From the IMG/VR virus record IMGVR_UViG_3300015607_003164: a DNA stretch of 63,252 nucleotides; one strand, written 5' to 3'. Numbering within the stretch: the first letter of the stretch is position 1; every line of letters starts with the position of its first letter. This stretch comes from an uncultured virus (IMG/VR IMGVR_UViG_3300015607_003164) (lineage: Duplodnaviria > Heunggongvirae > Uroviricota > Caudoviricetes). The notes under the pieces were generated by a model. That model had not been told where the DNA came from, did not search any database, and saw only the letters and a program-made list of their open reading frames with translations. This document shows positions 1-63,252 of this stretch, piece after piece. The position numbers and the translations under genes were made by a program.

Positions 1-44
1 CTAATGCGGTTAGTATAGACCATACAGTTAGATTACGGTAAATA

Positions 45-75
45 AAAAAGCCTCTTATTATTAAGAGGCTTTTTT
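45..75. terminator. Bidirectional intrinsic terminator
   Basis: AAAAAAGCCTCTTA-TTA-TTAAGAGGCTTTTTT hairpin with A/T tails. Confidence 0.8.
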
Positions 76-90
76 AATATTATAATACTA

Positions 91-210
91 TTATTCAAAA
101 GGAGTATCTGCGCTCCAAGTTGCTCTTTCTTGAGCTTGCTGTCTTTGAAGTTCAGCTTGACGTTGCGCCGCCATCTGTCTCATAATATCTTCTAATGATT
201 TACCTGCCAT
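91..210 (-). CDS. Short 39-aa protein (MAGKSLEDIMRQ...), possibly a deletion remnant
   Basis: Translated by hand; ATG at 210 with A-rich leader, ends just before the terminator. Confidence 0.5.
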   Translation of the reverse strand: MAGKSLEDIMRQMAAQRQAELQRQQAQERATWSADTPFE

Positions 211-281
211 AAATAATTTTTATTTTTATAATGTATATATAAAAACCTAAATTATAAAATTAAAAAAATAGTGATTTATTT

Positions 282-290
282 TAATATATA
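282..290 (+). promoter_or_regulatory. Putative late promoter TAATATATA (representative copy)
   Basis: Same motif precedes genes starting at 4809(-), 7421(-), 31484(-), 41964(-), 51602(-), 51667, 54366, 55843, 58929, 61317, 62047. Confidence 0.7.
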
Positions 291-313
291 GATTAATTAA
301 AAAAAGTAATAAT

Positions 314-970
314 ATGAAATACTTAAAAATATTTGAAACATTTGAATTAGGCACAGCATTTACTGAAGAGGAAAATTCTGATAAAATTGACGTTGAAGGA
401 ATTGAAGTCATTTTAATTAATCTTCCCAATTGGATTAAATCCAGCGATGTACTGTTATACACTGTTGAAATGTCTAAAGCTGGAGCTTTAACCATGTACC
501 CTATATGCTTTGATAATCTTAATAATGCTAAAAATTATATTAAATCATTTGTTGATAGTGATGAAAATTACAAAGATTCGAAATTTGTAATAAGAACATT
601 GTCTTTAAGTAAAGGTAATGTTTCAAATAATATTAATACTCAATTAGATACACCACCAAAGTGGGTTAAGAATCCAAGAGTGTGGGCTATGGATAAAATA
701 GTTGAGCTTTTTACACCAGAATCAAATATATATAAAGTAGCAACTACTTATGTAGAAAGTAAAATATTTGACTTCAAAGATTTAAAAAAGTTAGAATCAA
801 ATATAAGAGCTATTTATCAATCTTGTAAAGACAAGAAAGAATTAGATGTTAAAGACCATGTTAGGAGATTCAAATCAGAATTGGCTAAAACTAAGAATAA
901 AGACTTAGTTAATAATAAAGATAAATATACTCAGGTTTATAAATTTGAAAATCTATTAACCTACTTTTAA
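314..970 (+). CDS. Hypothetical protein with N-terminal MKYLKIFE tag
   Basis: 218-aa ORF, TAATATATA upstream. Confidence 0.85.
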   Translation: MKYLKIFETFELGTAFTEEENSDKIDVEGIEVILINLPNWIKSSDVLLYTVEMSKAGALTMYPICFDNLNNAKNYIKSFVDSDENYKDSKFVIRTLSLSKGNVSNNINTQLDTPPKWVKNPRVWAMDKIVELFTPESNIYKVATTYVESKIFDFKDLKKLESNIRAIYQSCKDKKELDVKDHVRRFKSELAKTKNKDLVNNKDKYTQVYKFENLLTYF

Positions 971-976
971 TAAATA

Positions 977-1008
977 TTTGGTGGTTTAATTCATTATCCT
1001 TATCTTTG
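977..1008 (+). promoter_or_regulatory. Bacteroidota sigma-A type promoter (TTTG-N20-TATCTTTG)
   Basis: Matches the -33/-7 consensus; other -7 boxes at 1250, 2551, 7893, 8577, 9223, 10325, 11590, 12955, 17530, 21169, 22966, 24135, 33366, 36676, 39499. Confidence 0.8.
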
Positions 1009-1026
1009 TCTAACAAAACCACTACA

Positions 1027-1206
1027 ATGTCTATATTACTTTTCTTAATCGTTATTGCCTTAGTTTGGAAGTTTGCTCCTTCTATCTTTGAATTCATACT
1101 TGGTATGTTTATCATCCAGCTTATCTGGCAAGTTATTAAACTTATCTTAAAATTTGGTTTAGTTGCCTTACTATTATTAGTAGTATTTCATTTCCTTTTA
1201 AGATAA
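1027..1206 (+). CDS. Small membrane protein
   Basis: Almost wholly hydrophobic ORF; ATG at 1027 after promoter. Confidence 0.75.
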   Translation: MSILLFLIVIALVWKFAPSIFEFILGMFIIQLIWQVIKLILKFGLVALLLLVVFHFLLR

Positions 1207-1233
1207 TACAAAATTCTGCTGCAGATTTCTGTA
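1207..1233. repeat. 27-bp TACA-N19-TGTA element, copy 1 (divergent)
   Basis: TACAAAATTCTGCTGCAGATTTCTGTA. Confidence 0.6.
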
Positions 1234-1273
1234 TATTTAAAATAAATCGTATATTTGTTTTATAGATAAAATC

Positions 1274-1624
1274 ATGAAATACATCATAACATTAATATTA
1301 GCCTTATTCACCTTAACGGCTTTTGCTGGTGGTCGAGACTCATTAGGAGTATTCCCACCAACCTTAAACACTGAATCACAAACTATTAACCTAAGACTTA
1401 ATAAACCATCTGAAGCCAGAACAAATGGATTTCTAATGGTTGCTGGTGGTCTTATGTTTTCCACAATTGGTGTTTGTCTTGAGAATAAACGTAAAGTAGA
1501 TAACATACCAGATGGTCACTTTGGTTATAGTAAAAGAAACCATATAGCATTTAACTATTCTGTTTTATCAATTGGTGTCACCTTATCTATAACAGGTGGT
1601 GCTATTATCTACCGATTAAAATAA
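1274..1624 (+). CDS. Membrane protein with signal peptide
   Basis: N-terminal signal-like segment and two hydrophobic helices. Confidence 0.8.
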   Translation: MKYIITLILALFTLTAFAGGRDSLGVFPPTLNTESQTINLRLNKPSEARTNGFLMVAGGLMFSTIGVCLENKRKVDNIPDGHFGYSKRNHIAFNYSVLSIGVTLSITGGAIIYRLK

Positions 1625-1629
1625 ATATT

Positions 1630-1932
1630 ATGAAAGACAAAGCTGAATTCTTAATCAAAGCCTTTACTAAAGCTTATAAAGAAAACCCAGATTCTTTTGG
1701 TACTCCTGTATTCGAATTCTCAGAAGATATTCGTGATGCTAAACCTGGTACCGTAGTTACTCAATATGGTGACTTCTTTTTTATTATGCCTTCTCGAATT
1801 AGTAATTTAGAACTACCTATCTTACAGGTTCTTTTAAGTCGTCCTTTTAATGGCACACTTTATCAATCTAACTATGACCATCAGTTACAGATTCGTGTAA
1901 GTGGATATGATGTTGAAAAATTAATGAAATAA
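1630..1932 (+). CDS. Hypothetical protein
   Basis: ORF in tight + operon. Confidence 0.8.
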   Translation: MKDKAEFLIKAFTKAYKENPDSFGTPVFEFSEDIRDAKPGTVVTQYGDFFFIMPSRISNLELPILQVLLSRPFNGTLYQSNYDHQLQIRVSGYDVEKLMK

Positions 1933-1935
1933 TAT

Positions 1936-2181
1936 ATGGAAGCAATTGCAAATTTTGGTTGGTTATTATTATTAACCTTTATGTTAGTTATGTCTATTAC
2001 CGTAATAGTCAGAACAATTAAAACAGAACGTAAGCGTAAAGCATTCACACCAACTATGAAACCAGGTGATAAGGTAGTCGTACCTGTTATGGATAGATAC
2101 ATTGGTGAAGTGTTAGAAGTTGGTGATGATGAGGTTAAGATCATAGTAACAGCACCTAAGAGTAGAGTTTATCCTAATTAA
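1936..2181 (+). CDS. Membrane-anchored small protein, YajC-like layout
   Basis: TM helix then MKPGDKVVV...IGEVLEV. Confidence 0.6.
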   Translation: MEAIANFGWLLLLTFMLVMSITVIVRTIKTERKRKAFTPTMKPGDKVVVPVMDRYIGEVLEVGDDEVKIIVTAPKSRVYPN

Positions 2182-2189
2182 AAAAATAT

Positions 2190-2408
2190 ATGATGAAATA
2201 CTTAGTAGTAAAAGTTAAGAACGAAGAATTATTCTTTAATGCTGATGAAGGCATGGGTGAGTTTGTATGTAACACTCCAATGCTATTGGATAAAGAACAA
2301 GCAGACTCTATTATGAAATATTGTGATTTAATTTATCACTTTGATGAAGATAGAACTTTCTCAAAGCAAGATCTTGAAGTTCGTGAAGTAGAATTAAACC
2401 TTATTTAA
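2190..2408 (+). CDS. Hypothetical protein
   Basis: ORF in operon. Confidence 0.75.
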   Translation: MMKYLVVKVKNEELFFNADEGMGEFVCNTPMLLDKEQADSIMKYCDLIYHFDEDRTFSKQDLEVREVELNLI

Positions 2409-2409
2409 T

Positions 2410-2541
2410 ATGTCAGAAAAATTTAAAGAAATAGGTCTAAATATATTTAGACTTGCCTTAGTAGCCGGTATTGTTTATCTTGCATCCGTAGATAAAGACG
2501 GATGGGGTTGGTTAGTCTTTATACTTCTTTGTACTTTATAA
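2410..2541 (+). CDS. 43-aa membrane peptide (not in ORF track)
   Basis: MSEKFKEIGLNIFRLALVAGIVYLASVDKDGWGWLVFILLCTL; fills the gap exactly. Confidence 0.7.
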   Translation: MSEKFKEIGLNIFRLALVAGIVYLASVDKDGWGWLVFILLCTL

Positions 2542-2562
2542 AAAAGTTCGTATATTTGTTAT

Positions 2563-2814
2563 ATGCTAACAGAACAATCATTTCGTAACTATATTGAAAA
2601 GTTAGGTCATAAACCTGCTTCAACTCCTATGTGTGTTGAAAAGATAAACAAGTTAGCAAAGACAGGTCAATTAAACTTTGACTTTTATGTTAATCCTCAT
2701 AACCTATGTTGGTTTGCCGATGATAACTGGAAGCAGTATAATACAAGATTAACAAATGAGATATTCACTCTTAATATAAGAGATTTCAAATTAGCAGAGT
2801 TAAACATTATCTAA
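2563..2814 (+). CDS. Hypothetical protein, C-terminal tag RDFKLAELNII
   Basis: ORF after TATATTTG. Confidence 0.8.
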   Translation: MLTEQSFRNYIEKLGHKPASTPMCVEKINKLAKTGQLNFDFYVNPHNLCWFADDNWKQYNTRLTNEIFTLNIRDFKLAELNII

Positions 2815-3041
2815 TGTCAATTACTAAAAGTAAGTGGGTTTGTGTTGCTTGTAAGGTTCCAGGATCTGCTCAGTATCAAACTATTGGTAAAACCTATGAT
2901 GTTTCTGTTGAAGTATTATATGGTGAAGAAACTGCTTCTTTTACAGGTGATGATGGTCATGAATATTTATTCTTTAGAGCTGATGAAGACTTTATACCAT
3001 TAGAAGAATGGCGTGATAAACAATTAAATAAAATACTATGA
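2814..3041 (+). CDS. Small beta-rich family protein, C-terminal tag RDKQLNKIL
   Basis: CV..TIGKTY..DDG motif shared with neighbours. Confidence 0.8.
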   Translation: MSITKSKWVCVACKVPGSAQYQTIGKTYDVSVEVLYGEETASFTGDDGHEYLFFRADEDFIPLEEWRDKQLNKIL

Positions 3042-3346
3042 AATATAAATCATTTGCACCCAAGGTTGATGAAAAACGTAGATTAGTATTAACTCGTTTT
3101 TATGTTGGTGTTAAAGACTCAAATAACTTTTGTTATAAAGTAGAACGTATTACTAAAAAAGGTACTGTTGATAAACGATTCAAATCTTTATTTGCTTTTG
3201 GTACAGATGACTTTTCTTCTGTGAAAGAATTCAAACATAGTCTTACTGGTGAAAAGGTTAAAGTATTTAAAAAGCCATTCAAATCTGTGTTTGGTGTTAA
3301 AGAAGCAAAAGCTGAAACTGTTTGGAGGGCAAACTTAAAACTATGA
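3038..3346 (+). CDS. Basic hypothetical protein
   Basis: ATGA overlap with both neighbours. Confidence 0.8.
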   Translation: MKYKSFAPKVDEKRRLVLTRFYVGVKDSNNFCYKVERITKKGTVDKRFKSLFAFGTDDFSSVKEFKHSLTGEKVKVFKKPFKSVFGVKEAKAETVWRANLKL

Positions 3347-3570
3347 AATTAGTAGCCATTCAACCAATTAGTTATGTGTTCCATGTGTTACAAATGGGTA
3401 AGATATATGAAGGTGAATTAACACCTACTATATATGATCCTCAAACACTTAAACCAGCGGAACCTTCTTATATCATTAAATGTGATGATGGTAAATATCG
3501 TAAGTTTATGGCTAAACACTTTATCACTTTAGAAGAATGGCGTGAAAGACAATTAGATAAGATATTATGA
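3343..3570 (+). CDS. Small beta-rich family protein, C-terminal tag RERQLDKIL
   Basis: ATG at 3343 overlaps the upstream stop. Confidence 0.8.
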   Translation: MKLVAIQPISYVFHVLQMGKIYEGELTPTIYDPQTLKPAEPSYIIKCDDGKYRKFMAKHFITLEEWRERQLDKIL

Positions 3571-3779
3571 AAATGATATGTGTAAATAATATCTACCACG
3601 AAACGGAATTAACTATTGGTAAGATATATGATTTTCAGAAAATGACCGATGGTGACGATAGTGCTTATCTTATCACCAATGATTTAGGTGAACCTTGGGT
3701 ATTTACAAGTATTGCTGATAGAAGCCGTTTTCAAACATTGGAATATTGGAGAGAAAAACAATTAAATAAGATATTATGA
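3567..3779 (+). CDS. Small beta-rich family protein, C-terminal tag REKQLNKIL
   Basis: MKMICV..LTIGKIY..NDLG. Confidence 0.8.
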   Translation: MKMICVNNIYHETELTIGKIYDFQKMTDGDDSAYLITNDLGEPWVFTSIADRSRFQTLEYWREKQLNKIL

Positions 3780-3988
3780 AAGTAGTTTGTATTAAACATT
3801 TTAAGTCTCAAGGTTTTCAATATGAACTTACATATGGTAAAGTATATGAATCATTGTCTAAACCTGATTGGGCAGATAGTGAATCATATTTTATTGAATG
3901 TGATAGAGGGTTTATCAGTGTTTATAATAAAAATTCATTTATCACTTTAGAAGAATGGCGTGAAAGGCAATTAGATACGATATTATGA
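3776..3988 (+). CDS. Small beta-rich family protein, C-terminal tag RERQLDTIL
   Basis: MKVVCI..LTYGKVY..CDRG. Confidence 0.8.
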   Translation: MKVVCIKHFKSQGFQYELTYGKVYESLSKPDWADSESYFIECDRGFISVYNKNSFITLEEWRERQLDTIL

Positions 3989-4314
3989 AATTGATACTTG
4001 ACCTAACTAAAGAAGATAATGATATAATTATTAATCACCTTTATAAATATAATAAAGGTGTAGAAACTCACATGAAAATGGCAATGGATTCCTATGTTGA
4101 TGCTTTAGAGTTTGTAGAAGATGATATTATATTTCATAATACAAGAATTAATCCTATTTTAGGTGATGGTATCACAGAAGATAATGTTGGTAAGAGTAAT
4201 GGTGAAATAGGTGCTAAAACATCAATAAAGCTTTCCCAATTTGAAAAACCGTATAATGATATTTTTTATGCTGCTGTTAGAGAAATTAAACTAAGCAGAC
4301 TTATAGAAACTTAG
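3985..4314 (+). CDS. Hypothetical protein, C-terminal tag REIKLSRLI
   Basis: Last gene of + operon. Confidence 0.8.
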   Translation: MKLILDLTKEDNDIIINHLYKYNKGVETHMKMAMDSYVDALEFVEDDIIFHNTRINPILGDGITEDNVGKSNGEIGAKTSIKLSQFEKPYNDIFYAAVREIKLSRLIET

Positions 4315-4809
4315 TGACATAAACTGAAGGTGATAGTTCTCTTTAATAGCCCAAAATAAATTACCCTTAGTTATTGGATGTTCTGGTCTTTGAAAATCAT
4401 CTTGATGTCCTTCGTGACCACACTTATCACATTTCCAACTTTGCATTGAATGTAAATCATCTGGTGGTGTTATACTTTCACTATCACATTCTGGACAAGC
4501 TTCATGATATTCCCAATTACTATTTTCAAAATAAGAGTTTTTACCTAAACTAAATCCTTCTGATTCTAAATAAGAGAAAAGGTGTTCAAATATTAAATCC
4601 ATATCTTTAAGTTTGAATGTTTCCCACTGGTCACCTAATTCAACTTTTACTACATCTACAAAGGTTTCTTCATTTAGAATCTTAGCACCTTTATAACCAT
4701 ATACTCTGTACTTAATATCTTTATCAGATACTTCAAGTAAGATGTCTTTACACTCACTTATTATATTATCAATATTACTTGATTCATTAAATCGTTTTAA
4801 GTATTTCAT
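4291..4809 (-). CDS. N-tagged protein of the DILLE family with Zn ribbon
   Basis: MKYLKRFNES; CPEC...CDKC. Confidence 0.85.
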   Translation of the reverse strand: MKYLKRFNESSNIDNIISECKDILLEVSDKDIKYRVYGYKGAKILNEETFVDVVKVELGDQWETFKLKDMDLIFEHLFSYLESEGFSLGKNSYFENSNWEYHEACPECDSESITPPDDLHSMQSWKCDKCGHEGHQDDFQRPEHPITKGNLFWAIKENYHLQFMSLSFYKSA

Positions 4810-4824
4810 ATTGTATATATTAAA

Positions 4825-5214
4825 TTACCAAGTAAGACCAAATCCTCGCCAGATGTTAAGATTGATATGATATAATTCTTCACCTTTGAACTCTTCTATA
4901 AATTCATCCATTGGACAATAATCATCTGAGTTAGGTATTCCTATATCAATAGAAAAATTAGTCATCTTTAAATATTCTTTTAATCTTAAAAGAACATCCA
5001 TTATTTCTTCTAATCTAAAGAATCTGTTTTTACCATCTTTTATACTAACTTGAAAACAATTATAAGGATTTATACCATCTTTATAATATTTAACATCTTT
5101 AATAGAATATTCGATTCCATAGTCTGGTAATTCAAGTAGTATATCTTGAATATCCAATCTAACCTCAGCATCTCTAACTATCTTAGACTCATTAAATCGT
5201 TTTAAGTATTTCAT
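4825..5214 (-). CDS. N-tagged protein of the DILLE family
   Basis: MKYLKRFNES; DIQDILLELPDYG. Confidence 0.85.
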   Translation of the reverse strand: MKYLKRFNESKIVRDAEVRLDIQDILLELPDYGIEYSIKDVKYYKDGINPYNCFQVSIKDGKNRFFRLEEIMDVLLRLKEYLKMTNFSIDIGIPNSDDYCPMDEFIEEFKGEELYHINLNIWRGFGLTW

Positions 5215-5696
5215 CTTCTTTTTCTTATTATTAATCTTAATCTAACCATTTCAATATCAAATAATGGCTCAGGTCCTCTTTCTTGAAAGTTAATTCTTGG
5301 ATCTAAGTTAGCAATATAAGCCATATCTTTAGCTACATAATTTCCTGACTTATTTAAAACAAGACCATCAACATCCCATATTTGATAACCATGCTCTTTA
5401 AGATAACCACTACACATAACAATACTATCTAAAACATCTCTTAATACAAATTGAGGCCCATAGTTACCACGTTCATATTCGGTTAGCAAATGTTCTACAT
5501 CCTCACCCCATTGTTTTTTAATCATTACATTATAGGAAAAGACTTTATCTCTTGAAGCAGAAGAATAATTAGGTTCAACTGTAACATCAAATCCTTCATC
5601 CTGTAACTCTAAGAATAATTCTTTAATTACTTCTTGTATCTCAGAATCTTCTGATTCTGATTCAAATAGTTTAGTATAGGTTTTTATATGTTTCAT
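5211..5696 (-). CDS. N-tagged protein of the DILLE family
   Basis: MKHIKTYTKLFES; ELFLELQDEG. Confidence 0.85.
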   Translation of the reverse strand: MKHIKTYTKLFESESEDSEIQEVIKELFLELQDEGFDVTVEPNYSSASRDKVFSYNVMIKKQWGEDVEHLLTEYERGNYGPQFVLRDVLDSIVMCSGYLKEHGYQIWDVDGLVLNKSGNYVAKDMAYIANLDPRINFQERGPEPLFDIEMVRLRLIIRKRR

Positions 5697-6348
5697 AATC
5701 TAAATTAATATATTCTTCTATTGATTGTCTTGTGACATCATCTTTTATTCGTTTAACAGGTGGTGGTAACTTTCTCAAAAATCTAATAAAGCTTTCATCT
5801 CCTATTATCTTGGCTTTATTATATAACATATCTATATCTTTTTGAGATAACTTATCATATCTTATTCTATTTTTTATATCAGCTATTTTATTTCTTTTTT
5901 CAATTTTTATATTAGTCTCTATTTCAGCTTGTTTAAATATCTCTCTAGACTCTTCTGGTGTAATATCATAATCTTTAAGTGATATAAAAGGTGTAAGACC
6001 TTCAAATTTATTTTGCCATTCATCTATAAATACCAGTATTGTGGTACATAGTGTATCATAATCGTCTTTAATCATATCACTACATTTCCAATCTACCTTA
6101 TTACTTTCTAATCTTTCTAAACATTCTTTTCTTAAATTATCTATAGAAAATATATCTTTACTTAACTTAGGATCACCATCTAAATTAAAAGTTATGAAAG
6201 TACCAATACCTGGTTTATCTATTTGTAGAAACGCATCTTCATAGCTATAGGTTAAATCAAAGTCAATATGTTTTAACTCTTCAGTTAAAGCATCAATGAA
6301 GTTATTTATATTGCTTTCAAATAGTCTATATGTCTTTAAGTATCTCAT
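5671..6348 (-). CDS. N-tagged hypothetical protein
   Basis: MRYLKTYRLFES. Confidence 0.85.
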   Translation of the reverse strand: MRYLKTYRLFESNINNFIDALTEELKHIDFDLTYSYEDAFLQIDKPGIGTFITFNLDGDPKLSKDIFSIDNLRKECLERLESNKVDWKCSDMIKDDYDTLCTTILVFIDEWQNKFEGLTPFISLKDYDITPEESREIFKQAEIETNIKIEKRNKIADIKNRIRYDKLSQKDIDMLYNKAKIIGDESFIRFLRKLPPPVKRIKDDVTRQSIEEYINLDYETYKNLY

Positions 6349-6352
6349 AATA

Positions 6353-6844
6353 TTATTTTCCTAATCCTATATAAACGCAAAGTATTTTTACATCATCTGA
6401 AATTGGTGTAATCTTTTGATTAGTTTTAATCAAACTATAGTATGAATTTACAATTTGATCATCTTTAATTGCTACTGGTGTTCTGTATGTACCATCATTA
6501 AATTGTCTTGTATCAGGACATTGTAAATTTTCAGTAGTAACAATTTCAAAATTATAATCATACCATCTTTCACTATTAGCATATGACAATACTCTTATTA
6601 GATAATCTTTAATATCACCAAATCTAAAAGGTGTAAGTTCGCCTATATTTCTTTCTGTCCAGAAATCAAAGTTACCACCATCTTTAGATATAACTATATC
6701 TACACATTTACTATAAGCATGATGGTCACCTTCTTTAATTCTTACATTAAAGTTCTCATCAGATAATTCTAATAAGATATCTTTAAAGTCATTGATTATA
6801 GTATCAATGCTTTCAAATATATGATATGTCTTTAAGTATTTCAT
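6353..6844 (-). CDS. N-tagged protein of the DILLE family
   Basis: Start moved to MKYLKTYHIFES; DFKDILLELSDE. Confidence 0.85.
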   Translation of the reverse strand: MKYLKTYHIFESIDTIINDFKDILLELSDENFNVRIKEGDHHAYSKCVDIVISKDGGNFDFWTERNIGELTPFRFGDIKDYLIRVLSYANSERWYDYNFEIVTTENLQCPDTRQFNDGTYRTPVAIKDDQIVNSYYSLIKTNQKITPISDDVKILCVYIGLGK

Positions 6845-6845
6845 A

Positions 6846-7421
6846 TTAACTAAATCCATTAGATGATTTTATCTTTACAGTAATATTTCTCGGTATTTCA
6901 GGTAACTTAAAAATTTCGTTATTGAATTGAATGATTTGAGGTACATGAGTTCTTTTGATTGTTTTATTAATCATAGACATAAAGTCAGACCATTCTTTAT
7001 CACTAGAACTACCTTCATCATTACCCCAACCAATAAAGAATGATACTTCACAATCATATATTTTTAATTTATATTTACAATCTAATAATAATTCATTAAC
7101 TTCTTCATCTGATATCTCGCTTGGGTTATAAGTAAAATTAAAAGCAATGGTGTTAGCTCTAACCTTAAAATTCTTATTTCTATAAAGTTCATCATTCATT
7201 ATCGCATCATGTTCATCATCTAAACTAACTAAGCTTCTTTTAAATACAACATTATCACTAGCAAATATGCCATTTACTCTTACACCATTCAATTGATTTT
7301 TTATTCTATGTTCATCAGTTAAATCATATAAGCAATCCATAATATCATTAAAAGAAACTTTAATAGTTTTTTTCTTCTTAAAGAAATCAAAGAAACCCTC
7401 GTATGTTTTAATATTTTTCAT
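6846..7421 (-). CDS. N-tagged hypothetical protein
   Basis: MKNIKTYEGFF; TAATATATA at 7426-7434(-). Confidence 0.85.
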   Translation of the reverse strand: MKNIKTYEGFFDFFKKKKTIKVSFNDIMDCLYDLTDEHRIKNQLNGVRVNGIFASDNVVFKRSLVSLDDEHDAIMNDELYRNKNFKVRANTIAFNFTYNPSEISDEEVNELLLDCKYKLKIYDCEVSFFIGWGNDEGSSSDKEWSDFMSMINKTIKRTHVPQIIQFNNEIFKLPEIPRNITVKIKSSNGFS

Positions 7422-7469
7422 ACCTTATATATTAAATAAACATAATTAAAAGTAATATCTATAATTAAT

Positions 7470-7841
7470 ATGAAGGAAATACTTGATGAATTAAAGTCGT
7501 GTCTTTATGCAATGACTTATGGCACCGGTGGTATGGGTGCTAATAAAGATTTTGAAACTTGGTTATTACAAAGTAACTGTAGTAAAATAGGTCCTTATCT
7601 GAAAGAAGATAGATTTATTAATATGCGTCAAGAAGTTGTTTATACTTCACTTGAGGAAATATTTGATGTGCTTATGAAATACCCACAAGCTGATTACTTT
7701 TGGTATAGTTATAATGGTGGTCAATTAACTTGGGTAGAACCACATCAAGATGAGGTGCCTTCTGATTCGTTAAGAGTAGATAAAGAAAAGATTACAGTGT
7801 TTTTAAGGAATGTTAAGTTAAATTATTTACTTAGGGTATAA
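7470..7841 (+). CDS. Hypothetical protein, C-terminal tag RNVKLNYLL
   Basis: ORF after AAAC-N18-TATAA. Confidence 0.8.
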   Translation: MKEILDELKSCLYAMTYGTGGMGANKDFETWLLQSNCSKIGPYLKEDRFINMRQEVVYTSLEEIFDVLMKYPQADYFWYSYNGGQLTWVEPHQDEVPSDSLRVDKEKITVFLRNVKLNYLLRV

Positions 7842-7935
7842 TTACCCTAAAGAATTAGAACAAGTTCTAGTACCTGTTTCGTTTAATTGATATATATTTG
7901 CTTTATAAAAAAATTATAAATCAAATCTTATAAAA

Positions 7936-8109
7936 ATGAAAGTTATCTTAATTAGTGATGAAAAGGGATTAGAAGTTGGTCAAACTTACAAGATAAAAGA
8001 AGTACGCCGATCTGCAACAGCCTTTATGTATCGAGTTCAATTACCTGATGGTGGTTATAAATGGATTGAATCTAAAAAGTTCAAATATCCTATGAAATGG
8101 TTAAAATAA
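7936..8109 (+). CDS. 57-aa small beta-rich family protein (not in ORF track)
   Basis: MKVILISDEKGLEVGQTYKIKE...; TATATTTG at 7893. Confidence 0.7.
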   Translation: MKVILISDEKGLEVGQTYKIKEVRRSATAFMYRVQLPDGGYKWIESKKFKYPMKWLK

Positions 8110-8123
8110 AAATAGACTCTATC

Positions 8124-8537
8124 TTAATTAAGATTTCTATATAATTTCATTTCAATTGTAAATACTTTACCAGATTTCAAAGCTTCTATATCTTTAAGTG
8201 TATAGACTATTTTCATATTATCTATATTAATCTTTATATCACTATAATCAGCATCATCACACTTAAAGCCTTCACTTCTTGCATATGAAAGTAATTGATG
8301 TAAAGTATCTACAATATCTATATTTACTTCAGCCGACGCAGTAACTGAACGGTGTGTAACATCAATCTTAATTACTTCTCTTTTAACTTCTCTTTTACCT
8401 TGTATTGATGGGAAATGTTTAGAGCTGACTTGAACAGTATAACCTAAGTCCTCAATAGGAAGTAAGATATCTTTAATATCTTTAACAACACTATTTAGAT
8501 TAGATTCAAATAACTTAAAACTTAAAAGATTTTTCAT
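8124..8537 (-). CDS. N-tagged protein of the DILLE family
   Basis: MKNLLSFKLFES; DIKDILLPIEDLG. Confidence 0.85.
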   Translation of the reverse strand: MKNLLSFKLFESNLNSVVKDIKDILLPIEDLGYTVQVSSKHFPSIQGKREVKREVIKIDVTHRSVTASAEVNIDIVDTLHQLLSYARSEGFKCDDADYSDIKINIDNMKIVYTLKDIEALKSGKVFTIEMKLYRNLN

Positions 8538-8589
8538 TACTGTATATATTTATTTGGTTATTTCAATAATCATCCTTATCTTTGTATTG

Positions 8590-8684
8590 TCAGAAAAGAT
8601 AAACAGGTTGCCGACTGGATATCGAAGTACGAAGGGCGGGGGTAAGACCACGAAGTAACTCAAGGGCAGGCTGATCTTTTTTTT
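8590..8684 (+). ncRNA. Candidate small structured RNA
   Basis: G-rich noncoding island after a full promoter (8553-8584); ends pair with each other; T-run at 3' end. Confidence 0.4.
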
Positions 8685-8703
8685 ATAAAAAGACCTGGCT
8701 AAA

Positions 8704-9150
8704 TCACTTCTTCAAGTGAGCTAACTTCTTATGTAAGCAAATAATATCTTCTATAGATAAGTTATTCTTCTTGCCGTTGATATCAACTGTACAAGCCACT
8801 ACATTACCTATAACATATCCTTTATCATTATCTACTCTATCAAATGATCTGGCATAAGGACCTTCTTCTGTAAATTCTACATTAGTGTAATAACAAGTGT
8901 TATATTCTAAAAGTTTTTTAACATATTCAAATGTTAAATTAAATTCTAAGTTTCTACTTTGTGCTGATGAATGAATATTAACTAACTTCTTAGCAACCTC
9001 TACATCCGATATCGTAGATTTAGTTTCTTTCCTAACAGGTTCCTTTTTAGGTTCCTGCTTAACAGGCTCTTGTTTAGTTGGCTCTTGTTTAACAGGTTCT
9101 TGCGACTGCTGCACTTCACCATTATCTGTTACAGATTCTTTCTTCTTCAT
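8704..9150 (-). CDS. His-Me finger-like protein with QEP low-complexity repeats
   Basis: CYYT...SFDRVDNDKGYVIGNVVAC...N; KQEP repeats at the N-terminus. Confidence 0.6.
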   Translation of the reverse strand: MKKKESVTDNGEVQQSQEPVKQEPTKQEPVKQEPKKEPVRKETKSTISDVEVAKKLVNIHSSAQSRNLEFNLTFEYVKKLLEYNTCYYTNVEFTEEGPYARSFDRVDNDKGYVIGNVVACTVDINGKKNNLSIEDIICLHKKLAHLKK

Positions 9151-9246
9151 TAATACTTGTATTATTATTTTAATTATAAGTTTATTTCAACTTTCTTGTT
9201 TGTATATATCCCAGCTTTTTATTATCTTTGTAATTAAATTTTTCTT

Positions 9247-9450
9247 ATGATAGATTGTAAATCAAACAAATACCTTAAAGTAGGTCAAAAGATTTCTATA
9301 ATCTTAGGTGGTGGTAAATTAGTAGATGGCACCATCAAAGATAAAACACTTATGGATAAAGGTGATATCAGTTTCTTAATTGAAGCAGAGAATGGTGGTT
9401 TATGTAGAATCAAACATCGACACTTAGACATATACCATATATACAAATAA
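9247..9450 (+). CDS. Hypothetical protein
   Basis: ORF after promoter 9199-9230. Confidence 0.75.
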   Translation: MIDCKSNKYLKVGQKISIILGGGKLVDGTIKDKTLMDKGDISFLIEAENGGLCRIKHRHLDIYHIYK

Positions 9451-9460
9451 AAATACTTAT

Positions 9461-9823
9461 ATGAAATACAAATACTTTAGTGCCGACTTATTACTTGCTG
9501 CTTTAATTATAATCTTTATTGGCTTATTCTTTATTAGACCAGTAACTAAAGCAGAAGAACCAGCTCAATACACAATTGAGTATGTTAATCCACTAAACAA
9601 CGTTCAGAAAACTGAGATTGTTAGATCAATGATTAACCAGTTTAGTCCGGTTTGCCGACCTAATAGAATCACGGTTGGTGTGTTAGTTAGTGTTGAAACT
9701 GATGGTGCTTGTTTATCTGGTCAAGACCTTAAAAATATTAGTGATAGAACCTTAAATAGAATACACCAACCAGATGAGGTTAAAGTAATTAAATTAAACG
9801 GTAAGCAAATCTATCCTAATTAA
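9461..9823 (+). CDS. Membrane-anchored hypothetical protein
   Basis: N-terminal TM helix. Confidence 0.8.
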   Translation: MKYKYFSADLLLAALIIIFIGLFFIRPVTKAEEPAQYTIEYVNPLNNVQKTEIVRSMINQFSPVCRPNRITVGVLVSVETDGACLSGQDLKNISDRTLNRIHQPDEVKVIKLNGKQIYPN

Positions 9824-10317
9824 TGAATAATATTAACCTACACGGCAGACTTCCTGAAGACCTACCTGACAAAGAAACAGTAGATGATATTCTACTGGAA
9901 CTTAAAGACACTAATAAGTTTGATGTTAGATGGGTTCATCTAAACGGTCAAGCCTGGCGTGCTCATAATAAAGTATTTGATAACTTTGTAGAAAAAGGTC
10001 AAATCAGCATAATGAAGTGTGATCCAATACCTACGTTTGATATGCCTAATGATTGGTGGCTTGAAGGTGCGCCTATACAAACTATGAAGTTCAAAGAAAT
10101 AAGATATGATATCCTTAGACATCCTATCAGAATAACAGCTCAATATAAACCAGGTATCCTATCATTAAATAAGTCAGCCCCAGAAATACTTGAAACAGTT
10201 AAAGAAACTTATCTAAGACTTAAAGATTATATAGGTCCAGATATTATTCAAGACCAAATTGAACTAGCAGACTTCTCTATTGATTTTATGATTAGTTCTT
10301 GTAGATTAATTAAATAA
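9823..10317 (+). CDS. DILLE-family protein lacking the N-tag
   Basis: VDDILLELKD...RLKDY. Confidence 0.75.
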   Translation: MNNINLHGRLPEDLPDKETVDDILLELKDTNKFDVRWVHLNGQAWRAHNKVFDNFVEKGQISIMKCDPIPTFDMPNDWWLEGAPIQTMKFKEIRYDILRHPIRITAQYKPGILSLNKSAPEILETVKETYLRLKDYIGPDIIQDQIELADFSIDFMISSCRLIK

Positions 10318-10334
10318 TTATTCGTATCTTTGTA

Positions 10335-10492
10335 TGAATAATGTTGAGCTTACTCAACACCTTATGTGAGAATAAGGATTAAAGCAAACATGATCTCACC
10401 TCTCTGTTTGTTTCGCCTGGTATTGAGCGAGCGTGAGTGCGAAAGCCTTCACAACCTTCGGGTTCCGAATAAGGGCGAATCAATACTTTTTT
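10335..10492 (+). ncRNA. Candidate multi-hairpin pseudoknotted RNA
   Basis: Seven or more complementary segments, GAAA and C(UUCG)G loops, promoter at 10325, T-run at end. Confidence 0.7.
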
Positions 10493-10502
10493 ACTTGTAA
10501 CT

Positions 10503-10763
10503 ATGATTGTATTCAACACCATAAAAAAAGCCGAACATTACGTCAAGTTCTGTAATAAGACTAAAGACTATTATAATGATGGCTATGATTGGTCTGAACA
10601 ATGTACCTATATAGATGGCAACTTAGTTAAAATAAGAAATGCCGGTGATGGCTGTGGTTGCGGCTGTGATATGCATCTTTATAATTACACCACAGTAATA
10701 GGCAGAATTAAAGCCTATGATCAGAAAACAATAAGACACCAAAAGTTAAAGAATATACTTTAA
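10503..10763 (+). CDS. Hypothetical protein (GCGCGC motif), C-terminal tag RHQKLKNIL
   Basis: ORF. Confidence 0.8.
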   Translation: MIVFNTIKKAEHYVKFCNKTKDYYNDGYDWSEQCTYIDGNLVKIRNAGDGCGCGCDMHLYNYTTVIGRIKAYDQKTIRHQKLKNIL

Positions 10764-10805
10764 ACTTTAATTCCATATTAATAATAAAAGAATTATATTT
10801 GTTTA

Positions 10806-11096
10806 ATGAATCAAATGCTTATTATATTAGGTGTCTTCACCTTAGTAGTTATCGTCGCCACTATATGGGCCATATCTAAACTATCAAAAGCTGAAAAGCA
10901 ATTAAAAGCCGAAGGACCTAAAGTAGAATATACTTTAGATGATGTTGTTAAAGCCGCTCAATATGGATTTACCTACAGAGGTGAAAGCCAAAACGATGGT
11001 AAAGAAATTCCAGTTGGTAATGTATTACAATGGCTAATGCACAGAAAGTCTTTAATTAATGTACCTAAAGAATTCCAAGATTATAAATCAAATTAA
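10806..11096 (+). CDS. Membrane-anchored hypothetical protein
   Basis: N-terminal TM helix. Confidence 0.8.
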   Translation: MNQMLIILGVFTLVVIVATIWAISKLSKAEKQLKAEGPKVEYTLDDVVKAAQYGFTYRGESQNDGKEIPVGNVLQWLMHRKSLINVPKEFQDYKSN

Positions 11097-11100
11097 AATT

Positions 11101-11544
11101 ATGTATAGAATCATCTTATTACTTACCATCTTATTGGCTTCTTGCGGACAACCAATCACACACGAAGAAGAAACTAGATTACAAAACTCTATTATCACTT
11201 TAAATAAACTAGAGTCAGAAGCACACGATAACCTAAATAAAGCCACCACTTACTTAGATAAAAAGTACCAAGAGTCTAAAGACTTAGACGAGGCTATTGC
11301 CGAAAAGAAACAAGTACTAAACATCTTAGACAAAGGTCGTAAGCCTATCTATATTATAAAGCTGAGGTTCCAAGAACATAAAATGGAATTATCACTTGAT
11401 AGAATCTCATTTGAGTTTGAAGTTCCTGTAGATGAACAATTCTATAATGAGGTTAAAGTAGGCGAACAACTAGCAAAAGGCTCAAGAAACTTTAGTCTAT
11501 TCCATAGTGGTGATATTAAAATCATTTCAAAACGTATTCAGTAA
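11101..11544 (+). CDS. Putative lipoprotein with coiled coil
   Basis: MYRIILLLTILLASC lipobox from ATG 11101. Confidence 0.75.
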   Translation: MYRIILLLTILLASCGQPITHEEETRLQNSIITLNKLESEAHDNLNKATTYLDKKYQESKDLDEAIAEKKQVLNILDKGRKPIYIIKLRFQEHKMELSLDRISFEFEVPVDEQFYNEVKVGEQLAKGSRNFSLFHSGDIKIISKRIQ

Positions 11545-11545
11545 C

Positions 11546-11572
11546 TACAAAAATCCGCAACAGTTTTTTGTA
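11546..11572. repeat. 27-bp TACA-N19-TGTA element, copy 2
   Basis: TACAAAAATCCGCAACAGTTTTTTGTA. Confidence 0.75.
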
Positions 11573-11612
11573 ATACCAACCTATTTCCTTATCTTTGTAT
11601 AAATCACTACAA

Positions 11613-11765
11613 ATGAAACTCAATATCTACCGTTTAGATTATAAAAACCCTACCGAAATAAATTTCCAATTCAATACATTCTGGGGTAATAAAACCACCG
11701 GTGATGTAAATGAAACAGCAATCAAACGCAGAGATAAAGTAATCAATAAAATAAAGACACTATAA
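11613..11765 (+). CDS. 50-aa hypothetical protein (not in ORF track)
   Basis: MKLNIYRLDYKNP...RRDKVINKIKTL after promoter 11590. Confidence 0.65.
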   Translation: MKLNIYRLDYKNPTEINFQFNTFWGNKTTGDVNETAIKRRDKVINKIKTL

Positions 11766-11768
11766 TAT

Positions 11769-11918
11769 ATGGGATGCCATACTTGGTTCAGAAAACCTTT
11801 AGTTAAAGGTACTGATAACGTTAAAAAACACCTCTTACAAGAATTAGAAACCCACCGTCAAAAAGATTGGTGGAATGAAGATTGTGAAGCCGAAGTTCCG
11901 CTTCGCCTACAAGCTATT
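11769..11918 (+). pseudogene. 5' part of split gene MGCHTWF...LRLQAI
   Basis: Composition changes abruptly at 11919; can be joined in frame to 12625-12939. Confidence 0.65.
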
Positions 11919-12624
11919 TGCAGCCGTTATACACAATACTACATCAGTGCTCCAATTATAGTTCTGTGTAAAAAACTTTTTAAAAATTTCCCTACCTTTT
12001 TAAATTATTCTTTTCATAATCAAATAGTCTTTTCGCTATTTCATCCGCACCCATTTTGTCTCTTACATTATCAATGAACTTTCTATGAATATCCATTAAT
12101 TCAGTCGCTCTTTCATCTGTTTTAGAAACTTTACCGTATATTGTCCCTTCCAAGTATCTTTTCAATTCATACTTGATTTCATCATCAAACGCAATTTTTG
12201 ATGTATTTTCATTGACATTCTTTTCAATATACAAATCAGGTTCTTTTCTACTAATCCAATTATTTATCTCAATTTCGTTAATATCATACCCATACCATTC
12301 AGGTAATTTAACATCCCATTTGTTTTCAATTTTATCAACCCTACCTTTATTATCAAAGTGTATTCTGATAAAAAACAAATCGTTCTTTTTAGATTTAATT
12401 GTTATTGGTTGTTTAACGACAACTTCTTCATTCAAGAATTGTTTCCAGTTCTTTACTCTATCTATTTGTTCTCTCATTTCTTATAATTTTTTATTTTATA
12501 TATAAATATTAAGTTTTTAAAAAAATTCACCCTTCTTTTTTCTTTTAAAATTTTTGTTCAGTTCTCCGATTAAACATTCTACCTTANNCAAGGTGTATAA
12601 GAAAGTTTGCCATCAACAGTTGTG
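11919..12624. mobile_element. Foreign single-gene insert (cassette-like, or assembly chimera)
   Basis: Interrupts a gene; TTATACAC/GTGTATAA inverted ends; contains NN. Confidence 0.45.
11992..12477 (-). CDS. Hypothetical protein carried on the insert
   Basis: 161-aa ORF starting MREQIDRVKNWKQFLNE. Confidence 0.8.
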   Translation of the reverse strand: MREQIDRVKNWKQFLNEEVVVKQPITIKSKKNDLFFIRIHFDNKGRVDKIENKWDVKLPEWYGYDINEIEINNWISRKEPDLYIEKNVNENTSKIAFDDEIKYELKRYLEGTIYGKVSKTDERATELMDIHRKFIDNVRDKMGADEIAKRLFDYEKNNLKR

Positions 12625-12939
12625 GAAAATATGTCACCTGACATGGACGAAGACCTAGAAGAATACCTGGGTATTAACGACCATGTAACCTTTATAGATG
12701 GTGAGCCTATTATCTTTACCAGATATGAGAATGATAGTGACGAACCACGAATCGGTGGATACCCAGATACAATCATCCGCTCAGCAGATGAAATGTTTAA
12801 AGCTATGCAGACAGGTCTAACCAACTGGGAAAACAAACACTTCCACTTTCGCTGGGAAAAAGAAAGAGAAGAACATATTAAGAACCATATTATAACCTTC
12901 TTCCAAAAGTACCCAGATGGTATCATAGAATTTGGATAA
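12625..12939 (+). pseudogene. 3' part of split gene (ENMSPDMDEDLEE...GIIEFG)
   Basis: Composition matches the 11769-11918 flank. Confidence 0.65.
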
Positions 12940-12980
12940 TCACCTATTTATCCTTATATTTGTAGTCTAAACCACTACAA

Positions 12981-13433
12981 ATGAAGATTCCTTACACAGC
13001 AACATCACAAGCCATCAAAGGTTACTCCGACTCACCTCTTGCTAAATCTGAAACTAGAGACTGCGTTGTTAGAGCCATCGCCTCTGCCTTTGACCTTGAA
13101 TATGATAAAGCTCATAAATGGGTAGCCACCACCTTTAACCGCAAACCAAGAAAAGGTACCTACGGTTTCCCAATCGGCATGAATAAAATGTCTGATGATA
13201 AAACCCGTATGAACTATAAACGTACCAAAACGATTGATGCTAAACACCTAACCACTAATAACGGTAAGAGTAAAATGACAGTAGGTACGTTTGCTAAACT
13301 ATATGACAAAGGAACTTATATCCTAAGAGTGGCTGGTCACGCTTTCACCATTAAAGACGGCACAGTTATCGGTAACCCTAATGACGCAGACCAAGTAAGA
13401 AAGATTATTAAAAACGCTTGGAAAATATCTTAA
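12981..13433 (+). CDS. Phage hypothetical protein (DCVVRAIA...GHAFTIKDG)
   Basis: ORF after TATATTTG; Cys/His pair suggests a papain-like fold. Confidence 0.8.
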   Translation: MKIPYTATSQAIKGYSDSPLAKSETRDCVVRAIASAFDLEYDKAHKWVATTFNRKPRKGTYGFPIGMNKMSDDKTRMNYKRTKTIDAKHLTTNNGKSKMTVGTFAKLYDKGTYILRVAGHAFTIKDGTVIGNPNDADQVRKIIKNAWKIS

Positions 13434-13501
13434 TACAAAAATCCGTAGCACTTTCCTGTACATCATAAATTAGATACAAAAAAGTGCTACGGATTTCTGT
13501 T
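13434..13501. repeat. Two inverted copies (3 and 4) of the 27-bp element
   Basis: 13434-13460 TACAAAAATCCGTAGCACTTTCCTGTA; 13475-13501 TACAAAAAAGTGCTACGGATTTCTGTT. Confidence 0.85.
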
Positions 13502-13510
13502 TAATAACCT

Positions 13511-13579
13511 TTACGGTCTTTGAGGGTATATACCATCACCCACACAAATGTAAGACTCTAAGAAAGGTAAGCCACCAGG
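13511..13579 (-). pseudogene. C-terminal piece of split tail-collar gene
   Basis: PGGLPFLESYICVGDGIYPQRP*, the usual end of tail-collar/MdpB-like proteins. Confidence 0.75.
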
Positions 13580-13667
13580 AAATGTAAAAGAGAACGTAGA
13601 TAAAGCAACTGCTGATGATATCGCAGCTAAACTAAAAGAAGCAGGTGCTGAAGTAGAAATCGTTTAA
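13575..13667 (+). pseudogene. rplL: 3' fragment of ribosomal protein L7/L12
   Basis: PGNVKENVDKATADDIAAKLKEAGAEVEIV*. Confidence 0.85.
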
Positions 13668-13690
13668 TCTAAATCAAAATTTAGTTCAAT

Positions 13691-13725
13691 AAAAAAACTG
13701 CTCAACTTATTGGGCAGTTTTTTTT
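13691..13725 (+). terminator. Intrinsic terminator after rplL fragment
   Basis: AAAAAAACTGCTCAA-CTTA-TTGGGCAGTTTTTTTT. Confidence 0.8.
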
Positions 13726-14076
13726 ATTGTTGTTTATTCTCAATTAAGATAAAAAAAATAACCGGTACCCCCTAAATAAATTTTCCCTTATACACAATGG
13801 ATTATATAATTAAAATTTCATACTTTATTAATCCCCTACTGTAATTGAATTACATTATATTTTTTTTAAAATTTCTAATGTGCAATTAGGAGTTTTATCT
13901 GATTAAATACTAAAATCAAGTTGCCGGATAAATTAATGATTCTCTAATTTATTTTGGATTAAATAAGACTTTTTTCTAATTATAAAAGAGAAAAAATAAT
14001 CTTATCAGAATAAATTTTAAAAAAGTAAAGTTCTATTGAATTAAAGAAACTCAATTATTGAAAAACTACAAAATAA

Positions 14077-14757
14077 TTATTGAATTACTCTTCCGCCACC
14101 CACAAAATATTTATTCCAGTAGTCACTTGTTAAATTTGCGATAGAAACTCCTTTGCTACTTGCTGAATGAACGAAAAAGCTATTTTTTAAATAAACTCCA
14201 ACATGCGTAATTTGAGATGAGTTTATTTTAAAGAAAACCAAATCTCCTTCTTTTAAATCATTGATATTTTTTATAAAATTAGTTTCCGTAAATTGCATTC
14301 TTGCAGTGCGTAATAAGTTTAAGCCAAATACATACTGGTAAAGAGTTTGGACAAATGCACTACAATCAATACCTGTTTTACTCGTTCCTCCCATTCTGTA
14401 TTTAACACCACTCCATTCATCAATAAAACGATATAACATCACATTTGTAATTTGATTTGGCAACACCTTCAATACAGTTGCATATTTATCTTGAATCCAA
14501 TTTAAAACACTTTCACCAAACTTCTCTTGAGATTTTACATTTTCTACTTTATGCAAGTCTTTTGACTCTATTATTGGTGATTTTGTAACAATAGTTGGTT
14601 TGGTTGATACTGGCATAGGTAAATAACTTTGAACAAATTCAACAGGTGTTTCTGTTGAAGTTGTCTCAACTTCAGTTTCAATATTTTGAGCTTTAATAAC
14701 AAAGGAAAATAATATTCCAATGATGAATAGGAATGAAAATTTGATATTAAAAATCAT
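14077..14757 (-). CDS. NlpC/P60 (C40) peptidoglycan peptidase, bacterial type
   Basis: Signal peptide; YRMGG..GIDCSAF..GDLVFF..HVGVY..FVHS. Confidence 0.9.
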   Translation of the reverse strand: MIFNIKFSFLFIIGILFSFVIKAQNIETEVETTSTETPVEFVQSYLPMPVSTKPTIVTKSPIIESKDLHKVENVKSQEKFGESVLNWIQDKYATVLKVLPNQITNVMLYRFIDEWSGVKYRMGGTSKTGIDCSAFVQTLYQYVFGLNLLRTARMQFTETNFIKNINDLKEGDLVFFKINSSQITHVGVYLKNSFFVHSASSKGVSIANLTSDYWNKYFVGGGRVIQ

Positions 14758-14793
14758 AAAGTAAATAAAGTATTTAATAGTGTATGCGCAATT

Positions 14794-15014
14794 GACATCT
14801 TCTCACCGTGACGATAATAAGTACCATCAGCCTTCTTAACCCTTAAATCAGGTAGATTAAAAGTAGTTTTACCATCACCACCAAACTGATTACCTAATAA
14901 AGAATAAACAGCTGAATACTGAGTAATTGAATATAATTGACCATGACATACATACCAACCCTTAGGCGCAAAGTTAAAACTAAACTGAAAAATCGAACCA
15001 ATATAACAATCCAT
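14794..15014 (-). pseudogene. N-terminal piece of split phage tail-collar domain gene
   Basis: YIGSI..FNFAPKGW..CHGQL..SLLGNQFGGDGKTTFNLPDLR. Confidence 0.8.
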
Positions 15015-15328
15015 AAATACAATTTCTTTTTAGTGAGCAATTGCTCATAGTGTATATATCTTCAGCGCCATTCTCTTAGGTGAGTGAGAGCAAATCTGAT
15101 GCATGTGGATAAGTTTATTTGCTTTTGTCAAGTTGTCAAAAAGGCTGTCAGTAAGGTAAAAAACCAGCCACAAAAACGACCCTCTTGAAACGTAAGCGGG
15201 GTGCGACTTTCAGACGATGATGTATATACAAATAAGTACAGAAGAGAGGGTTTTGACAGATGCTGATAAGCGTGAATAGGATCAACACAAAATTATACAA
15301 AAAAACGCTACGGATTTCTGTATGCTTT
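15015..15328. other. Candidate replication origin region
   Basis: Noncoding; C-rich to G-rich strand switch; TGTGGATAA at 15104-15112; 27-bp element. Confidence 0.4.
15296..15322. repeat. 27-bp TACA-N19-TGTA element, copy 5
   Basis: TACAAAAAAACGCTACGGATTTCTGTA. Confidence 0.8.
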
Positions 15329-15526
15329 TCATACTCCGACAAAATCCTTGAATTTTGACCAAATACTCTTTTTTAAGATTTTCTTTAATTTTGCTTCCCT
15401 TAGATTGTTCTTTGCTTCAATTTGACAATCATCACATAGTAGTAAATAACAAGGTACCTTAGCAGATATCTTTCGAGTATCTATGTCTATCATTCGATGG
15501 CAACTTTGACAAGGTATAGCAATCAT
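15329..15526 (-). CDS. Small Zn-finger protein with sub-terminal tag REAKLKKIL
   Basis: CQSC...CDDC. Confidence 0.75.
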   Translation of the reverse strand: MIAIPCQSCHRMIDIDTRKISAKVPCYLLLCDDCQIEAKNNLREAKLKKILKKSIWSKFKDFVGV

Positions 15527-15527
15527 C

Positions 15528-16016
15528 TTATTTGCCTAATTTATCTTTATCAGATATAGTTATATTTACTTCTAATTCTCTTAGCATAGTTTCTATCACC
15601 TCTCTGACAGAATCTACTTCACTCCATACAATAGAGTGTTCTGAATCGGGATTATATTCACCTTTAACCATATAAGTAACGATAGTATTATCTTCGAGTG
15701 TTAAGAAGCCGTGAGCCATGTTATCAGGAACTAAGATGGCTTTATTATCATCGATAACAAAGTATTGTAGTTCTTTAGTATCTAAGTTGTATAAGAAGTC
15801 GATAATACTACCTTGTATTACTTTGACGTATTTAGTTTGTGGTGGATTAGTTTGGTAGTGTAAGCCTCTGAATGTGCCTTTATGTGTATTAACAGAGATA
15901 GAGCATTGGTCCCATTGTATATCTAATTGATTAGTTAGTATGGGTGTGTATGAACCTCTATTATCTTTGAATGTTTTATGTTCTATTGGTTTCATATCAC
16001 CAGTCATCTGTTTCAT
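15528..16016 (-). CDS. rmlC: dTDP-4-dehydrorhamnose 3,5-epimerase
   Basis: FKDNRG, GTFRGLHYQ, QTKYVKVIQG, AHGFLTL. Confidence 0.9.
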   Translation of the reverse strand: MKQMTGDMKPIEHKTFKDNRGSYTPILTNQLDIQWDQCSISVNTHKGTFRGLHYQTNPPQTKYVKVIQGSIIDFLYNLDTKELQYFVIDDNKAILVPDNMAHGFLTLEDNTIVTYMVKGEYNPDSEHSIVWSEVDSVREVIETMLRELEVNITISDKDKLGK

Positions 16017-16264
16017 TGTTCGTCATCATAATAGTTTTCATCATCAAATGGTTTATTATCCCATTCTTCTCTTTCAGTGAATTCGTTTATATCGGGTATT
16101 ATTATGTAAATAAATACTTTATTATGTTCTTTAATAAGACGTAGGTCACCGTAGTATGAGTATTCATCTTCTGCTTTCTTTTTCCAGTAGTCGTATATTT
16201 TATCGAAGTGTTTATTAAATAGAGAGGCTTTTTCCCATCCTATTTTTCTAACTTTATCCGCCAT
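16013..16264 (-). CDS. Hypothetical protein
   Basis: ORF overlapping the rmlC start. Confidence 0.75.
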   Translation of the reverse strand: MADKVRKIGWEKASLFNKHFDKIYDYWKKKAEDEYSYYGDLRLIKEHNKVFIYIIIPDINEFTEREEWDNKPFDDENYYDDEQ

Positions 16265-16524
16265 TTATTATATGGTTTATTTTTACTTGTCTTATGTTTA
16301 TGATTATCTCTTGTATAAGTTGTTCAGTTTCTTTAGGTGAATGGCTAACAGATTTAGGATTTAATCTATATTCTTGATGGTTATTAAGAGTATCATTTAT
16401 TATTATTGTAGGAGCCATTGTTTTACTATCGTATTCTGTTTTGATGGTGAAACGAGGTTTATATCAGTTAGTTTTTCGTGTTCGATCATAAATTTTATAT
16501 GAAAGAATTTATATATAGTTTTAT

Positions 16525-16800
16525 ATGTGGGAAAGATTGCTTATAAATATAAAGATTAGTAATTTATCGTGTAAGATAAAAGCTTTAGAGAAGGAGATAT
16601 TAGATTATCGTAATGAGGCTAAGTTAGTCAATGATTTATATTATTGTGGTAGGGGAGATTTAAATGGTTTTACTGAAGAGTGGTGTAATTACTTATACTG
16701 GAAGATTGCTGCTTGTCAGAGGTTAATTGATATGTATGGTAAGAAGTTAGATAAGTTAGATGGTGTGGTGGGTCGAAATTCTAGCGGGAAAAAATTTTAG
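16525..16800 (+). CDS. Hypothetical protein
   Basis: ORF. Confidence 0.65.
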   Translation: MWERLLINIKISNLSCKIKALEKEILDYRNEAKLVNDLYYCGRGDLNGFTEEWCNYLYWKIAACQRLIDMYGKKLDKLDGVVGRNSSGKKF

Positions 16801-16852
16801 GCTAACGCCGGAAAAATTTTTAAAAACTGACGGCAAAAATTTTTTAAACTGA
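16785..16852. repeat. Three imperfect tandem CGG-AAAAATTTT units
   Basis: CGGGAAAAAATTTTAGGCTAA / CGCCGGAAAAATTTTTAAAAACTGA / CGGCAAAAATTTTTTAAACTGA. Confidence 0.65.
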
Positions 16853-16897
16853 GGACATCAGAACTTATATAATATATAAGATATAATATAAATAATT

Positions 16898-17146
16898 ATG
16901 AAACTTGTATCAAGGTTAATATCAATAATTAAGAATCTTAGGAAAAAGGTAATAGAGCCAAAGTTAGGTGATTGGGTTGTTTCTAATAAGAATGTTTATG
17001 GTGCTTATCATCATTGTAAAATAACTCGTATTTATTATCGTAATCATGAATGGCATTCAGTTGAAAAGTTTTGTCAATTAAAGTTTGATGTTGCTGGTCA
17101 AGTAAAAACAATTAATGTTCCTTTTAAATCTTGTAGGTTATTATGA
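16898..17146 (+). CDS. Hypothetical protein
   Basis: ORF. Confidence 0.75.
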   Translation: MKLVSRLISIIKNLRKKVIEPKLGDWVVSNKNVYGAYHHCKITRIYYRNHEWHSVEKFCQLKFDVAGQVKTINVPFKSCRLL

Positions 17147-17439
17147 CTATCTATTATTTAGAGGTTATAAAAGATGGGCTTAGTATTTGTTTAGATACAG
17201 ATGTTAGGTATTATCACTTTTTTGAATTAGGTGATATTATAAAGATTCATATGTATTCTGATAAAGGACCTAAAGTTGTATTTGGTGATCGTGTTGAGTA
17301 TGATGCCGAATTTACAAAAGATTGGGATAAAACAAATAGTGTTAGGCTAACGATTGTTGGTTGTATCAGTAAAGGTTATTTAGTAGATATAACTAATATG
17401 GTTCATCGTCAAGAAAAATTGGCACAATTAGGTATATGA
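17143..17439 (+). CDS. Hypothetical protein, tag RQEKLAQLGI
   Basis: ORF. Confidence 0.8.
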   Translation: MTIYYLEVIKDGLSICLDTDVRYYHFFELGDIIKIHMYSDKGPKVVFGDRVEYDAEFTKDWDKTNSVRLTIVGCISKGYLVDITNMVHRQEKLAQLGI

Positions 17440-17551
17440 GACGTTTAATTCAAAAGTTATTCTTTTTCTTTTCTTTTTTCAAATTCAAGAAAAAACGCAA
17501 AAGCATCTGGGATTTATAAAAATAATCCTTATCTTTGTCTATATTCATAAT

Positions 17552-18040
17552 ATGGACTTAATCTATAAAATTTACTCAGTTTATTTATACGACAATGGGT
17601 TAGCACATGACTGGGTGTTTTTCTATAATCGCACGAAAGGTTTTACTGGTGAAGTAAAGTGGGATGCGCCATATACAATGTTTGGTTCATCTAGTTTTTG
17701 TGCTAATAATCAGATATTTAATATGGATAAGTCACAACCGGATTTCAATGAAATGTCGGTTCGTGTTATGAAGTCAGCAGCGCAATCAGAAGGCATTGAT
17801 TTGATAAGAGTAAAAGACTTTCTTATTTTAGAAAAGATTGGTACTACTCATATGCCTAATTATAATGCTTATCAGATTTTGTGGAATGAAACTAAATCTG
17901 GTTTTAATCCTCATCAATTTGAGGTGATGGGTGTTTGGAGAGAAGGTAGTTCTCAGTATTCATCTTATCGTATTTGGGAAGAGGTGGCAGAGCGTGAGAA
18001 AACTATTCGTGATAATAAACTAAAATTGTTGGGAGTATGA
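17552..18040 (+). CDS. Hypothetical protein, tag RDNKLKLLGV
   Basis: ORF after TATCTTTG 17530. Confidence 0.85.
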   Translation: MDLIYKIYSVYLYDNGLAHDWVFFYNRTKGFTGEVKWDAPYTMFGSSSFCANNQIFNMDKSQPDFNEMSVRVMKSAAQSEGIDLIRVKDFLILEKIGTTHMPNYNAYQILWNETKSGFNPHQFEVMGVWREGSSQYSSYRIWEEVAEREKTIRDNKLKLLGV

Positions 18041-18324
18041 CACAGATTAATCCAGTAGAAGGTAGTGGTTTTTATCTAACAATAGTTGATAAAGATTTTA
18101 AATACATTCGATGTAATAAAGATTATCAGAACAAGTTTGCTAATGGTTTAACCTATCGTTATAAGTTTAGTGAGCATAATGAAACAGGTATTGGTGTTTA
18201 TGTTGTTTATACTAACAATGAGATACCAGAGGCTCACAGTTATTTTACTAAGAAATCATTGGCTGAGTATTTTGATGTGACAGCAATATTTAGAGAAGAG
18301 AAATTAAATATTTTAGGAATATGA
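18037..18324 (+). CDS. Hypothetical protein, tag REEKLNILGI
   Basis: ATGA-coupled ORF. Confidence 0.8.
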   Translation: MTQINPVEGSGFYLTIVDKDFKYIRCNKDYQNKFANGLTYRYKFSEHNETGIGVYVVYTNNEIPEAHSYFTKKSLAEYFDVTAIFREEKLNILGI

Positions 18325-18587
18325 CATTAGAAGAGTTAAAGACTTTGAGAAGAGGTGAAGTTGTTGTTTTAACTAAGGTAGATAAATTGATAACTGAGTA
18401 TCATAATTATCAAGTAGGCACTGAATTGGTGTTTTATCAATTTGATACTAATACAGATCATGTTGATTTTGTGAGAACATCTGGTGAGTATATGGCAGTT
18501 TCACATTTCTCATATGAGATTTGCGATTATATAGAGCGTAAAGTAAAATTAGAAAGAAATAATAAATTAAATTCTTTAGGAATATGA
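18321..18587 (+). CDS. Hypothetical protein, tag RNNKLNSLGI
   Basis: ATGA-coupled ORF. Confidence 0.8.
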   Translation: MTLEELKTLRRGEVVVLTKVDKLITEYHNYQVGTELVFYQFDTNTDHVDFVRTSGEYMAVSHFSYEICDYIERKVKLERNNKLNSLGI

Positions 18588-18955
18588 TAATAGTAAAGAT
18601 TTTTCAGGTTGTAGTTGTTTTGGCTGTTTTGCTTACTATGGTGGGTATTCTTTGGAACTTCATCAAAGAAACTAGAGTTCATCGTAAGCGAATGAATAAA
18701 TTAAATCAGTGGTCTAAGTTTCATCAGCAGTTGATGAATTGGTCAAGAGAAATATCAGATATGGGTGTTCGTGTTGATTTTATGAATTTTTGTTCTAATG
18801 AGTTAATTAAACAATCTAATCATAATTTGAAAAACGATATGTTAGATAATTGGGATATTGATGAAGAAAAGATGAAGATATACCGACGTTGGGGTAATCA
18901 CATACCTTCACTTTTACAAGAAGTTAGAGAAAAGAAGTTAAATAGTATATTATAA
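18584..18955 (+). CDS. Membrane-anchored protein, tag REKKLNSIL
   Basis: N-terminal TM helix. Confidence 0.8.
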   Translation: MIIVKIFQVVVVLAVLLTMVGILWNFIKETRVHRKRMNKLNQWSKFHQQLMNWSREISDMGVRVDFMNFCSNELIKQSNHNLKNDMLDNWDIDEEKMKIYRRWGNHIPSLLQEVREKKLNSIL

Positions 18956-19341
18956 TGGATATTAAGACACCAGAATTTGGTCAGCATTTTTTATCACAAT
19001 TTTCAAGTGATGTAACTAAGTATGATTATACAGTAGTACCTAAAGAAAAAAACCCTTTAGGACATAAAGGCATTACTTTACTCATTTATGATGGTAAGTA
19101 TAATGTTAAACTTTTGTATAATGATTTATGTTTAGTTTTTTTAATTGAAGATGGTTATTATCAGTATATCAATCATCAGGTTCCTTATGATTCTTTAAGT
19201 CAAGCTCATTTTGATTATATAAACGATATGATACTTTACTTTAAATCACATGAAAAGAAGTTATCTGAAATGATAACCGGGTTTGGTGTTAAATTACCAA
19301 TTAATTATATTAGACAACAAAAATTAAATACTTTGGTATGA
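18955..19341 (+). CDS. Hypothetical protein, tag RQQKLNTLV
   Basis: ORF. Confidence 0.8.
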   Translation: MDIKTPEFGQHFLSQFSSDVTKYDYTVVPKEKNPLGHKGITLLIYDGKYNVKLLYNDLCLVFLIEDGYYQYINHQVPYDSLSQAHFDYINDMILYFKSHEKKLSEMITGFGVKLPINYIRQQKLNTLV

Positions 19342-19628
19342 CAATAGAAGAAATGATACAAAAGTGTCCAGACTTGGTTAAAATCACTGCTTCTGCTATG
19401 AATGAAGTGGCTATTAAGATTACTGGTGAGTCATTAAATTTCAATAAGACTTATGGTGAAATGGGTTTTGATGATTTGGATTGTGTTGAAATGATTATGG
19501 AGTTAGAAAAGAAATTAGATATTCATATCACTGATGAAGTAGCAGATGCTTTTGTTAATGGTAAGAATAAACCATTCAATGTTAGTCAATATAATCGTAA
19601 TAAAAAGATAGAAGATTTGGGGTTATAA
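19338..19628 (+). CDS. Acyl carrier protein-like, Ser replaced by Asp; tag RNKKIEDLGL
   Basis: MGFDDLDCVEMIMELEKKLDIHITDEVA versus ACP LGADSLDTVELIM.FEK.FDI.IPD..A. Confidence 0.8.
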   Translation: MTIEEMIQKCPDLVKITASAMNEVAIKITGESLNFNKTYGEMGFDDLDCVEMIMELEKKLDIHITDEVADAFVNGKNKPFNVSQYNRNKKIEDLGL

Positions 19629-20017
19629 TGGGAGTTCAAAAGGAATATAAAGATTATAAGATTGTTCGCCATTCTTGGTGGAAGTTCTGGCAGGTTGATG
19701 AAATAGAATTTACTTTACCAACTCAGTATAGTGATGCTTATGAAGAAGTTGAGAAGAAGTTAATCAATGGTACTGAGTGGTCAATGGTTTTAAGTTCTTG
19801 GGTTATTGAAGATGTTCGTGAGCAATTGACTATGAGAGTTTCAACTTACGATAAGTTAGTTAGGAAGGCTAAGAAGTTGAAGGTTAGATTTGGTACAAGT
19901 GAATCAGGTCAGAGATTTAGTGATTGTATGGATTTTTATATTATTGATGGTGGTATTTACTTTGATATTGATGATGCTATTAAGCGTGAGAAGTTATTAA
20001 ATAAATTGGGTATATGA
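19628..20017 (+). CDS. Hypothetical protein, tag REKLLNKLGI
   Basis: ORF. Confidence 0.8.
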   Translation: MGVQKEYKDYKIVRHSWWKFWQVDEIEFTLPTQYSDAYEEVEKKLINGTEWSMVLSSWVIEDVREQLTMRVSTYDKLVRKAKKLKVRFGTSESGQRFSDCMDFYIIDGGIYFDIDDAIKREKLLNKLGI

Positions 20018-20247
20018 ATTGGTGTAAGGTAACTGGACATAAGTGGCAGTATTATAAACAAGGAGCTCCTCATATTATGTCTTCTGGATATAAGTTTATG
20101 GTTGATACTGAGTTTAGGCTTTGTGTAAAGTGTTTTACTAATCAAATGAGAGTGGCTCATTCTAGCAGTGATAAAATAGATTGGAGAGAATGCGAGTTAA
20201 GTGTAGATCAGTTAAGAGATAAAAAGTTAAAAGAGTTAGGTATATGA
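20014..20247 (+). CDS. Small Zn-binding protein (C..GHKW..RLCxxC), tag RDKKLKELGI
   Basis: Paralog of next gene. Confidence 0.8.
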   Translation: MNWCKVTGHKWQYYKQGAPHIMSSGYKFMVDTEFRLCVKCFTNQMRVAHSSSDKIDWRECELSVDQLRDKKLKELGI

Positions 20248-20474
20248 ACTGGTGTTTAATAAAACATAAGTGGGAGTATAAGAAAGAAGATATTTTTTAT
20301 GAAAGAGTATCAATAGGTAGTTTCTTAACAAAGGGTGTAACTATGCCAACTGACGTTAGGCTTTGTAAAAGATGTCATAAGAAACAAAGGTTAGGAATGA
20401 GAAGCTATTGGATAGATTGGGATTTGACTAAAGAAGAAGAAAGAGATATTAAGTTAAGAGAAATAGGTATATGA
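20244..20474 (+). CDS. Small Zn-binding protein (C..HKW..RLCxxC), tag RDIKLREIGI
   Basis: Paralog of previous gene. Confidence 0.8.
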   Translation: MNWCLIKHKWEYKKEDIFYERVSIGSFLTKGVTMPTDVRLCKRCHKKQRLGMRSYWIDWDLTKEEERDIKLREIGI

Positions 20475-20779
20475 TACCAGAAGTAGGAGATAAATTTATT
20501 ATTAACTGGAAAAAAGTTTCGGCTGTTTATCCAGGTATAAAGATTTGTAAGTTTCCCTATTTAGAATTTACAATAGATTCTTTCAGTAAGTCTAAGTTAT
20601 CTGTTTATTTTATAGATAAAAGAACAAATAAAAAGTGTAGTTGTACTTATTGTGATAAGGTGTTACACGGTAAGAATATAAAAGAAGGCGCTAAATCAAT
20701 AGGTGTTACTGATATCATTATCACTCAGAAAAAGTTAGCAATTGAAAGAAGTAGAAAGTTAAAAGAATTAGGATTATGA
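20471..20779 (+). CDS. Hypothetical protein, tag RSRKLKELGL
   Basis: ORF. Confidence 0.8.
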   Translation: MIPEVGDKFIINWKKVSAVYPGIKICKFPYLEFTIDSFSKSKLSVYFIDKRTNKKCSCTYCDKVLHGKNIKEGAKSIGVTDIIITQKKLAIERSRKLKELGL

Positions 20780-21165
20780 GTTCTTGGCGAATAATTAGAA
20801 AACTAAAACCAATGGAACTATTTGATATAGTTACCAGGGGTTTGTGTGATCATCATTTGCCGGAAATCACCAGACAGATTGTAGAGTTAAAAGGTGAGTG
20901 GTCACTTAACAACTGGAGTAAAGAGTTTAAGTTGGATATCTTAAAGATTTATTTATCTGAAACAGGATTTCAACTATACACTACGAGGGAAGAAGCAGAA
21001 GCTTTAGAAAAAGAATTTAGATCTTGGAATGTTTTTTACCAAGTTTGGTCTCGTTGGTATGGTGGTTCAACTTACATCGTTGGATTTCAGTATGATGATG
21101 AAGCGTTCATGACTTTATATAATGAGTGGTTAAGAGACAAAAAGTTAGGTGAATTAGTAAATTAG
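20776..21165 (+). CDS. Hypothetical protein, tag RDKKLGELV
   Basis: ORF. Confidence 0.8.
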   Translation: MSSWRIIRKLKPMELFDIVTRGLCDHHLPEITRQIVELKGEWSLNNWSKEFKLDILKIYLSETGFQLYTTREEAEALEKEFRSWNVFYQVWSRWYGGSTYIVGFQYDDEAFMTLYNEWLRDKKLGELVN

Positions 21166-21179
21166 TTATATCTTTGCGT

Positions 21180-21446
21180 ATGTTATTGAAGTGTATTAAA
21201 ACTGGTGGTTATCATTTAACGTTAGGTAAGAACTATCAAGCAGAGGTTTGTTCGGATGCACCGAGTGAGTTTCGTCCGGGTAGTCAAGTCTTTGATTATT
21301 ACATTGTCAATGATAAGGGACACCGACACGGTATTGAAGCGAGTTTATTTATTCGTGTTGATGAACTAAGAATTAAGAAATTACAAAGATTAGGTATATT
21401 CAAACTGAGATGGCGCCACTTCATTGTGTCTTGTAATGGAATTTAA
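21180..21446 (+). CDS. Small beta-rich family protein, tag RIKKLQRLGI with read-through tail
   Basis: LKCI..LTLGKNY..NDKG. Confidence 0.75.
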   Translation: MLLKCIKTGGYHLTLGKNYQAEVCSDAPSEFRPGSQVFDYYIVNDKGHRHGIEASLFIRVDELRIKKLQRLGIFKLRWRHFIVSCNGI

Positions 21447-21672
21447 ACAAGGAGATATTGTTCAAGTAAAGAACTTCGCACCTTTTGATTTTTGTGGAAA
21501 AGTGTGTGGACAATCAACAAATAAGCAACCTATATTAGGTATGGGTTATATCATTGAGTTAGCACAACCTTTGATTGACTATCCTTATTCTCATATTATT
21601 GCTTATGAGTGTTATATGACTAAAGTTGATACGGTGATTATTAATCCTGATTTGCAAATATTTTCTATATAA
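21436..21672 (+). CDS. Hypothetical protein (untagged)
   Basis: MEFKQGDIVQV. Confidence 0.75.
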   Translation: MEFKQGDIVQVKNFAPFDFCGKVCGQSTNKQPILGMGYIIELAQPLIDYPYSHIIAYECYMTKVDTVIINPDLQIFSI

Positions 21673-22214
21673 TGGATTTACAAGTACATAACGAAGAAAG
21701 AGATATTAGACTACAAGAGTGGTTGAAAGAAGTATCTACGATTTCTACTGAACGTGTTAGTCAGAAGGTAGAAGGTGATTACTTAACGCAGTGGGATGAA
21801 GATTCTTATCATGTGGTTCATTATGTAGATGGTCGAGTTGAAAAGACTTTGGTTAATAAAAAGAGACCGTCGGTAATGTTGAAGCACGTTGAAAAGGTGT
21901 TTAATGATTGGGACTTACCATTAAATATCGATGGTGTGAAATCTCTTAGACTTAAAGAGGTAAGATCTTTTAGTCAGAGGTTTATCTTTGGTGATTCTTG
22001 GATTACGGTTTATATGAATGACATTCATCAAGATATGTTATCTGATGATGCTTTTGGTCGTTGGTATAAATATGAGGATGGTATGTTAGAAGTTGAGCAT
22101 CAAGTTGTGAAGTTAGAAGAGTGGATAGCTTCTGTTATTTTGAATCAAGCAAAGAAATATCCAAGTGATGTACAATTACAAAGAAGTATTAAATTGAAAT
22201 CTTTATTGAAGTGA
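21672..22214 (+). CDS. Hypothetical protein, tag RSIKLKSLL
   Basis: ORF. Confidence 0.85.
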   Translation: MDLQVHNEERDIRLQEWLKEVSTISTERVSQKVEGDYLTQWDEDSYHVVHYVDGRVEKTLVNKKRPSVMLKHVEKVFNDWDLPLNIDGVKSLRLKEVRSFSQRFIFGDSWITVYMNDIHQDMLSDDAFGRWYKYEDGMLEVEHQVVKLEEWIASVILNQAKKYPSDVQLQRSIKLKSLLK

Positions 22215-22555
22215 TGGAGCCTCATGTTTTAATTAGAAAAATAGAGGATAGGATTCTTTATAAAATATCTGAAGGTTGCTCGATTGAGGAATTGATTGAG
22301 TACTTTACTGGTGTTGTTGATACCTGTCAGAACCGTCGCACATATATCAATGTTGGATTAAGATATTTAATTAACAACTGGAAGTTTATTGACCCTAATA
22401 AGAAAATGAACACACTTTATGTTATTTTTTTAAGAAAGAGACTAAAAGACTTGAAGTGGTTAGTTGAGAATAAACATAAGTTTCCTCACTTAGAAGGTGA
22501 AAAACTTTATAGAGTTTTAAGGCTAAAAGATATATTAGGATATGAAACTAAATGA
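22211..22555 (+). CDS. Hypothetical protein, tag RVLRLKDILG
   Basis: ORF. Confidence 0.8.
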   Translation: MMEPHVLIRKIEDRILYKISEGCSIEELIEYFTGVVDTCQNRRTYINVGLRYLINNWKFIDPNKKMNTLYVIFLRKRLKDLKWLVENKHKFPHLEGEKLYRVLRLKDILGYETK

Positions 22556-22871
22556 TACAAATCAATTTATAAAAGACAGTTTTCAAGACATCTTAGATGG
22601 TAAGTTTGATGATAAGTTTTCATCAGATCAATTAAAAATGATGTTAGAAATGTCATTTTTATTTAATCATATTACTTTTGAGTTAGACTCTATTTTATTT
22701 GAGTATGTTGGTCAGAAATTAAAATTTTCAGGTATTAATGATCTTATACAATCAATGCCATTTGGTCCTGGAGAAGACCAAATATTTTCTATGATTAGAG
22801 GTGAGAGTGTATTTAAGTCGGCTTATACTTCTTTTCTTAGAGATATAAAGATTAACAACTTATTAGAATAA
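22542..22871 (+). CDS. Hypothetical protein, tag RDIKINNLL
   Basis: Last gene of operon. Confidence 0.8.
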   Translation: MKLNDTNQFIKDSFQDILDGKFDDKFSSDQLKMMLEMSFLFNHITFELDSILFEYVGQKLKFSGINDLIQSMPFGPGEDQIFSMIRGESVFKSAYTSFLRDIKINNLLE

Positions 22872-22995
22872 TAAATTGCCTTATTTGGTGAGGTTTTTGG
22901 ACTTTTAACCGATATTTCATATAATATATAAACTCTAAAAAATAGGATATTTAGATTTTTCGACCTATATTTGTAAAAACTTAAACAATAAAAAT

Positions 22996-23334
22996 ATGAT
23001 TAACGAGAAGATTCAAGAAATTTCAGAAAAGCTTAAAAAAGCATTGAAAGTGATGTTAAACTATTCACTTATCATTTTAGGTATGTCAGTGTTTTTCACA
23101 CTTGGATATTACTACAAAGACATAAAGTCTTATTCAACACGCAACAAACCGCAATACATCAAGCGCAGTGAAGTTACCATCGCAATTGATGAAAATTCAA
23201 ACTTCATGATTATTGCTAAAAATGACGGTACTTATACCATGATGGAAGATAGTATTGGTCGTGCGATTTTCGATATTTATGCTAAAAACATTTGGAGTCA
23301 GCATCAGCCTGCTGTAGCAACTCCATCAAAATAA
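22996..23334 (+). CDS. Membrane-anchored hypothetical protein
   Basis: TM helix; promoter at 22966. Confidence 0.8.
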   Translation: MINEKIQEISEKLKKALKVMLNYSLIILGMSVFFTLGYYYKDIKSYSTRNKPQYIKRSEVTIAIDENSNFMIIAKNDGTYTMMEDSIGRAIFDIYAKNIWSQHQPAVATPSK

Positions 23335-23338
23335 TTTT

Positions 23339-23887
23339 ATGACAATCAAAAGGACTTTAATATTAATTACTTTACTTGTTATTGGTGGTGTCTTAACCTG
23401 TGGTTGGTTATTACAACGTGAGCATCAAAAGTTTGAAATGAAGATTGCTTCTTTAGGAGATTCTTCAAATTCACCGGCTTGCTTACAAATGTATAACATC
23501 ATTGAAAGTAAGTCAGAAGAATATAAAATCCCAAAGTACATTCTTTATAATGTTGCTTATCTTGAGACAAGATATTGTGGTCCTTTTGATTGGTCATATA
23601 ATCCTGAGAGAACTTCATCCGCTGGTGCTCAGGGTCCAATGCAAATCATAACTCGATACGCACACAAACACGCTGGTTATACAGTGACATCTAAAGAGTT
23701 AAGAACTAATATTGAGTTAAATATCAGTGTTAGTTGTAAAATGTTAAAGAGTCTTTATAAGACTTATGGTAGATGGGACTTGGCTTTAGGTTACTACAAC
23801 ACTGGGTTTCCACAAGTCAATGGTTATGCTTCTTATGCTTCTTCTAATAAGAACTATAAGAATAAGTGGTATCACCCAGACTTTTAG
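23339..23887 (+). CDS. Lytic transglycosylase (SLT domain), membrane-anchored
   Basis: AYLET, SSAGAQGPMQI, ALGYYNTG. Confidence 0.85.
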   Translation: MTIKRTLILITLLVIGGVLTCGWLLQREHQKFEMKIASLGDSSNSPACLQMYNIIESKSEEYKIPKYILYNVAYLETRYCGPFDWSYNPERTSSAGAQGPMQIITRYAHKHAGYTVTSKELRTNIELNISVSCKMLKSLYKTYGRWDLALGYYNTGFPQVNGYASYASSNKNYKNKWYHPDF

Positions 23888-23888
23888 T

Positions 23889-24119
23889 ATGACTGCTGAT
23901 ATTATTGAGTTTGAGCAGGCTTATCAAATTGAGTCTGTTATTGATAATAATTTTTCCTTACGACTATTAGAAATGGGTTGTTCAAAGGGAACCGAAATAA
24001 TTAAGGTTCTTGAGGCGCCTTTTGGTGATCCAATTGCTTATGTGATTGGATCATCTTTTGTTTTAGCCTTACGCAGGTGTGAAGCCCAAAGCATAATTGT
24101 TACAAAAAAATTTGGTTAA
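23889..24119 (+). CDS. feoA: FeoA-family protein
   Basis: RLLEMG..G..I....APFGDPI......LALRR.EA..I. Confidence 0.85.
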   Translation: MTADIIEFEQAYQIESVIDNNFSLRLLEMGCSKGTEIIKVLEAPFGDPIAYVIGSSFVLALRRCEAQSIIVTKKFG

Positions 24120-24170
24120 TTAGTCAAGTTTTCTTATATTTGTATAAATAATCACTACAAAGCATAAGAT

Positions 24171-24851
24171 ATGTACACAATAAACCAAAGATTCGAATTT
24201 TTAGACCAACTTGCTAACATGGTAATTAATGGTGACACTCCGTCACTTATTGTTACTGGTGAAGGCGGGTTAGGTAAAACACACGCCATCACACAGGCAA
24301 TATTAAATTCAGATTTGATATCTGATGATTATGTTTTCATTAAAGGTTATTCAACCGCTCGTGGGTTATATAATGCTCTATATGATAATAACAGTCGATT
24401 GATTATTTATGACGACTGTGATTCTATCTTAGAAGATAAAGTAGCACTAAATATTTTGAAGTCTGCTTTAGACTCTTATGAAAGACGTACAATTACTTGG
24501 GCTGCTCGAATGAACCGTAACGATGAATATCCTCAGCAATTTGACTTTACTGGTCGCATCATCTTTATTTCTAACAAGTCTAAAGAAAGTATGAATGAAG
24601 CATTGCTTACTCGTAGCTTGACTGTTGATTTAACTATGACTCCAGATGATAAGATTACTCGTATGGGTTCTATCTTGACTTCAATAATGCCAGAGTATGA
24701 TATTCAAGCTAAGTTAGATGCTCTTAACTTCTTGAATGAAGTTAAAAATGAAGTTAGTCTTAATATCCGTATGTTGATTATGGTTACTAAGATGCGTGCT
24801 TCTTACCCATCTAACTGGAGAGATATGGCAAAATATATGATTAAAGGATAA
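24171..24851 (+). CDS. AAA+ family ATPase
   Basis: Walker A GEGGLGKT; Walker B IIYDDCD. Confidence 0.85.
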   Translation: MYTINQRFEFLDQLANMVINGDTPSLIVTGEGGLGKTHAITQAILNSDLISDDYVFIKGYSTARGLYNALYDNNSRLIIYDDCDSILEDKVALNILKSALDSYERRTITWAARMNRNDEYPQQFDFTGRIIFISNKSKESMNEALLTRSLTVDLTMTPDDKITRMGSILTSIMPEYDIQAKLDALNFLNEVKNEVSLNIRMLIMVTKMRASYPSNWRDMAKYMIKG

Positions 24852-25192
24852 TGAGTACTTTTGGAAACAAGGCGTTAATATGGTGGGACTATCACACTCG
24901 TGATAGAGCCGCCTTATTGCGCTTTAACTCCACTCCTAAAGATATACAAATTAAAATCTTAGAGAAGTGGTATCCAATTGGTATGAAAGTGGGATTGGGT
25001 CCTGATAAATATGACTATGAAATTGTTGAATACATTCAACACTTTACTTATTGGAGTGTTAGAGTTGAGATGCATGCTCCAGATAGTCTTATGCATAAAA
25101 TGCAATCTGAGAGAAATCCACTTGGATTGTGGCCCTCACCATATTGGGAAAAACAACTTAAACGTCAATATAAATTAGACAGACTTTTATGA
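24851..25192 (+). CDS. Hypothetical protein, tag RQYKLDRLL
   Basis: ORF. Confidence 0.8.
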   Translation: MSTFGNKALIWWDYHTRDRAALLRFNSTPKDIQIKILEKWYPIGMKVGLGPDKYDYEIVEYIQHFTYWSVRVEMHAPDSLMHKMQSERNPLGLWPSPYWEKQLKRQYKLDRLL

Positions 25193-25416
25193 AAGAATCG
25201 GAAATGACTGATATGAATATACATGAGAGTAGAGATTTTGTGGTTAAACACAGACCGATTTGTTGTGGTAAGCAGGTTGATACAATGGGTTACCAAATAA
25301 CAAATAGTTATCAGTACTTTGTTTGTAGAGGTTGTGATAAACAAATTCAAATTCAGTATTGGCCCTTGACTTTTGAAACTATGAGAGACTTAAAGATAAA
25401 TAGTATTTTATGTTAA
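25189..25416 (+). CDS. Small Zn-ribbon protein, tag RDLKINSIL
   Basis: CCGK...CRGC. Confidence 0.8.
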   Translation: MKESEMTDMNIHESRDFVVKHRPICCGKQVDTMGYQITNSYQYFVCRGCDKQIQIQYWPLTFETMRDLKINSILC

Positions 25417-25734
25417 GAGTATCACTAAATATAGGTGGTGGTAATGGTGCTTATAATTATGTACCGATGTTTTATGAGTTTGAGAACGCAAGAGGTTTTA
25501 CTGATTTTATTCGTGACCAGATGTTTAATATTATTCTTTGGTCAAGTTGATGATTTGAACTCACAAGAAGAATGGATTTCATTTCTCAAGAATAATCAAC
25601 CTGATTTTGAAACATATCTAAAAGAAAGAGATATGAATAATAAGCGTAATGAAATGAAACAAATCTTTGGTGACTTAATGAGTGAGGTTATTTCTGAAGA
25701 TAGAAATAATAAGTTAAATAAATTAGGTATATGA
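25410..25734 (+). pseudogene. Frameshifted gene, tag RNNKLNKLGI
   Basis: MLRVSLNIGGG... (25410-25550) stops; a plausible C-terminus continues in another frame. Confidence 0.55.
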
Positions 25735-26711
25735 AGTTTCCTGAATTAAAAATTATAGATAGAATTCCTAACACCAATAAAAACGCGGACAGTAAAGAGT
25801 TTTTAGTTGTTCAGTTAGACTGGACTGATATTGACAATCATAAGATAGATTCTCGTAAGAACTGGTATAAAAAGTATGGTGTTCCTAATGCAACAAAAGA
25901 GCAAGAAGTAGCACTTAAACAACTATTAAAAGAAGTTGATTGGAAAGGTAACTATCTTTATCCATCTAAGTATCAATTCATCTTTGATAAGTATTCTAAA
26001 TTTAATATTACTCAACATTATTATGATGAATGCTTACATCTAAGAAAGATGGCTATTGATGAATGGAATAGGCAAAGACCATTTGATACTAATGTCAGAG
26101 AAAATCTATTAAATGCTTCAATGTCTTTTGTTGATTCTTCTGTATTGAGAAATGCTTATCTCACTCGCCCTCTTGACTTTTTTTGGGCTTTTTTAATGGT
26201 GATTGGTGTTTTCGTATCTGTTATTACTTTAGCAAGTGTTGGTTTGCCTAAATTTATGACTTGGTCTGTATTGAGTATTTTTTCTGATGGTACTGCTAAC
26301 GCACCAAGTGGTAACATTATTGCCGCTCCTTTCAAAAGTGGCTCAGTTTTAATCATTGGTGGTTTCTGGTTTTTGTTGAGTTTGGCTTTGCCTTACTTAG
26401 CTAAAGGCGAAGAAGAAACTTTCCGTAGTATGGTTTTCGGTACTAAAAACCGTATCATCACTAACATTAAGTTTGGCTTAGTTCATATGATTGTTGGTGT
26501 TCCTTTGTTTGTTGCTTTAATCTTGGCTGTTTGTGGTTATATCTTCTCTATCTTTTATGTAAATGCTTTTAGTAAAGCCGCTAAAGTAAATGTAGATACC
26601 GCAGATAAAGTGGCTATTGGCGTTTCAACTTCATTACACGCTAAGTATAACTTCTTGATTGTTACTTTTGGTGCTTTGTTGAGTATTTTGGTTTTGTTAT
26701 TCAGTAAATAA
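25731..26711 (+). CDS. Soluble domain fused to CPBP/Abi-type intramembrane protease domain
   Basis: EEETFR, FGLVH, HAKYN motifs among TM helices. Confidence 0.7.
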   Translation: MKFPELKIIDRIPNTNKNADSKEFLVVQLDWTDIDNHKIDSRKNWYKKYGVPNATKEQEVALKQLLKEVDWKGNYLYPSKYQFIFDKYSKFNITQHYYDECLHLRKMAIDEWNRQRPFDTNVRENLLNASMSFVDSSVLRNAYLTRPLDFFWAFLMVIGVFVSVITLASVGLPKFMTWSVLSIFSDGTANAPSGNIIAAPFKSGSVLIIGGFWFLLSLALPYLAKGEEETFRSMVFGTKNRIITNIKFGLVHMIVGVPLFVALILAVCGYIFSIFYVNAFSKAAKVNVDTADKVAIGVSTSLHAKYNFLIVTFGALLSILVLLFSK

Positions 26712-26754
26712 CTTTTTTGATTATTTTTAATATAACTAAAAAACTGTTATATTA

Positions 26755-27444
26755 ATGAATAGAAAAGATATTAAAATCATACAAGTAAGCTCAGAGCCAA
26801 ATGCTGAAAGGGAAGTAAAGTCATTTAACTCTTTATCAAAGTTAGGTTATAGATACATTAGGATTATCAATCCACGTTGCACTGAATACCCACCAACTCA
26901 TAATGTTTTTGATGGGCATACTGATTGGATAGTTGGTGTTACTAAACCAGATCCAAATAAGTTTGGATTTACATCAGGTCACTATGGTGCTTGGCAAGGA
27001 CATTTATCAGCCATTATGTCTTCTTTTGTTGATAATGATTATACTTTAATATGTGAGTGTGATTGTTTATTAGCCGTAGATGTTGAAGCTTTCCGTGAAA
27101 GGGTAGATGAAGCAATTAATTTATTAGAGAACTCTGATTATAAAATTGTCAGATTTGAGGCACCTAATCATCAAGTAGAATTTACAGATAAAGTATCTGA
27201 TAATTTATATTTAGGTAATGTAATGACACTTGGTCACTGTTACTTAATTAATTCAAAAAAACATCGTAACTGGTGGTTAGATAGATTTGATAATGTTGGT
27301 TGGCACACGCCTGATTGGTGGTTGAATTTTGCTTTTGAAAGAGCTGGTGAGAAAATGCCTATATTCAAAGACTTGATTCTCACAAAGCAGTCTGAAGGAT
27401 TTTCTATAATAGACAATGTTTTTAGAGAAGAGAAATATAATTAA
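26755..27444 (+). CDS. Glycosyltransferase, GT25-like
   Basis: GHYGAWQGH, LICECD, HCYLIN, TPDW. Confidence 0.7.
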   Translation: MNRKDIKIIQVSSEPNAEREVKSFNSLSKLGYRYIRIINPRCTEYPPTHNVFDGHTDWIVGVTKPDPNKFGFTSGHYGAWQGHLSAIMSSFVDNDYTLICECDCLLAVDVEAFRERVDEAINLLENSDYKIVRFEAPNHQVEFTDKVSDNLYLGNVMTLGHCYLINSKKHRNWWLDRFDNVGWHTPDWWLNFAFERAGEKMPIFKDLILTKQSEGFSIIDNVFREEKYN

Positions 27445-27447
27445 ACT

Positions 27448-27476
27448 AAAAAGCCTTTCGATTGAAAGGCTTTTTT
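27448..27476. terminator. Bidirectional terminator
   Basis: AAAAAGCCTTTCGATTGAAAGGCTTTTTT between convergent genes. Confidence 0.85.
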
Positions 27477-27477
27477 A

Positions 27478-29148
27478 TTATAATTTACTCATTAGGTTTT
27501 TAATTCTTTGAAGTGACTCTAATATATCATCTGGGTTTATATAATATGAATCTGTTAGATAATCATAAGCTCTGCTAGGTCTATCACTTGATATACTTTC
27601 AACAACATAACTAAAGTATCTTGAACAACCGTATCTATCTGACTTTAATACATTTCTCATTGAACTTATTTTTTGAGATACAACTTCAAAGTCCTCAATA
27701 CTATCAACTTGATAGTTGTTTAAGTTGTCATATATAGCCTCGCTTATTTCATCCAATAAATCAAATATCTTAAAGAATACTTCATCTTTACTATTTGATT
27801 TTAGTTTTGCTTTTATTTCTTTAACTGTGTTAGCTGTAGAACTTGCTCTTTTCATACCTATTCTGAATAGTTCGTCAGATCTTTTTGAGATACTTTCAGC
27901 TAGTGATGTTTTTGCTCTATCATTATCTTCCTTCATTAATCTAAGATATTCAGATATTGTATTACCAAATCTACTATAAATATCTGTTGAATATATAACA
28001 TAAAGAGCTCCTCTTTTACCACCTAAAGACCTCATAATTAATCTATTACAATTGGCGATATCTTTAGTAATATCAAGTCTTTGTGAAAGAGTATTAACAT
28101 ATCTTTCAATATTTCTCTTTTTGATTTCTTCATCTGATTGACTTGGATCCAATTTAGAACCTTTCTTAGACATTTCTCTTGAACTTTGCATATCTGCTTT
28201 AGTTTCAAATTCAGATTTTCTTAACTTACCAAAGTCAAATACAATAGCAAAGTGAGCATCTTTTATTAAACTTTCAACATCAGAAGATGATGGTTGAACA
28301 CCACTGTAGCTAAAGTTACAAGCTACGTTCCAAGTAAGTGGATCTGCTTCTTCTTCGACTTCTGACTTTTTGGCTTTTGGTGTTGCTATAAACATATTTC
28401 TATATTGTGTGAATCTGCCGGTACCATCACCGCTACCTAATACCCAAGAATATCTACCAAATTTCTGCCAAACTCGACTACTTATATTATCTGGTGATGA
28501 ACCACTTGCTTTATTTTGAATAGCATAATATCTGGTTCTGTCCTTAATTATATAAGCAATCATCTCTTCACTGTTAATATTAAGTTTAACGGTTTCACCA
28601 CCGTTTAATGTGCCTAGATTATCAACTCTATTACCTATTATATAGTCACTTATTCTGTGTGATATACCTGTAGAACTTTTTTGGTGACCTCTGATGATAC
28701 CATCTACCATTGTAGTGGCTACATATTTACCTTCAGAAGTAAACCAGAATTTAAGAAGTTTTAACTCAGATCTTTTTGGTTTAACACCAGTACCGTTACA
28801 AACAGGACAAACTACTTCTCTTGTTCTAGCACCCCACATTCTTTTAATCTTACCTTTCTCACACTTAGCACCTTCTACGGCATATTGTGGAAATTCACTT
28901 TTTGATGTTGCTTCACAAGGTTCATCACCTGTCATAGCAGCAACTTTAAGAGCCTTTTTGAATGGTAAATATTCAAAAAAGTCATCGCTTAATTTTGATA
29001 AAGGATAATCAATTGAACTACACATTTTTTTAATTTGATTAAAGAACTTCTCTCTATCGTTTGAGTCTTTAATATATCCTAATGTTTTACCGAGAACTTT
29101 TGAATCAAAAGCCTCAAATAATTGAATGTATTTTAAATTGTTTTTCAT
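27478..29148 (-). CDS. N-tagged 556-aa protein with CxxCxGxG motif
   Basis: LKYIQLFEAF; CPVCNGTG. Confidence 0.85.
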   Translation of the reverse strand: MKNNLKYIQLFEAFDSKVLGKTLGYIKDSNDREKFFNQIKKMCSSIDYPLSKLSDDFFEYLPFKKALKVAAMTGDEPCEATSKSEFPQYAVEGAKCEKGKIKRMWGARTREVVCPVCNGTGVKPKRSELKLLKFWFTSEGKYVATTMVDGIIRGHQKSSTGISHRISDYIIGNRVDNLGTLNGGETVKLNINSEEMIAYIIKDRTRYYAIQNKASGSSPDNISSRVWQKFGRYSWVLGSGDGTGRFTQYRNMFIATPKAKKSEVEEEADPLTWNVACNFSYSGVQPSSSDVESLIKDAHFAIVFDFGKLRKSEFETKADMQSSREMSKKGSKLDPSQSDEEIKKRNIERYVNTLSQRLDITKDIANCNRLIMRSLGGKRGALYVIYSTDIYSRFGNTISEYLRLMKEDNDRAKTSLAESISKRSDELFRIGMKRASSTANTVKEIKAKLKSNSKDEVFFKIFDLLDEISEAIYDNLNNYQVDSIEDFEVVSQKISSMRNVLKSDRYGCSRYFSYVVESISSDRPSRAYDYLTDSYYINPDDILESLQRIKNLMSKL

Positions 29149-29807
29149 ATAGTTGCTCTTTTTATATCTCTATTTACTTTACTACAGAGAGGTTGTAGAT
29201 TTGTGTAATGGTTTAATTTTATAACTTCCTCTTCATTTTTTGCTGATGATAAAGGTATAATATGATCAATATCCCATCCTGTGTTAAAATTACCATCATA
29301 TTTACCTCTATTTTCCCAGTTCATCCAATGTTCAAATTTTGACTCTAAATAAACTTTGAATTCATTGAAACTACATCCCAATATTTCTGATGTTTTTTTA
29401 CCATTTTTATTTAGACTTTTTCTAATCAATGATCTAACTTTTTGTTTGAAGATAAAAATGGCGTCGGTTTCTTTTTTGATGTGATAATATTTTCTACTCC
29501 ATTCTTTTTTATTTTCCTTGTCAATAATTATATTATGTTTATTTTCTTCATAATATTTTTTCTTGTTATCTTTATTTAATTCGTAATATTTTTTATTATA
29601 TTCTTTTCTACTATCTGTTTTTTGTTTACTCAATATTTCTATTTTATTTTCTTGATAGTATTCTTTTCTTTTTGACTTGTTTTTGATATATGAATTCTTC
29701 ATGCTTTCTTTGTGACAAGAAATGCAGTCAGATCTATATTCATTTTTAGATCTTTTATGAAATTCATTTATCTGCTTTTCTATCTTACATTTACTACAAG
29801 TCTTCAT
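29145..29807 (-). CDS. HNH homing endonuclease-like protein
   Basis: N-terminal CxxC..CxxC; WDIDHIIP...HYTNLQPL...N. Confidence 0.85.
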   Translation of the reverse strand: MKTCSKCKIEKQINEFHKRSKNEYRSDCISCHKESMKNSYIKNKSKRKEYYQENKIEILSKQKTDSRKEYNKKYYELNKDNKKKYYEENKHNIIIDKENKKEWSRKYYHIKKETDAIFIFKQKVRSLIRKSLNKNGKKTSEILGCSFNEFKVYLESKFEHWMNWENRGKYDGNFNTGWDIDHIIPLSSAKNEEEVIKLNHYTNLQPLCSKVNRDIKRATI

Positions 29808-29816
29808 ATTTAATAT

Positions 29817-31484
29817 TTATATTACAGGTCCAACAATATCAACCTTTATACCACGTTTTCTAACTTGGTTAATTTGCTCTTTAGATTCTTTATCTTTAAC
29901 TAAGTCACCTGATATAACAAGTTTCTTAATTCCAAGATTTTCTGTTAAGTCTTTTAACTCTGCAAAAGTATCTAAAGTATAAACTACTTGTAACTCTTCT
30001 AAGTTTTTGAATTCAGAGAAAGATAATTCACCTGTTAAATCACAACTTATAATTTGTAGCTTTTTAATATCAGGATTTACTTTATTCATTTCACTAAGAA
30101 CTGAAGTTTCTAATTTACATTTATCGAATGCTATAGAATCTGTTTTAACTTTATCAAAATTTGACAAGTCATTTATTTTAAGATATTTGAATTTAATCCA
30201 ATCTGGATTTAATTTAATTTTCATTAAATCTTCAGGAATATCTGTTGTTTCAATGATTAATTCTTTAATTTTAGCATCTGGCGCAATTTTAACATTAGAC
30301 CAATCATGCATTCTGCTTAAATAAAGAGTTTTAGTGTTTTTACCAATATAAGGTTTTCTTTCAAGTCTTAATCTATCCATATAAGGGTCTCTTACTCTAT
30401 CATCTACATCAATATCTGGTGTAAAATAATAAGTAATACTACTTCTATCACTAACTGTTTGTTTATTTTCTGTGTATTTTTCTAACATTTCACCGAAAAC
30501 ATCTTTCATTCTATCTGGATAAGCTCTGTCAAAGAAAACCTTAGCAGGTTCTTGATCATTAAATGTTTCTATGTTTCTAATCATCATTCTTGAAAGTGGA
30601 AGTTGATCAGATATTTTTTCATCACCCCAGAAAATTGGCGTTTCAAATGTTAAGAAGGCTGGAATTGAGTTAGGATCAAATACGTTACCTAAAACTTGCT
30701 CTCTATAACCACCACTATATAAGTGCTGACAAGAAGCATAGAATTTAGAAATTGACATATTTAATATATCTTTAGGATTGTGACTTATTGAAATATAAAT
30801 ATCTTTGTTAAATATTTCAAAATCAACTTTATAGTCAGAATTCTCATCAATCTTAGCCATACTTCTTAAATTACTAATGTTACCATTACTAAAGTTAGCA
30901 TTTACTCTATCTTCTTGGAAACATCTGTTAAAGTCTTCAACAAAAGTGTTGATATTAACTAAGTTGTTAGTGAACATTAATTCACCTTTTTCCTTCTGAG
31001 TTTTAATCATATTACCTGCTTCATCCCTAACCGGACGACCATTCTCGTCTTTTTGGATAACCTCAGTTGCCATTGTTTCAGATACAGAGATTTTTCTGAA
31101 AACTGGCTCATATATAATTACTATTTGATCGACTGTTGGGTTTTTAACATTAAAGTCTTTCATTATTACTTTATAACTTTCCTTAGAAATTAAATCAGTA
31201 TTAATAGACTGTGCAATAGTTGATGCAAATTTATCATTTAAACTTGTGAAAATGTTATAGACTTCTGTCATATTACAATCAAAGAATTTACCTAAGACTT
31301 TCATCTTATCTTCATTCTCAAGTTTCCATTTACCTTGTTTAATTTTGTCTGTTGCTGTTACTTCCTCATAGTCAAGGAACTTCTCACCCCAGATTCTTGA
31401 CACTTCCTTAGCTTGTCTAGGGAATATCACATCACGAAGTTTTGCTTCGTTTAAGAATTTTTCTCTGTTTTTAATCCATTTCAT
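29817..31484 (-). CDS. N-tagged 555-aa protein with LRR-like C-terminus
   Basis: MKWIKNREKFLNE; IKKLQI/LEELQV/IKKLVI repeats. Confidence 0.85.
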   Translation of the reverse strand: MKWIKNREKFLNEAKLRDVIFPRQAKEVSRIWGEKFLDYEEVTATDKIKQGKWKLENEDKMKVLGKFFDCNMTEVYNIFTSLNDKFASTIAQSINTDLISKESYKVIMKDFNVKNPTVDQIVIIYEPVFRKISVSETMATEVIQKDENGRPVRDEAGNMIKTQKEKGELMFTNNLVNINTFVEDFNRCFQEDRVNANFSNGNISNLRSMAKIDENSDYKVDFEIFNKDIYISISHNPKDILNMSISKFYASCQHLYSGGYREQVLGNVFDPNSIPAFLTFETPIFWGDEKISDQLPLSRMMIRNIETFNDQEPAKVFFDRAYPDRMKDVFGEMLEKYTENKQTVSDRSSITYYFTPDIDVDDRVRDPYMDRLRLERKPYIGKNTKTLYLSRMHDWSNVKIAPDAKIKELIIETTDIPEDLMKIKLNPDWIKFKYLKINDLSNFDKVKTDSIAFDKCKLETSVLSEMNKVNPDIKKLQIISCDLTGELSFSEFKNLEELQVVYTLDTFAELKDLTENLGIKKLVISGDLVKDKESKEQINQVRKRGIKVDIVGPVI

Positions 31485-31588
31485 AGTAATTTATATATTA
31501 AATTTATTTTGGTAAAAACCAATTTCTGTATATATTAATAATTAAACATTCAAACTTTATTTTCATATAAAACAAAAAATATATTTTT

Positions 31589-32114
31589 ATGAATAGACAA
31601 ACAAACTATAAAGCAGCAGGTTGGTTACTTTTCGGTCTTATTGTTTTTGGTGCTATTATTTTTGGCTCAATGTTTTATTCTTGTGGAGGTAGTAAAGAGG
31701 AAACTCGATACGTTAGAAAAAATGCTAACTCTCCAGAAGCATATGACGATATTGAAGCAATGAATAAGGCTCTAAGTATTATGAGAGAGAAAGGCTGTAC
31801 TGACCCAACAAGTTGGTATTATCAAGGTGCAGTACATTGGATACCAGACTCAATTGGTAGAAACCCTCTTTGTGAATCCTACAGAACAGTGGCAGATTTA
31901 AAAGAAGCTTGGGACAACTGTACTCACTCACCATCTGGTAAAGAAAAAATTCACTTCTTAGTATGGCACAGACTTTATATCTGGCATTTTGAAAAGATTG
32001 TAAGAAAGTTATCAGGTAAAAAAGACTTCGCACTTCCTTATTGGGGCTATACAAATAATAACGCTTCTGATAAATTGATGCCAAGATTATTTAGAAATTC
32101 AAATTCATCTTTAT
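31589..32114 (+). pseudogene. Tyrosinase/polyphenol oxidase, 5' part (CuA site)
   Basis: QGAVH..CTH..HFLVWHRLYIWHFE..DFALPYW; cut by IS left end. Confidence 0.85.
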
Positions 32115-32732
32115 ATAGACCACCAAAGAAAACACAGAAGTCTTTAGCTTCTGTGATGAATTTGACTTAACTTTTTATAAGGAAGGTAACAATTTTTAAT
32201 ATATAAATTATGTTAAAATCCTATAAATATAGAATATATCCAACTGACGATCAGATAGTTAAATTATCAAATATCTTTGGTCAAGTTAGATTTGTATATA
32301 ATTTAGGATTAGAAACAAAGATAAATGCTTGGAAAACACATAGAAAATCTATATCAGCATTTGATCTTAATAACCAAATTAAAGACCTCAAAGATCATAT
32401 AGACTGGATTGATGCACCCAGCCAATCTTTACAGATGGCTATGAAAAACTTAGATAGTGCTTATAATTCATTCTTCAAAGGTGGTGGTTTCCCTAAATTC
32501 AAGAATAAATATAGTAAGCAGAGTTTCCAACTACCACAAGGTGTTCACTTTAAGGATGGTAAGGTATTCATACCTAAACTTAAATTGGTGGATATAGATA
32601 TACATAGAGAATTTAATGGGACTATAAAAACATCAACTATTTCTAAATCAACTACTAATAAATATTACATTTCAATTCTAGTGGATACTCATGTGTCCAA
32701 ACCAGAAAAGAAACCAATTAAATTATCCACTA
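32115..32732 (+). mobile_element. Truncated IS200/IS605-family element
   Basis: Left-end hairpin CACAGAAG-TCTTTAG-CTTCTGTG after TTTAT; 41 bp identical to 58475-58515. Confidence 0.85.
32210..32732 (+). pseudogene. tnpB: TnpB N-terminal fragment
   Basis: KSYKYRIYPT..FGQVRFVYN..GFPKFK..KYYISILV; RuvC part missing. Confidence 0.9.
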
Positions 32733-32733
32733 G

Positions 32734-33315
32734 TATGTTTTCTTTGATGAGAATGGTAAGAAAGTGGAATATACAATGGATGAGGTTATTAAAATCATTT
32801 ACAATATGGACTATGACTTTGATGATACAAAAGTTAAGCCTATTGATAATCCTACTTTAGTTCAAGCTACACCAATACAAGAGGTAGTTAATCACAAGTC
32901 TAAAAAATCTATTGGTGCTTCAGTTACTAAGTTCTCTGTTAGTCACAATGGCTTATTAAAATCTTCTAATAAATCATTCAAACGAATGTATATGGAAGTA
33001 ACTGTATCATTTACTAATGTACCGAGAGGTATCTATGAAATATATCTAAACAACCCTAACGACAGCTTCTCAACTAGTAGCGAGCACTTCGTAGGTTTTA
33101 TGAATTTCTTTGGCTTTGACTCTAAAACACAAAGTAAATCTTGTACAAAAGGTTGTTGTACTCCTGTTAATTCAGAAGGAAGACCTTATACAGTGTTTTA
33201 TTATGAGTTAGATCCAAATACCGGTGCTGCCGGAGATTATAACATTGCTGTTTATAAGCATAATAAAGTATCAAGTGATTTGATAATTGAAAGTGTTAGA
33301 ATTACCGGAAGATAA
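32734..33315 (+). pseudogene. Tyrosinase/polyphenol oxidase, 3' part
   Basis: YVFFDENGKKV..MDYDF and C-terminal YEIYLN..HFVG domain; CuB region absent. Confidence 0.7.
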
Positions 33316-33335
33316 TTTATAATTGTTTTTTTCAC

Positions 33336-33366
33336 AAAACCCTTTGAACTTTCAAAGGGTTTTTTT
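33336..33366 (+). terminator. Intrinsic terminator
   Basis: AAAACCCTTTGAA-CT-TTCAAAGGGTTTTTT. Confidence 0.8.
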
Positions 33367-33382
33367 ATTTTTGCAAGATATT

Positions 33383-34363
33383 ATGAAATTAAATCAAAAA
33401 ACACTTGAAAGAATAGTTTATAACTCTGTTGCCAATGATACAGCGTTTCGTAAATTACTTGTAGGTGATTATTTTCCTTATAAAAACTACAGAACCGAGA
33501 TGGTTTTACATCGTGTTAAAGATTCTGAGACATCAGATGGTTATATTGATATTCATTTCAAAGTAATATTTACTAACTTAGATAATGATTACAGTCATAG
33601 TAAAACCTTTGATAGGCATGGTTCTTTAACTATAAACAAATTAGTTTATACTCAATATAACAGAGAACTAACACTTCAAGAAATGGCAATTACACAAGAA
33701 GATAAAATCAGAAAATCATTAAATGAATATTTAGAGTTTGACTCTGATGAATTATTTAGGAGTAAGTTTAACATAGTTAGAATATTTGGTGGTGCTATTC
33801 GTGATATCATCGCTGGTCAAGATATTAATGACGTTGATATTCTTTGTGGCTCTAAAGCAATCAGATATATTGAAATGGTTCTTGAAAAGAATGGTTATCA
33901 ATATATGGAAATGTTGAATGGTAAAGATATTCAAGAAATGTATTCTGAAATTCACGTTATTAATGAACCACATACTTGGATTAAAGGTAAAAAGATTGTT
34001 CAATTAATAAGACCTTCATTAGGTTTTCAAGGTAAAGATGAATCAGTATATCGTCAAGGATTCTCTGATTTAATATCAAATGTTGATTTAAGTTGTTGTG
34101 GTGTTTCTTATGACGGTGAAAGTCTTTATGAAGATTATCCAAATGCGATTGTTCATTGTCAGAGTAAAGTCTTTTCTGTTAATATGTTTGCTAAGATGTA
34201 TTCTCAGAAAAGAGTTCATCATAGAAAAGCTAAATTAGAAAGTAGAGGCTGGACTGAAGTAGAAAATAAAACTAACTTAAATAGAGACTTAAAAATTAAT
34301 AATGTTTTAGGCTTAGAGTCTCAGTTAAAATCAAATCATTTTGAAAGTGTATATGGTTGCTAA
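33383..34363 (+). CDS. Nucleotidyltransferase (CCA/poly(A) polymerase head-like), tag RDLKINNVLGL
   Basis: FGGAIRD...NDVDIL, VDLSCC. Confidence 0.8.
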   Translation: MKLNQKTLERIVYNSVANDTAFRKLLVGDYFPYKNYRTEMVLHRVKDSETSDGYIDIHFKVIFTNLDNDYSHSKTFDRHGSLTINKLVYTQYNRELTLQEMAITQEDKIRKSLNEYLEFDSDELFRSKFNIVRIFGGAIRDIIAGQDINDVDILCGSKAIRYIEMVLEKNGYQYMEMLNGKDIQEMYSEIHVINEPHTWIKGKKIVQLIRPSLGFQGKDESVYRQGFSDLISNVDLSCCGVSYDGESLYEDYPNAIVHCQSKVFSVNMFAKMYSQKRVHHRKAKLESRGWTEVENKTNLNRDLKINNVLGLESQLKSNHFESVYGC

Positions 34364-34568
34364 GATTGTAAATTGGTTCAAAGGCTTATTCAATTCAAAG
34401 CCTGTTAAAGTTAAAAGACGTTTCATACCGGACGATGAATTTAATGCTATGAAAAAAGGAAGAGAAAATAAAATGAATTCTATCTTAGACAAGATATCAA
34501 AAGATGGATATGATAGTTTATCTCAACATGAAAAGAATTTTTTAAATAATTATAGTAAAAATAAATAA
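34353..34568 (+). CDS. DUF6576-like small protein
   Basis: ILDKISKDGYDSLSQHEKNFL. Confidence 0.7.
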   Translation: MVAKIVNWFKGLFNSKPVKVKRRFIPDDEFNAMKKGRENKMNSILDKISKDGYDSLSQHEKNFLNNYSKNK

Positions 34569-34969
34569 TGGCTCTAACTTGTCCAAGTTGTGAAAAAACA
34601 AATAAGTGTGATTGTAAAACTTGCAATCCAGATGGTAACGCAACAGATTTAGTAATTATACTTAAAGATGAAGAGTGTTATCAATGTTGTTTTTGTGGTC
34701 ATAAGTTTGATGAGCAAGATTCATTAGACCACGACTGGGAAAGAATGATTAAAGATTTTGCTAAAAAAGCAACTCCTGAGTTGTGTTTAGATTGGATTTC
34801 AGCACCAACTAAAGAAAGAAAAGAATTAGAAGAAAGAATTGGCATTGGTGAGTTTGGTTTTGAACAATCATTCGCAGTTCATTTTAAGATGAATTGGAAA
34901 GATTGTGATAGAGAAACTTTTAAGAAATTAAAAAGAGATATAACTATTAAAAGTATAATTAATGATTAA
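34568..34969 (+). CDS. Cys-rich protein, tag RDITIKSII
   Basis: Multiple CxxC. Confidence 0.8.
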   Translation: MALTCPSCEKTNKCDCKTCNPDGNATDLVIILKDEECYQCCFCGHKFDEQDSLDHDWERMIKDFAKKATPELCLDWISAPTKERKELEERIGIGEFGFEQSFAVHFKMNWKDCDRETFKKLKRDITIKSIIND

Positions 34970-35273
34970 ACTATTTTCTTACGGGACTCTTTGTCAGAAA
35001 GATGTTCAACTCAGTGAGTTTGGTCAAGAATTCTATGTTGAGCCACACTTAGATTATATTGTTGGTTGGGATATTATTCAAGTAAAAATGTATGGTGAAT
35101 ACTGCAAAGTTGCCATTCCTAATCCAGAATCAACCTCAGCTATATTTGGAGCTATTGTTCATATTCCAGAAGAAATGATACCAATGGTTGATAAATATGA
35201 AGGCTTGGAGTACAAGAAAGTCAATATAAAAACTTTGAGTGATGTTGAATGTATAATGTATGTAAAAAGATAA
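34962..35273 (+). CDS. Gamma-glutamylcyclotransferase (AIG2-like) family
   Basis: LFSYGTL...VDKYEGLEY. Confidence 0.8.
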   Translation: MIKLFSYGTLCQKDVQLSEFGQEFYVEPHLDYIVGWDIIQVKMYGEYCKVAIPNPESTSAIFGAIVHIPEEMIPMVDKYEGLEYKKVNIKTLSDVECIMYVKR

Positions 35274-35279
35274 TCTAAT

Positions 35280-35837
35280 ATGAAATATACAATTGAAGTA
35301 AATGGCAAAGGCGCAGAAGCCTTCATTCACAAACTAACAGGTTACTATACGCAGACAAACTTTTATCAAATTCAGAGCACAGAAGAACAATACGAAAATC
35401 TACAAGAGGGTGGTGTTGAAGATGATGCAATGGATGTAGATGAAATTAATGAAGTCTTAGGTATGGACTTTTTAGATTCTGAAGATATTATTACCGGTAT
35501 TTATACAGGTGGTGAAAATATACAAATCATTGTTAAAGATGAAGAAGGTGAAGTTGTTTGGGAGTCTGATGAAGATTTTGAATTTGAAGAATATCAAGAC
35601 GAGTATAAATTTAATGATACAACTTATTTTTCAGCGGAAGATTATCAAAAAGGAAACTTCTTTAATTACGTTTTAGAAACAGATGAAGATTTCAATCCTG
35701 AGTTACTAAGTGCTGTTCTTGTTGAGATTTTAGATGGTAGATCTGAGTTAATAACAGATATTAAATATAATGGTCAAGAAATGGAAAAAGAATATGGTGA
35801 TACTATTTCTAAAGGTTTCACTTACATGTTAAACTAA
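35280..35837 (+). CDS. Highly acidic hypothetical protein
   Basis: D/E-rich ORF. Confidence 0.8.
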   Translation: MKYTIEVNGKGAEAFIHKLTGYYTQTNFYQIQSTEEQYENLQEGGVEDDAMDVDEINEVLGMDFLDSEDIITGIYTGGENIQIIVKDEEGEVVWESDEDFEFEEYQDEYKFNDTTYFSAEDYQKGNFFNYVLETDEDFNPELLSAVLVEILDGRSELITDIKYNGQEMEKEYGDTISKGFTYMLN

Positions 35838-35855
35838 TTTAACTTTATATAAAAT

Positions 35856-35886
35856 AAAAAACCCACTCAATTGAGTGGGTTTTTTT
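35856..35886. terminator. Bidirectional terminator
   Basis: AAAAAACCCACTCAATTGAGTGGGTTTTTTT. Confidence 0.85.
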
Positions 35887-35902
35887 GTATCAATTGTGTT
35901 TA

Positions 35903-36175
35903 TTAATTAACACTCTTGCTTAAATCAGAACCAGCTTTGAAGCGAGCAACTGTTTTAGCAGAGATGTTAATAACTTCACCAGTCTTAGGATTGCGACCTT
36001 TACGAGCTTCTCTTTGAGAAGTTGTAAATGTTCCAAAACCTACAAGTGTAACTTTCTCACCATTTGAAAGTGATTCAGTAACAGCTGAAACGAAAGCATC
36101 AATAACTTCGTTAGACTTTGATTTTGATAGACCTGTTTGTTTAGCTATCGAGTTTACTAAATCTGTCTTATTCAT
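35903..36175 (-). CDS. hup: DNA-binding protein HU
   Basis: MNKTDLV..VTLVGFGTF..ARKGRNPKTGE..FKAG. Confidence 0.95.
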   Translation of the reverse strand: MNKTDLVNSIAKQTGLSKSKSNEVIDAFVSAVTESLSNGEKVTLVGFGTFTTSQREARKGRNPKTGEVINISAKTVARFKAGSDLSKSVN

Positions 36176-36279
36176 TTGTCGTTATATTTTTTTATTACGG
36201 AATACCTTTATTTACCGTATGTCTTTTATACGGCCTTACAGGGCGTAAGTTTTAAAAAGTTTAGTAAAATTGAAAAAAA

Positions 36280-36603
36280 TTAAATTATTTTTTCAACGTA
36301 AGTGCATATTTCGCCTGTATCAAAACCTTTCTCAATTAGTAGTGGTAGGCTTTCTTCTTTACACCAAGCATAAACTAGATGTCCTTTGTAGTTTTCATTC
36401 ACATAGTTCCATCTTGTGTCCCATAGATTTCGATAAATTCCTTTTCTTCTATGATTAGGACAAACCCAAGCATCTAAGAATTTAATCTTATTATCTTTTT
36501 CTATTTTCATATAAATATGTCCAACAACTTCTTCACCAATAGTTGCTATCCAAGTTTCAATTTCTTGGGCATTTGGCTTTAAATGTACTATTCTCTCGAT
36601 CAC
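36280..36603 (-). CDS. GNAT acetyltransferase
   Basis: WVCPNHRRKGIY...KGF. Confidence 0.8.
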   Translation of the reverse strand: MIERIVHLKPNAQEIETWIATIGEEVVGHIYMKIEKDNKIKFLDAWVCPNHRRKGIYRNLWDTRWNYVNENYKGHLVYAWCKEESLPLLIEKGFDTGEICTYVEKII

Positions 36604-36687
36604 TTGATATTACTATGTTTTAGAGTATATATTTTTATTTGAATTAAAAAATATGGATTATTGGTAATTGTTTATTATATTTGTGTT

Positions 36688-36936
36688 ATGAATTTACCAA
36701 ATTCTATACCTCATAGTATAAATTGTCCTTCTTGTATGCCTTCAGGTCTTAATTGGAAAGAACAATTGGCTGAACTTGAGTGGCAGGTGGATAATTCTGG
36801 CTATTTTTATTTATCTTACTATTGTAAAAACTGTACGAATGGTTGGACAACAAATGATTCTGATGAAATATCATTGAGGCAAAGAAAAATTAAAAAAAGA
36901 AGTCTATTAAGAAAAGATAAAATAAAAAAAATATGA
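36688..36936 (+). CDS. Zn-ribbon protein, tag RKDKIKKI
   Basis: CPSC...CKNC; promoter at 36676. Confidence 0.75.
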   Translation: MNLPNSIPHSINCPSCMPSGLNWKEQLAELEWQVDNSGYFYLSYYCKNCTNGWTTNDSDEISLRQRKIKKRSLLRKDKIKKI

Positions 36937-37475
36937 AAATTTGGATTGTTAAAATTGGTACTAATAGCAGAACTTTTTTTGATGAAAAAAGCTTCAATGA
37001 TTGGTTAGTCTCAACAACTGACGCAGTTGCAAACCGAGTTGTTGAGGTTTATGAAGCAAACCCAATTGAACGCAGAACCGTTAAAGAAATTAAAGATAGC
37101 ATCAAAGATTCAAATGTTCGTGAGTCTCGAATTCAAGCTGTTGTCTCTGACAGCCCCTGGTATTCTAAATTTGAAACCTTCAAGACCGAGCTAACTAAGT
37201 ATGAAAATACAACTTGGCTTATTGAAAAACTAAATATGTTAGGCAGTGACCAAAAAGTCATTGTTAAATTCCTTAAATCTCAAAGAGAATTTTTATTGTG
37301 TGATGTCAGTGATGATGTTAAGTGGTTTGAATTGTTGATTGATGTTACTGGTATTAAAGAAATGGTTGATTTTTCATTAAAAAAACTAAATGGTTGGAAC
37401 ACCAGAGTAATGGTTTCTAAAAAACGTAAAGATAACTTCTTAAAAGCTCAAGGTAATGTGCAGAAAACCGTGTAA
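36933..37475 (+). CDS. Hypothetical protein
   Basis: ORF. Confidence 0.8.
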   Translation: MKIWIVKIGTNSRTFFDEKSFNDWLVSTTDAVANRVVEVYEANPIERRTVKEIKDSIKDSNVRESRIQAVVSDSPWYSKFETFKTELTKYENTTWLIEKLNMLGSDQKVIVKFLKSQREFLLCDVSDDVKWFELLIDVTGIKEMVDFSLKKLNGWNTRVMVSKKRKDNFLKAQGNVQKTV

Positions 37476-37668
37476 AGAATGTCCTTGGAAAAATGAAAAC
37501 GAACATAGTTTGAAATTTCGAACCTATGTTGATAAGATGCGCAAAGTCGGTAAAGTAGATAATCATAAGTGTCATATGATATCATCAGATGTATGGGCTT
37601 ATGATTCAGATGTCAATAGTAAAAATGTTTGTGTTGGATCAATAAACTTTCAAAATAAAAAACAATAA
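37456..37668 (+). CDS. Cys-rich small protein (PCKECPW..CH..CVG)
   Basis: ORF. Confidence 0.75.
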   Translation: MCRKPCKECPWKNENEHSLKFRTYVDKMRKVGKVDNHKCHMISSDVWAYDSDVNSKNVCVGSINFQNKKQ

Positions 37669-37675
37669 AAGTGAT

Positions 37676-37948
37676 ATGGAAAAAAGAGAAATAAGAATAT
37701 CATTAAATGAGGCTATGTTTACTAATATATGTAAGCATGGTTTTATTAAACACCAAAGCACACTTTCTGGTACTTATGACGTTAGATTTACCAGAGTTGA
37801 TATGAAGCATTTATGTAAAGGTGATGTCTTAGAAAAAGATACAGATGATGCCATCTTGAAGTTTGCACTTCAGGACTTGGGTTCGGAACTAATCCGAGAA
37901 ATTGTTAAACGTTCACCTATATATTCAGAGTTAGCACAAGAATTGTAA
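37676..37948 (+). CDS. Hypothetical protein
   Basis: ORF. Confidence 0.8.
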   Translation: MEKREIRISLNEAMFTNICKHGFIKHQSTLSGTYDVRFTRVDMKHLCKGDVLEKDTDDAILKFALQDLGSELIREIVKRSPIYSELAQEL

Positions 37949-37950
37949 TT

Positions 37951-38394
37951 ATGGAAGTGGCAGTATTAGTATTGTCTATTACAATATTAGTTAGTTTAAT
38001 TTTTATAGGTGTTTTATATTCAAAGAATATAAATTTACAGAAAGAATTATCTAAAATGAAATCAGAGGTTGAAAAAGTAAATCAAGCTCAAGAAGAACTT
38101 GTATCTATTGATACAGGTGACAGAGCCATCTTGCCAGATTATGGATTACAACACACAGATACAAAAGAAAGCTTCAGTGTTACTTATGAGATTGAAATAT
38201 TAGAGGTTTCAATTGATAAAGTAAAAGTAAAGGCAATTGATTTTACTTCAACTGATAAATTTGCTAAAGATCCTAAAAACAAATCCGCAATTATTAACTT
38301 CCTACAAGATAAGTGGGTTAATAAAAAAGATATAGAATTAATCGTTGATGATTCAATGAGAAGAGATCGTAAACTTAAACAAATTTTATCATAA
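37951..38394 (+). CDS. Membrane-anchored protein, tag RDRKLKQIL
   Basis: N-terminal TM helix. Confidence 0.8.
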   Translation: MEVAVLVLSITILVSLIFIGVLYSKNINLQKELSKMKSEVEKVNQAQEELVSIDTGDRAILPDYGLQHTDTKESFSVTYEIEILEVSIDKVKVKAIDFTSTDKFAKDPKNKSAIINFLQDKWVNKKDIELIVDDSMRRDRKLKQILS

Positions 38395-38659
38395 TGAGTG
38401 TAGTAGAGTCTTTAATTTCAGAACAAAACCAATATGATTTGTTCTACAATATTTTACTTTCAGTGAAAAGTCAATAAAATGTTCGGTAAAATGGACGAAA
38501 TGGCTGAATCAGGTATTTCAATGCTTGAACCAATCAAAGGATGTTACCAAAGAATCTTAAAGAACATCTTCGCAAGAAATATTCTAAAGAACTATCTGAG
38601 GTAAAAGAAATTATTCACAAACGAAAATACTCAATTAAATAATAACTAAAATAACAAAT

Positions 38660-39430
38660 ATGAATTACGGAACAGAATTTAAAAAGTACGCAACTAAACA
38701 TCTTGGACTAAACGATGGTCTTGTTGATAGTTTTACAAATGGTTTAACACCATACATCTTAGAAGAACGTGAAATGAGAGCAACTCAAATTGACGTATTC
38801 TCACGCTTGATGCGTGACCGTATCATCTGGGTTTCAGGTCCAGTTGATCAACATATGTCTGATATTGTTCAGGCTCAGTTACTCTTCTTGGACTCAACTG
38901 AGAAGAAGGATATCTCACTTTACATTAACTCACCAGGTGGTTCTGTATTATGTGGTTTAGGTATTGTTGATTTGATGAACTATATCAAATCTGACATAGC
39001 AACTATTAACATCGGTATGTGTGCTTCTATGGGTTCTATTCTTCTTTCATCTGGAACTAAAGGTAAGCGTTCATCTTTGATTTATTCAAAGGTAATGACA
39101 CACCAAGTTTCACATGGTACTCAAGGTAACGTACAAGATACTCGTATTAATCAAATGGAAGCTGAAAAGTATAACTACATTCTTTTCAAAATGTTGGCTA
39201 ATAACTGCGGTAAAACATTTGATGAGGTATTGGAGTTTTCTCGTAGAGACCGTTGGTACAACTCAGATGAAGCATTGAAGTTTGGTCTAATCGATGAAGT
39301 AATTGGACTTGATGAAAAATCAAGCAATTCAATCACTTCTATGTTGGATGGATTTGATGAATATTATCAAAAAGAAATACTACAAGTTCCAACAACTGGT
39401 AGTGATTCTAAGAAATCTACAAAGAAGTAA
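38660..39430 (+). CDS. clpP: ATP-dependent Clp protease proteolytic subunit
   Basis: DVFSRLMRDRII, YINSPGGSV, CASMG, MTHQ, RDRW..EALKFGLIDEV. Confidence 0.95.
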   Translation: MNYGTEFKKYATKHLGLNDGLVDSFTNGLTPYILEEREMRATQIDVFSRLMRDRIIWVSGPVDQHMSDIVQAQLLFLDSTEKKDISLYINSPGGSVLCGLGIVDLMNYIKSDIATINIGMCASMGSILLSSGTKGKRSSLIYSKVMTHQVSHGTQGNVQDTRINQMEAEKYNYILFKMLANNCGKTFDEVLEFSRRDRWYNSDEALKFGLIDEVIGLDEKSSNSITSMLDGFDEYYQKEILQVPTTGSDSKKSTKK

Positions 39431-39447
39431 TTCTTTCTGTAAGAATC

Positions 39448-39478
39448 AAAACCCATCAAGTAATTGATGGGTTTTTTT
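39448..39478 (+). terminator. Intrinsic terminator
   Basis: AAAACCCATCAA-GTAA-TTGATGGGTTTTTTT. Confidence 0.85.
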
Positions 39479-39510
39479 GTTTATTGATATTTATTTCTTA
39501 TCTTTGTAAA

Positions 39511-39804
39511 ATGAATATGAATAAGATAGTAATCAATGAACTATTCGAGAAAGGTAAATACTTATCGAATGGTATTGTTATGATCAAATTCTTAGAATCT
39601 AAATCTAATGGTTTTCTTTTTGCTGTTTCTTCTAAGAAATTCAAAAGAGCAGTTGATAGAAACCGTATTAAAAGATTGATGAAAGAATCAGTTAGAAACT
39701 TAAATATCAATAATAAAAATATCGCTTTTGTTTATATCGGTGAAGGTGTTCCAACTTTTGTCGATGTTAATGAGAGTGTTACTAAACTAATTTCTAAACT
39801 ATGA
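39511..39804 (+). CDS. rnpA: Ribonuclease P protein component-like
   Basis: LFEKGK..FAVSSKKFKRAVDRNRIKRLMKES (RNR motif); own promoter at 39499. Confidence 0.85.
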   Translation: MNMNKIVINELFEKGKYLSNGIVMIKFLESKSNGFLFAVSSKKFKRAVDRNRIKRLMKESVRNLNINNKNIAFVYIGEGVPTFVDVNESVTKLISKL

Positions 39805-40463
39805 AGTTAAACTACGATCTAATTAAAAAGAACTTAGCAACTTACGCAGAAGCAAAAGAAGTATTTCCCATTATTTCCGAGTATGAAGTAGGTCAAGTCA
39901 ATTATTCTGTAATGGCTAAGTTAGGACTTGGTGACTTCGCCTTATTTGCCAACTTCTTAGATGCTAATTTCAAATCTGGTTTTAACCCAGTGATGAAAGG
40001 TATGACTTGGCGCAGGTTGAAACATCTTTTAGTTGAACATACTAAAAATGAAAGATTTAAGAAATTTATTTTTAATAGAACTCAACGTCAGTTTAACGAG
40101 ATATTAAATGATGGTTCAGACTTTGATAGATATCTAAACGGTCGATGGATTACTAAACCAGGTACTTCTCGTAGTGGTCGCAGAACACACGGTCGTAGAA
40201 GTCACGAACATATTGAAAGTTTTAGAAGTTGTATAGTTCCAATACTTAACTACATCATTGAAAACAATATTGATGTTTATGATGATTCAAAAGATTATAA
40301 AGAATACTATAACTTTTTCAAGTATCAACAAAATATTGAATCTACTCTTCGTTGGTATATTACAAAAGAATTAGATTTTTCAAATGTACCAAAGCGTGAG
40401 ATTGAAGTTGAAAAGTCTAAGCAAAAGTACCGTAGAAGAAAGAACTTAGATAATATCATCTAA
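39801..40463 (+). CDS. Hypothetical protein, tag RRKNLDNII
   Basis: ORF. Confidence 0.85.
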   Translation: MKLNYDLIKKNLATYAEAKEVFPIISEYEVGQVNYSVMAKLGLGDFALFANFLDANFKSGFNPVMKGMTWRRLKHLLVEHTKNERFKKFIFNRTQRQFNEILNDGSDFDRYLNGRWITKPGTSRSGRRTHGRRSHEHIESFRSCIVPILNYIIENNIDVYDDSKDYKEYYNFFKYQQNIESTLRWYITKELDFSNVPKREIEVEKSKQKYRRRKNLDNII

Positions 40464-40685
40464 GCCAGGTTTATAATCATCAAGCATTTCTTTATAATCT
40501 CTTATAATAGCATCGAAGATAAAGTCTAACATATCTTCTGAACAATCAGAACAACCATCCATTATGCTTAACATCTTTATGTGATTAAGCTCTAATACTT
40601 CTTCATATTTAGTATCTGGGCAGTATATTTGAAACCACTTGAAATGTATTTCAAGTGGTTTCATACAACTTATCAAGTTGTCCAT
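40446..40685 (-). CDS. Hypothetical protein
   Basis: ORF. Confidence 0.7.
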   Translation of the reverse strand: MDNLISCMKPLEIHFKWFQIYCPDTKYEEVLELNHIKMLSIMDGCSDCSEDMLDFIFDAIIRDYKEMLDDYKPGLDDII

Positions 40686-40700
40686 CTGTTAGGTCTTTAC

Positions 40701-41363
40701 TCATATTAGAGATAATTTTCTGATACCTTTTGTGTTGAATAAATATTCAAACTCTATATCATATATATTATCTTTGTTATCTATATAAATATCACTAAGT
40801 ATCACAGCGTTACAGTTTTTAGAGTTTCCTCTCCAAATTGTATCTTTTTCAATGTCGTCTGATGTGAAAATAAAAGTGTTGTCTATTCTACCCTTCAATT
40901 TTATAGTTGAAGCTAAGTCATCTGATAATTCTTGAAATCTATTATATTTTTTAAGACTTTTAAGAATTTTATTTGTTGTTATTACCCAGTCGTAGTTTAT
41001 TATTTCATCTACTACTTTTTTAATATTGGGTTTTATAAATGGTCTTAAAATAAAAAGTTTATAAAACTCTACCTCATCTAAGCAATGGTATTTTTCAAAT
41101 GACTTAATAAACTCTTTGTCTAAATACATTGAAATACCGTATATCAGACCGTGATCTGTTAATTTATTTGTCTTTATAGAAGCTTTTTGTAGTTCGTAAT
41201 TTACGACTTCTGTTATTTTTTCAACCTTATCATGTACTTTTTTTACAGTAGTAAATTCTAATTGTACCGGATTAGTATCCACAAAAATAACATCTCCTAA
41301 GATTTCTCTTTTTGAGATGATAGACTTAGGTAGTATATCATTAATAAAATTAAGGTCAATCAT
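40701..41363 (-). CDS. Hypothetical protein
   Basis: ORF. Confidence 0.8.
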   Translation of the reverse strand: MIDLNFINDILPKSIISKREILGDVIFVDTNPVQLEFTTVKKVHDKVEKITEVVNYELQKASIKTNKLTDHGLIYGISMYLDKEFIKSFEKYHCLDEVEFYKLFILRPFIKPNIKKVVDEIINYDWVITTNKILKSLKKYNRFQELSDDLASTIKLKGRIDNTFIFTSDDIEKDTIWRGNSKNCNAVILSDIYIDNKDNIYDIEFEYLFNTKGIRKLSLI

Positions 41364-41370
41364 AAGTATT

Positions 41371-41964
41371 TTATGAATTAATACTTAATTGTTGGCTTCT
41401 TTGTTTAAACTTTTCTGATATTTTGATGAATGTTTCTTTTGGATATTCACCTTCGTTTGCCATATATTCGGCAGTTAGACCTCTTAAATATGCCTTATCT
41501 TTATCTGTAATTTTATTACAAGATTCATCAACCATAGTCATTAACATTTCTTCGTCTTGACCATAATTGTTATAAAGTGATTGTAACTTATTTCTATGAG
41601 GTATCATTTGGTCTTTAGATTCGGATTCAGATAGTTTTTGTTCAATCTCATCAATTTTACTATCAATTGCTTCCCAATCCTTTATTTGAGATTTAAGAGA
41701 CTCTAATATCTTTTTCTCGTCTTTAGATGACTTGTCTTTAAGCAAATCTAAAAGTGCTTCTAAAAACATTTCTTTACCGGCAATTTTAATATTACCAGCT
41801 CTTAAATATCTATCAACTGGACCATATGTTCTCACAGATAGTAATTGATCCATTAGGTTTAATACTTTACCTTTGAACATTTCTTCTTCGTTGATCTTTA
41901 CATCAACTTTTGGTTGTGTTTCTTCAGAAACTTTGAAGCCTGATATATTGCTAAATTTTTTCAT
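41371..41964 (-). CDS. Hypothetical late protein
   Basis: TAATATATA upstream. Confidence 0.85.
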   Translation of the reverse strand: MKKFSNISGFKVSEETQPKVDVKINEEEMFKGKVLNLMDQLLSVRTYGPVDRYLRAGNIKIAGKEMFLEALLDLLKDKSSKDEKKILESLKSQIKDWEAIDSKIDEIEQKLSESESKDQMIPHRNKLQSLYNNYGQDEEMLMTMVDESCNKITDKDKAYLRGLTAEYMANEGEYPKETFIKISEKFKQRSQQLSINS

Positions 41965-42001
41965 ATTATAATCTCAATTTGTATATTATATATTAAAAAA
42001 C

Positions 42002-42027
42002 AAAACCCATCTTTTTAGATGGGTTTT
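42002..42027 (-). terminator. Intrinsic terminator
   Basis: AAAACCCATCT-TTTT-AGATGGGTTTT. Confidence 0.75.
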
Positions 42028-42035
42028 AATTATTT

Positions 42036-42251
42036 TTAGATTTTAGATTTATACTCTTGAACATCATTTCTGACTTCTTGAGATATTTTCTTTAACTCTT
42101 GCATTGCTCTTCTGATACGAGTCCCTGCTGTTTTGTTTCCTTTAACAAAAAACTTTTCAAAGTCTTCCTTCAAGTTAAAATTCTTACCTTCAATTTCAAA
42201 ATCCTCAGTAAGTAACTTAACTAATTTGTCATATTTGTCTAAGTATTCCAT
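42036..42251 (-). CDS. Histone H1-like (Hc1-type) nucleoid protein
   Basis: KGNKTAGTRIRRAMQELKK. Confidence 0.75.
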   Translation of the reverse strand: MEYLDKYDKLVKLLTEDFEIEGKNFNLKEDFEKFFVKGNKTAGTRIRRAMQELKKISQEVRNDVQEYKSKI

Positions 42252-42308
42252 AAAATTTTTTATTTTTTTATGGTTTATATATTACAAAAGCAATCTTTCT
42301 TTGGATTT

Positions 42309-43433
42309 TTATTGAACATTAAAGTGCTTTCTTAAAATTTCAAATGCCAAATCTCTTTGCTTGTTTATATATCTTGTGGCACCAGACGTTTTAATAATAC
42401 TTAAATTATTCATAACTTTTAAGAAGTCTGTAATATCTTTAGGCATTACAATAATGTCATTTACTTTACACATATCAGCAATTCCTTTATTGGCAGGTAA
42501 TTTCTGATTCATCTTAGCATCTTCAGGGTAAATGATATGTAACATTTGATCATAAAGCATCCACTTTTGAAAACCTGGGTCTTTTTCAAGTTTATCTCTA
42601 AATTCTCTATAAGAACGGAACTTATAATATTCGTTAAAATAAACACCAGCTAAGATAACTAATTCGATTAAAGTTGAGATAAGCACAAAAGCTAATGAGT
42701 TGGTGCTGTTGTCTTTCTTTTTATCTTCACTATCAGCCGAAACTTCAGCTTCGTGTTCTTTAATTTTGTTATCACGTTCTGCTTTTAGATTATTCTCATC
42801 AGTTTCTAATTTAGTTATATCACCTCTGAGAATATTTTTTTCATCTTTAAGGTCTTTAATTCTTTGTTTAGCTGAACGAGTTGGTGGTTGAATAGCTTCA
42901 AGATCTGTTTGTTCTTTATCTTTTGCATCAATCTTATCTTTTGTTGATTTAATCTCAGATTCAACTGCTAAAATTTTGACATCATATACTTTAGTTAAGC
43001 TGTCAGTAAATTGACTAACTACAACTTTAGTATTTTCCTCTATCACTTTTTCTTTTGAAGAGAACTCTTTAGCACCATGTATTGATGCATAGAATGATGT
43101 TGATATTATAGCTAAGCTTAGTATAAAAAGAGGTAAAACTTCTTTTGAAAAAGATTTAATTTTTAGATATTGAATACTAAATTTATCAAAGATGTCTCTT
43201 TTAAGTAGCTCTAAACCTCCTAGTAAAACTACAGAGGCAATAAACACAACTACTTGGTTGTTCTCAATAACACCAGCAAGTACTTTTGACAGTGCAAAGT
43301 AAGCTAAGAAAATAGAAGCAAAGTGTCCAAAAATAGACAAAGCAAACATTAGTGAGTTTATATTTTTATAACCCTGACTAAAGTTTTGTCCATTGATCTT
43401 CTGTTCTAATTTTTTAAATTCATTAATTTTCAT
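42309..43433 (-). CDS. Membrane protein with long coiled coil
   Basis: 3 TM helices, coiled coil, 1 TM helix. Confidence 0.85.
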   Translation of the reverse strand: MKINEFKKLEQKINGQNFSQGYKNINSLMFALSIFGHFASIFLAYFALSKVLAGVIENNQVVVFIASVVLLGGLELLKRDIFDKFSIQYLKIKSFSKEVLPLFILSLAIISTSFYASIHGAKEFSSKEKVIEENTKVVVSQFTDSLTKVYDVKILAVESEIKSTKDKIDAKDKEQTDLEAIQPPTRSAKQRIKDLKDEKNILRGDITKLETDENNLKAERDNKIKEHEAEVSADSEDKKKDNSTNSLAFVLISTLIELVILAGVYFNEYYKFRSYREFRDKLEKDPGFQKWMLYDQMLHIIYPEDAKMNQKLPANKGIADMCKVNDIIVMPKDITDFLKVMNNLSIIKTSGATRYINKQRDLAFEILRKHFNVQ

Positions 43434-43755
43434 CTTGTTTAGTAATAATTTTTCCAGTAAATCTTTCTTTCCAAGAAAGATCTCTGTTCTTTAAACCATT
43501 GATGATATTTTCTTTGATTGATACTTCTCTTTCTAAGTTGGATAACTTACTTTTGGTAAATTCTAGTTCTTCTTCTAAAGATTTAATATCACCTTCAAAC
43601 TTAATTGTCTTTCTTTCTGAACTACCGTGTAGCAATCTATAAAAATATCTCCATTTTACTAGTAGATATTTTAGTTCGCTTGGTGAGTAGTCATCTTCAA
43701 ATTCAGATGTCATCAAGAAATCCAATATTTCATCATCTTTAAGTTCTGATATCAT
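43423..43755 (-). CDS. Coiled-coil hypothetical protein
   Basis: ORF. Confidence 0.8.
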   Translation of the reverse strand: MISELKDDEILDFLMTSEFEDDYSPSELKYLLVKWRYFYRLLHGSSERKTIKFEGDIKSLEEELEFTKSKLSNLEREVSIKENIINGLKNRDLSWKERFTGKIITKQDEN

Positions 43756-43773
43756 ATCGTATATATTAATTTT

Positions 43774-44859
43774 TTACAAGCCAAACTCTCTCTTATTCTT
43801 TGAGTTCTTGTTATTCCTTATTATATCTAAAACTTTAGATTTGTTTTTGAATGATCTGTTATGTCCTAAATACTCAGATAACTCATTTGATTCCTCTATA
43901 GATAAATAATCAAACTCTATTACTTTTAATAAATTGTTTGATTCTAATAAAGAGTGGTCTATTTCGTCTTCATTATCAACATTAAAAATTGCAATTACAT
44001 TTACTTCTGTTGTATCTGATAGGAAACCATCAGTCATCTGTAGTAAGTTATTAACAAATGTATTTGATTTTGTGAAGTATTCATGAAACAACATCTCGCA
44101 GTCATCTATGATTATGATAGGTCTTGTATATCTCTTTATAAACTTTCTAAATTCAGAATTATTAATAGTGTGTTCTATCATATTGTTTGGTATAAAAATA
44201 ACAATTCTATCAAGCTTAGAAGCTAAGTAGTTTATAACTGATGTTTTTCCTAAACCTCTCTCACCGTATAATATACTTAAACCTTTAGTTGATTTTTTTA
44301 TCTCTTTTATTAGTTTTTTTAATTCCTTTGATGTATTTTTTGAATAATACATATCAAAGTTGTCTAAGTCAATAGACGATGTATCTATTGGCTCAAGCTC
44401 TAAGCTATTAGAATTTAGGGTTATAGTATTGATCTTATTATACTCATTCTCTTCGAAATTAACAATACAAGTGTTTAGTTTTTCAACAAGATCTTGTATA
44501 AATTCAAAGTTACTCTCTGATTTATAGTAGAATGTTATTTCGCTTATTATTGAGTTCTCGTGTCTTCTATCAACAACAATGTATGAGCAATAAACATCGT
44601 CGCCTAGTTTAACAAACATTTTATCATTTATTACAAACTCTTCATCTGCTGGTATAACCTCCGTAAAGAAGTTTCTATCAACTATATACTCTGAGCATAC
44701 TTCAGAGAATAACTTTGATGAATATGTATTATGTATGACTATTTTATTAGGTCTGGATTCAAATTGTTCCCAGCAGTAAAGAAAGTCATTTAACTCTGAA
44801 TCGTCTTTATTAATGTTAAGATTTAGAGTGGGTCCTAGATATTTAGATTTATTTTTCAA
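43774..44859 (-). CDS. AAA ATPase
   Basis: GERGLGKT; IIIIDDCE; LLQMTDG. Confidence 0.85.
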   Translation of the reverse strand: MKNKSKYLGPTLNLNINKDDSELNDFLYCWEQFESRPNKIVIHNTYSSKLFSEVCSEYIVDRNFFTEVIPADEEFVINDKMFVKLGDDVYCSYIVVDRRHENSIISEITFYYKSESNFEFIQDLVEKLNTCIVNFEENEYNKINTITLNSNSLELEPIDTSSIDLDNFDMYYSKNTSKELKKLIKEIKKSTKGLSILYGERGLGKTSVINYLASKLDRIVIFIPNNMIEHTINNSEFRKFIKRYTRPIIIIDDCEMLFHEYFTKSNTFVNNLLQMTDGFLSDTTEVNVIAIFNVDNEDEIDHSLLESNNLLKVIEFDYLSIEESNELSEYLGHNRSFKNKSKVLDIIRNNKNSKNKREFGL

Positions 44860-44912
44860 AATTAAAAAAATGATTTTATTTTTTTTATATATAATGTCAT
44901 TAAAAGTTTATT

Positions 44913-45113
44913 ATGAAAGCAGACATTGACTCAATACTTTTGGCAAATTGGTACTTAACTATGTGTAAGTTAAATGGAGGCAACCATCGCTGTTCTAAAA
45001 CCGATGTGGCAAGAAGATATTTAGTAGCTAAAATTAATAAGGCTTTATTTGAAAGAACTAAAAAGTCAGAAGTTCAGTCAAATAAAGCCTTATTTGATTT
45101 AAAGTATAATTAA
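44913..45113 (+). CDS. Hypothetical protein
   Basis: Short ORF. Confidence 0.5.
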   Translation: MKADIDSILLANWYLTMCKLNGGNHRCSKTDVARRYLVAKINKALFERTKKSEVQSNKALFDLKYN

Positions 45114-45322
45114 ATAGAAGGGCCTTCTAAAGTTGTATCAATTGCTGGACCTTCAATCGGAGTGATTGTTGGATTATTCTCAAACATTCCTTTTTCTTGC
45201 TCTTGCTTAATCAAATTCATAATGAATTCTCTTTGCATCTTTTCAACTTTCGCCTTTTGTTGTTTTAACTTGGCATTTCTTGCTTGAACTTTTCTACGAT
45301 GTTCTTTTGCTGCTTTTCCCAT
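45110..45322 (-). CDS. Basic hypothetical protein
   Basis: ORF after AAAC-N18-TATAA. Confidence 0.75.
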   Translation of the reverse strand: MGKAAKEHRRKVQARNAKLKQQKAKVEKMQREFIMNLIKQEQEKGMFENNPTITPIEGPAIDTTLEGPSI

Positions 45323-45375
45323 TTTTAATGTTTTTATTATTTTTAGTTATATTTAGAAGCACATAAAAGGTTTAA

Positions 45376-48300
45376 TTAGAATTTAAAATCATAACCTATA
45401 TCTTCATGTTTTTTAATATATGCCTGAAGTTCCTCATAGTTTAGACCTTTTACAACTGTTCCGTCATCTAATGTTATATCATATACGAATCCGTCATCTG
45501 CTGGTAAATCATTTGGTAAATTACCAACTTTGTCGTCTAGGTTACTATCTTTCTTTAAGTCATTTGATATTTTAATAGCATCATTAACATCTGGGTCAGC
45601 AGACTTGCTACAAAGTTTTATATGTGGTGCTGGTATCAAAGGCTCAATTCCTAACGTCGACCATATAAAATCAATTATACCGTTTATTATTTTCTCAAAC
45701 AAACAAAGCATTGGTAAGACTAACTTTATAGGTCTTCCGCACATCTCTCTGTGCATTCTTGCTGTGTATATTGGAAGTTTAGGCATAAATGGCATACTGA
45801 GTATCTGATCCCAATCTACTATTTCATAATCATCTGGTATAAGGTATCTGCCTTTTGGTAAAGCATCTTTATAATACTTTAGTTCAGGTAGATTTGTACC
45901 TACTGGTATCTCCGGCGTTTTGTTAGGTGGTTTTACATTTGGTATATTAACTAAACCACACCATTTTAGTATTTCTTCAGGTTTGAATTTAACGCCTGCT
46001 AGTTCTAAAATTCCCAATGGTGTAAAAAACTTCATAATCCAGCTAAATGATAAAAGCTCAACAATCTTTGAAGGTAGAGTTAAAGGATTGGTTAAACTCT
46101 TGAAGAAATTCATTAACCACTCAATTATACCACCAACAATCTTTATTGGTAAAGTTACAAGACCTAACAACATTTTAAGCAAGGGTTGTGTATTATCATT
46201 TAATCCTCTAATTTTATTTTTCAGCTTTTTAAGCATATCTTTAATTGCTGAGTTATTAGGGTCTTTTTTAAGTTCATTATTTAAGTCTTCTAATGCTTTT
46301 TGTGCTTCAGTAGGATCAACCGACTCATTGTTTGTATCGACAATTTTTTGAGCATTATTTAGTATATTTTCGGTATCTTGGTTTATATAGATGTAGTTGT
46401 AATTAACACCGTTTATAAACGTACCTGTTGAATACTTAATGTCTAATATTTCACCCGCATTAGGATCATTGTATTCCTTTGGCATTTTTGCTTTTTTGTA
46501 AATAGGATCATCTTTAAATGATTTAAGATCTGATAAACTAAGACCAGATGCCTTACCATCACTACCAGCACCTTTGAAGCTTTTTAGACTTGGCTTTAAA
46601 AAGTCTTGCATATTCTTTACCTTAGCACTTGGTAAATTTGATTTAAGAACCAAATTAATAGGAGAGCTTGGTATCTTATCAAGGTTAATTTCCATTCCAA
46701 ATGGTATTTGAAGACCAAATATAGAAAACGGTATCATCGCTAAACCATCTAATAAGAATTTATAATCACCTTTTTTATTAACAAAAACATGATTTGATAT
46801 TGGCGAATTCTTGAATATATCTTTAATTTGCTTCTCTCTTTCTGATGGTTTAACATTTTTTAACTCATTGCTTTTCTTCTTTGCGTCCTCAAAGGCTTTA
46901 AACGATTCTTTAGAGAATATTGAAAAGCCTTCTCCCATTTTCTCCTTTAATATCTCTGTTACAAAACTTGCCGGGTTTTTAAATAGTGCTATAATTTTTG
47001 CCATTAGAGGTATCATCTTAGTAACAATATCAACCAATAAAGATAAAAATACTTTAATGGCTCCTATAGCATGTGGTAATTTGTAATAACCACCACCATC
47101 GCCAGCTGGAGCACCACCGGTTTCTGTTTGTTTATTTTTGTCAGTTAATACACCTTCTATAATATAATAAGACTCTGTATCAAGGTCCGTTAGCATATAT
47201 CTTTTTATAACTCCAATTTCTTGAGGATCTTCTTTTGATCCGTGTCCATATTTTCCCTTTGAATATAATTCATTGGTAGATAAAACTTGATTAGCAACTC
47301 TACTTGGATCAATTATCTTACCATAAGGAAATCCATCACCTGATACTTTAATGCTGTATTGATTGATGTTAGATTCTTGTCTTGAGACCTGTAGGTTTTT
47401 ATAAGTTGTTTCTGGATCTGAATCATGATTAATAGTTATCTTATATTCTTTACCAAATGGTGGAAGAGAAAACTGAGTAATATTTGTCGGATTTGTCGGT
47501 ATTGAATTAGGCCCTAATAATATATGGTTGTTAATATAATACCATCTTATTATCTCTTCATTCTTTAGATAGACTTTTGTACCAAACGAATCATTAAGTT
47601 GAGTAATACCATTTGGTAGTGGCACAGATATTCTTTTATTAAATAAATCACTTAACTTAAATAAAAATGTGTATTCAAAGTTAAGTATCTCGTCTATTAA
47701 TTTATAGAATAAAGTATCACCGGTTGAAACGGTATCAATAACTTTTTTTATAAGTTCATCTATTCTAAGTTGGAAATTATAATTAACACTATTATATGTA
47801 AAACTTAAAGTTTTTTTAGTATTGATATCAACTAGTCCTTTATTTGAGTAATCAAAAAATCTTTTTAAGCTATTAAAAAATTTATTCCAGTCATATGAGT
47901 CAAAGTTAGTAGGTAGTAGTTCTGCTAAAACTTTCTTTAATTTATATTTTATAGAAAAACTTGCGTTTTTATCCTTTTCAAATGTCTCAAATAATGACTT
48001 TATATTAGCAGGTCCATATATACCAACCAAAGATCTAACTCTTAAAGGTTCAAGATTAACAACATATTTATATCTCTTATAATATCTTCTACCACTTAAA
48101 TATTCTAAATCATAAACAAAGAATTCATTATTTACTGAAGCGAGTAAAACACTTATATCTATTGGTAACAAATCGTTGTATATTCTTATATTTGATGTTG
48201 TTTTATGATAAGTTCTTGTTGGATACTTTGACCAAACACTTATTTTATAAGTATTACCATTTTGTATTCTTTGTTGTGGTGTTAAAGTTACATCTGGGTT

Positions 48301-50172
48301 ATAGTTCCAGTTTTCCAAAACATATGTACTTACATCCTCAAATACCTCAGCCGGTGCAGAGTTTTTACTAATCTCAATTCCAAAAAGTTGATTGTTACTT
48401 AAATTAATTGTTAGTTTATTTTTAACAAAAGATTTTATATTTGATTTTACTTTTGGCGAACTTTGAGCTTCTTCAAATTCTATTTTTGTAGTTGGATCAA
48501 CTCTAATTACCTTAGTTTCATAGTCAGCCTCTGGGTCAATCCAGATGAATCCTGGTTTTATACCTTGTGATTTATTATAAGCGGTAATCTTTTCATCTTT
48601 AAGAGCTTCGTTTGAATAAAATCTAAATGGTTTAAATGAAAATCTCATATTCTCAGGAAAAGCTGGCTTATTGTTTATTTCTTTATAAACAGATGACTTA
48701 GCTTGTCCATACATAAAAACATTTTCAAGATGTGATTGTATGTTTAACTTATTAATTATCTCATTTGAGTATTGGTCTTTTTCAGATTGCTCTAAATCTT
48801 CCGATTGATACATTTTATATTTCACAATATCTGTAAAATATGATTTATAATCATTGGCTTCTAAACTATCAAAGCCAACAATCATAGGACTATCTTTTAT
48901 AGCATCTATATTACCGTCTAAAAGGCTCTTTTGTTTCTCACCATACTTTTTTATTTCCCAACCATCTTCTGGCTTAGTCTTGCTATCTTTTGTGAAGATA
49001 CCTTTCTCCCACTTATAGATAGGTGATCCAATTGATGGAAAAGATTTTGGAATAGGAGCAGTAGTCACATTGTTATAGTTAGGATAAATATTACCCATTT
49101 GCCATTTAGGCGAGTTTAATATCCAGTCCGCTCTCATAAACGGTGTGTCTAAATAAACAACTTGATTGTTGCTATTTAATGATACAGTTTTTAGTTTCTC
49201 AGATGGATCAAGAGGCGTTCCATCAGCTCTGAATATACCAAGTATAATTTTCTCTGGTTTATATTTATCATATGGGTCATCATTTTCTAAATTTAAATCA
49301 GATATTTCATCTGGTAGATCTTCTAAAGGAGGTAAGTCAATATATGTGTATTTGTAATCAATTCCTGGTATAAATTTACCAGTTGAATAAACAGCTGATA
49401 CTATCTGCCAGTTTGTATTATCAGATTTACCATCTGTTACTACTGATTGAGTACTTGTCTGTTTATTGGGCTTTATGTCTTCTCTAATAGCTTTTCCGTT
49501 TTTATCAATCTTAACTTGTTTTCCACCTGTCTTTGATAGCTTTTGTAATTTAGCAAGAGCTGCTTTTAATTCTTTACCATTTTGATAGCCAATTGCTTTA
49601 GGTCTATTTCCAGCTCCGTTATTACCAACAGGCTTTAATGATTTAGTTACCAATGGGTTACCAAGTAGTGGCATTACTCTGGCTATTATATCCTCAATCT
49701 TTGCTATATTTCCAATAACAAGTTTAGCTACTTCAAAATATGGCTTCTGTGTTTCAAATATTGATGTTAATAAAGTTTTTTCAAATCCTTTGAATCCAAC
49801 GCCTTCCATTGATTCAATAGAAACTTTATCTTTTGGTAGTTTAATTTTACCACCTTGTTTTAGAGTATTTACATCTGGTATTTTTGAGTTTGTAATTTCA
49901 GCAAACTTTTTGAAAACTTTCTCATCTTTTTGAGCAATTGGACTATTCAAAGTTTTGAACATTGCCTCTTTTGTCATTTTATCGGATATACCAATATCAC
50001 CTTCAACAAATTTTTGAATAAAATCTACATTTGGTACTAAAAATGAACTCGATGCGGTTATTCCAATTTCTTGAGATATTTTACTAATTGGAAGTGGCGG
50101 TAAAGCCAATGAAACCTTATACTTAACAAGAAGTGGATCAGGATAAATTGGAAATAAACCAGGTAAAGACAT
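45376..50172 (-). CDS. 1598-aa protein, probably virion-associated
   Basis: Long ORF; duplicated YSTGxFIxGxxYxYxYI motif; two amphipathic helical blocks. Confidence 0.8.
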   Translation of the reverse strand: MSLPGLFPIYPDPLLVKYKVSLALPPLPISKISQEIGITASSSFLVPNVDFIQKFVEGDIGISDKMTKEAMFKTLNSPIAQKDEKVFKKFAEITNSKIPDVNTLKQGGKIKLPKDKVSIESMEGVGFKGFEKTLLTSIFETQKPYFEVAKLVIGNIAKIEDIIARVMPLLGNPLVTKSLKPVGNNGAGNRPKAIGYQNGKELKAALAKLQKLSKTGGKQVKIDKNGKAIREDIKPNKQTSTQSVVTDGKSDNTNWQIVSAVYSTGKFIPGIDYKYTYIDLPPLEDLPDEISDLNLENDDPYDKYKPEKIILGIFRADGTPLDPSEKLKTVSLNSNNQVVYLDTPFMRADWILNSPKWQMGNIYPNYNNVTTAPIPKSFPSIGSPIYKWEKGIFTKDSKTKPEDGWEIKKYGEKQKSLLDGNIDAIKDSPMIVGFDSLEANDYKSYFTDIVKYKMYQSEDLEQSEKDQYSNEIINKLNIQSHLENVFMYGQAKSSVYKEINNKPAFPENMRFSFKPFRFYSNEALKDEKITAYNKSQGIKPGFIWIDPEADYETKVIRVDPTTKIEFEEAQSSPKVKSNIKSFVKNKLTINLSNNQLFGIEISKNSAPAEVFEDVSTYVLENWNYNPDVTLTPQQRIQNGNTYKISVWSKYPTRTYHKTTSNIRIYNDLLPIDISVLLASVNNEFFVYDLEYLSGRRYYKRYKYVVNLEPLRVRSLVGIYGPANIKSLFETFEKDKNASFSIKYKLKKVLAELLPTNFDSYDWNKFFNSLKRFFDYSNKGLVDINTKKTLSFTYNSVNYNFQLRIDELIKKVIDTVSTGDTLFYKLIDEILNFEYTFLFKLSDLFNKRISVPLPNGITQLNDSFGTKVYLKNEEIIRWYYINNHILLGPNSIPTNPTNITQFSLPPFGKEYKITINHDSDPETTYKNLQVSRQESNINQYSIKVSGDGFPYGKIIDPSRVANQVLSTNELYSKGKYGHGSKEDPQEIGVIKRYMLTDLDTESYYIIEGVLTDKNKQTETGGAPAGDGGGYYKLPHAIGAIKVFLSLLVDIVTKMIPLMAKIIALFKNPASFVTEILKEKMGEGFSIFSKESFKAFEDAKKKSNELKNVKPSEREKQIKDIFKNSPISNHVFVNKKGDYKFLLDGLAMIPFSIFGLQIPFGMEINLDKIPSSPINLVLKSNLPSAKVKNMQDFLKPSLKSFKGAGSDGKASGLSLSDLKSFKDDPIYKKAKMPKEYNDPNAGEILDIKYSTGTFINGVNYNYIYINQDTENILNNAQKIVDTNNESVDPTEAQKALEDLNNELKKDPNNSAIKDMLKKLKNKIRGLNDNTQPLLKMLLGLVTLPIKIVGGIIEWLMNFFKSLTNPLTLPSKIVELLSFSWIMKFFTPLGILELAGVKFKPEEILKWCGLVNIPNVKPPNKTPEIPVGTNLPELKYYKDALPKGRYLIPDDYEIVDWDQILSMPFMPKLPIYTARMHREMCGRPIKLVLPMLCLFEKIINGIIDFIWSTLGIEPLIPAPHIKLCSKSADPDVNDAIKISNDLKKDSNLDDKVGNLPNDLPADDGFVYDITLDDGTVVKGLNYEELQAYIKKHEDIGYDFKF

Positions 50173-50222
50173 TTAATTTTAAGATTTTAGTTATATATTC
50201 TTATATCACTATTTCCTAAAAA

Positions 50223-51602
50223 TTATTCTGTCTCACCTAATTGTTTTTTAGATATTAAATAATTGAAGTTATCAGCAATATCAAATTTATATTTTGCTGA
50301 TAATTTACCAGACATTTCCCCACTTGAGAATTTAACAACAATGAACATATCAATTAATGTAGTATCGTCTAGTTCAAGTTTTATTTTAATTGTGAAATCG
50401 TTTTTATCTTCATCCTCATTAACTGTAAAATTAACGTGGTAGTCAAATTTAATAGTTAAATCATCATAATGTTCTCTGAAGAACTCTCTTGACGGTACTA
50501 AATTAAATACATCACCATTTTTACCTAAAAAGTAAATAGGTCTTTCTAAACAACCCATTTTCTCAACTAAGGTCTTAAATAATTTCATTTTGACAGTGCC
50601 TTTTGCTACTTTCCAACCATCTTCAGTTTTCTCAATATCTTCTGTGTGATTAGATTTAAGTGAAGATGTCAATAGGTTCTCAAGTATTTTAGAGTTTAAA
50701 ATAACAATTTTAGTTTCTGTCCATTCTTTTGTTACCCTTTCAACATCCATAAAGCAATTATCTTTACTTTTCCAAATCTCATTCATTAAGTCTGGGAATT
50801 TAAGAATGTTTTTATTAAACTCCTCTATGAATTCACCAAGATATTTGAATTTTGGATCTTTATGTCTGATGTCAAAATACTCAAAGTAACCAATTGTATC
50901 AATTCTTTTAGGATCGATAAATCTTTCGATTATTTGTTGAATGTTTTTGTTTGAGTTTTCGTAAATTAATCTAATCCACTCTTGAGTAAGTTTATCCCAT
51001 TTAGGCAAATACTCTTCTTTGTAAAGTCTATCTATATCAGCACCGATTAAATCATCAGCGAACAAGCTAAATGAAGCAGTTTTTTGAGTAGCAAGATTTT
51101 TATTTAAGTAAAAGCTAAACTGATTACCATCTTTAGTTTCTATTACTATATCTTCTTGATGATCACTATCTTTATTTGGACCTATCCAGAATATATCTTT
51201 AATCATATCTGATTCTAACTTTGAATCTGGTAATAATTTATCAATAATATTTCTAGCAGTTTGTCTCGCTGATACTAACTTATCCCAATCTTTCTCAATA
51301 TCAAAGTCGGTCTCATCAAAGATTGAATTTACTTTACCTAAGTCATTGTCAGCAACACAAGTGTCACCATCAAATTTACCTAAGTTTAATCTGTTTTTTG
51401 CTAACAATAGATTCTTTAAGTCTGTGATGAATATTTCTGAGTTTTCAGAATATCTTGCTTTTAGTCCTCTATCTAATAAATTATCTAAGAATTCATTGTT
51501 TAGTAAGACCATACAAGTGCATATCTCATTTATTAAATTCTTGTAAGATATTTTCTCTTGTCTTGCTTCTTTAAATAATTTATAACCTCTCAACCATTTC
51601 AT
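50223..51602 (-). CDS. N-tagged 459-aa protein
   Basis: MKWLRGYKLFKE. Confidence 0.85.
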   Translation of the reverse strand: MKWLRGYKLFKEARQEKISYKNLINEICTCMVLLNNEFLDNLLDRGLKARYSENSEIFITDLKNLLLAKNRLNLGKFDGDTCVADNDLGKVNSIFDETDFDIEKDWDKLVSARQTARNIIDKLLPDSKLESDMIKDIFWIGPNKDSDHQEDIVIETKDGNQFSFYLNKNLATQKTASFSLFADDLIGADIDRLYKEEYLPKWDKLTQEWIRLIYENSNKNIQQIIERFIDPKRIDTIGYFEYFDIRHKDPKFKYLGEFIEEFNKNILKFPDLMNEIWKSKDNCFMDVERVTKEWTETKIVILNSKILENLLTSSLKSNHTEDIEKTEDGWKVAKGTVKMKLFKTLVEKMGCLERPIYFLGKNGDVFNLVPSREFFREHYDDLTIKFDYHVNFTVNEDEDKNDFTIKIKLELDDTTLIDMFIVVKFSSGEMSGKLSAKYKFDIADNFNYLISKKQLGETE

Positions 51603-51620
51603 GGATTTCTGATGTGATAT

Positions 51621-51646
51621 TTTAATATATATATATATATATTAAA
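51621..51646. promoter_or_regulatory. Palindromic bidirectional late promoter
   Basis: TTTAATATAT...ATATATTAAA gives TAATATATA on both strands between divergent tagged genes. Confidence 0.65.
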
Positions 51647-51666
51647 TTAATTAATTCTTTTTTGAA

Positions 51667-52302
51667 ATGAAGACAATAAAAACATATAAACAATTCAAAG
51701 AATCTATCTTGGTTGACTTAGCTTATCAAGATGTGATTGAATTAGTTGAATCATTGACGATATGGCATGATGCTTTACTTTCATCTATTTCAGCTGAAGA
51801 AGTAGATATGTTTGATACATTTAATTTACCGGTAGATGACTTCAAGGATAAATTAGATTTAGATGCGTTAAAAAATAATGTCGAGTTTATTAACTCATTA
51901 TCTTCGATTGCTCTTAAAAAGTCAGCCTTACAACATTCGGATGATTATTCTACGTTCTTGAATAAACCTTGTAAGTTTATGTTCATTTATGGTATAAATA
52001 GAAATGAATTAGAAAATCCAGATTATTTATTATTTCAATCTTGGAATGGAACATTAGATAAATGGGAAGAAGTGAAATGTTATAGAGTTTTAGGGGATAT
52101 AAAAAGATTCTATGATAAGATTAGTAGTAAAACAATTGAAATATTTGATGGTAGTGAGAACTATATATATCAAACATCAAATGGTAATGAATGGGTATTA
52201 CAAAATGCGGAAAAGGAAAATGATACTTTTAGAAAAGTTTTCAGAAGGGAAGAGTTTGATGATTTTTTATTTAATAGTAAATATAAAATTAATGTTTTAT
52301 GA
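51667..52302 (+). CDS. N-tagged protein, apparent target of the adjacent endonuclease
   Basis: MKTIKTYKQFKES. Confidence 0.85.
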   Translation: MKTIKTYKQFKESILVDLAYQDVIELVESLTIWHDALLSSISAEEVDMFDTFNLPVDDFKDKLDLDALKNNVEFINSLSSIALKKSALQHSDDYSTFLNKPCKFMFIYGINRNELENPDYLLFQSWNGTLDKWEEVKCYRVLGDIKRFYDKISSKTIEIFDGSENYIYQTSNGNEWVLQNAEKENDTFRKVFRREEFDDFLFNSKYKINVL

Positions 52303-53378
52303 TAGATAAAAGAGATAAGGGTTATTGGAATATAGATCGTGTGAGGAAAGAGGCTTTGAAGTATGAAAATAGAAATGAATTTAATAAAAATTCTAAATCT
52401 GCATATCTATCTGCATATAGGAATGGTTGGCTAGATGAAGTTTGCTCACATATGAAGAATAAAGACTACTCTTTTGATAGAGTAAAAGAAGAAGCATTAA
52501 AATATAAAAGTAGAATAGATTTTAGAAATAATTCAAATCCTTACTACAATTCAGCAAGTAGGAATGGTTGGTTAGATGAGGTGTGTTTACATATGAAACC
52601 AAAGGGTAGTCTATATAAAAGATATGTCTATAGGGTTCTTTTTGATGATAATTCTGTTTATATTGGACTTACTTATAACTTTAGCAAAAGAAGTATGGAA
52701 CATATAAAAATAGACAAGAGTTCTGTCTATAAACATATATTAAAAACTGGATTAGAGCCAAAGTTTGAATTAGTAAGTGATTTATTAGATAGAGAGGAAG
52801 CTATTGATTTTGAGCGTAGATTAATAAAAGAATATTCAGATTTAGGATTCAATGTATTAAATATTGCTAAAGGTGGTGGTTTAGGTGGTTCTAATATAAT
52901 ATGGACTTTTGAGAGAGTTAAAGATGAAGCATTAAAGTATAGTAATAGAAACTCATTTAGAATAGGTTCTCCATCTGCTTATATATCAGCGCATCGAAAT
53001 GATTGGTTAGATGAAATATGTTTACATATGCAGGATCTTAGAAAGTCTAATGGTTATTGGAATATTGATAGATGTAGAGAAGAAGCTAGTAAATATAATT
53101 CAAGAAAGGAATTCAAAGATAACTCAACCGCATATCAAATAGCATATAAAAATGGTTGGTTAGATGAAATATGCTCACATATGAATATGAGAACACCCAA
53201 TGGATATTGGACATTAGATAAGTGTAAGGAAGAAGCACTTAAATTTTCCAATAGGAGTGAGTTTAAGAAAAACTCACCTGCATATTATAAGGCACAACGA
53301 AGCGGTTGGTTAGATGAAATATGCTCACATATGAAAAAAGTTAAACATTTTAATGAGTGGGTATTACAAAATAAGTGA
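52299..53378 (+). CDS. GIY-YIG endonuclease with five ~45-aa repeats
   Basis: YVYRVLF..VYIGLT..R..EH..E..LN core; EALKY..R..F..AY..GWLDEICSHM x5. Confidence 0.85.
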   Translation: MIDKRDKGYWNIDRVRKEALKYENRNEFNKNSKSAYLSAYRNGWLDEVCSHMKNKDYSFDRVKEEALKYKSRIDFRNNSNPYYNSASRNGWLDEVCLHMKPKGSLYKRYVYRVLFDDNSVYIGLTYNFSKRSMEHIKIDKSSVYKHILKTGLEPKFELVSDLLDREEAIDFERRLIKEYSDLGFNVLNIAKGGGLGGSNIIWTFERVKDEALKYSNRNSFRIGSPSAYISAHRNDWLDEICLHMQDLRKSNGYWNIDRCREEASKYNSRKEFKDNSTAYQIAYKNGWLDEICSHMNMRTPNGYWTLDKCKEEALKFSNRSEFKKNSPAYYKAQRSGWLDEICSHMKKVKHFNEWVLQNK

Positions 53379-53415
53379 GACAAAAGTTTATTAAGGTTAT
53401 ATATTTTTACAAGGG

Positions 53416-53628
53416 AATGGTGATGTTAAAAACTTCTATGATAAACTATCCTCTAAGACTATAGAAGTTACAGATGGTGATGAGAATTATATTTATGTAA
53501 CTTCTGATGGTAATACTTGGGAGCTACAAAATGTGGAAAAAGAAAACGATGTCTATAAAAGGTTCTTCAGAAAAGATGAGCTTCAAAAGATATTAGATGA
53601 TAGAAAAGTCAAAGTTTCTATAGTTTAA
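53416..53628 (+). pseudogene. Orphan duplicate of the 3' end of gene 51667-52302
   Basis: NGDVKNFYDKLSSKTIEVTDGDENYIY... versus LGDIKRFYDKISSKTIEIFDGSENYIY...; no start codon. Confidence 0.85.
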
Positions 53629-54257
53629 TTTTCTAGTCTTGATTTAATATATCTAAGCATAATTTGATTCTTCTCACTATCATCACTATTATACCATTTC
53701 CAAGTAAGAGTTGATTCCATAAAAACAATGCCTTCTTTAAGTCTTGATATCTTTTCAGATATTAGATTCAAATCTTTGTCATCAATTTCGTATTCTATAT
53801 CTAACTCATCACATATTGAATATGTTCCTGGAATATCAAGCGAATCATAAAACTTAGTAGCTCTTATGTATATTTCATTTAGTTTCTTACTATTTGTTCT
53901 ATCAGGATGAGTTATCTTAACTATCTCTCTATAAAGTTTTTTAAGCTTAGTGACTCTAGCATCTACTTTTATTTCATACTCTTGAAGTTCATCTTCTATT
54001 TCAAACTCAAGATCATCTTCTTGGTTTTTTTCTTCAATTTCTTCAATTCTTTCTCTAAATATGTTTTCAATCTTTTGATTGATTTTTCTATCAAAAGCCT
54101 CTTTAATATCAGGATGCTTTTCTAAAAATTCGTTTACTGAGCTGATAAATAAACCCTCTATCTCATTTACCATCTCATTCTTATATGTGTAGTCAGATTC
54201 AACGAAGTTAAGTTCTTTTATTAACTTTCTAACTTCTAATTGCTTTATCTTGTTCAT
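53625..54257 (-). CDS. J-domain-like protein
   Basis: LKKLYREIVKITHPD. Confidence 0.7.
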   Translation of the reverse strand: MNKIKQLEVRKLIKELNFVESDYTYKNEMVNEIEGLFISSVNEFLEKHPDIKEAFDRKINQKIENIFRERIEEIEEKNQEDDLEFEIEDELQEYEIKVDARVTKLKKLYREIVKITHPDRTNSKKLNEIYIRATKFYDSLDIPGTYSICDELDIEYEIDDKDLNLISEKISRLKEGIVFMESTLTWKWYNSDDSEKNQIMLRYIKSRLEN

Positions 54258-54365
54258 TTACTTTTCTGAGTTTCGTAAATTATATATAAATCAGATAAGT
54301 GTTTGTTCGTTCAAAAAACGAAAAAATGAATATCATTTATAAGATTATAATTTAATATATAAGAC

Positions 54366-54887
54366 ATGACTAAATTATCACTATATCAACTTTGCTACAT
54401 CAAAGAGATGATGGAGACAGAAAGCCTTTCTGATGAGACCGAATACAAAAGTTTGTGTGAAAAAATAAACAGACTTGAAAGTCTTATGGAAGACGGTGGT
54501 GGAACTTCAGCAACCGGTGGACCTTCTGTTGGTGGAATGGGTGCTGTTGTTAATGCTCAACCATCCGGTTTAGCAGGTGCTACTATAGGTACTAATTGGG
54601 CATCAGGTGGTGGTACAGTTGGTTCTGGTGACGTTTCGGTTCCTTATAATCCAAGTGGTTCTAATAGAGTATTTCAAAAAATACCAGCACCTGGACTTGA
54701 AATGGGTAAGGGTCACGGACCAAGAACTGGTAAGAAGTCTAGAACTAAGAAGTTAGATATAAAAGCTCTAAGAAATGTTTTTGCTAAAAGACAAGACTGG
54801 ACAGCTGGACAAGCAAAAAACGGAGAAAAGAAAGTTATGAGTTTTGACGACTTTCAAAAAAACGATATAAATACAATTAAGAAATGA
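54366..54887 (+). CDS. Gly-rich late protein
   Basis: TAATATATA upstream; SATGGPSVGGMGAV. Confidence 0.8.
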   Translation: MTKLSLYQLCYIKEMMETESLSDETEYKSLCEKINRLESLMEDGGGTSATGGPSVGGMGAVVNAQPSGLAGATIGTNWASGGGTVGSGDVSVPYNPSGSNRVFQKIPAPGLEMGKGHGPRTGKKSRTKKLDIKALRNVFAKRQDWTAGQAKNGEKKVMSFDDFQKNDINTIKK

Positions 54888-55318
54888 AATACTTAAAAAG
54901 ATTTAACGAGTCTGACTCAACTTTAACTGAGCAACAAGTAGAAGATTATCTAAAGCAAAACTACACATCCGATTGGTTTGACTCTGAATTAAATGAAAGA
55001 GTTTATGATTATGTTGGTAGCGATGAAGCGGAAGAATATAATGATGATTATGTTGAAGCTTATAAAAATTTATCCACTGGTGGTGCTGTTGAGTATGATT
55101 TATTAGAAGAGATGTCAAGCGAAACATCAAAACATTTTGGTATACCTCAAGAGCAAAAAATAGATACTAGAAGTATAATGGATATTACACACGATCATCT
55201 AATAGATACTTGCTCTTGGTATGATAAATTTGTGTTTAATAGAAGATCAACTGAACCTTATAAATCATTTTTTGGTAATTCATATGATGATTTAAGTAAA
55301 AATATAAATTGGGACTAA
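54884..55318 (+). CDS. N-tagged acidic protein
   Basis: MKYLKRFNES. Confidence 0.85.
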   Translation: MKYLKRFNESDSTLTEQQVEDYLKQNYTSDWFDSELNERVYDYVGSDEAEEYNDDYVEAYKNLSTGGAVEYDLLEEMSSETSKHFGIPQEQKIDTRSIMDITHDHLIDTCSWYDKFVFNRRSTEPYKSFFGNSYDDLSKNINWD

Positions 55319-55798
55319 ATGAACTACATAAAGACTTTTGAATCTTTTGATCCACTTTATTATAGTGGTGGAGATGTAACAACAATGCCTGTAATTGGTA
55401 AAGTAATTACTAAACCATTCGGACCATTTCAATCTGGTGAATATGATGTAGTGGAAGTTATAAATACACCAAAAGGACCAATATATGTTGCTAATAAGTG
55501 GTATAAAGAACATAAAAAAGTTCCTCAGTTAATACACTTTGAATTAGTTGAAGAGTTTATACCGGTTAAAAACGAATCATTTGACATGAACAAATCTGTT
55601 TGTGACAGATGTGGTGGTTCAACAAATAATATAACAACAATGTCTATGTTTAATGAGGATATAATTTGCATGACTTGTAAAGAAGAAGAAAAGAAAGATC
55701 CCGAATATAAAGCAGCAGCAAAAGCTGAGACTGAGGCACTAAAAAGAGGAGAAAGAAACTATAAAGGTGCTATTCCTGACTACAAACCACTTAGCTAA
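55319..55798 (+). CDS. N-tagged protein with Zn finger
   Basis: MNYIKTFESF; CDRC..CMTC. Confidence 0.85.
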   Translation: MNYIKTFESFDPLYYSGGDVTTMPVIGKVITKPFGPFQSGEYDVVEVINTPKGPIYVANKWYKEHKKVPQLIHFELVEEFIPVKNESFDMNKSVCDRCGGSTNNITTMSMFNEDIICMTCKEEEKKDPEYKAAAKAETEALKRGERNYKGAIPDYKPLS

Positions 55799-55842
55799 TA
55801 ATTTTAGGCAAAAGAGGAACAGGCGTTTTTAATATATAAGAG

Positions 55843-56628
55843 ATGGAAAATGTTTTTATATATGCGCTATCTGATCCGAGAAACGATCAAGTTAGATATA
55901 TTGGTAAGGCTAATAATCCTTATGATAGGTATTCAAATCATTACAATTCAGCAAGAGATATAAATACACACAAAAGAAATTGGATTAATAATATTAGAAA
56001 AGATGGTTTAAGACCGGAATTAATTATTATTGATGAAGTACCAAAGAATGAATGGATATATTGGGAGAAATTCTATATCTCTTTATTTAAGACTTGGGGA
56101 TTTGACTTAGTTAATTATACAGGAGGTGGTGATGGTGCTACTTTCGGTAATAGTGGATCCTTTAAGAAAGGAAATATACCACACAACAAGGGTATTCCTT
56201 GTAGTGATGAAACTAAAAGGAAAATTAAAAATAAATTAACTGGAATTTCTAATGTTAATAGTTATAAGCCTATAGTTCAATATGACTTAAATTATAATAA
56301 AATAAAAAGTTATAAATGTATTAAAGATGCTGTAGATGAGAGTAATGGCTTTTTCAATGCTACCAAGATATCAAATTGTCTTACTGGTAAAAGAAAACAT
56401 CATAGACTTTTTATTTGGAAATATGATGACGGCTCAGACTTAAATAAAATTGAAATAAAACCTCTAAAAAAACAAGTCATTCAACTTGATAAAGATCTAA
56501 ATGAGTTGAATAGATTCTCATCTATAAAAAAAGCAGAAAGTGAAACAAATGTGTTGGGTGCTAACATATGTGCTTGTTGTAAAGGCAGGATTAAAACAGC
56601 AGGAGGTTATATATGGAAATACTTGTAA
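55843..56628 (+). CDS. GIY-YIG homing endonuclease with NUMOD-type DNA-binding domains
   Basis: FIYAL..RYIGKA..R; LVN.T.GGDG; IVQYDL and KTAGGYIWKY modules. Confidence 0.85.
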   Translation: MENVFIYALSDPRNDQVRYIGKANNPYDRYSNHYNSARDINTHKRNWINNIRKDGLRPELIIIDEVPKNEWIYWEKFYISLFKTWGFDLVNYTGGGDGATFGNSGSFKKGNIPHNKGIPCSDETKRKIKNKLTGISNVNSYKPIVQYDLNYNKIKSYKCIKDAVDESNGFFNATKISNCLTGKRKHHRLFIWKYDDGSDLNKIEIKPLKKQVIQLDKDLNELNRFSSIKKAESETNVLGANICACCKGRIKTAGGYIWKYL

Positions 56629-56678
56629 ATAAACAAATAATAATATTTTAATATAAATTAAAAAGTTTAAATACTTTA

Positions 56679-57224
56679 ATGAATAATAAAAGGGAAAAGT
56701 GCTTAATAATCGGGCCTAGTGGATCGGGAAAAGACTTCTTGATGAGGAAACTTGTTGAGAAAGGCTTAAAAGGCTGTCTTAAAATGACAACTCGTCCTCA
56801 AAGAAAAAATGAGATACAGGGAATTACTTATGACTTTGTATCAGAGTCTGATTTCATACAATCAATAAATGAAAACAAATTCTTAGCTTATCAAACATTT
56901 AATGTTACTCCAGAAAATAAAGAGCCAGAAACATGGTATTACGGAATAACTCTACAAGAATTTAACGAATCTCAAGTTTTTATAATGACACCAGGTGAAT
57001 TTAAGAACTTAACACCAGAGATGAGAAAAGGTTGTTTTGTTGTTTACCTTGATATAGACAGAGATATTAGAGAATCAAGACTATTTAACCGTGAAGATAA
57101 AAATGACTCTATAAAAAGAAGATTAGATGCTGACGATATTGACTTTGGTGATTTCAAAGACTATGACTTAAAAATAACAGATCCTGAGTTTTCATCGGAT
57201 GATGTTTATGACCTAATGGATTAG
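56679..57224 (+). CDS. gmk: Guanylate kinase-like protein
   Basis: GPSGSGKD, TTRPQRKNE..G..YDF, WYYG. Confidence 0.8.
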   Translation: MNNKREKCLIIGPSGSGKDFLMRKLVEKGLKGCLKMTTRPQRKNEIQGITYDFVSESDFIQSINENKFLAYQTFNVTPENKEPETWYYGITLQEFNESQVFIMTPGEFKNLTPEMRKGCFVVYLDIDRDIRESRLFNREDKNDSIKRRLDADDIDFGDFKDYDLKITDPEFSSDDVYDLMD

Positions 57225-57658
57225 TATAACTTATAAACTGTTAAATATAAGTGATCGTAAGTGTCAAAGTGTAGGTTATAATCAACATACATCGCATTAA
57301 CTTCTTCTAAAAATTCCTTACTTAGCGTTGATGTAGAATAGATAGTAGCTTCTATTTCAATTTTTTCAACATCATCATAATTATCTGAATATCTTTCAAC
57401 TTTAGGTAGAACAGCACCGTATCTTATTTCATGCTTATCAAGTAGTGACTTCAATTCAGATTGTGCTTCATCAGTAAAAATTCTTAAATTATTTGTAAAT
57501 GACTGCCTTGATGATTTACCAATACCATTACAGTCTTCACATTCATAACTACCCATAGCACCAAACATATTAATCTCTCTATCTACTTCGCCTGTTCCGT
57601 TACAAGTAGTACAGATATTATCACTTTCGTATATCTTATATGGTTTTAAGTGTTTCAT
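57221..57658 (-). CDS. N-tagged protein with DnaJ-type Zn finger
   Basis: MKHLKPYKIYES; CTTCNGTG, CEDCNGIG. Confidence 0.8.
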   Translation of the reverse strand: MKHLKPYKIYESDNICTTCNGTGEVDREINMFGAMGSYECEDCNGIGKSSRQSFTNNLRIFTDEAQSELKSLLDKHEIRYGAVLPKVERYSDNYDDVEKIEIEATIYSTSTLSKEFLEEVNAMYVDYNLHFDTYDHLYLTVYKLY

Positions 57659-58377
57659 TATGGTTCTACTTTACCATCAAATTTTAATCCTTTTAACTGA
57701 CCGTTGATGGAGTTACAAACATTCTCAGAATTAGAAATAGTATTTTCTAATACAGATAATAAGATATTAAGAATTGAATAAACTTTTAAGAAATTCTTTT
57801 CTGAATCATAAAATTGTGAGTTACAAATACCTTCAATCAAATCAATTGTTAAAGTAATTGTATCATTATTCTTAGCCTTCATCTTATCTATGATAATTTT
57901 AGGAATACCAGCATCTGCCATCTCTCTTTCATAATCATAAACTATTTGATTGATCAAATCAAGAAGAGCTCTACAAACCTTAGCATCGTCCATATCTTGA
58001 TATTCTCTACTATTGACAAAATCAGATATTTTTCTTTTATAGGATTTAAGATAGATTGCTAAGTATTTTCTAAAAACAGCAGTTCTATATTCAGTTGAGA
58101 ATTGAATTGTAGGAACTTTAGAATAAGTCCAAAAGTCTATGTAATTAAATATGTCGTGATTAGTAATGTCAGAGTCTGTTATAGATTTAACGTGAGAGCT
58201 AACATCTTTAATCTTACTTCTCATAAACTTCTCTACAAATTTGTCAGATAATTTACTCAATAAAGAACTAAACCAACTGCTTTTAAGCATTGATATAAGT
58301 AAAAATATGAATATTATGAATATAGATCCTTTAATTCCATATTTTTCAAAAATTGTTGAAATATCGCTTATTCCCAT
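57658..58377 (-). CDS. Membrane-anchored late protein
   Basis: Single N-terminal TM helix. Confidence 0.8.
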   Translation of the reverse strand: MGISDISTIFEKYGIKGSIFIIFIFLLISMLKSSWFSSLLSKLSDKFVEKFMRSKIKDVSSHVKSITDSDITNHDIFNYIDFWTYSKVPTIQFSTEYRTAVFRKYLAIYLKSYKRKISDFVNSREYQDMDDAKVCRALLDLINQIVYDYEREMADAGIPKIIIDKMKAKNNDTITLTIDLIEGICNSQFYDSEKNFLKVYSILNILLSVLENTISNSENVCNSINGQLKGLKFDGKVEP

Positions 58378-58465
58378 TTACTTTTTGATATTTTATAAGG
58401 TATATATTTATTATTAAAACTACCAATTTTAATTTTCGCCAAAAACTAGTAAGTAACGACTTTAT

Positions 58466-58896
58466 ATGATCACACAAAGAAAACACAGAAGTCTTTAGCT
58501 TCTGTGATGAATTTGTGTTAAATATTTAGCTAAAAAATAGTAAAAAAGTTTAAAAATACAAAAAATGACTTTTAGACTTTAATATATACTAATATGTTAA
58601 AGTCGTATAAATATAAGATTAAACCAACAGAAGATCAAAAAGTCTTGTTAAATAAACATTTTGGATCTAAGTATTAGAGAATGGACTTGTCATTCTTGTA
58701 ATACCAAATTAGATAGAGATTTAAATGCTAGTAAAAATATTCTTAAAGAAGGAATTAAAATAATATCGTCCGGAACAGACGATTACAGACATGGAGCTGA
58801 GATAAGACCAGTTTTAACTGGCACAAGCGATGAAGTGTTTAAAAAGAAGGAGATTGTCTCCCGAAACACATTAGTCTTTAGCTAATGTGTAGTTCA
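58466..58896 (+). mobile_element. Non-autonomous IS200/IS605 derivative with internally deleted tnpB
   Basis: Left-end hairpin within 58475-58515; right-end hairpin ACACATTAG-TCTTTAG-CTAATGTGT then AGTTCA. Confidence 0.85.
58594..58885 (+). pseudogene. tnpB: TnpB remnant, N- and C-termini joined out of frame
   Basis: MLKSYKYKIKPTEDQKVLLNKHFG then LSIREWTCHSC..DRDLNASKNI. Confidence 0.85.
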
Positions 58897-58928
58897 TTTT
58901 AATATATAAACAAAATAAATAATTTAAA

Positions 58929-59261
58929 ATGGATTTAAAATATAACGTAAATAAGATTCATGTTGATTTGACTTCTCAGTTTTTTGGACATGATGTTAAA
59001 ATAGAAGAAAAGTCAAATCTAAAATTTGGTAACTATTTTGAGTTTTCTGTTGTAAAAGAAGGCGTTGAAGCAAAAATGATACTACCTATGACATCTTTAA
59101 GTAACTATAACTTTAACTGGTCTTACTTTTCTAATCCACTTGATGAGAATTCTCATTTAGTTGAAAGAAGTTCATCAGTTGATAGTTTTGCTAATGATGT
59201 AAAAGATATTTTTGAAAAAAATAGATTTTCTGAGGATTACTTGAGAGAAGTAAATAAATAA
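58929..59261 (+). CDS. Hypothetical late protein
   Basis: TAATATATA at 58900. Confidence 0.8.
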   Translation: MDLKYNVNKIHVDLTSQFFGHDVKIEEKSNLKFGNYFEFSVVKEGVEAKMILPMTSLSNYNFNWSYFSNPLDENSHLVERSSSVDSFANDVKDIFEKNRFSEDYLREVNK

Positions 59262-59271
59262 TAAATAGTAT

Positions 59272-60993
59272 ATGGCAAATTTCATAGAGGTTACATTCTC
59301 GAATATTAAGACGGAAATAGAGTACTTCCTTAAAAAGGAACACAATAAAGGCACTATATTATATAGTCCTGCTTCACCATATGGTCAAGTTCTTTCTGTG
59401 TTAGAGAATTTACACCAATTGTCAATTTTGTATTTGAAAAATGCTATAAACCAATTCGATCTTGGTGATAACAACTCATTTAATGAAAGAATTATTAGAA
59501 ATGCCGCTATATTTGCTGGTCATAATCCAGGTAGAGGTATTAGCGCTACAGGAACACTTAAATTTACATTAAAAACTAACATTGATTTAGATAAAGAAGT
59601 ACCAGGTGGTAGAATACAAATACTTAATAGAACAAAAATTAAAAATACAACCAACTCGCTATCATATTCTATGAATCTTGGAGTTGAAAGAGTTAGTCAT
59701 AAAATAACTCCAAACTATCAATTCTTTGTGCCTATTATTCAAGGTGAGTGGGTATCATCATCAAGAACAAGTGATGGTGAGCAGTTATTAACTTTTAACT
59801 TCACTGAGTCAGCTGGTAAAGATGTTGATAACTTTAATGTTGAAGTTCTTGTTAATGGTGAATATTGGTCTATTAAAAAACATATATGGGAAATGATACC
59901 TGAAGAAAAAGCTTGCGTTGTTAGAACTGGCTTTAACGGTGGTATTGATGTTGTGTTTGGTAATGGTGGGTTTGGTATGATTCCTGAGATTGCTTCAAGA
60001 ATTACAATAAATTACCTAAAAACCGATGGTAATAATGGTAACATATACAGAAGAACAAGAAATGATTGGAAATTTTTAGAAGATGCGTTTGATGGAAATG
60101 GTGATACTATCGACTTAACTAAAGTTTTTGATATCGACATTTATACAGATATTAACTTTGGTGCAGATAAAGAGGATTTAATGTTTACAAAAAATATTCT
60201 TCCTATAGTATCTAATAACTTCGTATTAGGATTACCACAACAGTATGCTTATGAAATTAAAAAATTAGGTGTTTTTTCACATGTCAATGCTTATGAAAAA
60301 AGTGGAACAATTTTTATTGTAGCAACTCCTAATATAAAACTATTCAAATCTTCTGATTCCGATTACTTTACAGTAGATATAAATGCTTTTAGTTTAGACG
60401 CATATGAGATATCAAAAATAGACAAATACTTAAAGACTGGTGGTAATTTACAATTAACTAGAAAGTATAGAATTAAATCACCTGACCTTTCTTATTACAT
60501 TATGAATGTTTATGTGATGTCCTATTCAGATGCAACTGATGACTCTGTAAATTCTCAAATTTTGGCGGCTGTTTCTGATTACTTTTTAAATTTAAGTAGA
60601 ATTGATAGAATACCAAAATTAGACATAATCAGAGTTTTATCTAATTTAAGAGACATTCACTCAGTTGATATTCAGTTTGTATCTAAGAAAAATGAAGATT
60701 ATCATAAGCAAGCTGCAACAGACGCTCAAAATAAACTAAATAAGTACAATTCAAGTTATCAAAATGATATATCTATATCAAGTATGAATCCTGATTACTC
60801 TTACAATGATGTTAAGGGTCTTGATCCTGTTTTAGGTGATATTATATTTGAACCAAATGAAATTCCTATTATTAGAGGTGGATGGTTTGATAGAAATGGT
60901 ATCTACTATTCTGATAATATAGATGGTAATGGATTGAAGTCTGTAAATATCATCAAAAAAGGTACAATAGACGCAAAAAATAGACCAATATAA
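59272..60993 (+). CDS. Baseplate wedge protein, T4 gp6-like
   Basis: VFGNGGFGMIP..I.INYL.TDG..GN; FGADKED; N-terminal SATGTL. Confidence 0.75.
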   Translation: MANFIEVTFSNIKTEIEYFLKKEHNKGTILYSPASPYGQVLSVLENLHQLSILYLKNAINQFDLGDNNSFNERIIRNAAIFAGHNPGRGISATGTLKFTLKTNIDLDKEVPGGRIQILNRTKIKNTTNSLSYSMNLGVERVSHKITPNYQFFVPIIQGEWVSSSRTSDGEQLLTFNFTESAGKDVDNFNVEVLVNGEYWSIKKHIWEMIPEEKACVVRTGFNGGIDVVFGNGGFGMIPEIASRITINYLKTDGNNGNIYRRTRNDWKFLEDAFDGNGDTIDLTKVFDIDIYTDINFGADKEDLMFTKNILPIVSNNFVLGLPQQYAYEIKKLGVFSHVNAYEKSGTIFIVATPNIKLFKSSDSDYFTVDINAFSLDAYEISKIDKYLKTGGNLQLTRKYRIKSPDLSYYIMNVYVMSYSDATDDSVNSQILAAVSDYFLNLSRIDRIPKLDIIRVLSNLRDIHSVDIQFVSKKNEDYHKQAATDAQNKLNKYNSSYQNDISISSMNPDYSYNDVKGLDPVLGDIIFEPNEIPIIRGGWFDRNGIYYSDNIDGNGLKSVNIIKKGTIDAKNRPI

Positions 60994-60995
60994 TT

Positions 60996-61250
60996 ATGTT
61001 ATATGAAAAGAAAGAGCTTGTAGAGTTACACTTCATGAAACACGTTCATGATGATGACAGTAATAAATATATTAAATATGACGAAACTATATTCGATAAA
61101 ACATTGTCGCCTTATATGTTCGAAAATGATTTTATGAATAGTTGGTTAAAGAAAATGCAACCATTAGCCGCTCTTTTATTCGACCAAATGAACCTTATGA
61201 AGAACTGGAAAAACTACATGGTAGATAAATATCATTGGAAACAGCGATAA
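60996..61250 (+). CDS. Hypothetical protein
   Basis: ORF following the baseplate gene. Confidence 0.75.
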   Translation: MLYEKKELVELHFMKHVHDDDSNKYIKYDETIFDKTLSPYMFENDFMNSWLKKMQPLAALLFDQMNLMKNWKNYMVDKYHWKQR

Positions 61251-61316
61251 TTTTTGAAAATCAAAAAAACTAAATAAATTATTTAATATATAATAGACAA
61301 AACGTAATAAAATCAA

Positions 61317-61970
61317 ATGGCAGACGAAAATAGAAAGATTGTTGGTTTCAAAAAATTCTCTGATATTAAGGGTAAATCCAAAGTAGAAGAGGTTGATTTA
61401 TCATCGGATATAAAGCCGATGACTGATTCCGATTTACCAGCAAATCCAAATGTACCTAAAGATTCTAAAAAGGTAGAAAAGCCTGCATCTAGAAAGAATT
61501 TAATTCCCAAGGATCAAACTATAGATTTACCATCTGATGAAGATGAGATGAATGATAATATAGAGTTAGAAGGTGAAAAAACACATGAAGGTAAAGTAGA
61601 CTTTACTGGTAAAGTTGCAAAATTCCCTAAAAATACTAAAGCTTCTAAGGCTTATAACTTCCTTGAGAATGTTAAAGTTTCTAAGAAATCAATTTGGTAT
61701 ATTATGGTTGAGAAGCAAGACAACGAACTTCAAATGGTTAAGTATAACTACAAAGAAGGTGTTGATTTAGTTAAATTCGTAAATGAATTAAAAACTTACT
61801 ATACTAAGAAGTATGGTAAAGATAAAAAAGTTGTTGAAGCTATATCTAAAATTGTTGTAGATGGTAACGATAAATACTCAATGGTGAAAAATATTCCACT
61901 CGTTGAAGTAGATGGTAGAAAGATGATTTCTAGAATTACCGAAGACTTAATAAAGCTTTTAAGTAAATAA
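61317..61970 (+). CDS. Hypothetical late protein
   Basis: TAATATATA upstream; terminator downstream. Confidence 0.85.
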   Translation: MADENRKIVGFKKFSDIKGKSKVEEVDLSSDIKPMTDSDLPANPNVPKDSKKVEKPASRKNLIPKDQTIDLPSDEDEMNDNIELEGEKTHEGKVDFTGKVAKFPKNTKASKAYNFLENVKVSKKSIWYIMVEKQDNELQMVKYNYKEGVDLVKFVNELKTYYTKKYGKDKKVVEAISKIVVDGNDKYSMVKNIPLVEVDGRKMISRITEDLIKLLSK

Positions 61971-61976
61971 TTTAAG

Positions 61977-62000
61977 AAACTCACTTCGGTGAGTTTTTTT
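61977..62000 (+). terminator. Intrinsic terminator with UUCG loop
   Basis: AAACTCAC-TTCG-GTGAGTTTTTTT. Confidence 0.85.
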
Positions 62001-62046
62001 ATGCAATAAACTTTAATATATACAATATCAAAATAATAACTATATT

Positions 62047-62376
62047 ATGAAACATTTAAACACATTTGCTTTATTTGAAGGTGCTACAGAAAAAGCAGCA
62101 AAAAGAAAAGATAAAAATACTGAGATTAACCCAGATAAGATTGAACAAATGAGAAAGAAAGTCAAAGACCACATTAAATCACAAGGCTGTGATACTAAAC
62201 AAGTTGGCAGCGACTTAGAAGTTCATTTAGATAAAAAACATATCGCTCAAGTGATGTTTAGAAAAGATTATATTGGTGTTAAGAAAGAAGGTAATAAGTT
62301 TCCTAAAGAATTAGGTTATGATGAGTTAGGTAAAGTTAAAACTGAATTAAGTGATATTATAAAATCTTGTAAATAA
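62047..62376 (+). CDS. N-tagged basic protein
   Basis: MKHLNTFALFE. Confidence 0.85.
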   Translation: MKHLNTFALFEGATEKAAKRKDKNTEINPDKIEQMRKKVKDHIKSQGCDTKQVGSDLEVHLDKKHIAQVMFRKDYIGVKKEGNKFPKELGYDELGKVKTELSDIIKSCK

Positions 62377-62432
62377 GAACCCCTCTTGGGATAGCATCCC
62401 TTGACTGACCCACTTAGAAATAGGTGGGTTTC

Positions 62433-63005
62433 TTATTTTGTAATAGATTTAATTATGAAATCTACTCTATCATTAATAGATATATTAGATAGGTCAGTAT
62501 GGTTTATATTTTCAATTTCTAGATATGACTTAATCCACCTTTCTAACTTTTTAATTTCATTTGTATTATGGAATCTAATGCCATCTTCTGTATCGGTATT
62601 CATAGATGGTACAAAAAAGATATAATCAACTAAATTAATATGCTTGAGAATTTCTTTTTGCATGTGATTAATAGAAGCTATATCTTTATTAGATAATTGA
62701 TATGGATATAATGTTCTGAAGTAAAAATAATTTAATATAGAACTTGAATCACAAATAATATAGTCTTTATTTTCCAAAAACATTTTCTCTCTATTGAGTT
62801 GTTTATAGAAAATTATCATTTGATCGTTTGGAGTATTTGGAACACCATACTCTGCTATATAGTCAGTTGCTGCCTCGCTAACAAAAATAGAGTTCAGTCC
62901 CATCTTTTTAAGTCGTGTATGTACTTCTGCGGCTAAGGTACTTTTACCAGAAGCTGGAGGTCCCATAACCATAATTAATTTACCTTTAGAACTCATATCT
63001 TTCAT
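62433..63005 (-). CDS. P-loop kinase (NadR/AAA_28-like)
   Basis: GPPASGKST; IICDSS; DGIR. Confidence 0.8.
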   Translation of the reverse strand: MKDMSSKGKLIMVMGPPASGKSTLAAEVHTRLKKMGLNSIFVSEAATDYIAEYGVPNTPNDQMIIFYKQLNREKMFLENKDYIICDSSSILNYFYFRTLYPYQLSNKDIASINHMQKEILKHINLVDYIFFVPSMNTDTEDGIRFHNTNEIKKLERWIKSYLEIENINHTDLSNISINDRVDFIIKSITK

Positions 63006-63252
63006 ATTCTATAAATGAATAATTATATTCGTTTTTATCATCAGATTCAAAGTCTTTTGAATCTATTATTGCCCATTCATTTCCTATCTCAGGAAAATTA
63101 GTATCACCTTCAAAGTCTTTATGAACTAGTGTTAAGTATATTTTATCAGCAATATCCATAGATTGTTTGTATATCTCACCACCCCCGATAATAAAACAAT
63201 TATTGTTTGTTAAAAGTAAAGCCTCTTCTAAAGAAGAAACCACTTCACAACC
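62986..63252 (-). CDS. folA: Dihydrofolate reductase (3' part, runs off window)
   Basis: FIIGGGEIYKQ..IYLTLVH..FEGDTNFP. Confidence 0.9.
   Translation of the reverse strand, partial: GCEVVSSLEEALLLTNNNCFIIGGGEIYKQSMDIADKIYLTLVHKDFEGDTNFPEIGNEWAIIDSKDFESDDKNEYNYSFIEYERYEF

Follow-up and report, generated by a model that had tools for sequence, protein, structure and literature searches.

A peptide tag of about 13 residues was found at or near the C-terminus of many small and otherwise largely unrelated proteins in the window, by which we mean the whole 63,252-nucleotide stretch of viral DNA analysed here. This stretch belongs to a huge phage that has LR745206.1 (635 kb) as a relative. We give about an even chance to the explanation that early proteins carry the tag as a portable docking helix in the cytoplasm and that a single conserved partner, probably encoded by the host, reads it. 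No published description of the tag was found in the literature.

The gene set of the window was a crude one of 122 ORFs, each of at least 40 aa. The strict consensus R-x-x-[KQ]-[LI]-x-x-[LI], searched as the expression R..[KQ][LI]..[LI] starting within the final 14 residues, matched 27 of these ORFs, or about one fifth of the proteins of the fragment. Among 2000 residue shuffles of the window ORFs the mean number of C-terminal matches was 0.14 and the maximum 3, and inside the window proteins the expression occurred 6 times in 19,419 residues. A scan with a scoring matrix gave 182 matches in 1,112 ORFs, compared with 1.85 in shuffled proteomes. In LR745206.1 a scoring matrix found the tag on 135 of 990 ORFs. 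By position, 133 of the 182 matches lay no more than 12 residues from the end and 29 lay 13-20 residues from it, while 20 were internal, which places the tag at or near the C-terminus in 162 of 182 cases (89%). The Arg-to-stop distance ranged from 9 to 20 residues, and 0-10 trailing residues were tolerated. Reversed-pattern DNA controls gave 0 matches in three megaphage records in which the true pattern gave 7, 23 and 13. The C-terminal tag is real and in excess of chance. Its fuller pattern was h-x-x-h-R-[DEN]-x-K-[LI]-x-x-[LI]-[LG], with 0-4 or more residues after it; in a logo of 121 tags, position 2 was D in 53, E in 25, N in 20 and Q in 4, while positions 8-9 were I/L and L/G, with F in 6.

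Tagged ORFs of the window lay on the plus strand except where stated. The first cluster comprised 2563..2814 (tail RDFKLAELNII), the paralogous ORFs 2814..3041 (a Q variant, WRDKQLNKIL), 3322..3570 (WRERQLDKIL, previously started at 3343), 3567..3779 (WREKQLNKIL) and 3776..3988 (WRERQLDTIL), and 3985..4314 (REIKLSRLIET), next to which stands an opposite-strand gene. Two uncoupled ORFs, 7470..7841 (RNVKLNYLLRV) and 10503..10763 (RHQKLKNIL), were followed by 17143..17439 (RQEKLAQLGI), whose tag was retained in orthologs. The long tagged array at 17552-22871 was preceded by TATCTTTG (17530..17537, plus strand), a host-type -7 promoter box according to the consensus given in PMC6847099 and PMC9723704. 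The array contained 17552..18040 (RDNKLKLLGV), 18037..18324 (REEKLNILGI), 18321..18587 (RNNKLNSLGI), 18584..18955 (REKKLNSIL, with an N-terminal membrane helix), 18955..19341 (RQQKLNTLV), 19338..19628 (RNKKIEDLGL, with an acyl-carrier-like body), 20014..20247 (RDKKLKELGI), its paralog 20244..20474 (RDIKLREIGI), 20471..20779 (RSRKLKELGL), 20776..21165 (RDKKLGELVN), 21672..22214 (RSIKLKSLLK) and, as its final gene, 22542..22871 (RDIKINNLLE). Further tagged ORFs were 24851..25192 (RQYKLDRLL), 25189..25416 (RDLKINSILC) and 25435..25734 (RNNKLNKLGI), and a weak match ended 36661..36936 (RKDKIKKI).

The earlier note had listed 32 tagged ORFs, and after translation of all 32 the strict expression held for 26. 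Among the other six, 19628..20017 carried a variant one residue shorter (REKLLNKLGI) that was retained in its ortholog, and the ORF listed from 21180 (21174..21446) had its tag internally, RIKKLQRLGI being followed by 16 more residues. Those starting at 22211, 34568 and 39801 were degenerate at best, and the nucleotidyltransferase at 33383 had no tag. One tagged ORF absent from that list was added on the minus strand (16254..16418, tail RQVKINHIINGG). The count of 16 of 17 ORFs given for 17143-22871 became 13 of 17 under the strict consensus, with three more matching loosely. As claimed, ClpP, HU, the RmlC-like protein, Gmk and DHFR lacked the tag.

When the tagged bodies of the window and LR745206.1, 121 in all, were grouped by BLAST (E<1e-3), 110 clusters resulted, so the description of the bodies as unrelated was nearly right, the exceptions in the window being two small paralog groups (2814/3322/3567/3776 and 20014/20244). 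Only 3 of the 80 longest tagged proteins had a Pfam match of any kind, and the AF2 models of two tagged proteins differed in architecture. A single paralogous protein family was rejected on the cluster count, the differing models and the small size of the paralog groups. A Pfam scan of 148 tails (40 aa each, E<=10) found no family matching more than one tail, and a known Pfam motif such as the Rho_N/SAP helix-extended-helix was likewise rejected for want of a recurrent match. The tag was inherited together with its body: homolog pairs were tagged in both members in 122 cases and in one member in 33, and no C-tagged protein was paired with a homolog bearing the N-terminal tag described below.

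Codons of the tag varied synonymously, as the earlier note had observed; in the window the tag Arg was AGA in 19 cases, CGT in 7 and AGG in 1. Nucleotide-level and amino acid-level conservation were compared in 22 ortholog pairs, in which synonymous differences among conserved residues numbered 48 of 130 in the tag and 428 of 1223 in the bodies. Since synonymous differences were as frequent in the tag as in the bodies, selection acts at the level of the peptide. It is extremely improbable that the motif is a DNA boundary element (a recombination or regulatory site), an artefact of chance or composition, or one divergent paralog family. Although the codons are A-rich and tagged genes stand in tandem arrays, synonymous sites were conserved no more than at the background rate, shuffles and reversed-pattern controls were near zero, and the bodies were spread over nearly as many clusters as proteins; these readings are already contradicted by the shuffle, clustering, synonymous-site and position data.

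Many tagged genes overlap the start of the next gene, and their last ~10 codons, or the nascent peptide while inside the ribosome tunnel, might promote termination-reinitiation at that start in a host without Shine-Dalgarno pairing. Stop/start overlaps (ATGA or TAATG) were indeed enriched among tagged genes (odds ratios 2.7-7.5), and Bacteroidota do not use Shine-Dalgarno sequences according to PMC6847099. Gly at tag position 9 was present in 14 of 52 coupled and 12 of 82 uncoupled genes, and its codon was GGA in 63% of tags against a background of 31%, a bias that fits tuning of the A at -3 of the next start (PMC6847099). However, 49 of the 93 tagged genes of LR745206.1 were uncoupled, 15 of these having the next gene on the other strand, and operon-final and uncoupled tags scored as high as coupled ones (coupled 20.6, uncoupled 19.8, p=0.28). 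The spacing between Arg and stop also varied, and 20 matches were internal. About half of the G-I endings of LR756502.1 used TAA (11 of 23), and most of these had no overlapping start, because TAATG was seen in just 2 of the 11. A translational coupling or reinitiation signal was rejected on the uncoupled genes and their equal scores, and such a role for the tag is highly unlikely; codon usage, ortholog comparison and uncoupled-gene scores agreed with the earlier preference for selection on the peptide over a DNA or coupling signal.

Beyond LR745206.1, the tag was present in LR756502.1, 52 IMG/VR contigs and three phages of 31-37 kb that belong to another lineage. Of 67 IMG/VR loci with the DNA pattern, 65 had it at the end of a called ORF; among 51 loci in 596 Gb of prokaryote genomes this was so for only 3, and a single phage-like 4.2-kb contig accounted for two of these three. 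The tag is restricted to phages and was nearly absent from the prokaryote genomes searched. A cultured Parabacteroides phage whose terminase is related was without the tag. The three small phages had 2, 3 and 4 C-terminal tags, two of their genomes being rated complete, and gave few and weak BLAST matches to the megaphages. Gene sharing between the lineages therefore appears to be slight as judged by BLAST, which could have missed a small reader gene common to both. We infer one common reader of the tag, and the presence of the tag in this different lineage favours a host reader over a phage-private system. Because two lineages sharing almost no genes use the same tag, a component of the host is a likelier candidate for the partner than a protein of the phage.

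In PMC6847099 and PMC9723704, TAnnTTTG is described as the Bacteroidota host-type promoter, and the presence of such promoters fits a host of this type, in line with the earlier suggestion. Genes behind TAnnTTTG included 15 C-tags and 0 N-tags in the window (33 genes) and 37 C-tags and 0 N-tags in LR745206.1 (152 genes). Behind TAATATATA, a phage motif, there were 1 C-tag and 8 N-tags in the window (32 genes) and 16 C-tags and 21 N-tags in LR745206.1 (246 genes). The N-tag is a second, N-terminal peptide, MKYLKxYxxFES. The C-tag was thus enriched among genes with host-type promoters and depleted among those that follow TAATATATA, and it goes with the early promoters. As the earlier note had stated for the N-tagged proteins, none carried the C-tag, both tags being found together in 0 proteins. 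The association of the C-tag with host-type promoters, the placing of the N-tag behind TAATATATA and the mutual exclusion of both tags are newly seen here.

In T-even phages a capsid targeting sequence (CTS) at the N-terminus sends internal proteins to the core of the prohead, and MKYLKxYxxFES resembles that of T4. Such a sequence would be expected to be cut off by the prohead protease, and no conserved x-x-E site adjoining the C-tag was seen in the logo of 121 tags. Like the C-tag, the CTS is one short conserved peptide that addresses diverse, otherwise unrelated phage proteins (PMC3012670). The C-tag differs from it in being C-terminal and behind host-type promoters, and it coexists with, and excludes, a CTS-like N-tag in the same genome. 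A T4-type targeting sequence was rejected for the C-tag on its position (C-terminal in 162 of 182 matches) and the distinct N-terminal motif that fills the role. The tag might instead bring cargo into the procapsid, much like scaffold C-termini or the cargo peptides of encapsulins. Coat proteins are bound in several systems by a C-terminal helix that carries basic residues. Microcompartment encapsulation peptides and encapsulin cargo peptides share with the tag the form of an amphipathic helix or peptide at one terminus of unrelated cargo proteins, but they accompany a shell gene. Many proteins are packaged by huge phages (PMC7411985). Nevertheless, the early timing of the C-tagged genes, which stand behind host-type promoters, and the separate N-terminal motif behind TAATATATA, never found with the C-tag, argue against capsid loading, which we consider to have a very slim chance.

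The logo and the AF2 models supported the amphipathic helix proposed previously, and the tag was helical in both models. In that of 20776..21165 it was the end of a long helix (108-128) continuing from the body, so by this model the tag could be partly structural. A helical wheel placed the invariant Arg and Lys within the hydrophobic face, and because of this position we read the helix as a docking handle. The tag might also be a portable oligomerisation helix, tags pairing with tags with no separate reader, which would explain the same tag in unrelated lineages without a common reader gene. The helix is amphipathic and, judging from the logo, two antiparallel copies could be joined by reciprocal salt bridges between Asp/Glu-2 and Lys-4. 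Yet it is unusual for a coiled coil to have an invariant Arg and Lys at the centre of its hydrophobic face, and promiscuous pairing among ~100 early proteins has no obvious use; we regard self-association as quite unlikely.

A membrane helix was predicted in 11 of 162 tagged proteins, starting at residue 1 or 2 in nine of the 11. Lys/Arg preceded the helix in 0 of these nine and followed it in 8. Because Lys/Arg follow, rather than precede, the N-terminal membrane helices, the tag faces the cytoplasm.

A cytoplasmic location would also suit a degron, by which early proteins are marked for timed destruction at the late switch by a Clp-type or other AAA+ protease (phage ClpP with a host unfoldase). 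The phage ClpP was full-length and matched cellular ClpP structures (E=1.6e-47), and in its unaligned sequence Ser, His and Asp stood in what are presumably the expected contexts; the tag marks an early class and lies at or near the C-terminus in 89% of matches. On the other hand, a degron of the ssrA type is an unstructured extreme C-terminal tail of which the last residues and the free carboxylate are read, whereas the phage tag was predicted to be helical, in one model continuous with the folded body, tolerated trailing residues and occurred internally. An ssrA/ClpX-type degron was rejected on these grounds (Arg-to-stop 9-20, 20 internal, helical in both models). No link to the phage ClpP, as raised in the earlier note, was found: its gene was not linked to the tagged genes in LR745206.1, the neighbouring AAA protein lacked the unfoldase pore-loop motif, and no ClpP homolog was detected by BLAST (E<1e-3) in the three small tag-bearing phages. 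The ssrA tag, MuA-type ClpX signals and the SspB XB peptide are likewise short C-terminal peptides read by one machine; the phage tag departs from these degrons and tethers in the same features, and we think a degron unlikely.

Clamp-binding tails offer another likeness, one short and mostly C-terminal motif on many proteins serving one hub, as in T4 gp43, gp33 and gp55, the PIP box Qxx[LIM]xx[FY][FY] and the beta-clamp motif QL[SD]LF. The tag spacing [DENQ]-x-x-[LI]-x-x-[LI]-[LG] mimics that of the PIP box, but there is no aromatic pair and Gln-2 is rare (4 of 121). Both clamp motifs were rejected for lack of the Gln and of the aromatic pair or L-F ending (F in 6), and ~100 early orphans per genome are far above any known clamp clientele.

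Under the docking-helix explanation, phages of Bacteroidota-type hosts would attach the helix to the ends of cytoplasmic proteins that are small, otherwise unrelated and expressed early from host-type promoters. The helix would plug them into one conserved partner, and the outcome could be recruitment, timed turnover or the inhibition of a host machine. A broader version is possible but doubtful: that Bacteroidota phages from 31 kb to 0.6 Mb share a handle by which each genome's ~100 fast-evolving proteins for host takeover plug into a single conserved machine of the host, and that this handle, with the CTS-like late N-tag, forms a two-label code by infection phase, as the pairing of C-tag and N-tag behind different promoters suggests. 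Some 10-15% of a megaphage proteome is dark matter made up of small family-less orphans that share this handle. If a single partner is bound, a pull-down with the 13-residue peptide could name the target of ~100 proteins per genome, could expose a host hub attacked by very different Bacteroidota phages and could yield a portable tag for directing proteins in Bacteroidota.

The tag was also carried by the core protein at 37951..38394 (plus strand), predicted to consist of an N-terminal membrane helix, a small beta domain and a separate tag helix at residues 134-146 (RDRKLKQILS). Relatives of this protein numbered 379, and the tag was kept in all 120 of the tails read, in one of which Tyr replaced the Asp of the tag.

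A crude gene set was built for the window from ORFs with a minimum length of 40 aa, 122 in number, and the 32 ORFs which the earlier note had named as sharing one C-terminal tag were translated. When the tag was described by the pattern R..[KQ][LI]..[LI], with its start required to fall in the last 14 residues of an ORF, 27 of the 122 ORFs matched, whereas 2000 composition-matched residue shuffles, the check that had been proposed, averaged 0.14 matches and never exceeded 3. Only 6 internal matches were found in 19,419 residues. The listing itself stood for 26 of the 32 ORFs. As for the exceptions, the ORF at 19628 carried a variant shorter by one residue, those at 22211, 34568 and 39801 had degenerate tags, and no tag was present in the nucleotidyltransferase ORF at 33383. 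In the ORF listed as 21180 (window 21174-21446, plus strand) a good tag, RIKKLQRLGI, was followed by 16 extra residues overlapping the next ORF, which suggests that a stop was lost or the frame shifted recently. Comparable internal or near-N-terminal tag copies occurred in LR745206.1, a related huge phage of 635 kb, for example at 332300-332968 and 357716-358123. An additional tagged ORF, absent from the list, lay on the minus strand at 16254-16418. The window also contains undetermined bases at about 12579-12926, where the translation of a minus-strand ORF has XX near its end.

When 121 tags of the window and of a relative were aligned on Arg, the logo had hydrophobic residues at -4 and -1, R at position 1, D, E or N at position 2 (98/121), K (110/121) or Q (11) at position 4, L or I at positions 5 and 8, and L, G or I at position 9, followed by 0-3 residues before the end. 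Drawn on a helical wheel, this logo would place Arg and Lys inside the hydrophobic face. A ClpP-pocket reading of the L-G-I ending was rejected, as Gly was found at position 9 in only 28 of the 121 tags, and a Rho_N/SAP-like half motif was discarded for its misfitting register and absent Pfam signal.

The window had no megablast match among 50,697 phage records. Since a 555-aa window protein was 40% and 25% identical to proteins of two uncultured phages of 634,780 and 642,428 bp, the window was taken to be a piece of a huge phage; the name 'Mahaphage' has reportedly been given to a group of huge phages with genomes of this size. In the whole LR745206.1 record the pattern was found on 94 of 990 ORFs, and a scoring matrix built from aligned tags detected 135. 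With the window and LR745206.1 pooled, the matrix gave 182 hits among 1,112 ORFs versus 1.85 in shuffled proteomes. Of the hits, 133 lay at most 12 residues from the end and 29 lay 13-20 residues from it; the other 20 were internal. A strict DNA pattern encoding R-D-x-K-L-x-x-L-G-I-stop had 23 matches in a second megaphage record, LR756502.1, where the reversed pattern had none. Across IMG/VR it was detected in 67 stretches on 52 contigs, 12 of them 170-483 kb long, and at 65 of the 67 loci the motif ended a called ORF; some 8-kb loci had 11-15 tagged genes among 22-29 ORFs. In 596 Gb of prokaryote genomes the same pattern occurred at 51 loci but ended an ORF at only 3, two of which belonged to one phage-like 4.2-kb contig, and the tag is therefore a phage feature and not a host-proteome motif. 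In the linear records, tagged genes clustered near both ends: the outer 50-kb bins of LR745206.1 contained 19, 11 ... 18 tagged ORFs, those over 100-250 kb only 2-4, and in LR756502.1 all but one of the 23 strict matches fell at 4-20 kb or 585-636 kb.

The tag was written with varying synonymous codons, as had been claimed: Arg was AGA in 19, CGT in 7 and AGG in 1 of the window tags, and Leu and Lys codons roughly followed genome usage. In 22 ortholog pairs, synonymous differences at conserved residues were as frequent in the tag (48/130) as in the bodies (428/1223; p=0.70), therefore indicating selection on the peptide. Overall identity in these pairs was 0.59 for the tag and 0.57 for the bodies, a result of drift at the x positions with R, K and L/I retained. 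A translation-level signal would explain why stop/start overlaps were enriched in tagged genes (odds ratio 7.5 for the window, 2.7 for LR745206.1) and why the Gly-9 codon was GGA in 63% of tags compared to 31% in the background. However, 49 of 93 tagged genes of LR745206.1 were uncoupled, 15 of these having the next gene on the other strand, and median matrix scores of coupled and uncoupled tags were equal (20.6 and 19.8; p=0.28). The 26 tags with an opposite-strand neighbour also had a median of 20.6, in agreement with the claim that the tag persists on operon-final genes. Equal scores, a distance to the stop that varies, and the existence of internal copies all argue against a reinitiation or nascent-peptide signal, and we regard a translation-level role as highly improbable. 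The earlier preference for selection on the peptide over a DNA signal was thus upheld by the synonymous sites and the coupling scores alike. A weak nucleotide layer is superimposed on the tag: the GGA at Gly-9 is consistent with A at -3 of the next start, the base described as preferred there in Bacteroidetes (PMC6847099).

The tagged bodies were indeed largely unrelated, 121 of them falling into 110 BLAST clusters; that the tag is a DNA element, an artefact or a product of paralogy is hardly conceivable. Pfam and PHROGs recognized almost nothing among the tagged proteins, and Pfam at E<=10 found no family in common among 148 tag tails. For the 80 longest tagged proteins Pfam returned 3 hits, one of them on a doubtful tag match (L023), and the sole hit above cut-off on a firm tag was an HGTP anticodon-binding domain. 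A 124-aa protein of a small phage (G003, L144:7651-8025, minus strand) consists of a stand-alone HGTP_anticodon (E=1e-8), the anticodon-binding domain of class II aminoacyl-tRNA synthetases, plus the tag; known folds are very rare among tagged bodies. An acyl-carrier-like body from the window was a further one of known type. Tagged proteins had a median size of 105 aa (5-95% range 67-210) and were slightly more acidic than other small proteins (pI 5.25 vs 5.9). For the conserved core gene at 37951, which encodes a 147-aa protein, 379 relatives were found, and in 120 tails read among these R-D-R-K-L-[KQ]-[QK]-I was kept in all but one, which had Tyr for Asp. The AF2 model of this family (pLDDT 74) has a separate, lower-confidence tag helix at 134-146 beyond a small beta domain, and in that of the 20776 family (pLDDT 84) the tag ends a long C-terminal helix, 108-128; Foldseek found no fold match to either model in PDB at E<=0.001. 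A membrane helix was predicted in 11 of 162 tagged proteins, beginning at residue 1 or 2 in 9. Lys or Arg preceded these helices in 0 of 9 and followed them in 8 of 9, which by the positive-inside rule places the tag in the cytoplasm.

Two motifs were found in upstream regions, TAnnTTTG and TAATATATA. The former is described for Bacteroidetes as the -7 box of their primary sigma factor (PMC6847099, PMC9723704), and such host-type boxes were located in the window at 1250, 7893, 9223, 10794, 12955, 17530, 22966 and 24135. The latter preceded the start codons of N-tagged genes and of structural ones by 10-40 nt, at window 4814-4822, 7426-7434, 31492-31500, 51623-51644, 54353-54361, 55830-55838, 58900-58908, 61284-61292, 62014-62022 and others, and was read as a candidate promoter, phage-specific (late) and different from TAnnTTTG. 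The N-terminal tag (N-tag), M-K-[YH]-[LI]-K-x-[YF]-x-x-F-E-S, was carried by at least 9 of the 122 ORFs in the window and by 33 of the 990 in LR745206.1. Its window sites, on otherwise differing proteins, were 314-970, 4291-7421 (six tandem genes), 8124-8537, 27478-29148, 50223-52302, 54884-55798, 57221-57658 and 62047-62376. No protein carried both tags, as the earlier note had it, and homologs retained the C-tag, pairs involving a C-tagged protein being tag-tag in 122 cases and tag-none in 33, with no swap between C-tag and N-tag in the 155. Gene runs behind TAnnTTTG contained 15 C-tags and 0 N-tags among 33 genes in the window and 37 and 0 among 152 in LR745206.1; runs behind TAATATATA contained 1 and 8 among 32 genes and 16 and 21 among 246, respectively. 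Since most gene runs had neither motif and TAnnTTTG has an appreciable chance rate, by our estimate about 5% per region, this relation is an association and not a map. We conclude that the C-tagged proteins are early and dependent on host RNA polymerase, and the N-tagged ones fall in a phage-promoter class, which is probably late and of the virion. Loading into the virion by the C-tag is consequently very unlikely. The N-tag, with its Glu-Ser/Ala cleavage-like site, resembles the T4 capsid-targeting sequence, which is described as one conserved address on diverse internal proteins (PMC3012670).

The tag was also found in a second lineage. Three mutually related IMG/VR records of 31.0, 31.3 and 36.8 kb, two with direct terminal repeats and with completeness of 100% for two and 65% for one, scored positive with the matrix for 2, 3 and 4 C-terminal tags out of 40, 47 and 57 ORFs. 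BLAST between these and the megaphages gave only a few weak or domain-level hits, none on tagged proteins, and tblastn of a small-phage tagged protein against phage records gave no match. Their terminase shared 35% identity with the terminases of cultured Parabacteroides and Bacteroides phages, and the only cultured phage examined, Parabacteroides phage PM116P2 (GC 0.44), had no tag. As the two lineages have the tag in common but no evident reader gene, a host-encoded reader or self-association is favoured, although a small shared phage gene beneath BLAST sensitivity might serve as reader instead. Oligomerisation through tag-tag contacts is quite improbable in our judgement. The reading we favour, at about even odds, is a docking helix on early cytoplasmic proteins, by which these would dock onto one conserved partner, probably the host's. 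That it is a degron appears unlikely; the one thing linking it to the phage ClpP is their occurrence in one genome. In the literature, surveyed as titles and abstract openings, no description of the tag was found.

A AAA ATPase encoded at 43774-44859 (minus strand), with an N-terminal domain of about 190 aa, was rejected as tag reader or ClpP partner: neither Arg fingers nor, from Walker A to Walker B, an aromatic-hydrophobic-Gly pore loop could be seen. PDB sequence search and the ESM Atlas gave only a generic AAA match. The protein ends in E-F-G-L and its LR745206.1 ortholog in K-I-G-F, and this [IF]-G-[FL] resembles the ClpP-docking tripeptide of Clp ATPases, a likeness that may be coincidental.

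Pfam identified in the window a full ClpP, HU, Hc1, an RNase P protein, GIY-YIG endonucleases and a baseplate wedge, among others. The GIY-YIG homing endonucleases lie at 52299-53378 and 55843-56628, and fragments of TnpB/IS605-type genes (HTH_OrfB_IS605 domain; Cas12f1-like TNB domain) at 32210-32860 and 58661-58885. Unusual phage cargo comprises a tyrosinase central-domain protein (31589-32170), a homolog of the RNase P protein component (39484-39804) and a chlamydial-type histone-like Hc1 (42036-42251), the last with 76-94% identity in relatives.

Follow-up and report, generated by a model that had tools for sequence, protein, structure and literature searches.

What occupies the 185-nt gap (10318-10502) that separates a 164-amino-acid open reading frame (9823-10317) from one of 86 amino acids (10503-10763), both on the forward strand, in the genome of an uncultured tailed phage? 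The window, as we call the whole analysed stretch of 63,252 nt (IMG/VR IMGVR_UViG_3300015607_003164), has a G+C content of about 30% and carries genes for a head maturation protease, a baseplate wedge subunit, tail proteins, an endonuclease VII and an HNH homing endonuclease. The standard genetic code reads it well, and allowing TAG read-through barely shifts the ORF coverage, from 0.749 to 0.760. Its sole relative among 50,697 GenBank phage records is LR745206.1 (634,780 bp), a record that PMC9723777 describes as a megaphage of more than 630 kb from a subsurface sample, with a SusC-like gene. The sequencing runs that contain the stretch are DNA runs from wastewater and estuary metagenomes, with no RNA run among them.

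An initial annotation, made from the letters alone, had placed a compact RNA with kissing loops and a pseudoknot in this gap. Each complementary segment that it named lies where it was placed, including GC-GAAA-GC at 10439-10446, AACC-TTCG-GGTT at 10453-10464 and the T6 run at 10487-10492. The architecture at which we arrived, with helices numbered from the 5' end, consists of the following parts:

10325-10332, forward strand: putative promoter box TATCTTTG, matching the TAnnTTTG '-7' box of Bacteroidota
10342-10348 with 10353-10359, forward strand: P0, a hairpin of 7 bp with loop CTTA, variable in sequence
10360-10365 with 10372-10377, forward strand: P1, hairpin CCTTAT/ATAAGG with the six-base loop L1, GTGAGA (10366-10371)
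10385-10390 with 10405-10410, forward strand: P2, hairpin CAAACA/TGTTTG with a 14-base loop that holds TCTCAC (10394-10399), the partner of L1
10411-10416, forward strand: TTTCGC box, invariant in the main family; its TCGC (10413-10416) is the proposed 5' strand of the 3' pseudoknot
10419-10426, forward strand: 5' strand of the long-range helix P3, with GTATTGA at 10420-10426
10427-10430, forward strand: GCGA, 5' side of the conserved internal loop that separates P3 from P4, and proposed 3' strand of the pseudoknot with 10413-10416
10431-10476, forward strand: P4 domain, with base pairs 10431:10476 and 10432:10475
10433-10452 (GAAA loop), 10453-10464 (TTCG loop) and 10465-10474, forward strand: variable inner hairpins of P4, of which homologues carry one to three
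10477-10479, forward strand: GAA, 3' side of the internal loop; both A are invariant in alignment A5 (see below), while G or A predominates at the first position
10480-10487, forward strand: 3' strand of P3, with TCAATAC at 10480-10486
10487-10492, forward strand: T6 run, terminator-like, adjoining P3
10503-10763, forward strand: gene of the 86-amino-acid protein, always behind the RNA

The TAnnTTTG '-7' box, which we take to be the Bacteroidota promoter consensus, would set the 5' end of the RNA near 10338-10341, judged from the position of its putative copy TATCTTTG. A σ70-type promoter scan of the window gave 9 sites where 7.3 were expected and was uninformative.

Does the gap encode a structured RNA at all? 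The initial annotation held that so much pairing exceeds chance, and on this point the window sequence itself offers a modest gain only. The forward strand of the motif folds with -49.2 kcal/mol (z -2.68), 4 of 200 dinucleotide shuffles being equally good, and the reverse strand reaches z -2.08. As the fold of a single sequence is only suggestive, the case for an RNA rests on homologues, and it is through their covariation that the claim of pairing beyond chance holds.

Homologous DNA was retrieved with the 86-amino-acid protein as query and, in addition, with DNA patterns that are blind to the gene. The protein query yielded 10 loci in IMG/VR, a motif-only locus (L011) among them, and a query with the protein alignment yielded at least 593 pattern matches and at least 82 relatives in JGI metagenomes, of which 80 were kept. 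All six IMG/VR matches of the first DNA pattern lie at the same gene, one of them (L015) being new, as do all four true matches of the second pattern. Two further matches of the latter (L019, L022), situated in coding regions, lack P3 complementarity and reach 15-18 bits only; they were treated as chance. We thus examined 88 loci, namely the window, 7 loci of the first round and 80 metagenomic ones. In three of the 88 the contig breaks off before any upstream DNA, and these were left out of the linkage count; the other 85 contain 68 distinct RNA sequences. Alignment A5 was produced with MAFFT from 56 distinct main-type sequences, with no structure input.

In A5, the 29 tested pairs of P1, P2, P3 and the kissing contact between the loops of P1 and P2 are paired in 95.1% of cells, compared with 32.5-45.6% in controls in which the 3' partners were slid by 1-3 columns. 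Two-sided changes are present in 22 of the 29 pairs, and none of 500 shuffles attains any of the five measures. The share of paired cells amounts to 91.6% in P1 (6 pairs, all with two-sided changes), 92.7% in the kiss (6 pairs, likewise all), 91.8% in P2 (6 pairs, five of them with such changes) and 100% in P3 (7 pairs, again five). For the kiss, 26 loop-pair combinations are found, such as GUGAGA:UCUCAC, GUCAAG:CUUGAC and GCGGAA:CUCCGC. The loops are complementary at all six positions in 39 of the 56 sequences and at five or more in 48, and the low scorers are mostly alignment shifts that can be resolved by eye. In the P2 loop, TCTCAC is followed on its 3' side by a pyrimidine stretch that is mostly conserved.

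Two analyses of the same alignment extend this picture. RNAalifold independently recovers P1 and P3, the latter with 8 bp (the eighth pair being 10419:10487), and adds the base of P4, 10431:10476 and 10432:10475, with two-sided changes in 16 and 22 sequences. These P4 pairs rank third and sixth in a mutual-information scan with average-product correction, whose top 12 pairs all belong to P1, P2, the kiss, P3 or P4. The P0 hairpin drawn in the initial annotation is present in the window, and a hairpin abuts P1 in most homologues, conserved in shape only: the 42 nt 5' of P1, folded for 56 homologues, have a median z of -1.5, with z < -1 in 37 of the 56 (mononucleotide shuffles). On this comparative evidence we regard the flagged stretch as a real, conserved, structured RNA in which P1, P2, P3 and the kissing loops pair as originally proposed.

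The 3' domain required a correction. The initial annotation had interleaved P3 with a pairing of TTCGCCT (10412-10418) and GGGCGAA (10473-10479), which is paired in 77.6% of cells in A5, shows no covariation and is equalled by 489 of 500 shuffles. No more than about 32-35 of the 56 sequences could form its full UUCGC:GCGAA core, also without covariation, and G10475 and C10476 covary instead with C10432 and G10431, i.e. the base of P4. The pseudoknot as drawn thus has to be given up, but the idea of an interleaved pseudoknot survives with other partners, since UCGC (10413-10416) is complementary to GCGA (10427-10430).

Complementarity of two invariant boxes proves nothing, and we therefore examined more distant relatives of the gene. 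Its divergent subgroups were reached with the queries A9 and A10 (42-60% identity to them), which gave 14 true loci (L115-L127 and L130). A MAFFT alignment (A11) put the L115 group out of register, so that the pseudoknot was counted on A12, a model-fitted alignment of 73 sequences that leans to nested helices and in which the pseudoknot was not part of the fit. All four pseudoknot pairs are 100% paired there, the third pair being G:C in 68 sequences and A:U in 5. The box pair reads UCGC:GCGA in the main family and UCAC:GUGA in L115, L116, L118, L119-L121, L124, L125, L126 and L127; by eye, it reads UCCU:AGGA in L117 and GCGC:GCGC, with the register shifted by 2 nt, in L122 and L123. Because these changes represent few independent events, perhaps three or four lineages, the H-type pseudoknot UCGC:GCGA is supported less firmly than the other helices. 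The 3' domain would accordingly be ordered as UCGC, a linker of 0-7 nt, the P3 5' strand, GCGA, the P4 domain with RAA, and the P3 3' strand; L030, with a 22-nt insertion in the linker between UCGC and P3, is the only such case. The invariant adenines may be packed against the short pseudoknot helix.

Conservation and variation are distributed unevenly within this domain. Throughout the main family, UUUCGC, GAGCGA and AAUC are invariant boxes. Between the GAGCGA box and the P3 3' strand lie 20 to 80 nt, with one to three hairpins inside. The internal loop was compared with the kink-turn, the sarcin-ricin loop and the UAA/GAN motif, none of which fits.

Is this RNA a member of a family already described? 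The initial annotation could not assign it to one, and Rfam 15, whose 4227 models include riboswitches, ribozymes, pRNA, tmRNA and phage leader motifs, gave the same result, with no match at gathering scores in the whole window. At E values up to 10, the region 10100-10800 returned only two rows at chance level, TtnuCD21 with 20.4 bits (gathering score 70; E 3) and RAGATH-30 (E 9.9). A search of 20 divergent homologous loci at E up to 0.1 placed nothing on the motif and reported only tRNAs (in L068). When the RNA alone was compared with GenBank phages by blastn, only chance-level matches of 40 nt with E of about 7 were obtained, and full-text literature searches turned up no description of the motif. 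We classify the RNA as an uncatalogued family of leader RNAs, which would be of a known general kind, the structured cis-acting leader, with a distinctive architecture and an obligate protein partner.

These searches also bear on whether the element may be a ribozyme. The hammerhead ribozyme is built from three helices around a core of CUGANGA, GAA and UH, and CUGAGCGA...GAA in our motif resembles this core. The resemblance is deceptive, because the sequences on either side of these boxes form P3 with one another and enclose a two-way internal loop instead of a three-way junction. An undescribed class of self-cleaving ribozyme that processes the 5' end of the mRNA would be in line with the size, the double-pseudoknot complexity and the invariant unpaired nucleotides, all within the range of small ribozymes, and several ribozyme classes are carried by phage genomes. 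However, no Rfam ribozyme family appeared at E up to 10 (10100-10800) or at E up to 0.1 (20 homologues), nor was a candidate cleavage site or known catalytic core recognised, and we consider self-cleavage extremely improbable.

The genomic context gives a hint at the role of the RNA. In all 85 loci with upstream DNA, the motif (at least 6 of the 7 P3 positions complementary) immediately precedes a homologue of the 10503 gene and shares its strand, and with the distant relatives this bears out the association with that gene as its leader that the initial annotation had suggested. The best other neighbouring gene family is common to only 12 of 68 loci. The RNA model finds a single copy in the window (126.1 bits, E 7e-24; next match 11 bits) and one match in each of 67 loci. 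There is likewise one strong match (E 1e-14 to 1e-16), located at the gene, in each of five phage records (242, 281, 436, 483 and 635 kb), and the sole further match among them has 17 bits and an E of 0.69. Upstream of the divergent gene relatives, with filters off, 9 of 14 loci have a model match at E 0.05 or better; L122, L123, L126 and L127 show weak matches at the right place, and L117 shows none. The same architecture can be read by eye in the 10 divergent sequences that were printed. RNA and gene are thus an inseparable, single-copy, two-part cassette in large phages, and the RNA most likely controls or partners the small cysteine-rich protein.

The spacing within the cassette is tight. 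In 66 of 67 sequences the start codon follows P3 after 8-33 nt (median 16), which leaves no room for a separate promoter; the exception, with 105 nt, is L049, where an additional structured insert of 105 nt between RNA and start codon forms a second element with a long-range stem. A run of at least five T adjoins P3 in 64 of the 68 distinct main-family sequences, and all 68 have at least five T within the next 8 nt. In the divergent relatives the U-run is missing (L117, L122/L123) or weak (L115 group), which implies that termination is not a universal output. Of the properties of a terminator, the window displays a U-run right after the stem, T6 at 10487-10492 adjoining P3, and lacks a simple G+C-rich hairpin with a short loop. 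Its P3 consists of 7-8 bp, is AU-rich and closes a multi-hairpin interior of 53 nt, and P3/T6 is not called by a consensus terminator scan of the window, all of which counts against a termination gate. The shortest homologues (L063-L065, L098), with plain imperfect hairpins and a U-run, approach the plain terminator hairpin.

A modest role would suffice if the element were constitutive, with P0 and the compact fold protecting the 5' end of the mRNA and P3 with the U-run forming a fixed attenuator or insulator that senses nothing. The 5'-terminal hairpin conserved in shape only, the U-run kept in 64 of 68 sequences and the single dominant fold, for which the mutual-information scan indicates no alternative pairing, would suit such an element. 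Yet a simple stabiliser or attenuator needs neither some 20 invariant nucleotides nor a 6-bp kiss and a covarying pseudoknot preserved in such distant relatives, and the fold is retained in lineages that dispense with the U-run; we therefore regard a purely constitutive function as decidedly unlikely.

The protein itself is as solitary as its leader. In 44 sequences, F4, N5, T6, K8, A10, I37, D49, the CGCGC motif (C51-C55), G67, I69 and K70 are invariant. Even divergent members retain three cysteines, as CGCGC, C.CGC or C...CC, which suggests metal binding, and the net charge is about +4 (residues counted by eye). The family comprises 278 clusters at 90% identity, all of them unnamed and without Pfam domains, on contigs of up to 816 kb, and at 50% identity a profile search of the full library yielded only 36 clusters, of small stand-alone proteins with one exception. 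From the 44 sequences, AlphaFold2 produced a confident α/β model (pLDDT 86.3). This model has no match in the PDB at E 0.001 or better with Foldseek, and a wide VIA-align search gave nothing significant (best Z 4.7); its neighbours PUR-alpha and levivirus coat, at Z 3.5-3.8, are weak and were not trusted.

Comparisons with Pfam, PHROGs, the ESM Atlas, PDB sequence profiles, PADLOC and NCBIfam were blank or below noise, and Pfam returned nothing above noise for 17 divergent relatives. Judged by these searches, the protein belongs to no enzyme or transporter family known to the databases. It is absent from prokaryotes, represented by one genome from each of 185,579 species: the five loci found there are matches of 11-17 residues to CGCGC only, and hence no true relatives. 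Among the 50,697 GenBank phage records, one contains the protein.

How could RNA and protein work together? Tentatively, we favour the prediction that the leader is bound by its own small protein, as a cis-acting feedback operator or a ribonucleoprotein. We take the region from 10338/10342 to 10492 to encode a structured leader at the 5' end of the mRNA for the cysteine-rich protein (gene at 10503), a leader that would act in cis by gating this downstream gene. When fully folded, the 3' pseudoknot domain might stop RNA polymerase at the U-run, and in lineages without a U-run the folded domain could hinder the loading of ribosomes beside the start codon. Most likely it is the encoded protein itself that would stabilise the fold and so turn the leader into a feedback operator, and the leader may possibly persist in a stable particle with the protein. 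The recognition surface would be provided by the invariant UUUCGC, GAGCGA and AAUC nucleotides.

We favour the encoded protein as effector over a small molecule because the coupling is exclusive across the detectable family, the surrounding genes change from locus to locus and neither an enzyme nor a transporter takes part. What counts against a feedback operator is that the fold searches linked the protein to nothing significant, that A5 reveals no conserved alternative pairing by which the leader would switch, and that the invariant junction nucleotides and the complexity of the RNA would fit a small-molecule aptamer equally well. The RNA would in that case be a new riboswitch class, a double-pseudoknot aptamer for a small molecule or ion, with P3 as terminator stem or as shield of the start region, and the three-cysteine protein would handle or respond to the same ligand. 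Several features are reminiscent of riboswitches: invariant nucleotides at the junctions between covarying helices in front of a coding region, two pseudoknots, a P4 insertion of variable length, an output that varies by lineage (with or without U-run) as riboswitch expression platforms do, and the second long-range-stem element of L049, which resembles tandem riboswitches. However, the RNA serves one gene family only, in 85 of 85 loci and the divergent ones, without any linkage to metabolic or transport genes, and the context offers no candidate ligand. Moreover, the mutual-information scan of A5 revealed no second, competing set of covarying pairs and no conserved antiterminator pairing or other mutually exclusive structure, although the window itself could form TTCGCCT with GGGCGAA as an alternative. 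We consider a riboswitch unlikely, though it is the strongest competitor of the feedback operator.

A precedent for conserved nucleotides within a terminator hairpin is the HMP-PP (thiS motif) riboswitch, a 'terminator-embedded aptamer' whose upstream segment can form a pseudoknot with the 5' shoulder of the terminator (PMC6478431). The phage RNA is similar in its predicted upstream pseudoknot of this type, its conserved nucleotides inside a hairpin followed by a U-run, its compactness and its position just upstream of one gene class. Unlike the HMP-PP riboswitch, it is about three times larger, possesses an extra kissing-hairpin domain, matches neither its sequence nor its Rfam model, has no detected mutually exclusive ON and OFF pairing and serves a gene that is not metabolic.

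Kissing loops are known from regulatory riboswitches, for example L2-L3 of the lysine, L5-L13 of the cobalamin and the guanidine-IV riboswitch. In these as in our RNA, two hairpins of a single molecule are joined by a Watson-Crick helix of their loops, which covaries in homologues. The kiss described here, in contrast, matches none of the models and lies in the 5' domain, remote from start codon and U-run, which argues that it is not itself the expression platform.

For the favoured reading, a leader bound by its own product, the autogenous translational operators of phage T4 provide a parallel, above all the leader of gene 32, which consists of a pseudoknot and a subsequent unstructured A/U-rich stretch. 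Both are phage mRNA leaders with an H-type pseudoknot (a predicted one in our case) 5' of a U/A-rich stretch that reaches the start codon, and in both the gene product is the proposed binder. The two systems differ in that the 86-amino-acid protein has no detected likeness to gp32 or OB-fold proteins, and that the leader studied here carries, besides this pseudoknot, a kissing one and also a terminator-like U-run.

The RNA may also act beyond its own mRNA, either as a processed and stable small RNA that neutralises or guides the protein, or by loop-mediated self-assembly like the pRNA of phage phi29. Type III toxin-antitoxin loci (ToxIN, CptIN, TenpIN), which reside on phages and mobile DNA, are composed of promoter, pseudoknotted RNA, terminator and protein gene. 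Our locus has the same order of elements, with a putative promoter, a pseudoknotted RNA, a terminator-like element and a small gene, and it forms a self-contained, autonomous cassette amid changing neighbours. In contrast to the type III loci, the RNA is a single unit without tandem repeats, with one model match in the window and in each of 67 loci, and the protein has half the size of the toxins, with no ToxN- or AbiEii-type match and no match to defence families above noise in Pfam, PADLOC and NCBIfam.

With regard to self-assembly, the two loops of the window are perfectly complementary and could pair between molecules. This is reminiscent of phi29 pRNA, a phage RNA of about 120-170 nt with two mutually complementary loops, in which the ends pair to close the molecule and the loops pair between molecules. 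In our RNA, however, P3 closes the 3' domain only, packaging genes are not adjacent, and the Rfam pRNA model is unmatched. A marine subgroup furthermore suggests that the contact is intramolecular. This subgroup, of whose 12 distinct sequences 11 went into alignment A8, retains the 3' domain at 30-45 bits. By eye and with little variation to go by, the P1 loop appears to have given way to a 5' single strand (CCUG...) that matches a loop inside P2 (...CAGG). Both forms of action in trans are in our view very improbable.

A bolder interpretation, possible though somewhat doubtful, is that RNA and three-cysteine protein constitute an obligate module peculiar to very large phages. This module would be a riboswitch of a new class or else a dedicated RNA-protein particle, such as a single-unit analogue of type III toxin-antitoxin systems or an RNA-scaffolded metal-binding complex. 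As a dedicated particle, the module would have a function beyond the control of its gene's own expression.

To our knowledge, huge phages of 200-800 kb are known almost solely from metagenomes; their regulation is wholly unexplored, as are the majority of their genes. The RNA presented here, with at least five helices, a 6-bp kissing loop and a probable H-type pseudoknot, is as intricate as a riboswitch or small ribozyme; the covariation behind it is unusually clean, and its one-to-one partner is a protein family without known relatives. The 150-nt RNA and the 86-amino-acid protein make a small, defined pair for experiments. If the protein binds the RNA, this would reveal a new RNA-binding fold together with its operator, and if a small molecule binds, a new riboswitch class would emerge that has so far been seen in phage sequences only. 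With either outcome, the family could enter the RNA catalogues, which would end its being missed in annotation.

In LR745206 an upstream tRNA noticed by eye was considered as a TAG suppressor, an idea that was abandoned when ARAGORN called it tRNA-Arg(TCT). The same program finds no tRNA or tmRNA gene in the window, and a tRNA neighbour is not general, with calls inside the retrieved flanks of 7 of 76 loci. An exact TAnnTTTG occurs upstream of the motif in 19 of the 68 distinct homologues, including the window (10325-10332), and in one homologue (L002) a hairpin with a U-run, followed by TATCTTTG, precedes the RNA.

In the homologous locus L002, a phage sequence, we found a terminator-like signal directly before the leader RNA:

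L002:1285-1328, terminator-like hairpin with a U-run, followed by TATCTTTG

This arrangement suggests that the RNA and the small gene form a transcription unit of their own in this phage. Two further homologues carry additional sequence within or behind the leader:

L030:~118-137, 22-nt linker insertion between the UUUCGC box and P3, the long-range helix before the U-run
L049:981-1079, extra element of ~105 nt separating the RNA from the start codon

The insertion in L030, which contains a small hairpin of its own (GGUCU-UA-GACC), shows that the linker between the box and P3 tolerates additional sequence. In the single homologue L049 the U-run behind P3 is degenerate, and the extra element has a separate long-range stem (AUUGG...CCAAU) around three hairpins, followed by U5. 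The element has no match in Rfam at E values up to 0.1; it may represent a second regulatory RNA in tandem with the first.

In some loci, tRNA and tRNA-like sequences also lie close to the RNA and its gene. In four loci of the marine type, which keeps the 3' domain of the RNA, ARAGORN calls an odd tRNA-like gene ~100-350 nt 3' of the small gene, with an anticodon given as ATG ('His') or as four-base ATGA at an unusual position 30. Other neighbours of this kind, the last two entries below, are found upstream:

L008:1844-1916, odd tRNA-like gene (ARAGORN)
L091:1749-1821, odd tRNA-like gene (ARAGORN)
L093:1547-1621, odd tRNA-like gene (ARAGORN)
L097:1545-1617, odd tRNA-like gene (ARAGORN)
L115:~395-430 (also in L116 and L118), tRNA-like 3' half with GGTTCGAATCC T-arm and acceptor-like end, directly 5' of the 5' hairpin P0
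L068:19-735, - strand, array of seven tRNA genes (Val, Cys, Ile, Val, Leu, Arg, Asn; ARAGORN)

Despite this 3' half, ARAGORN calls no tRNA in L115, L116 or L118, which carry divergent relatives of the gene. The L068 array occupies the strand opposite to the RNA, ~300 nt upstream of it, and Rfam reports eight tRNAs in this locus versus the seven listed.

Within the window, the covariance model of the RNA gave a further, weak match (26761-26848, - strand; 11 bits, E 1.2), in which pairs of the kissing-hairpin stem P2 are broken and which is most likely due to chance. The assembly contains two N at 12587-12588, and an ORF spanning them reads XX in translation. Three other ORFs were noted:

32210-32857, 216-aa ORF matching phage 'transposase' families (phrog_13964, E 1e-43; phrog_506, E 8e-40)
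33383-34360, 326-aa ORF with no assigned family, next after the former
55843-56625, 261-aa ORF matching HNH/homing endonucleases (phrog_20162, E 2e-18; phrog_314, E 2e-12)

The first two may together constitute an insertion element within the phage genome.
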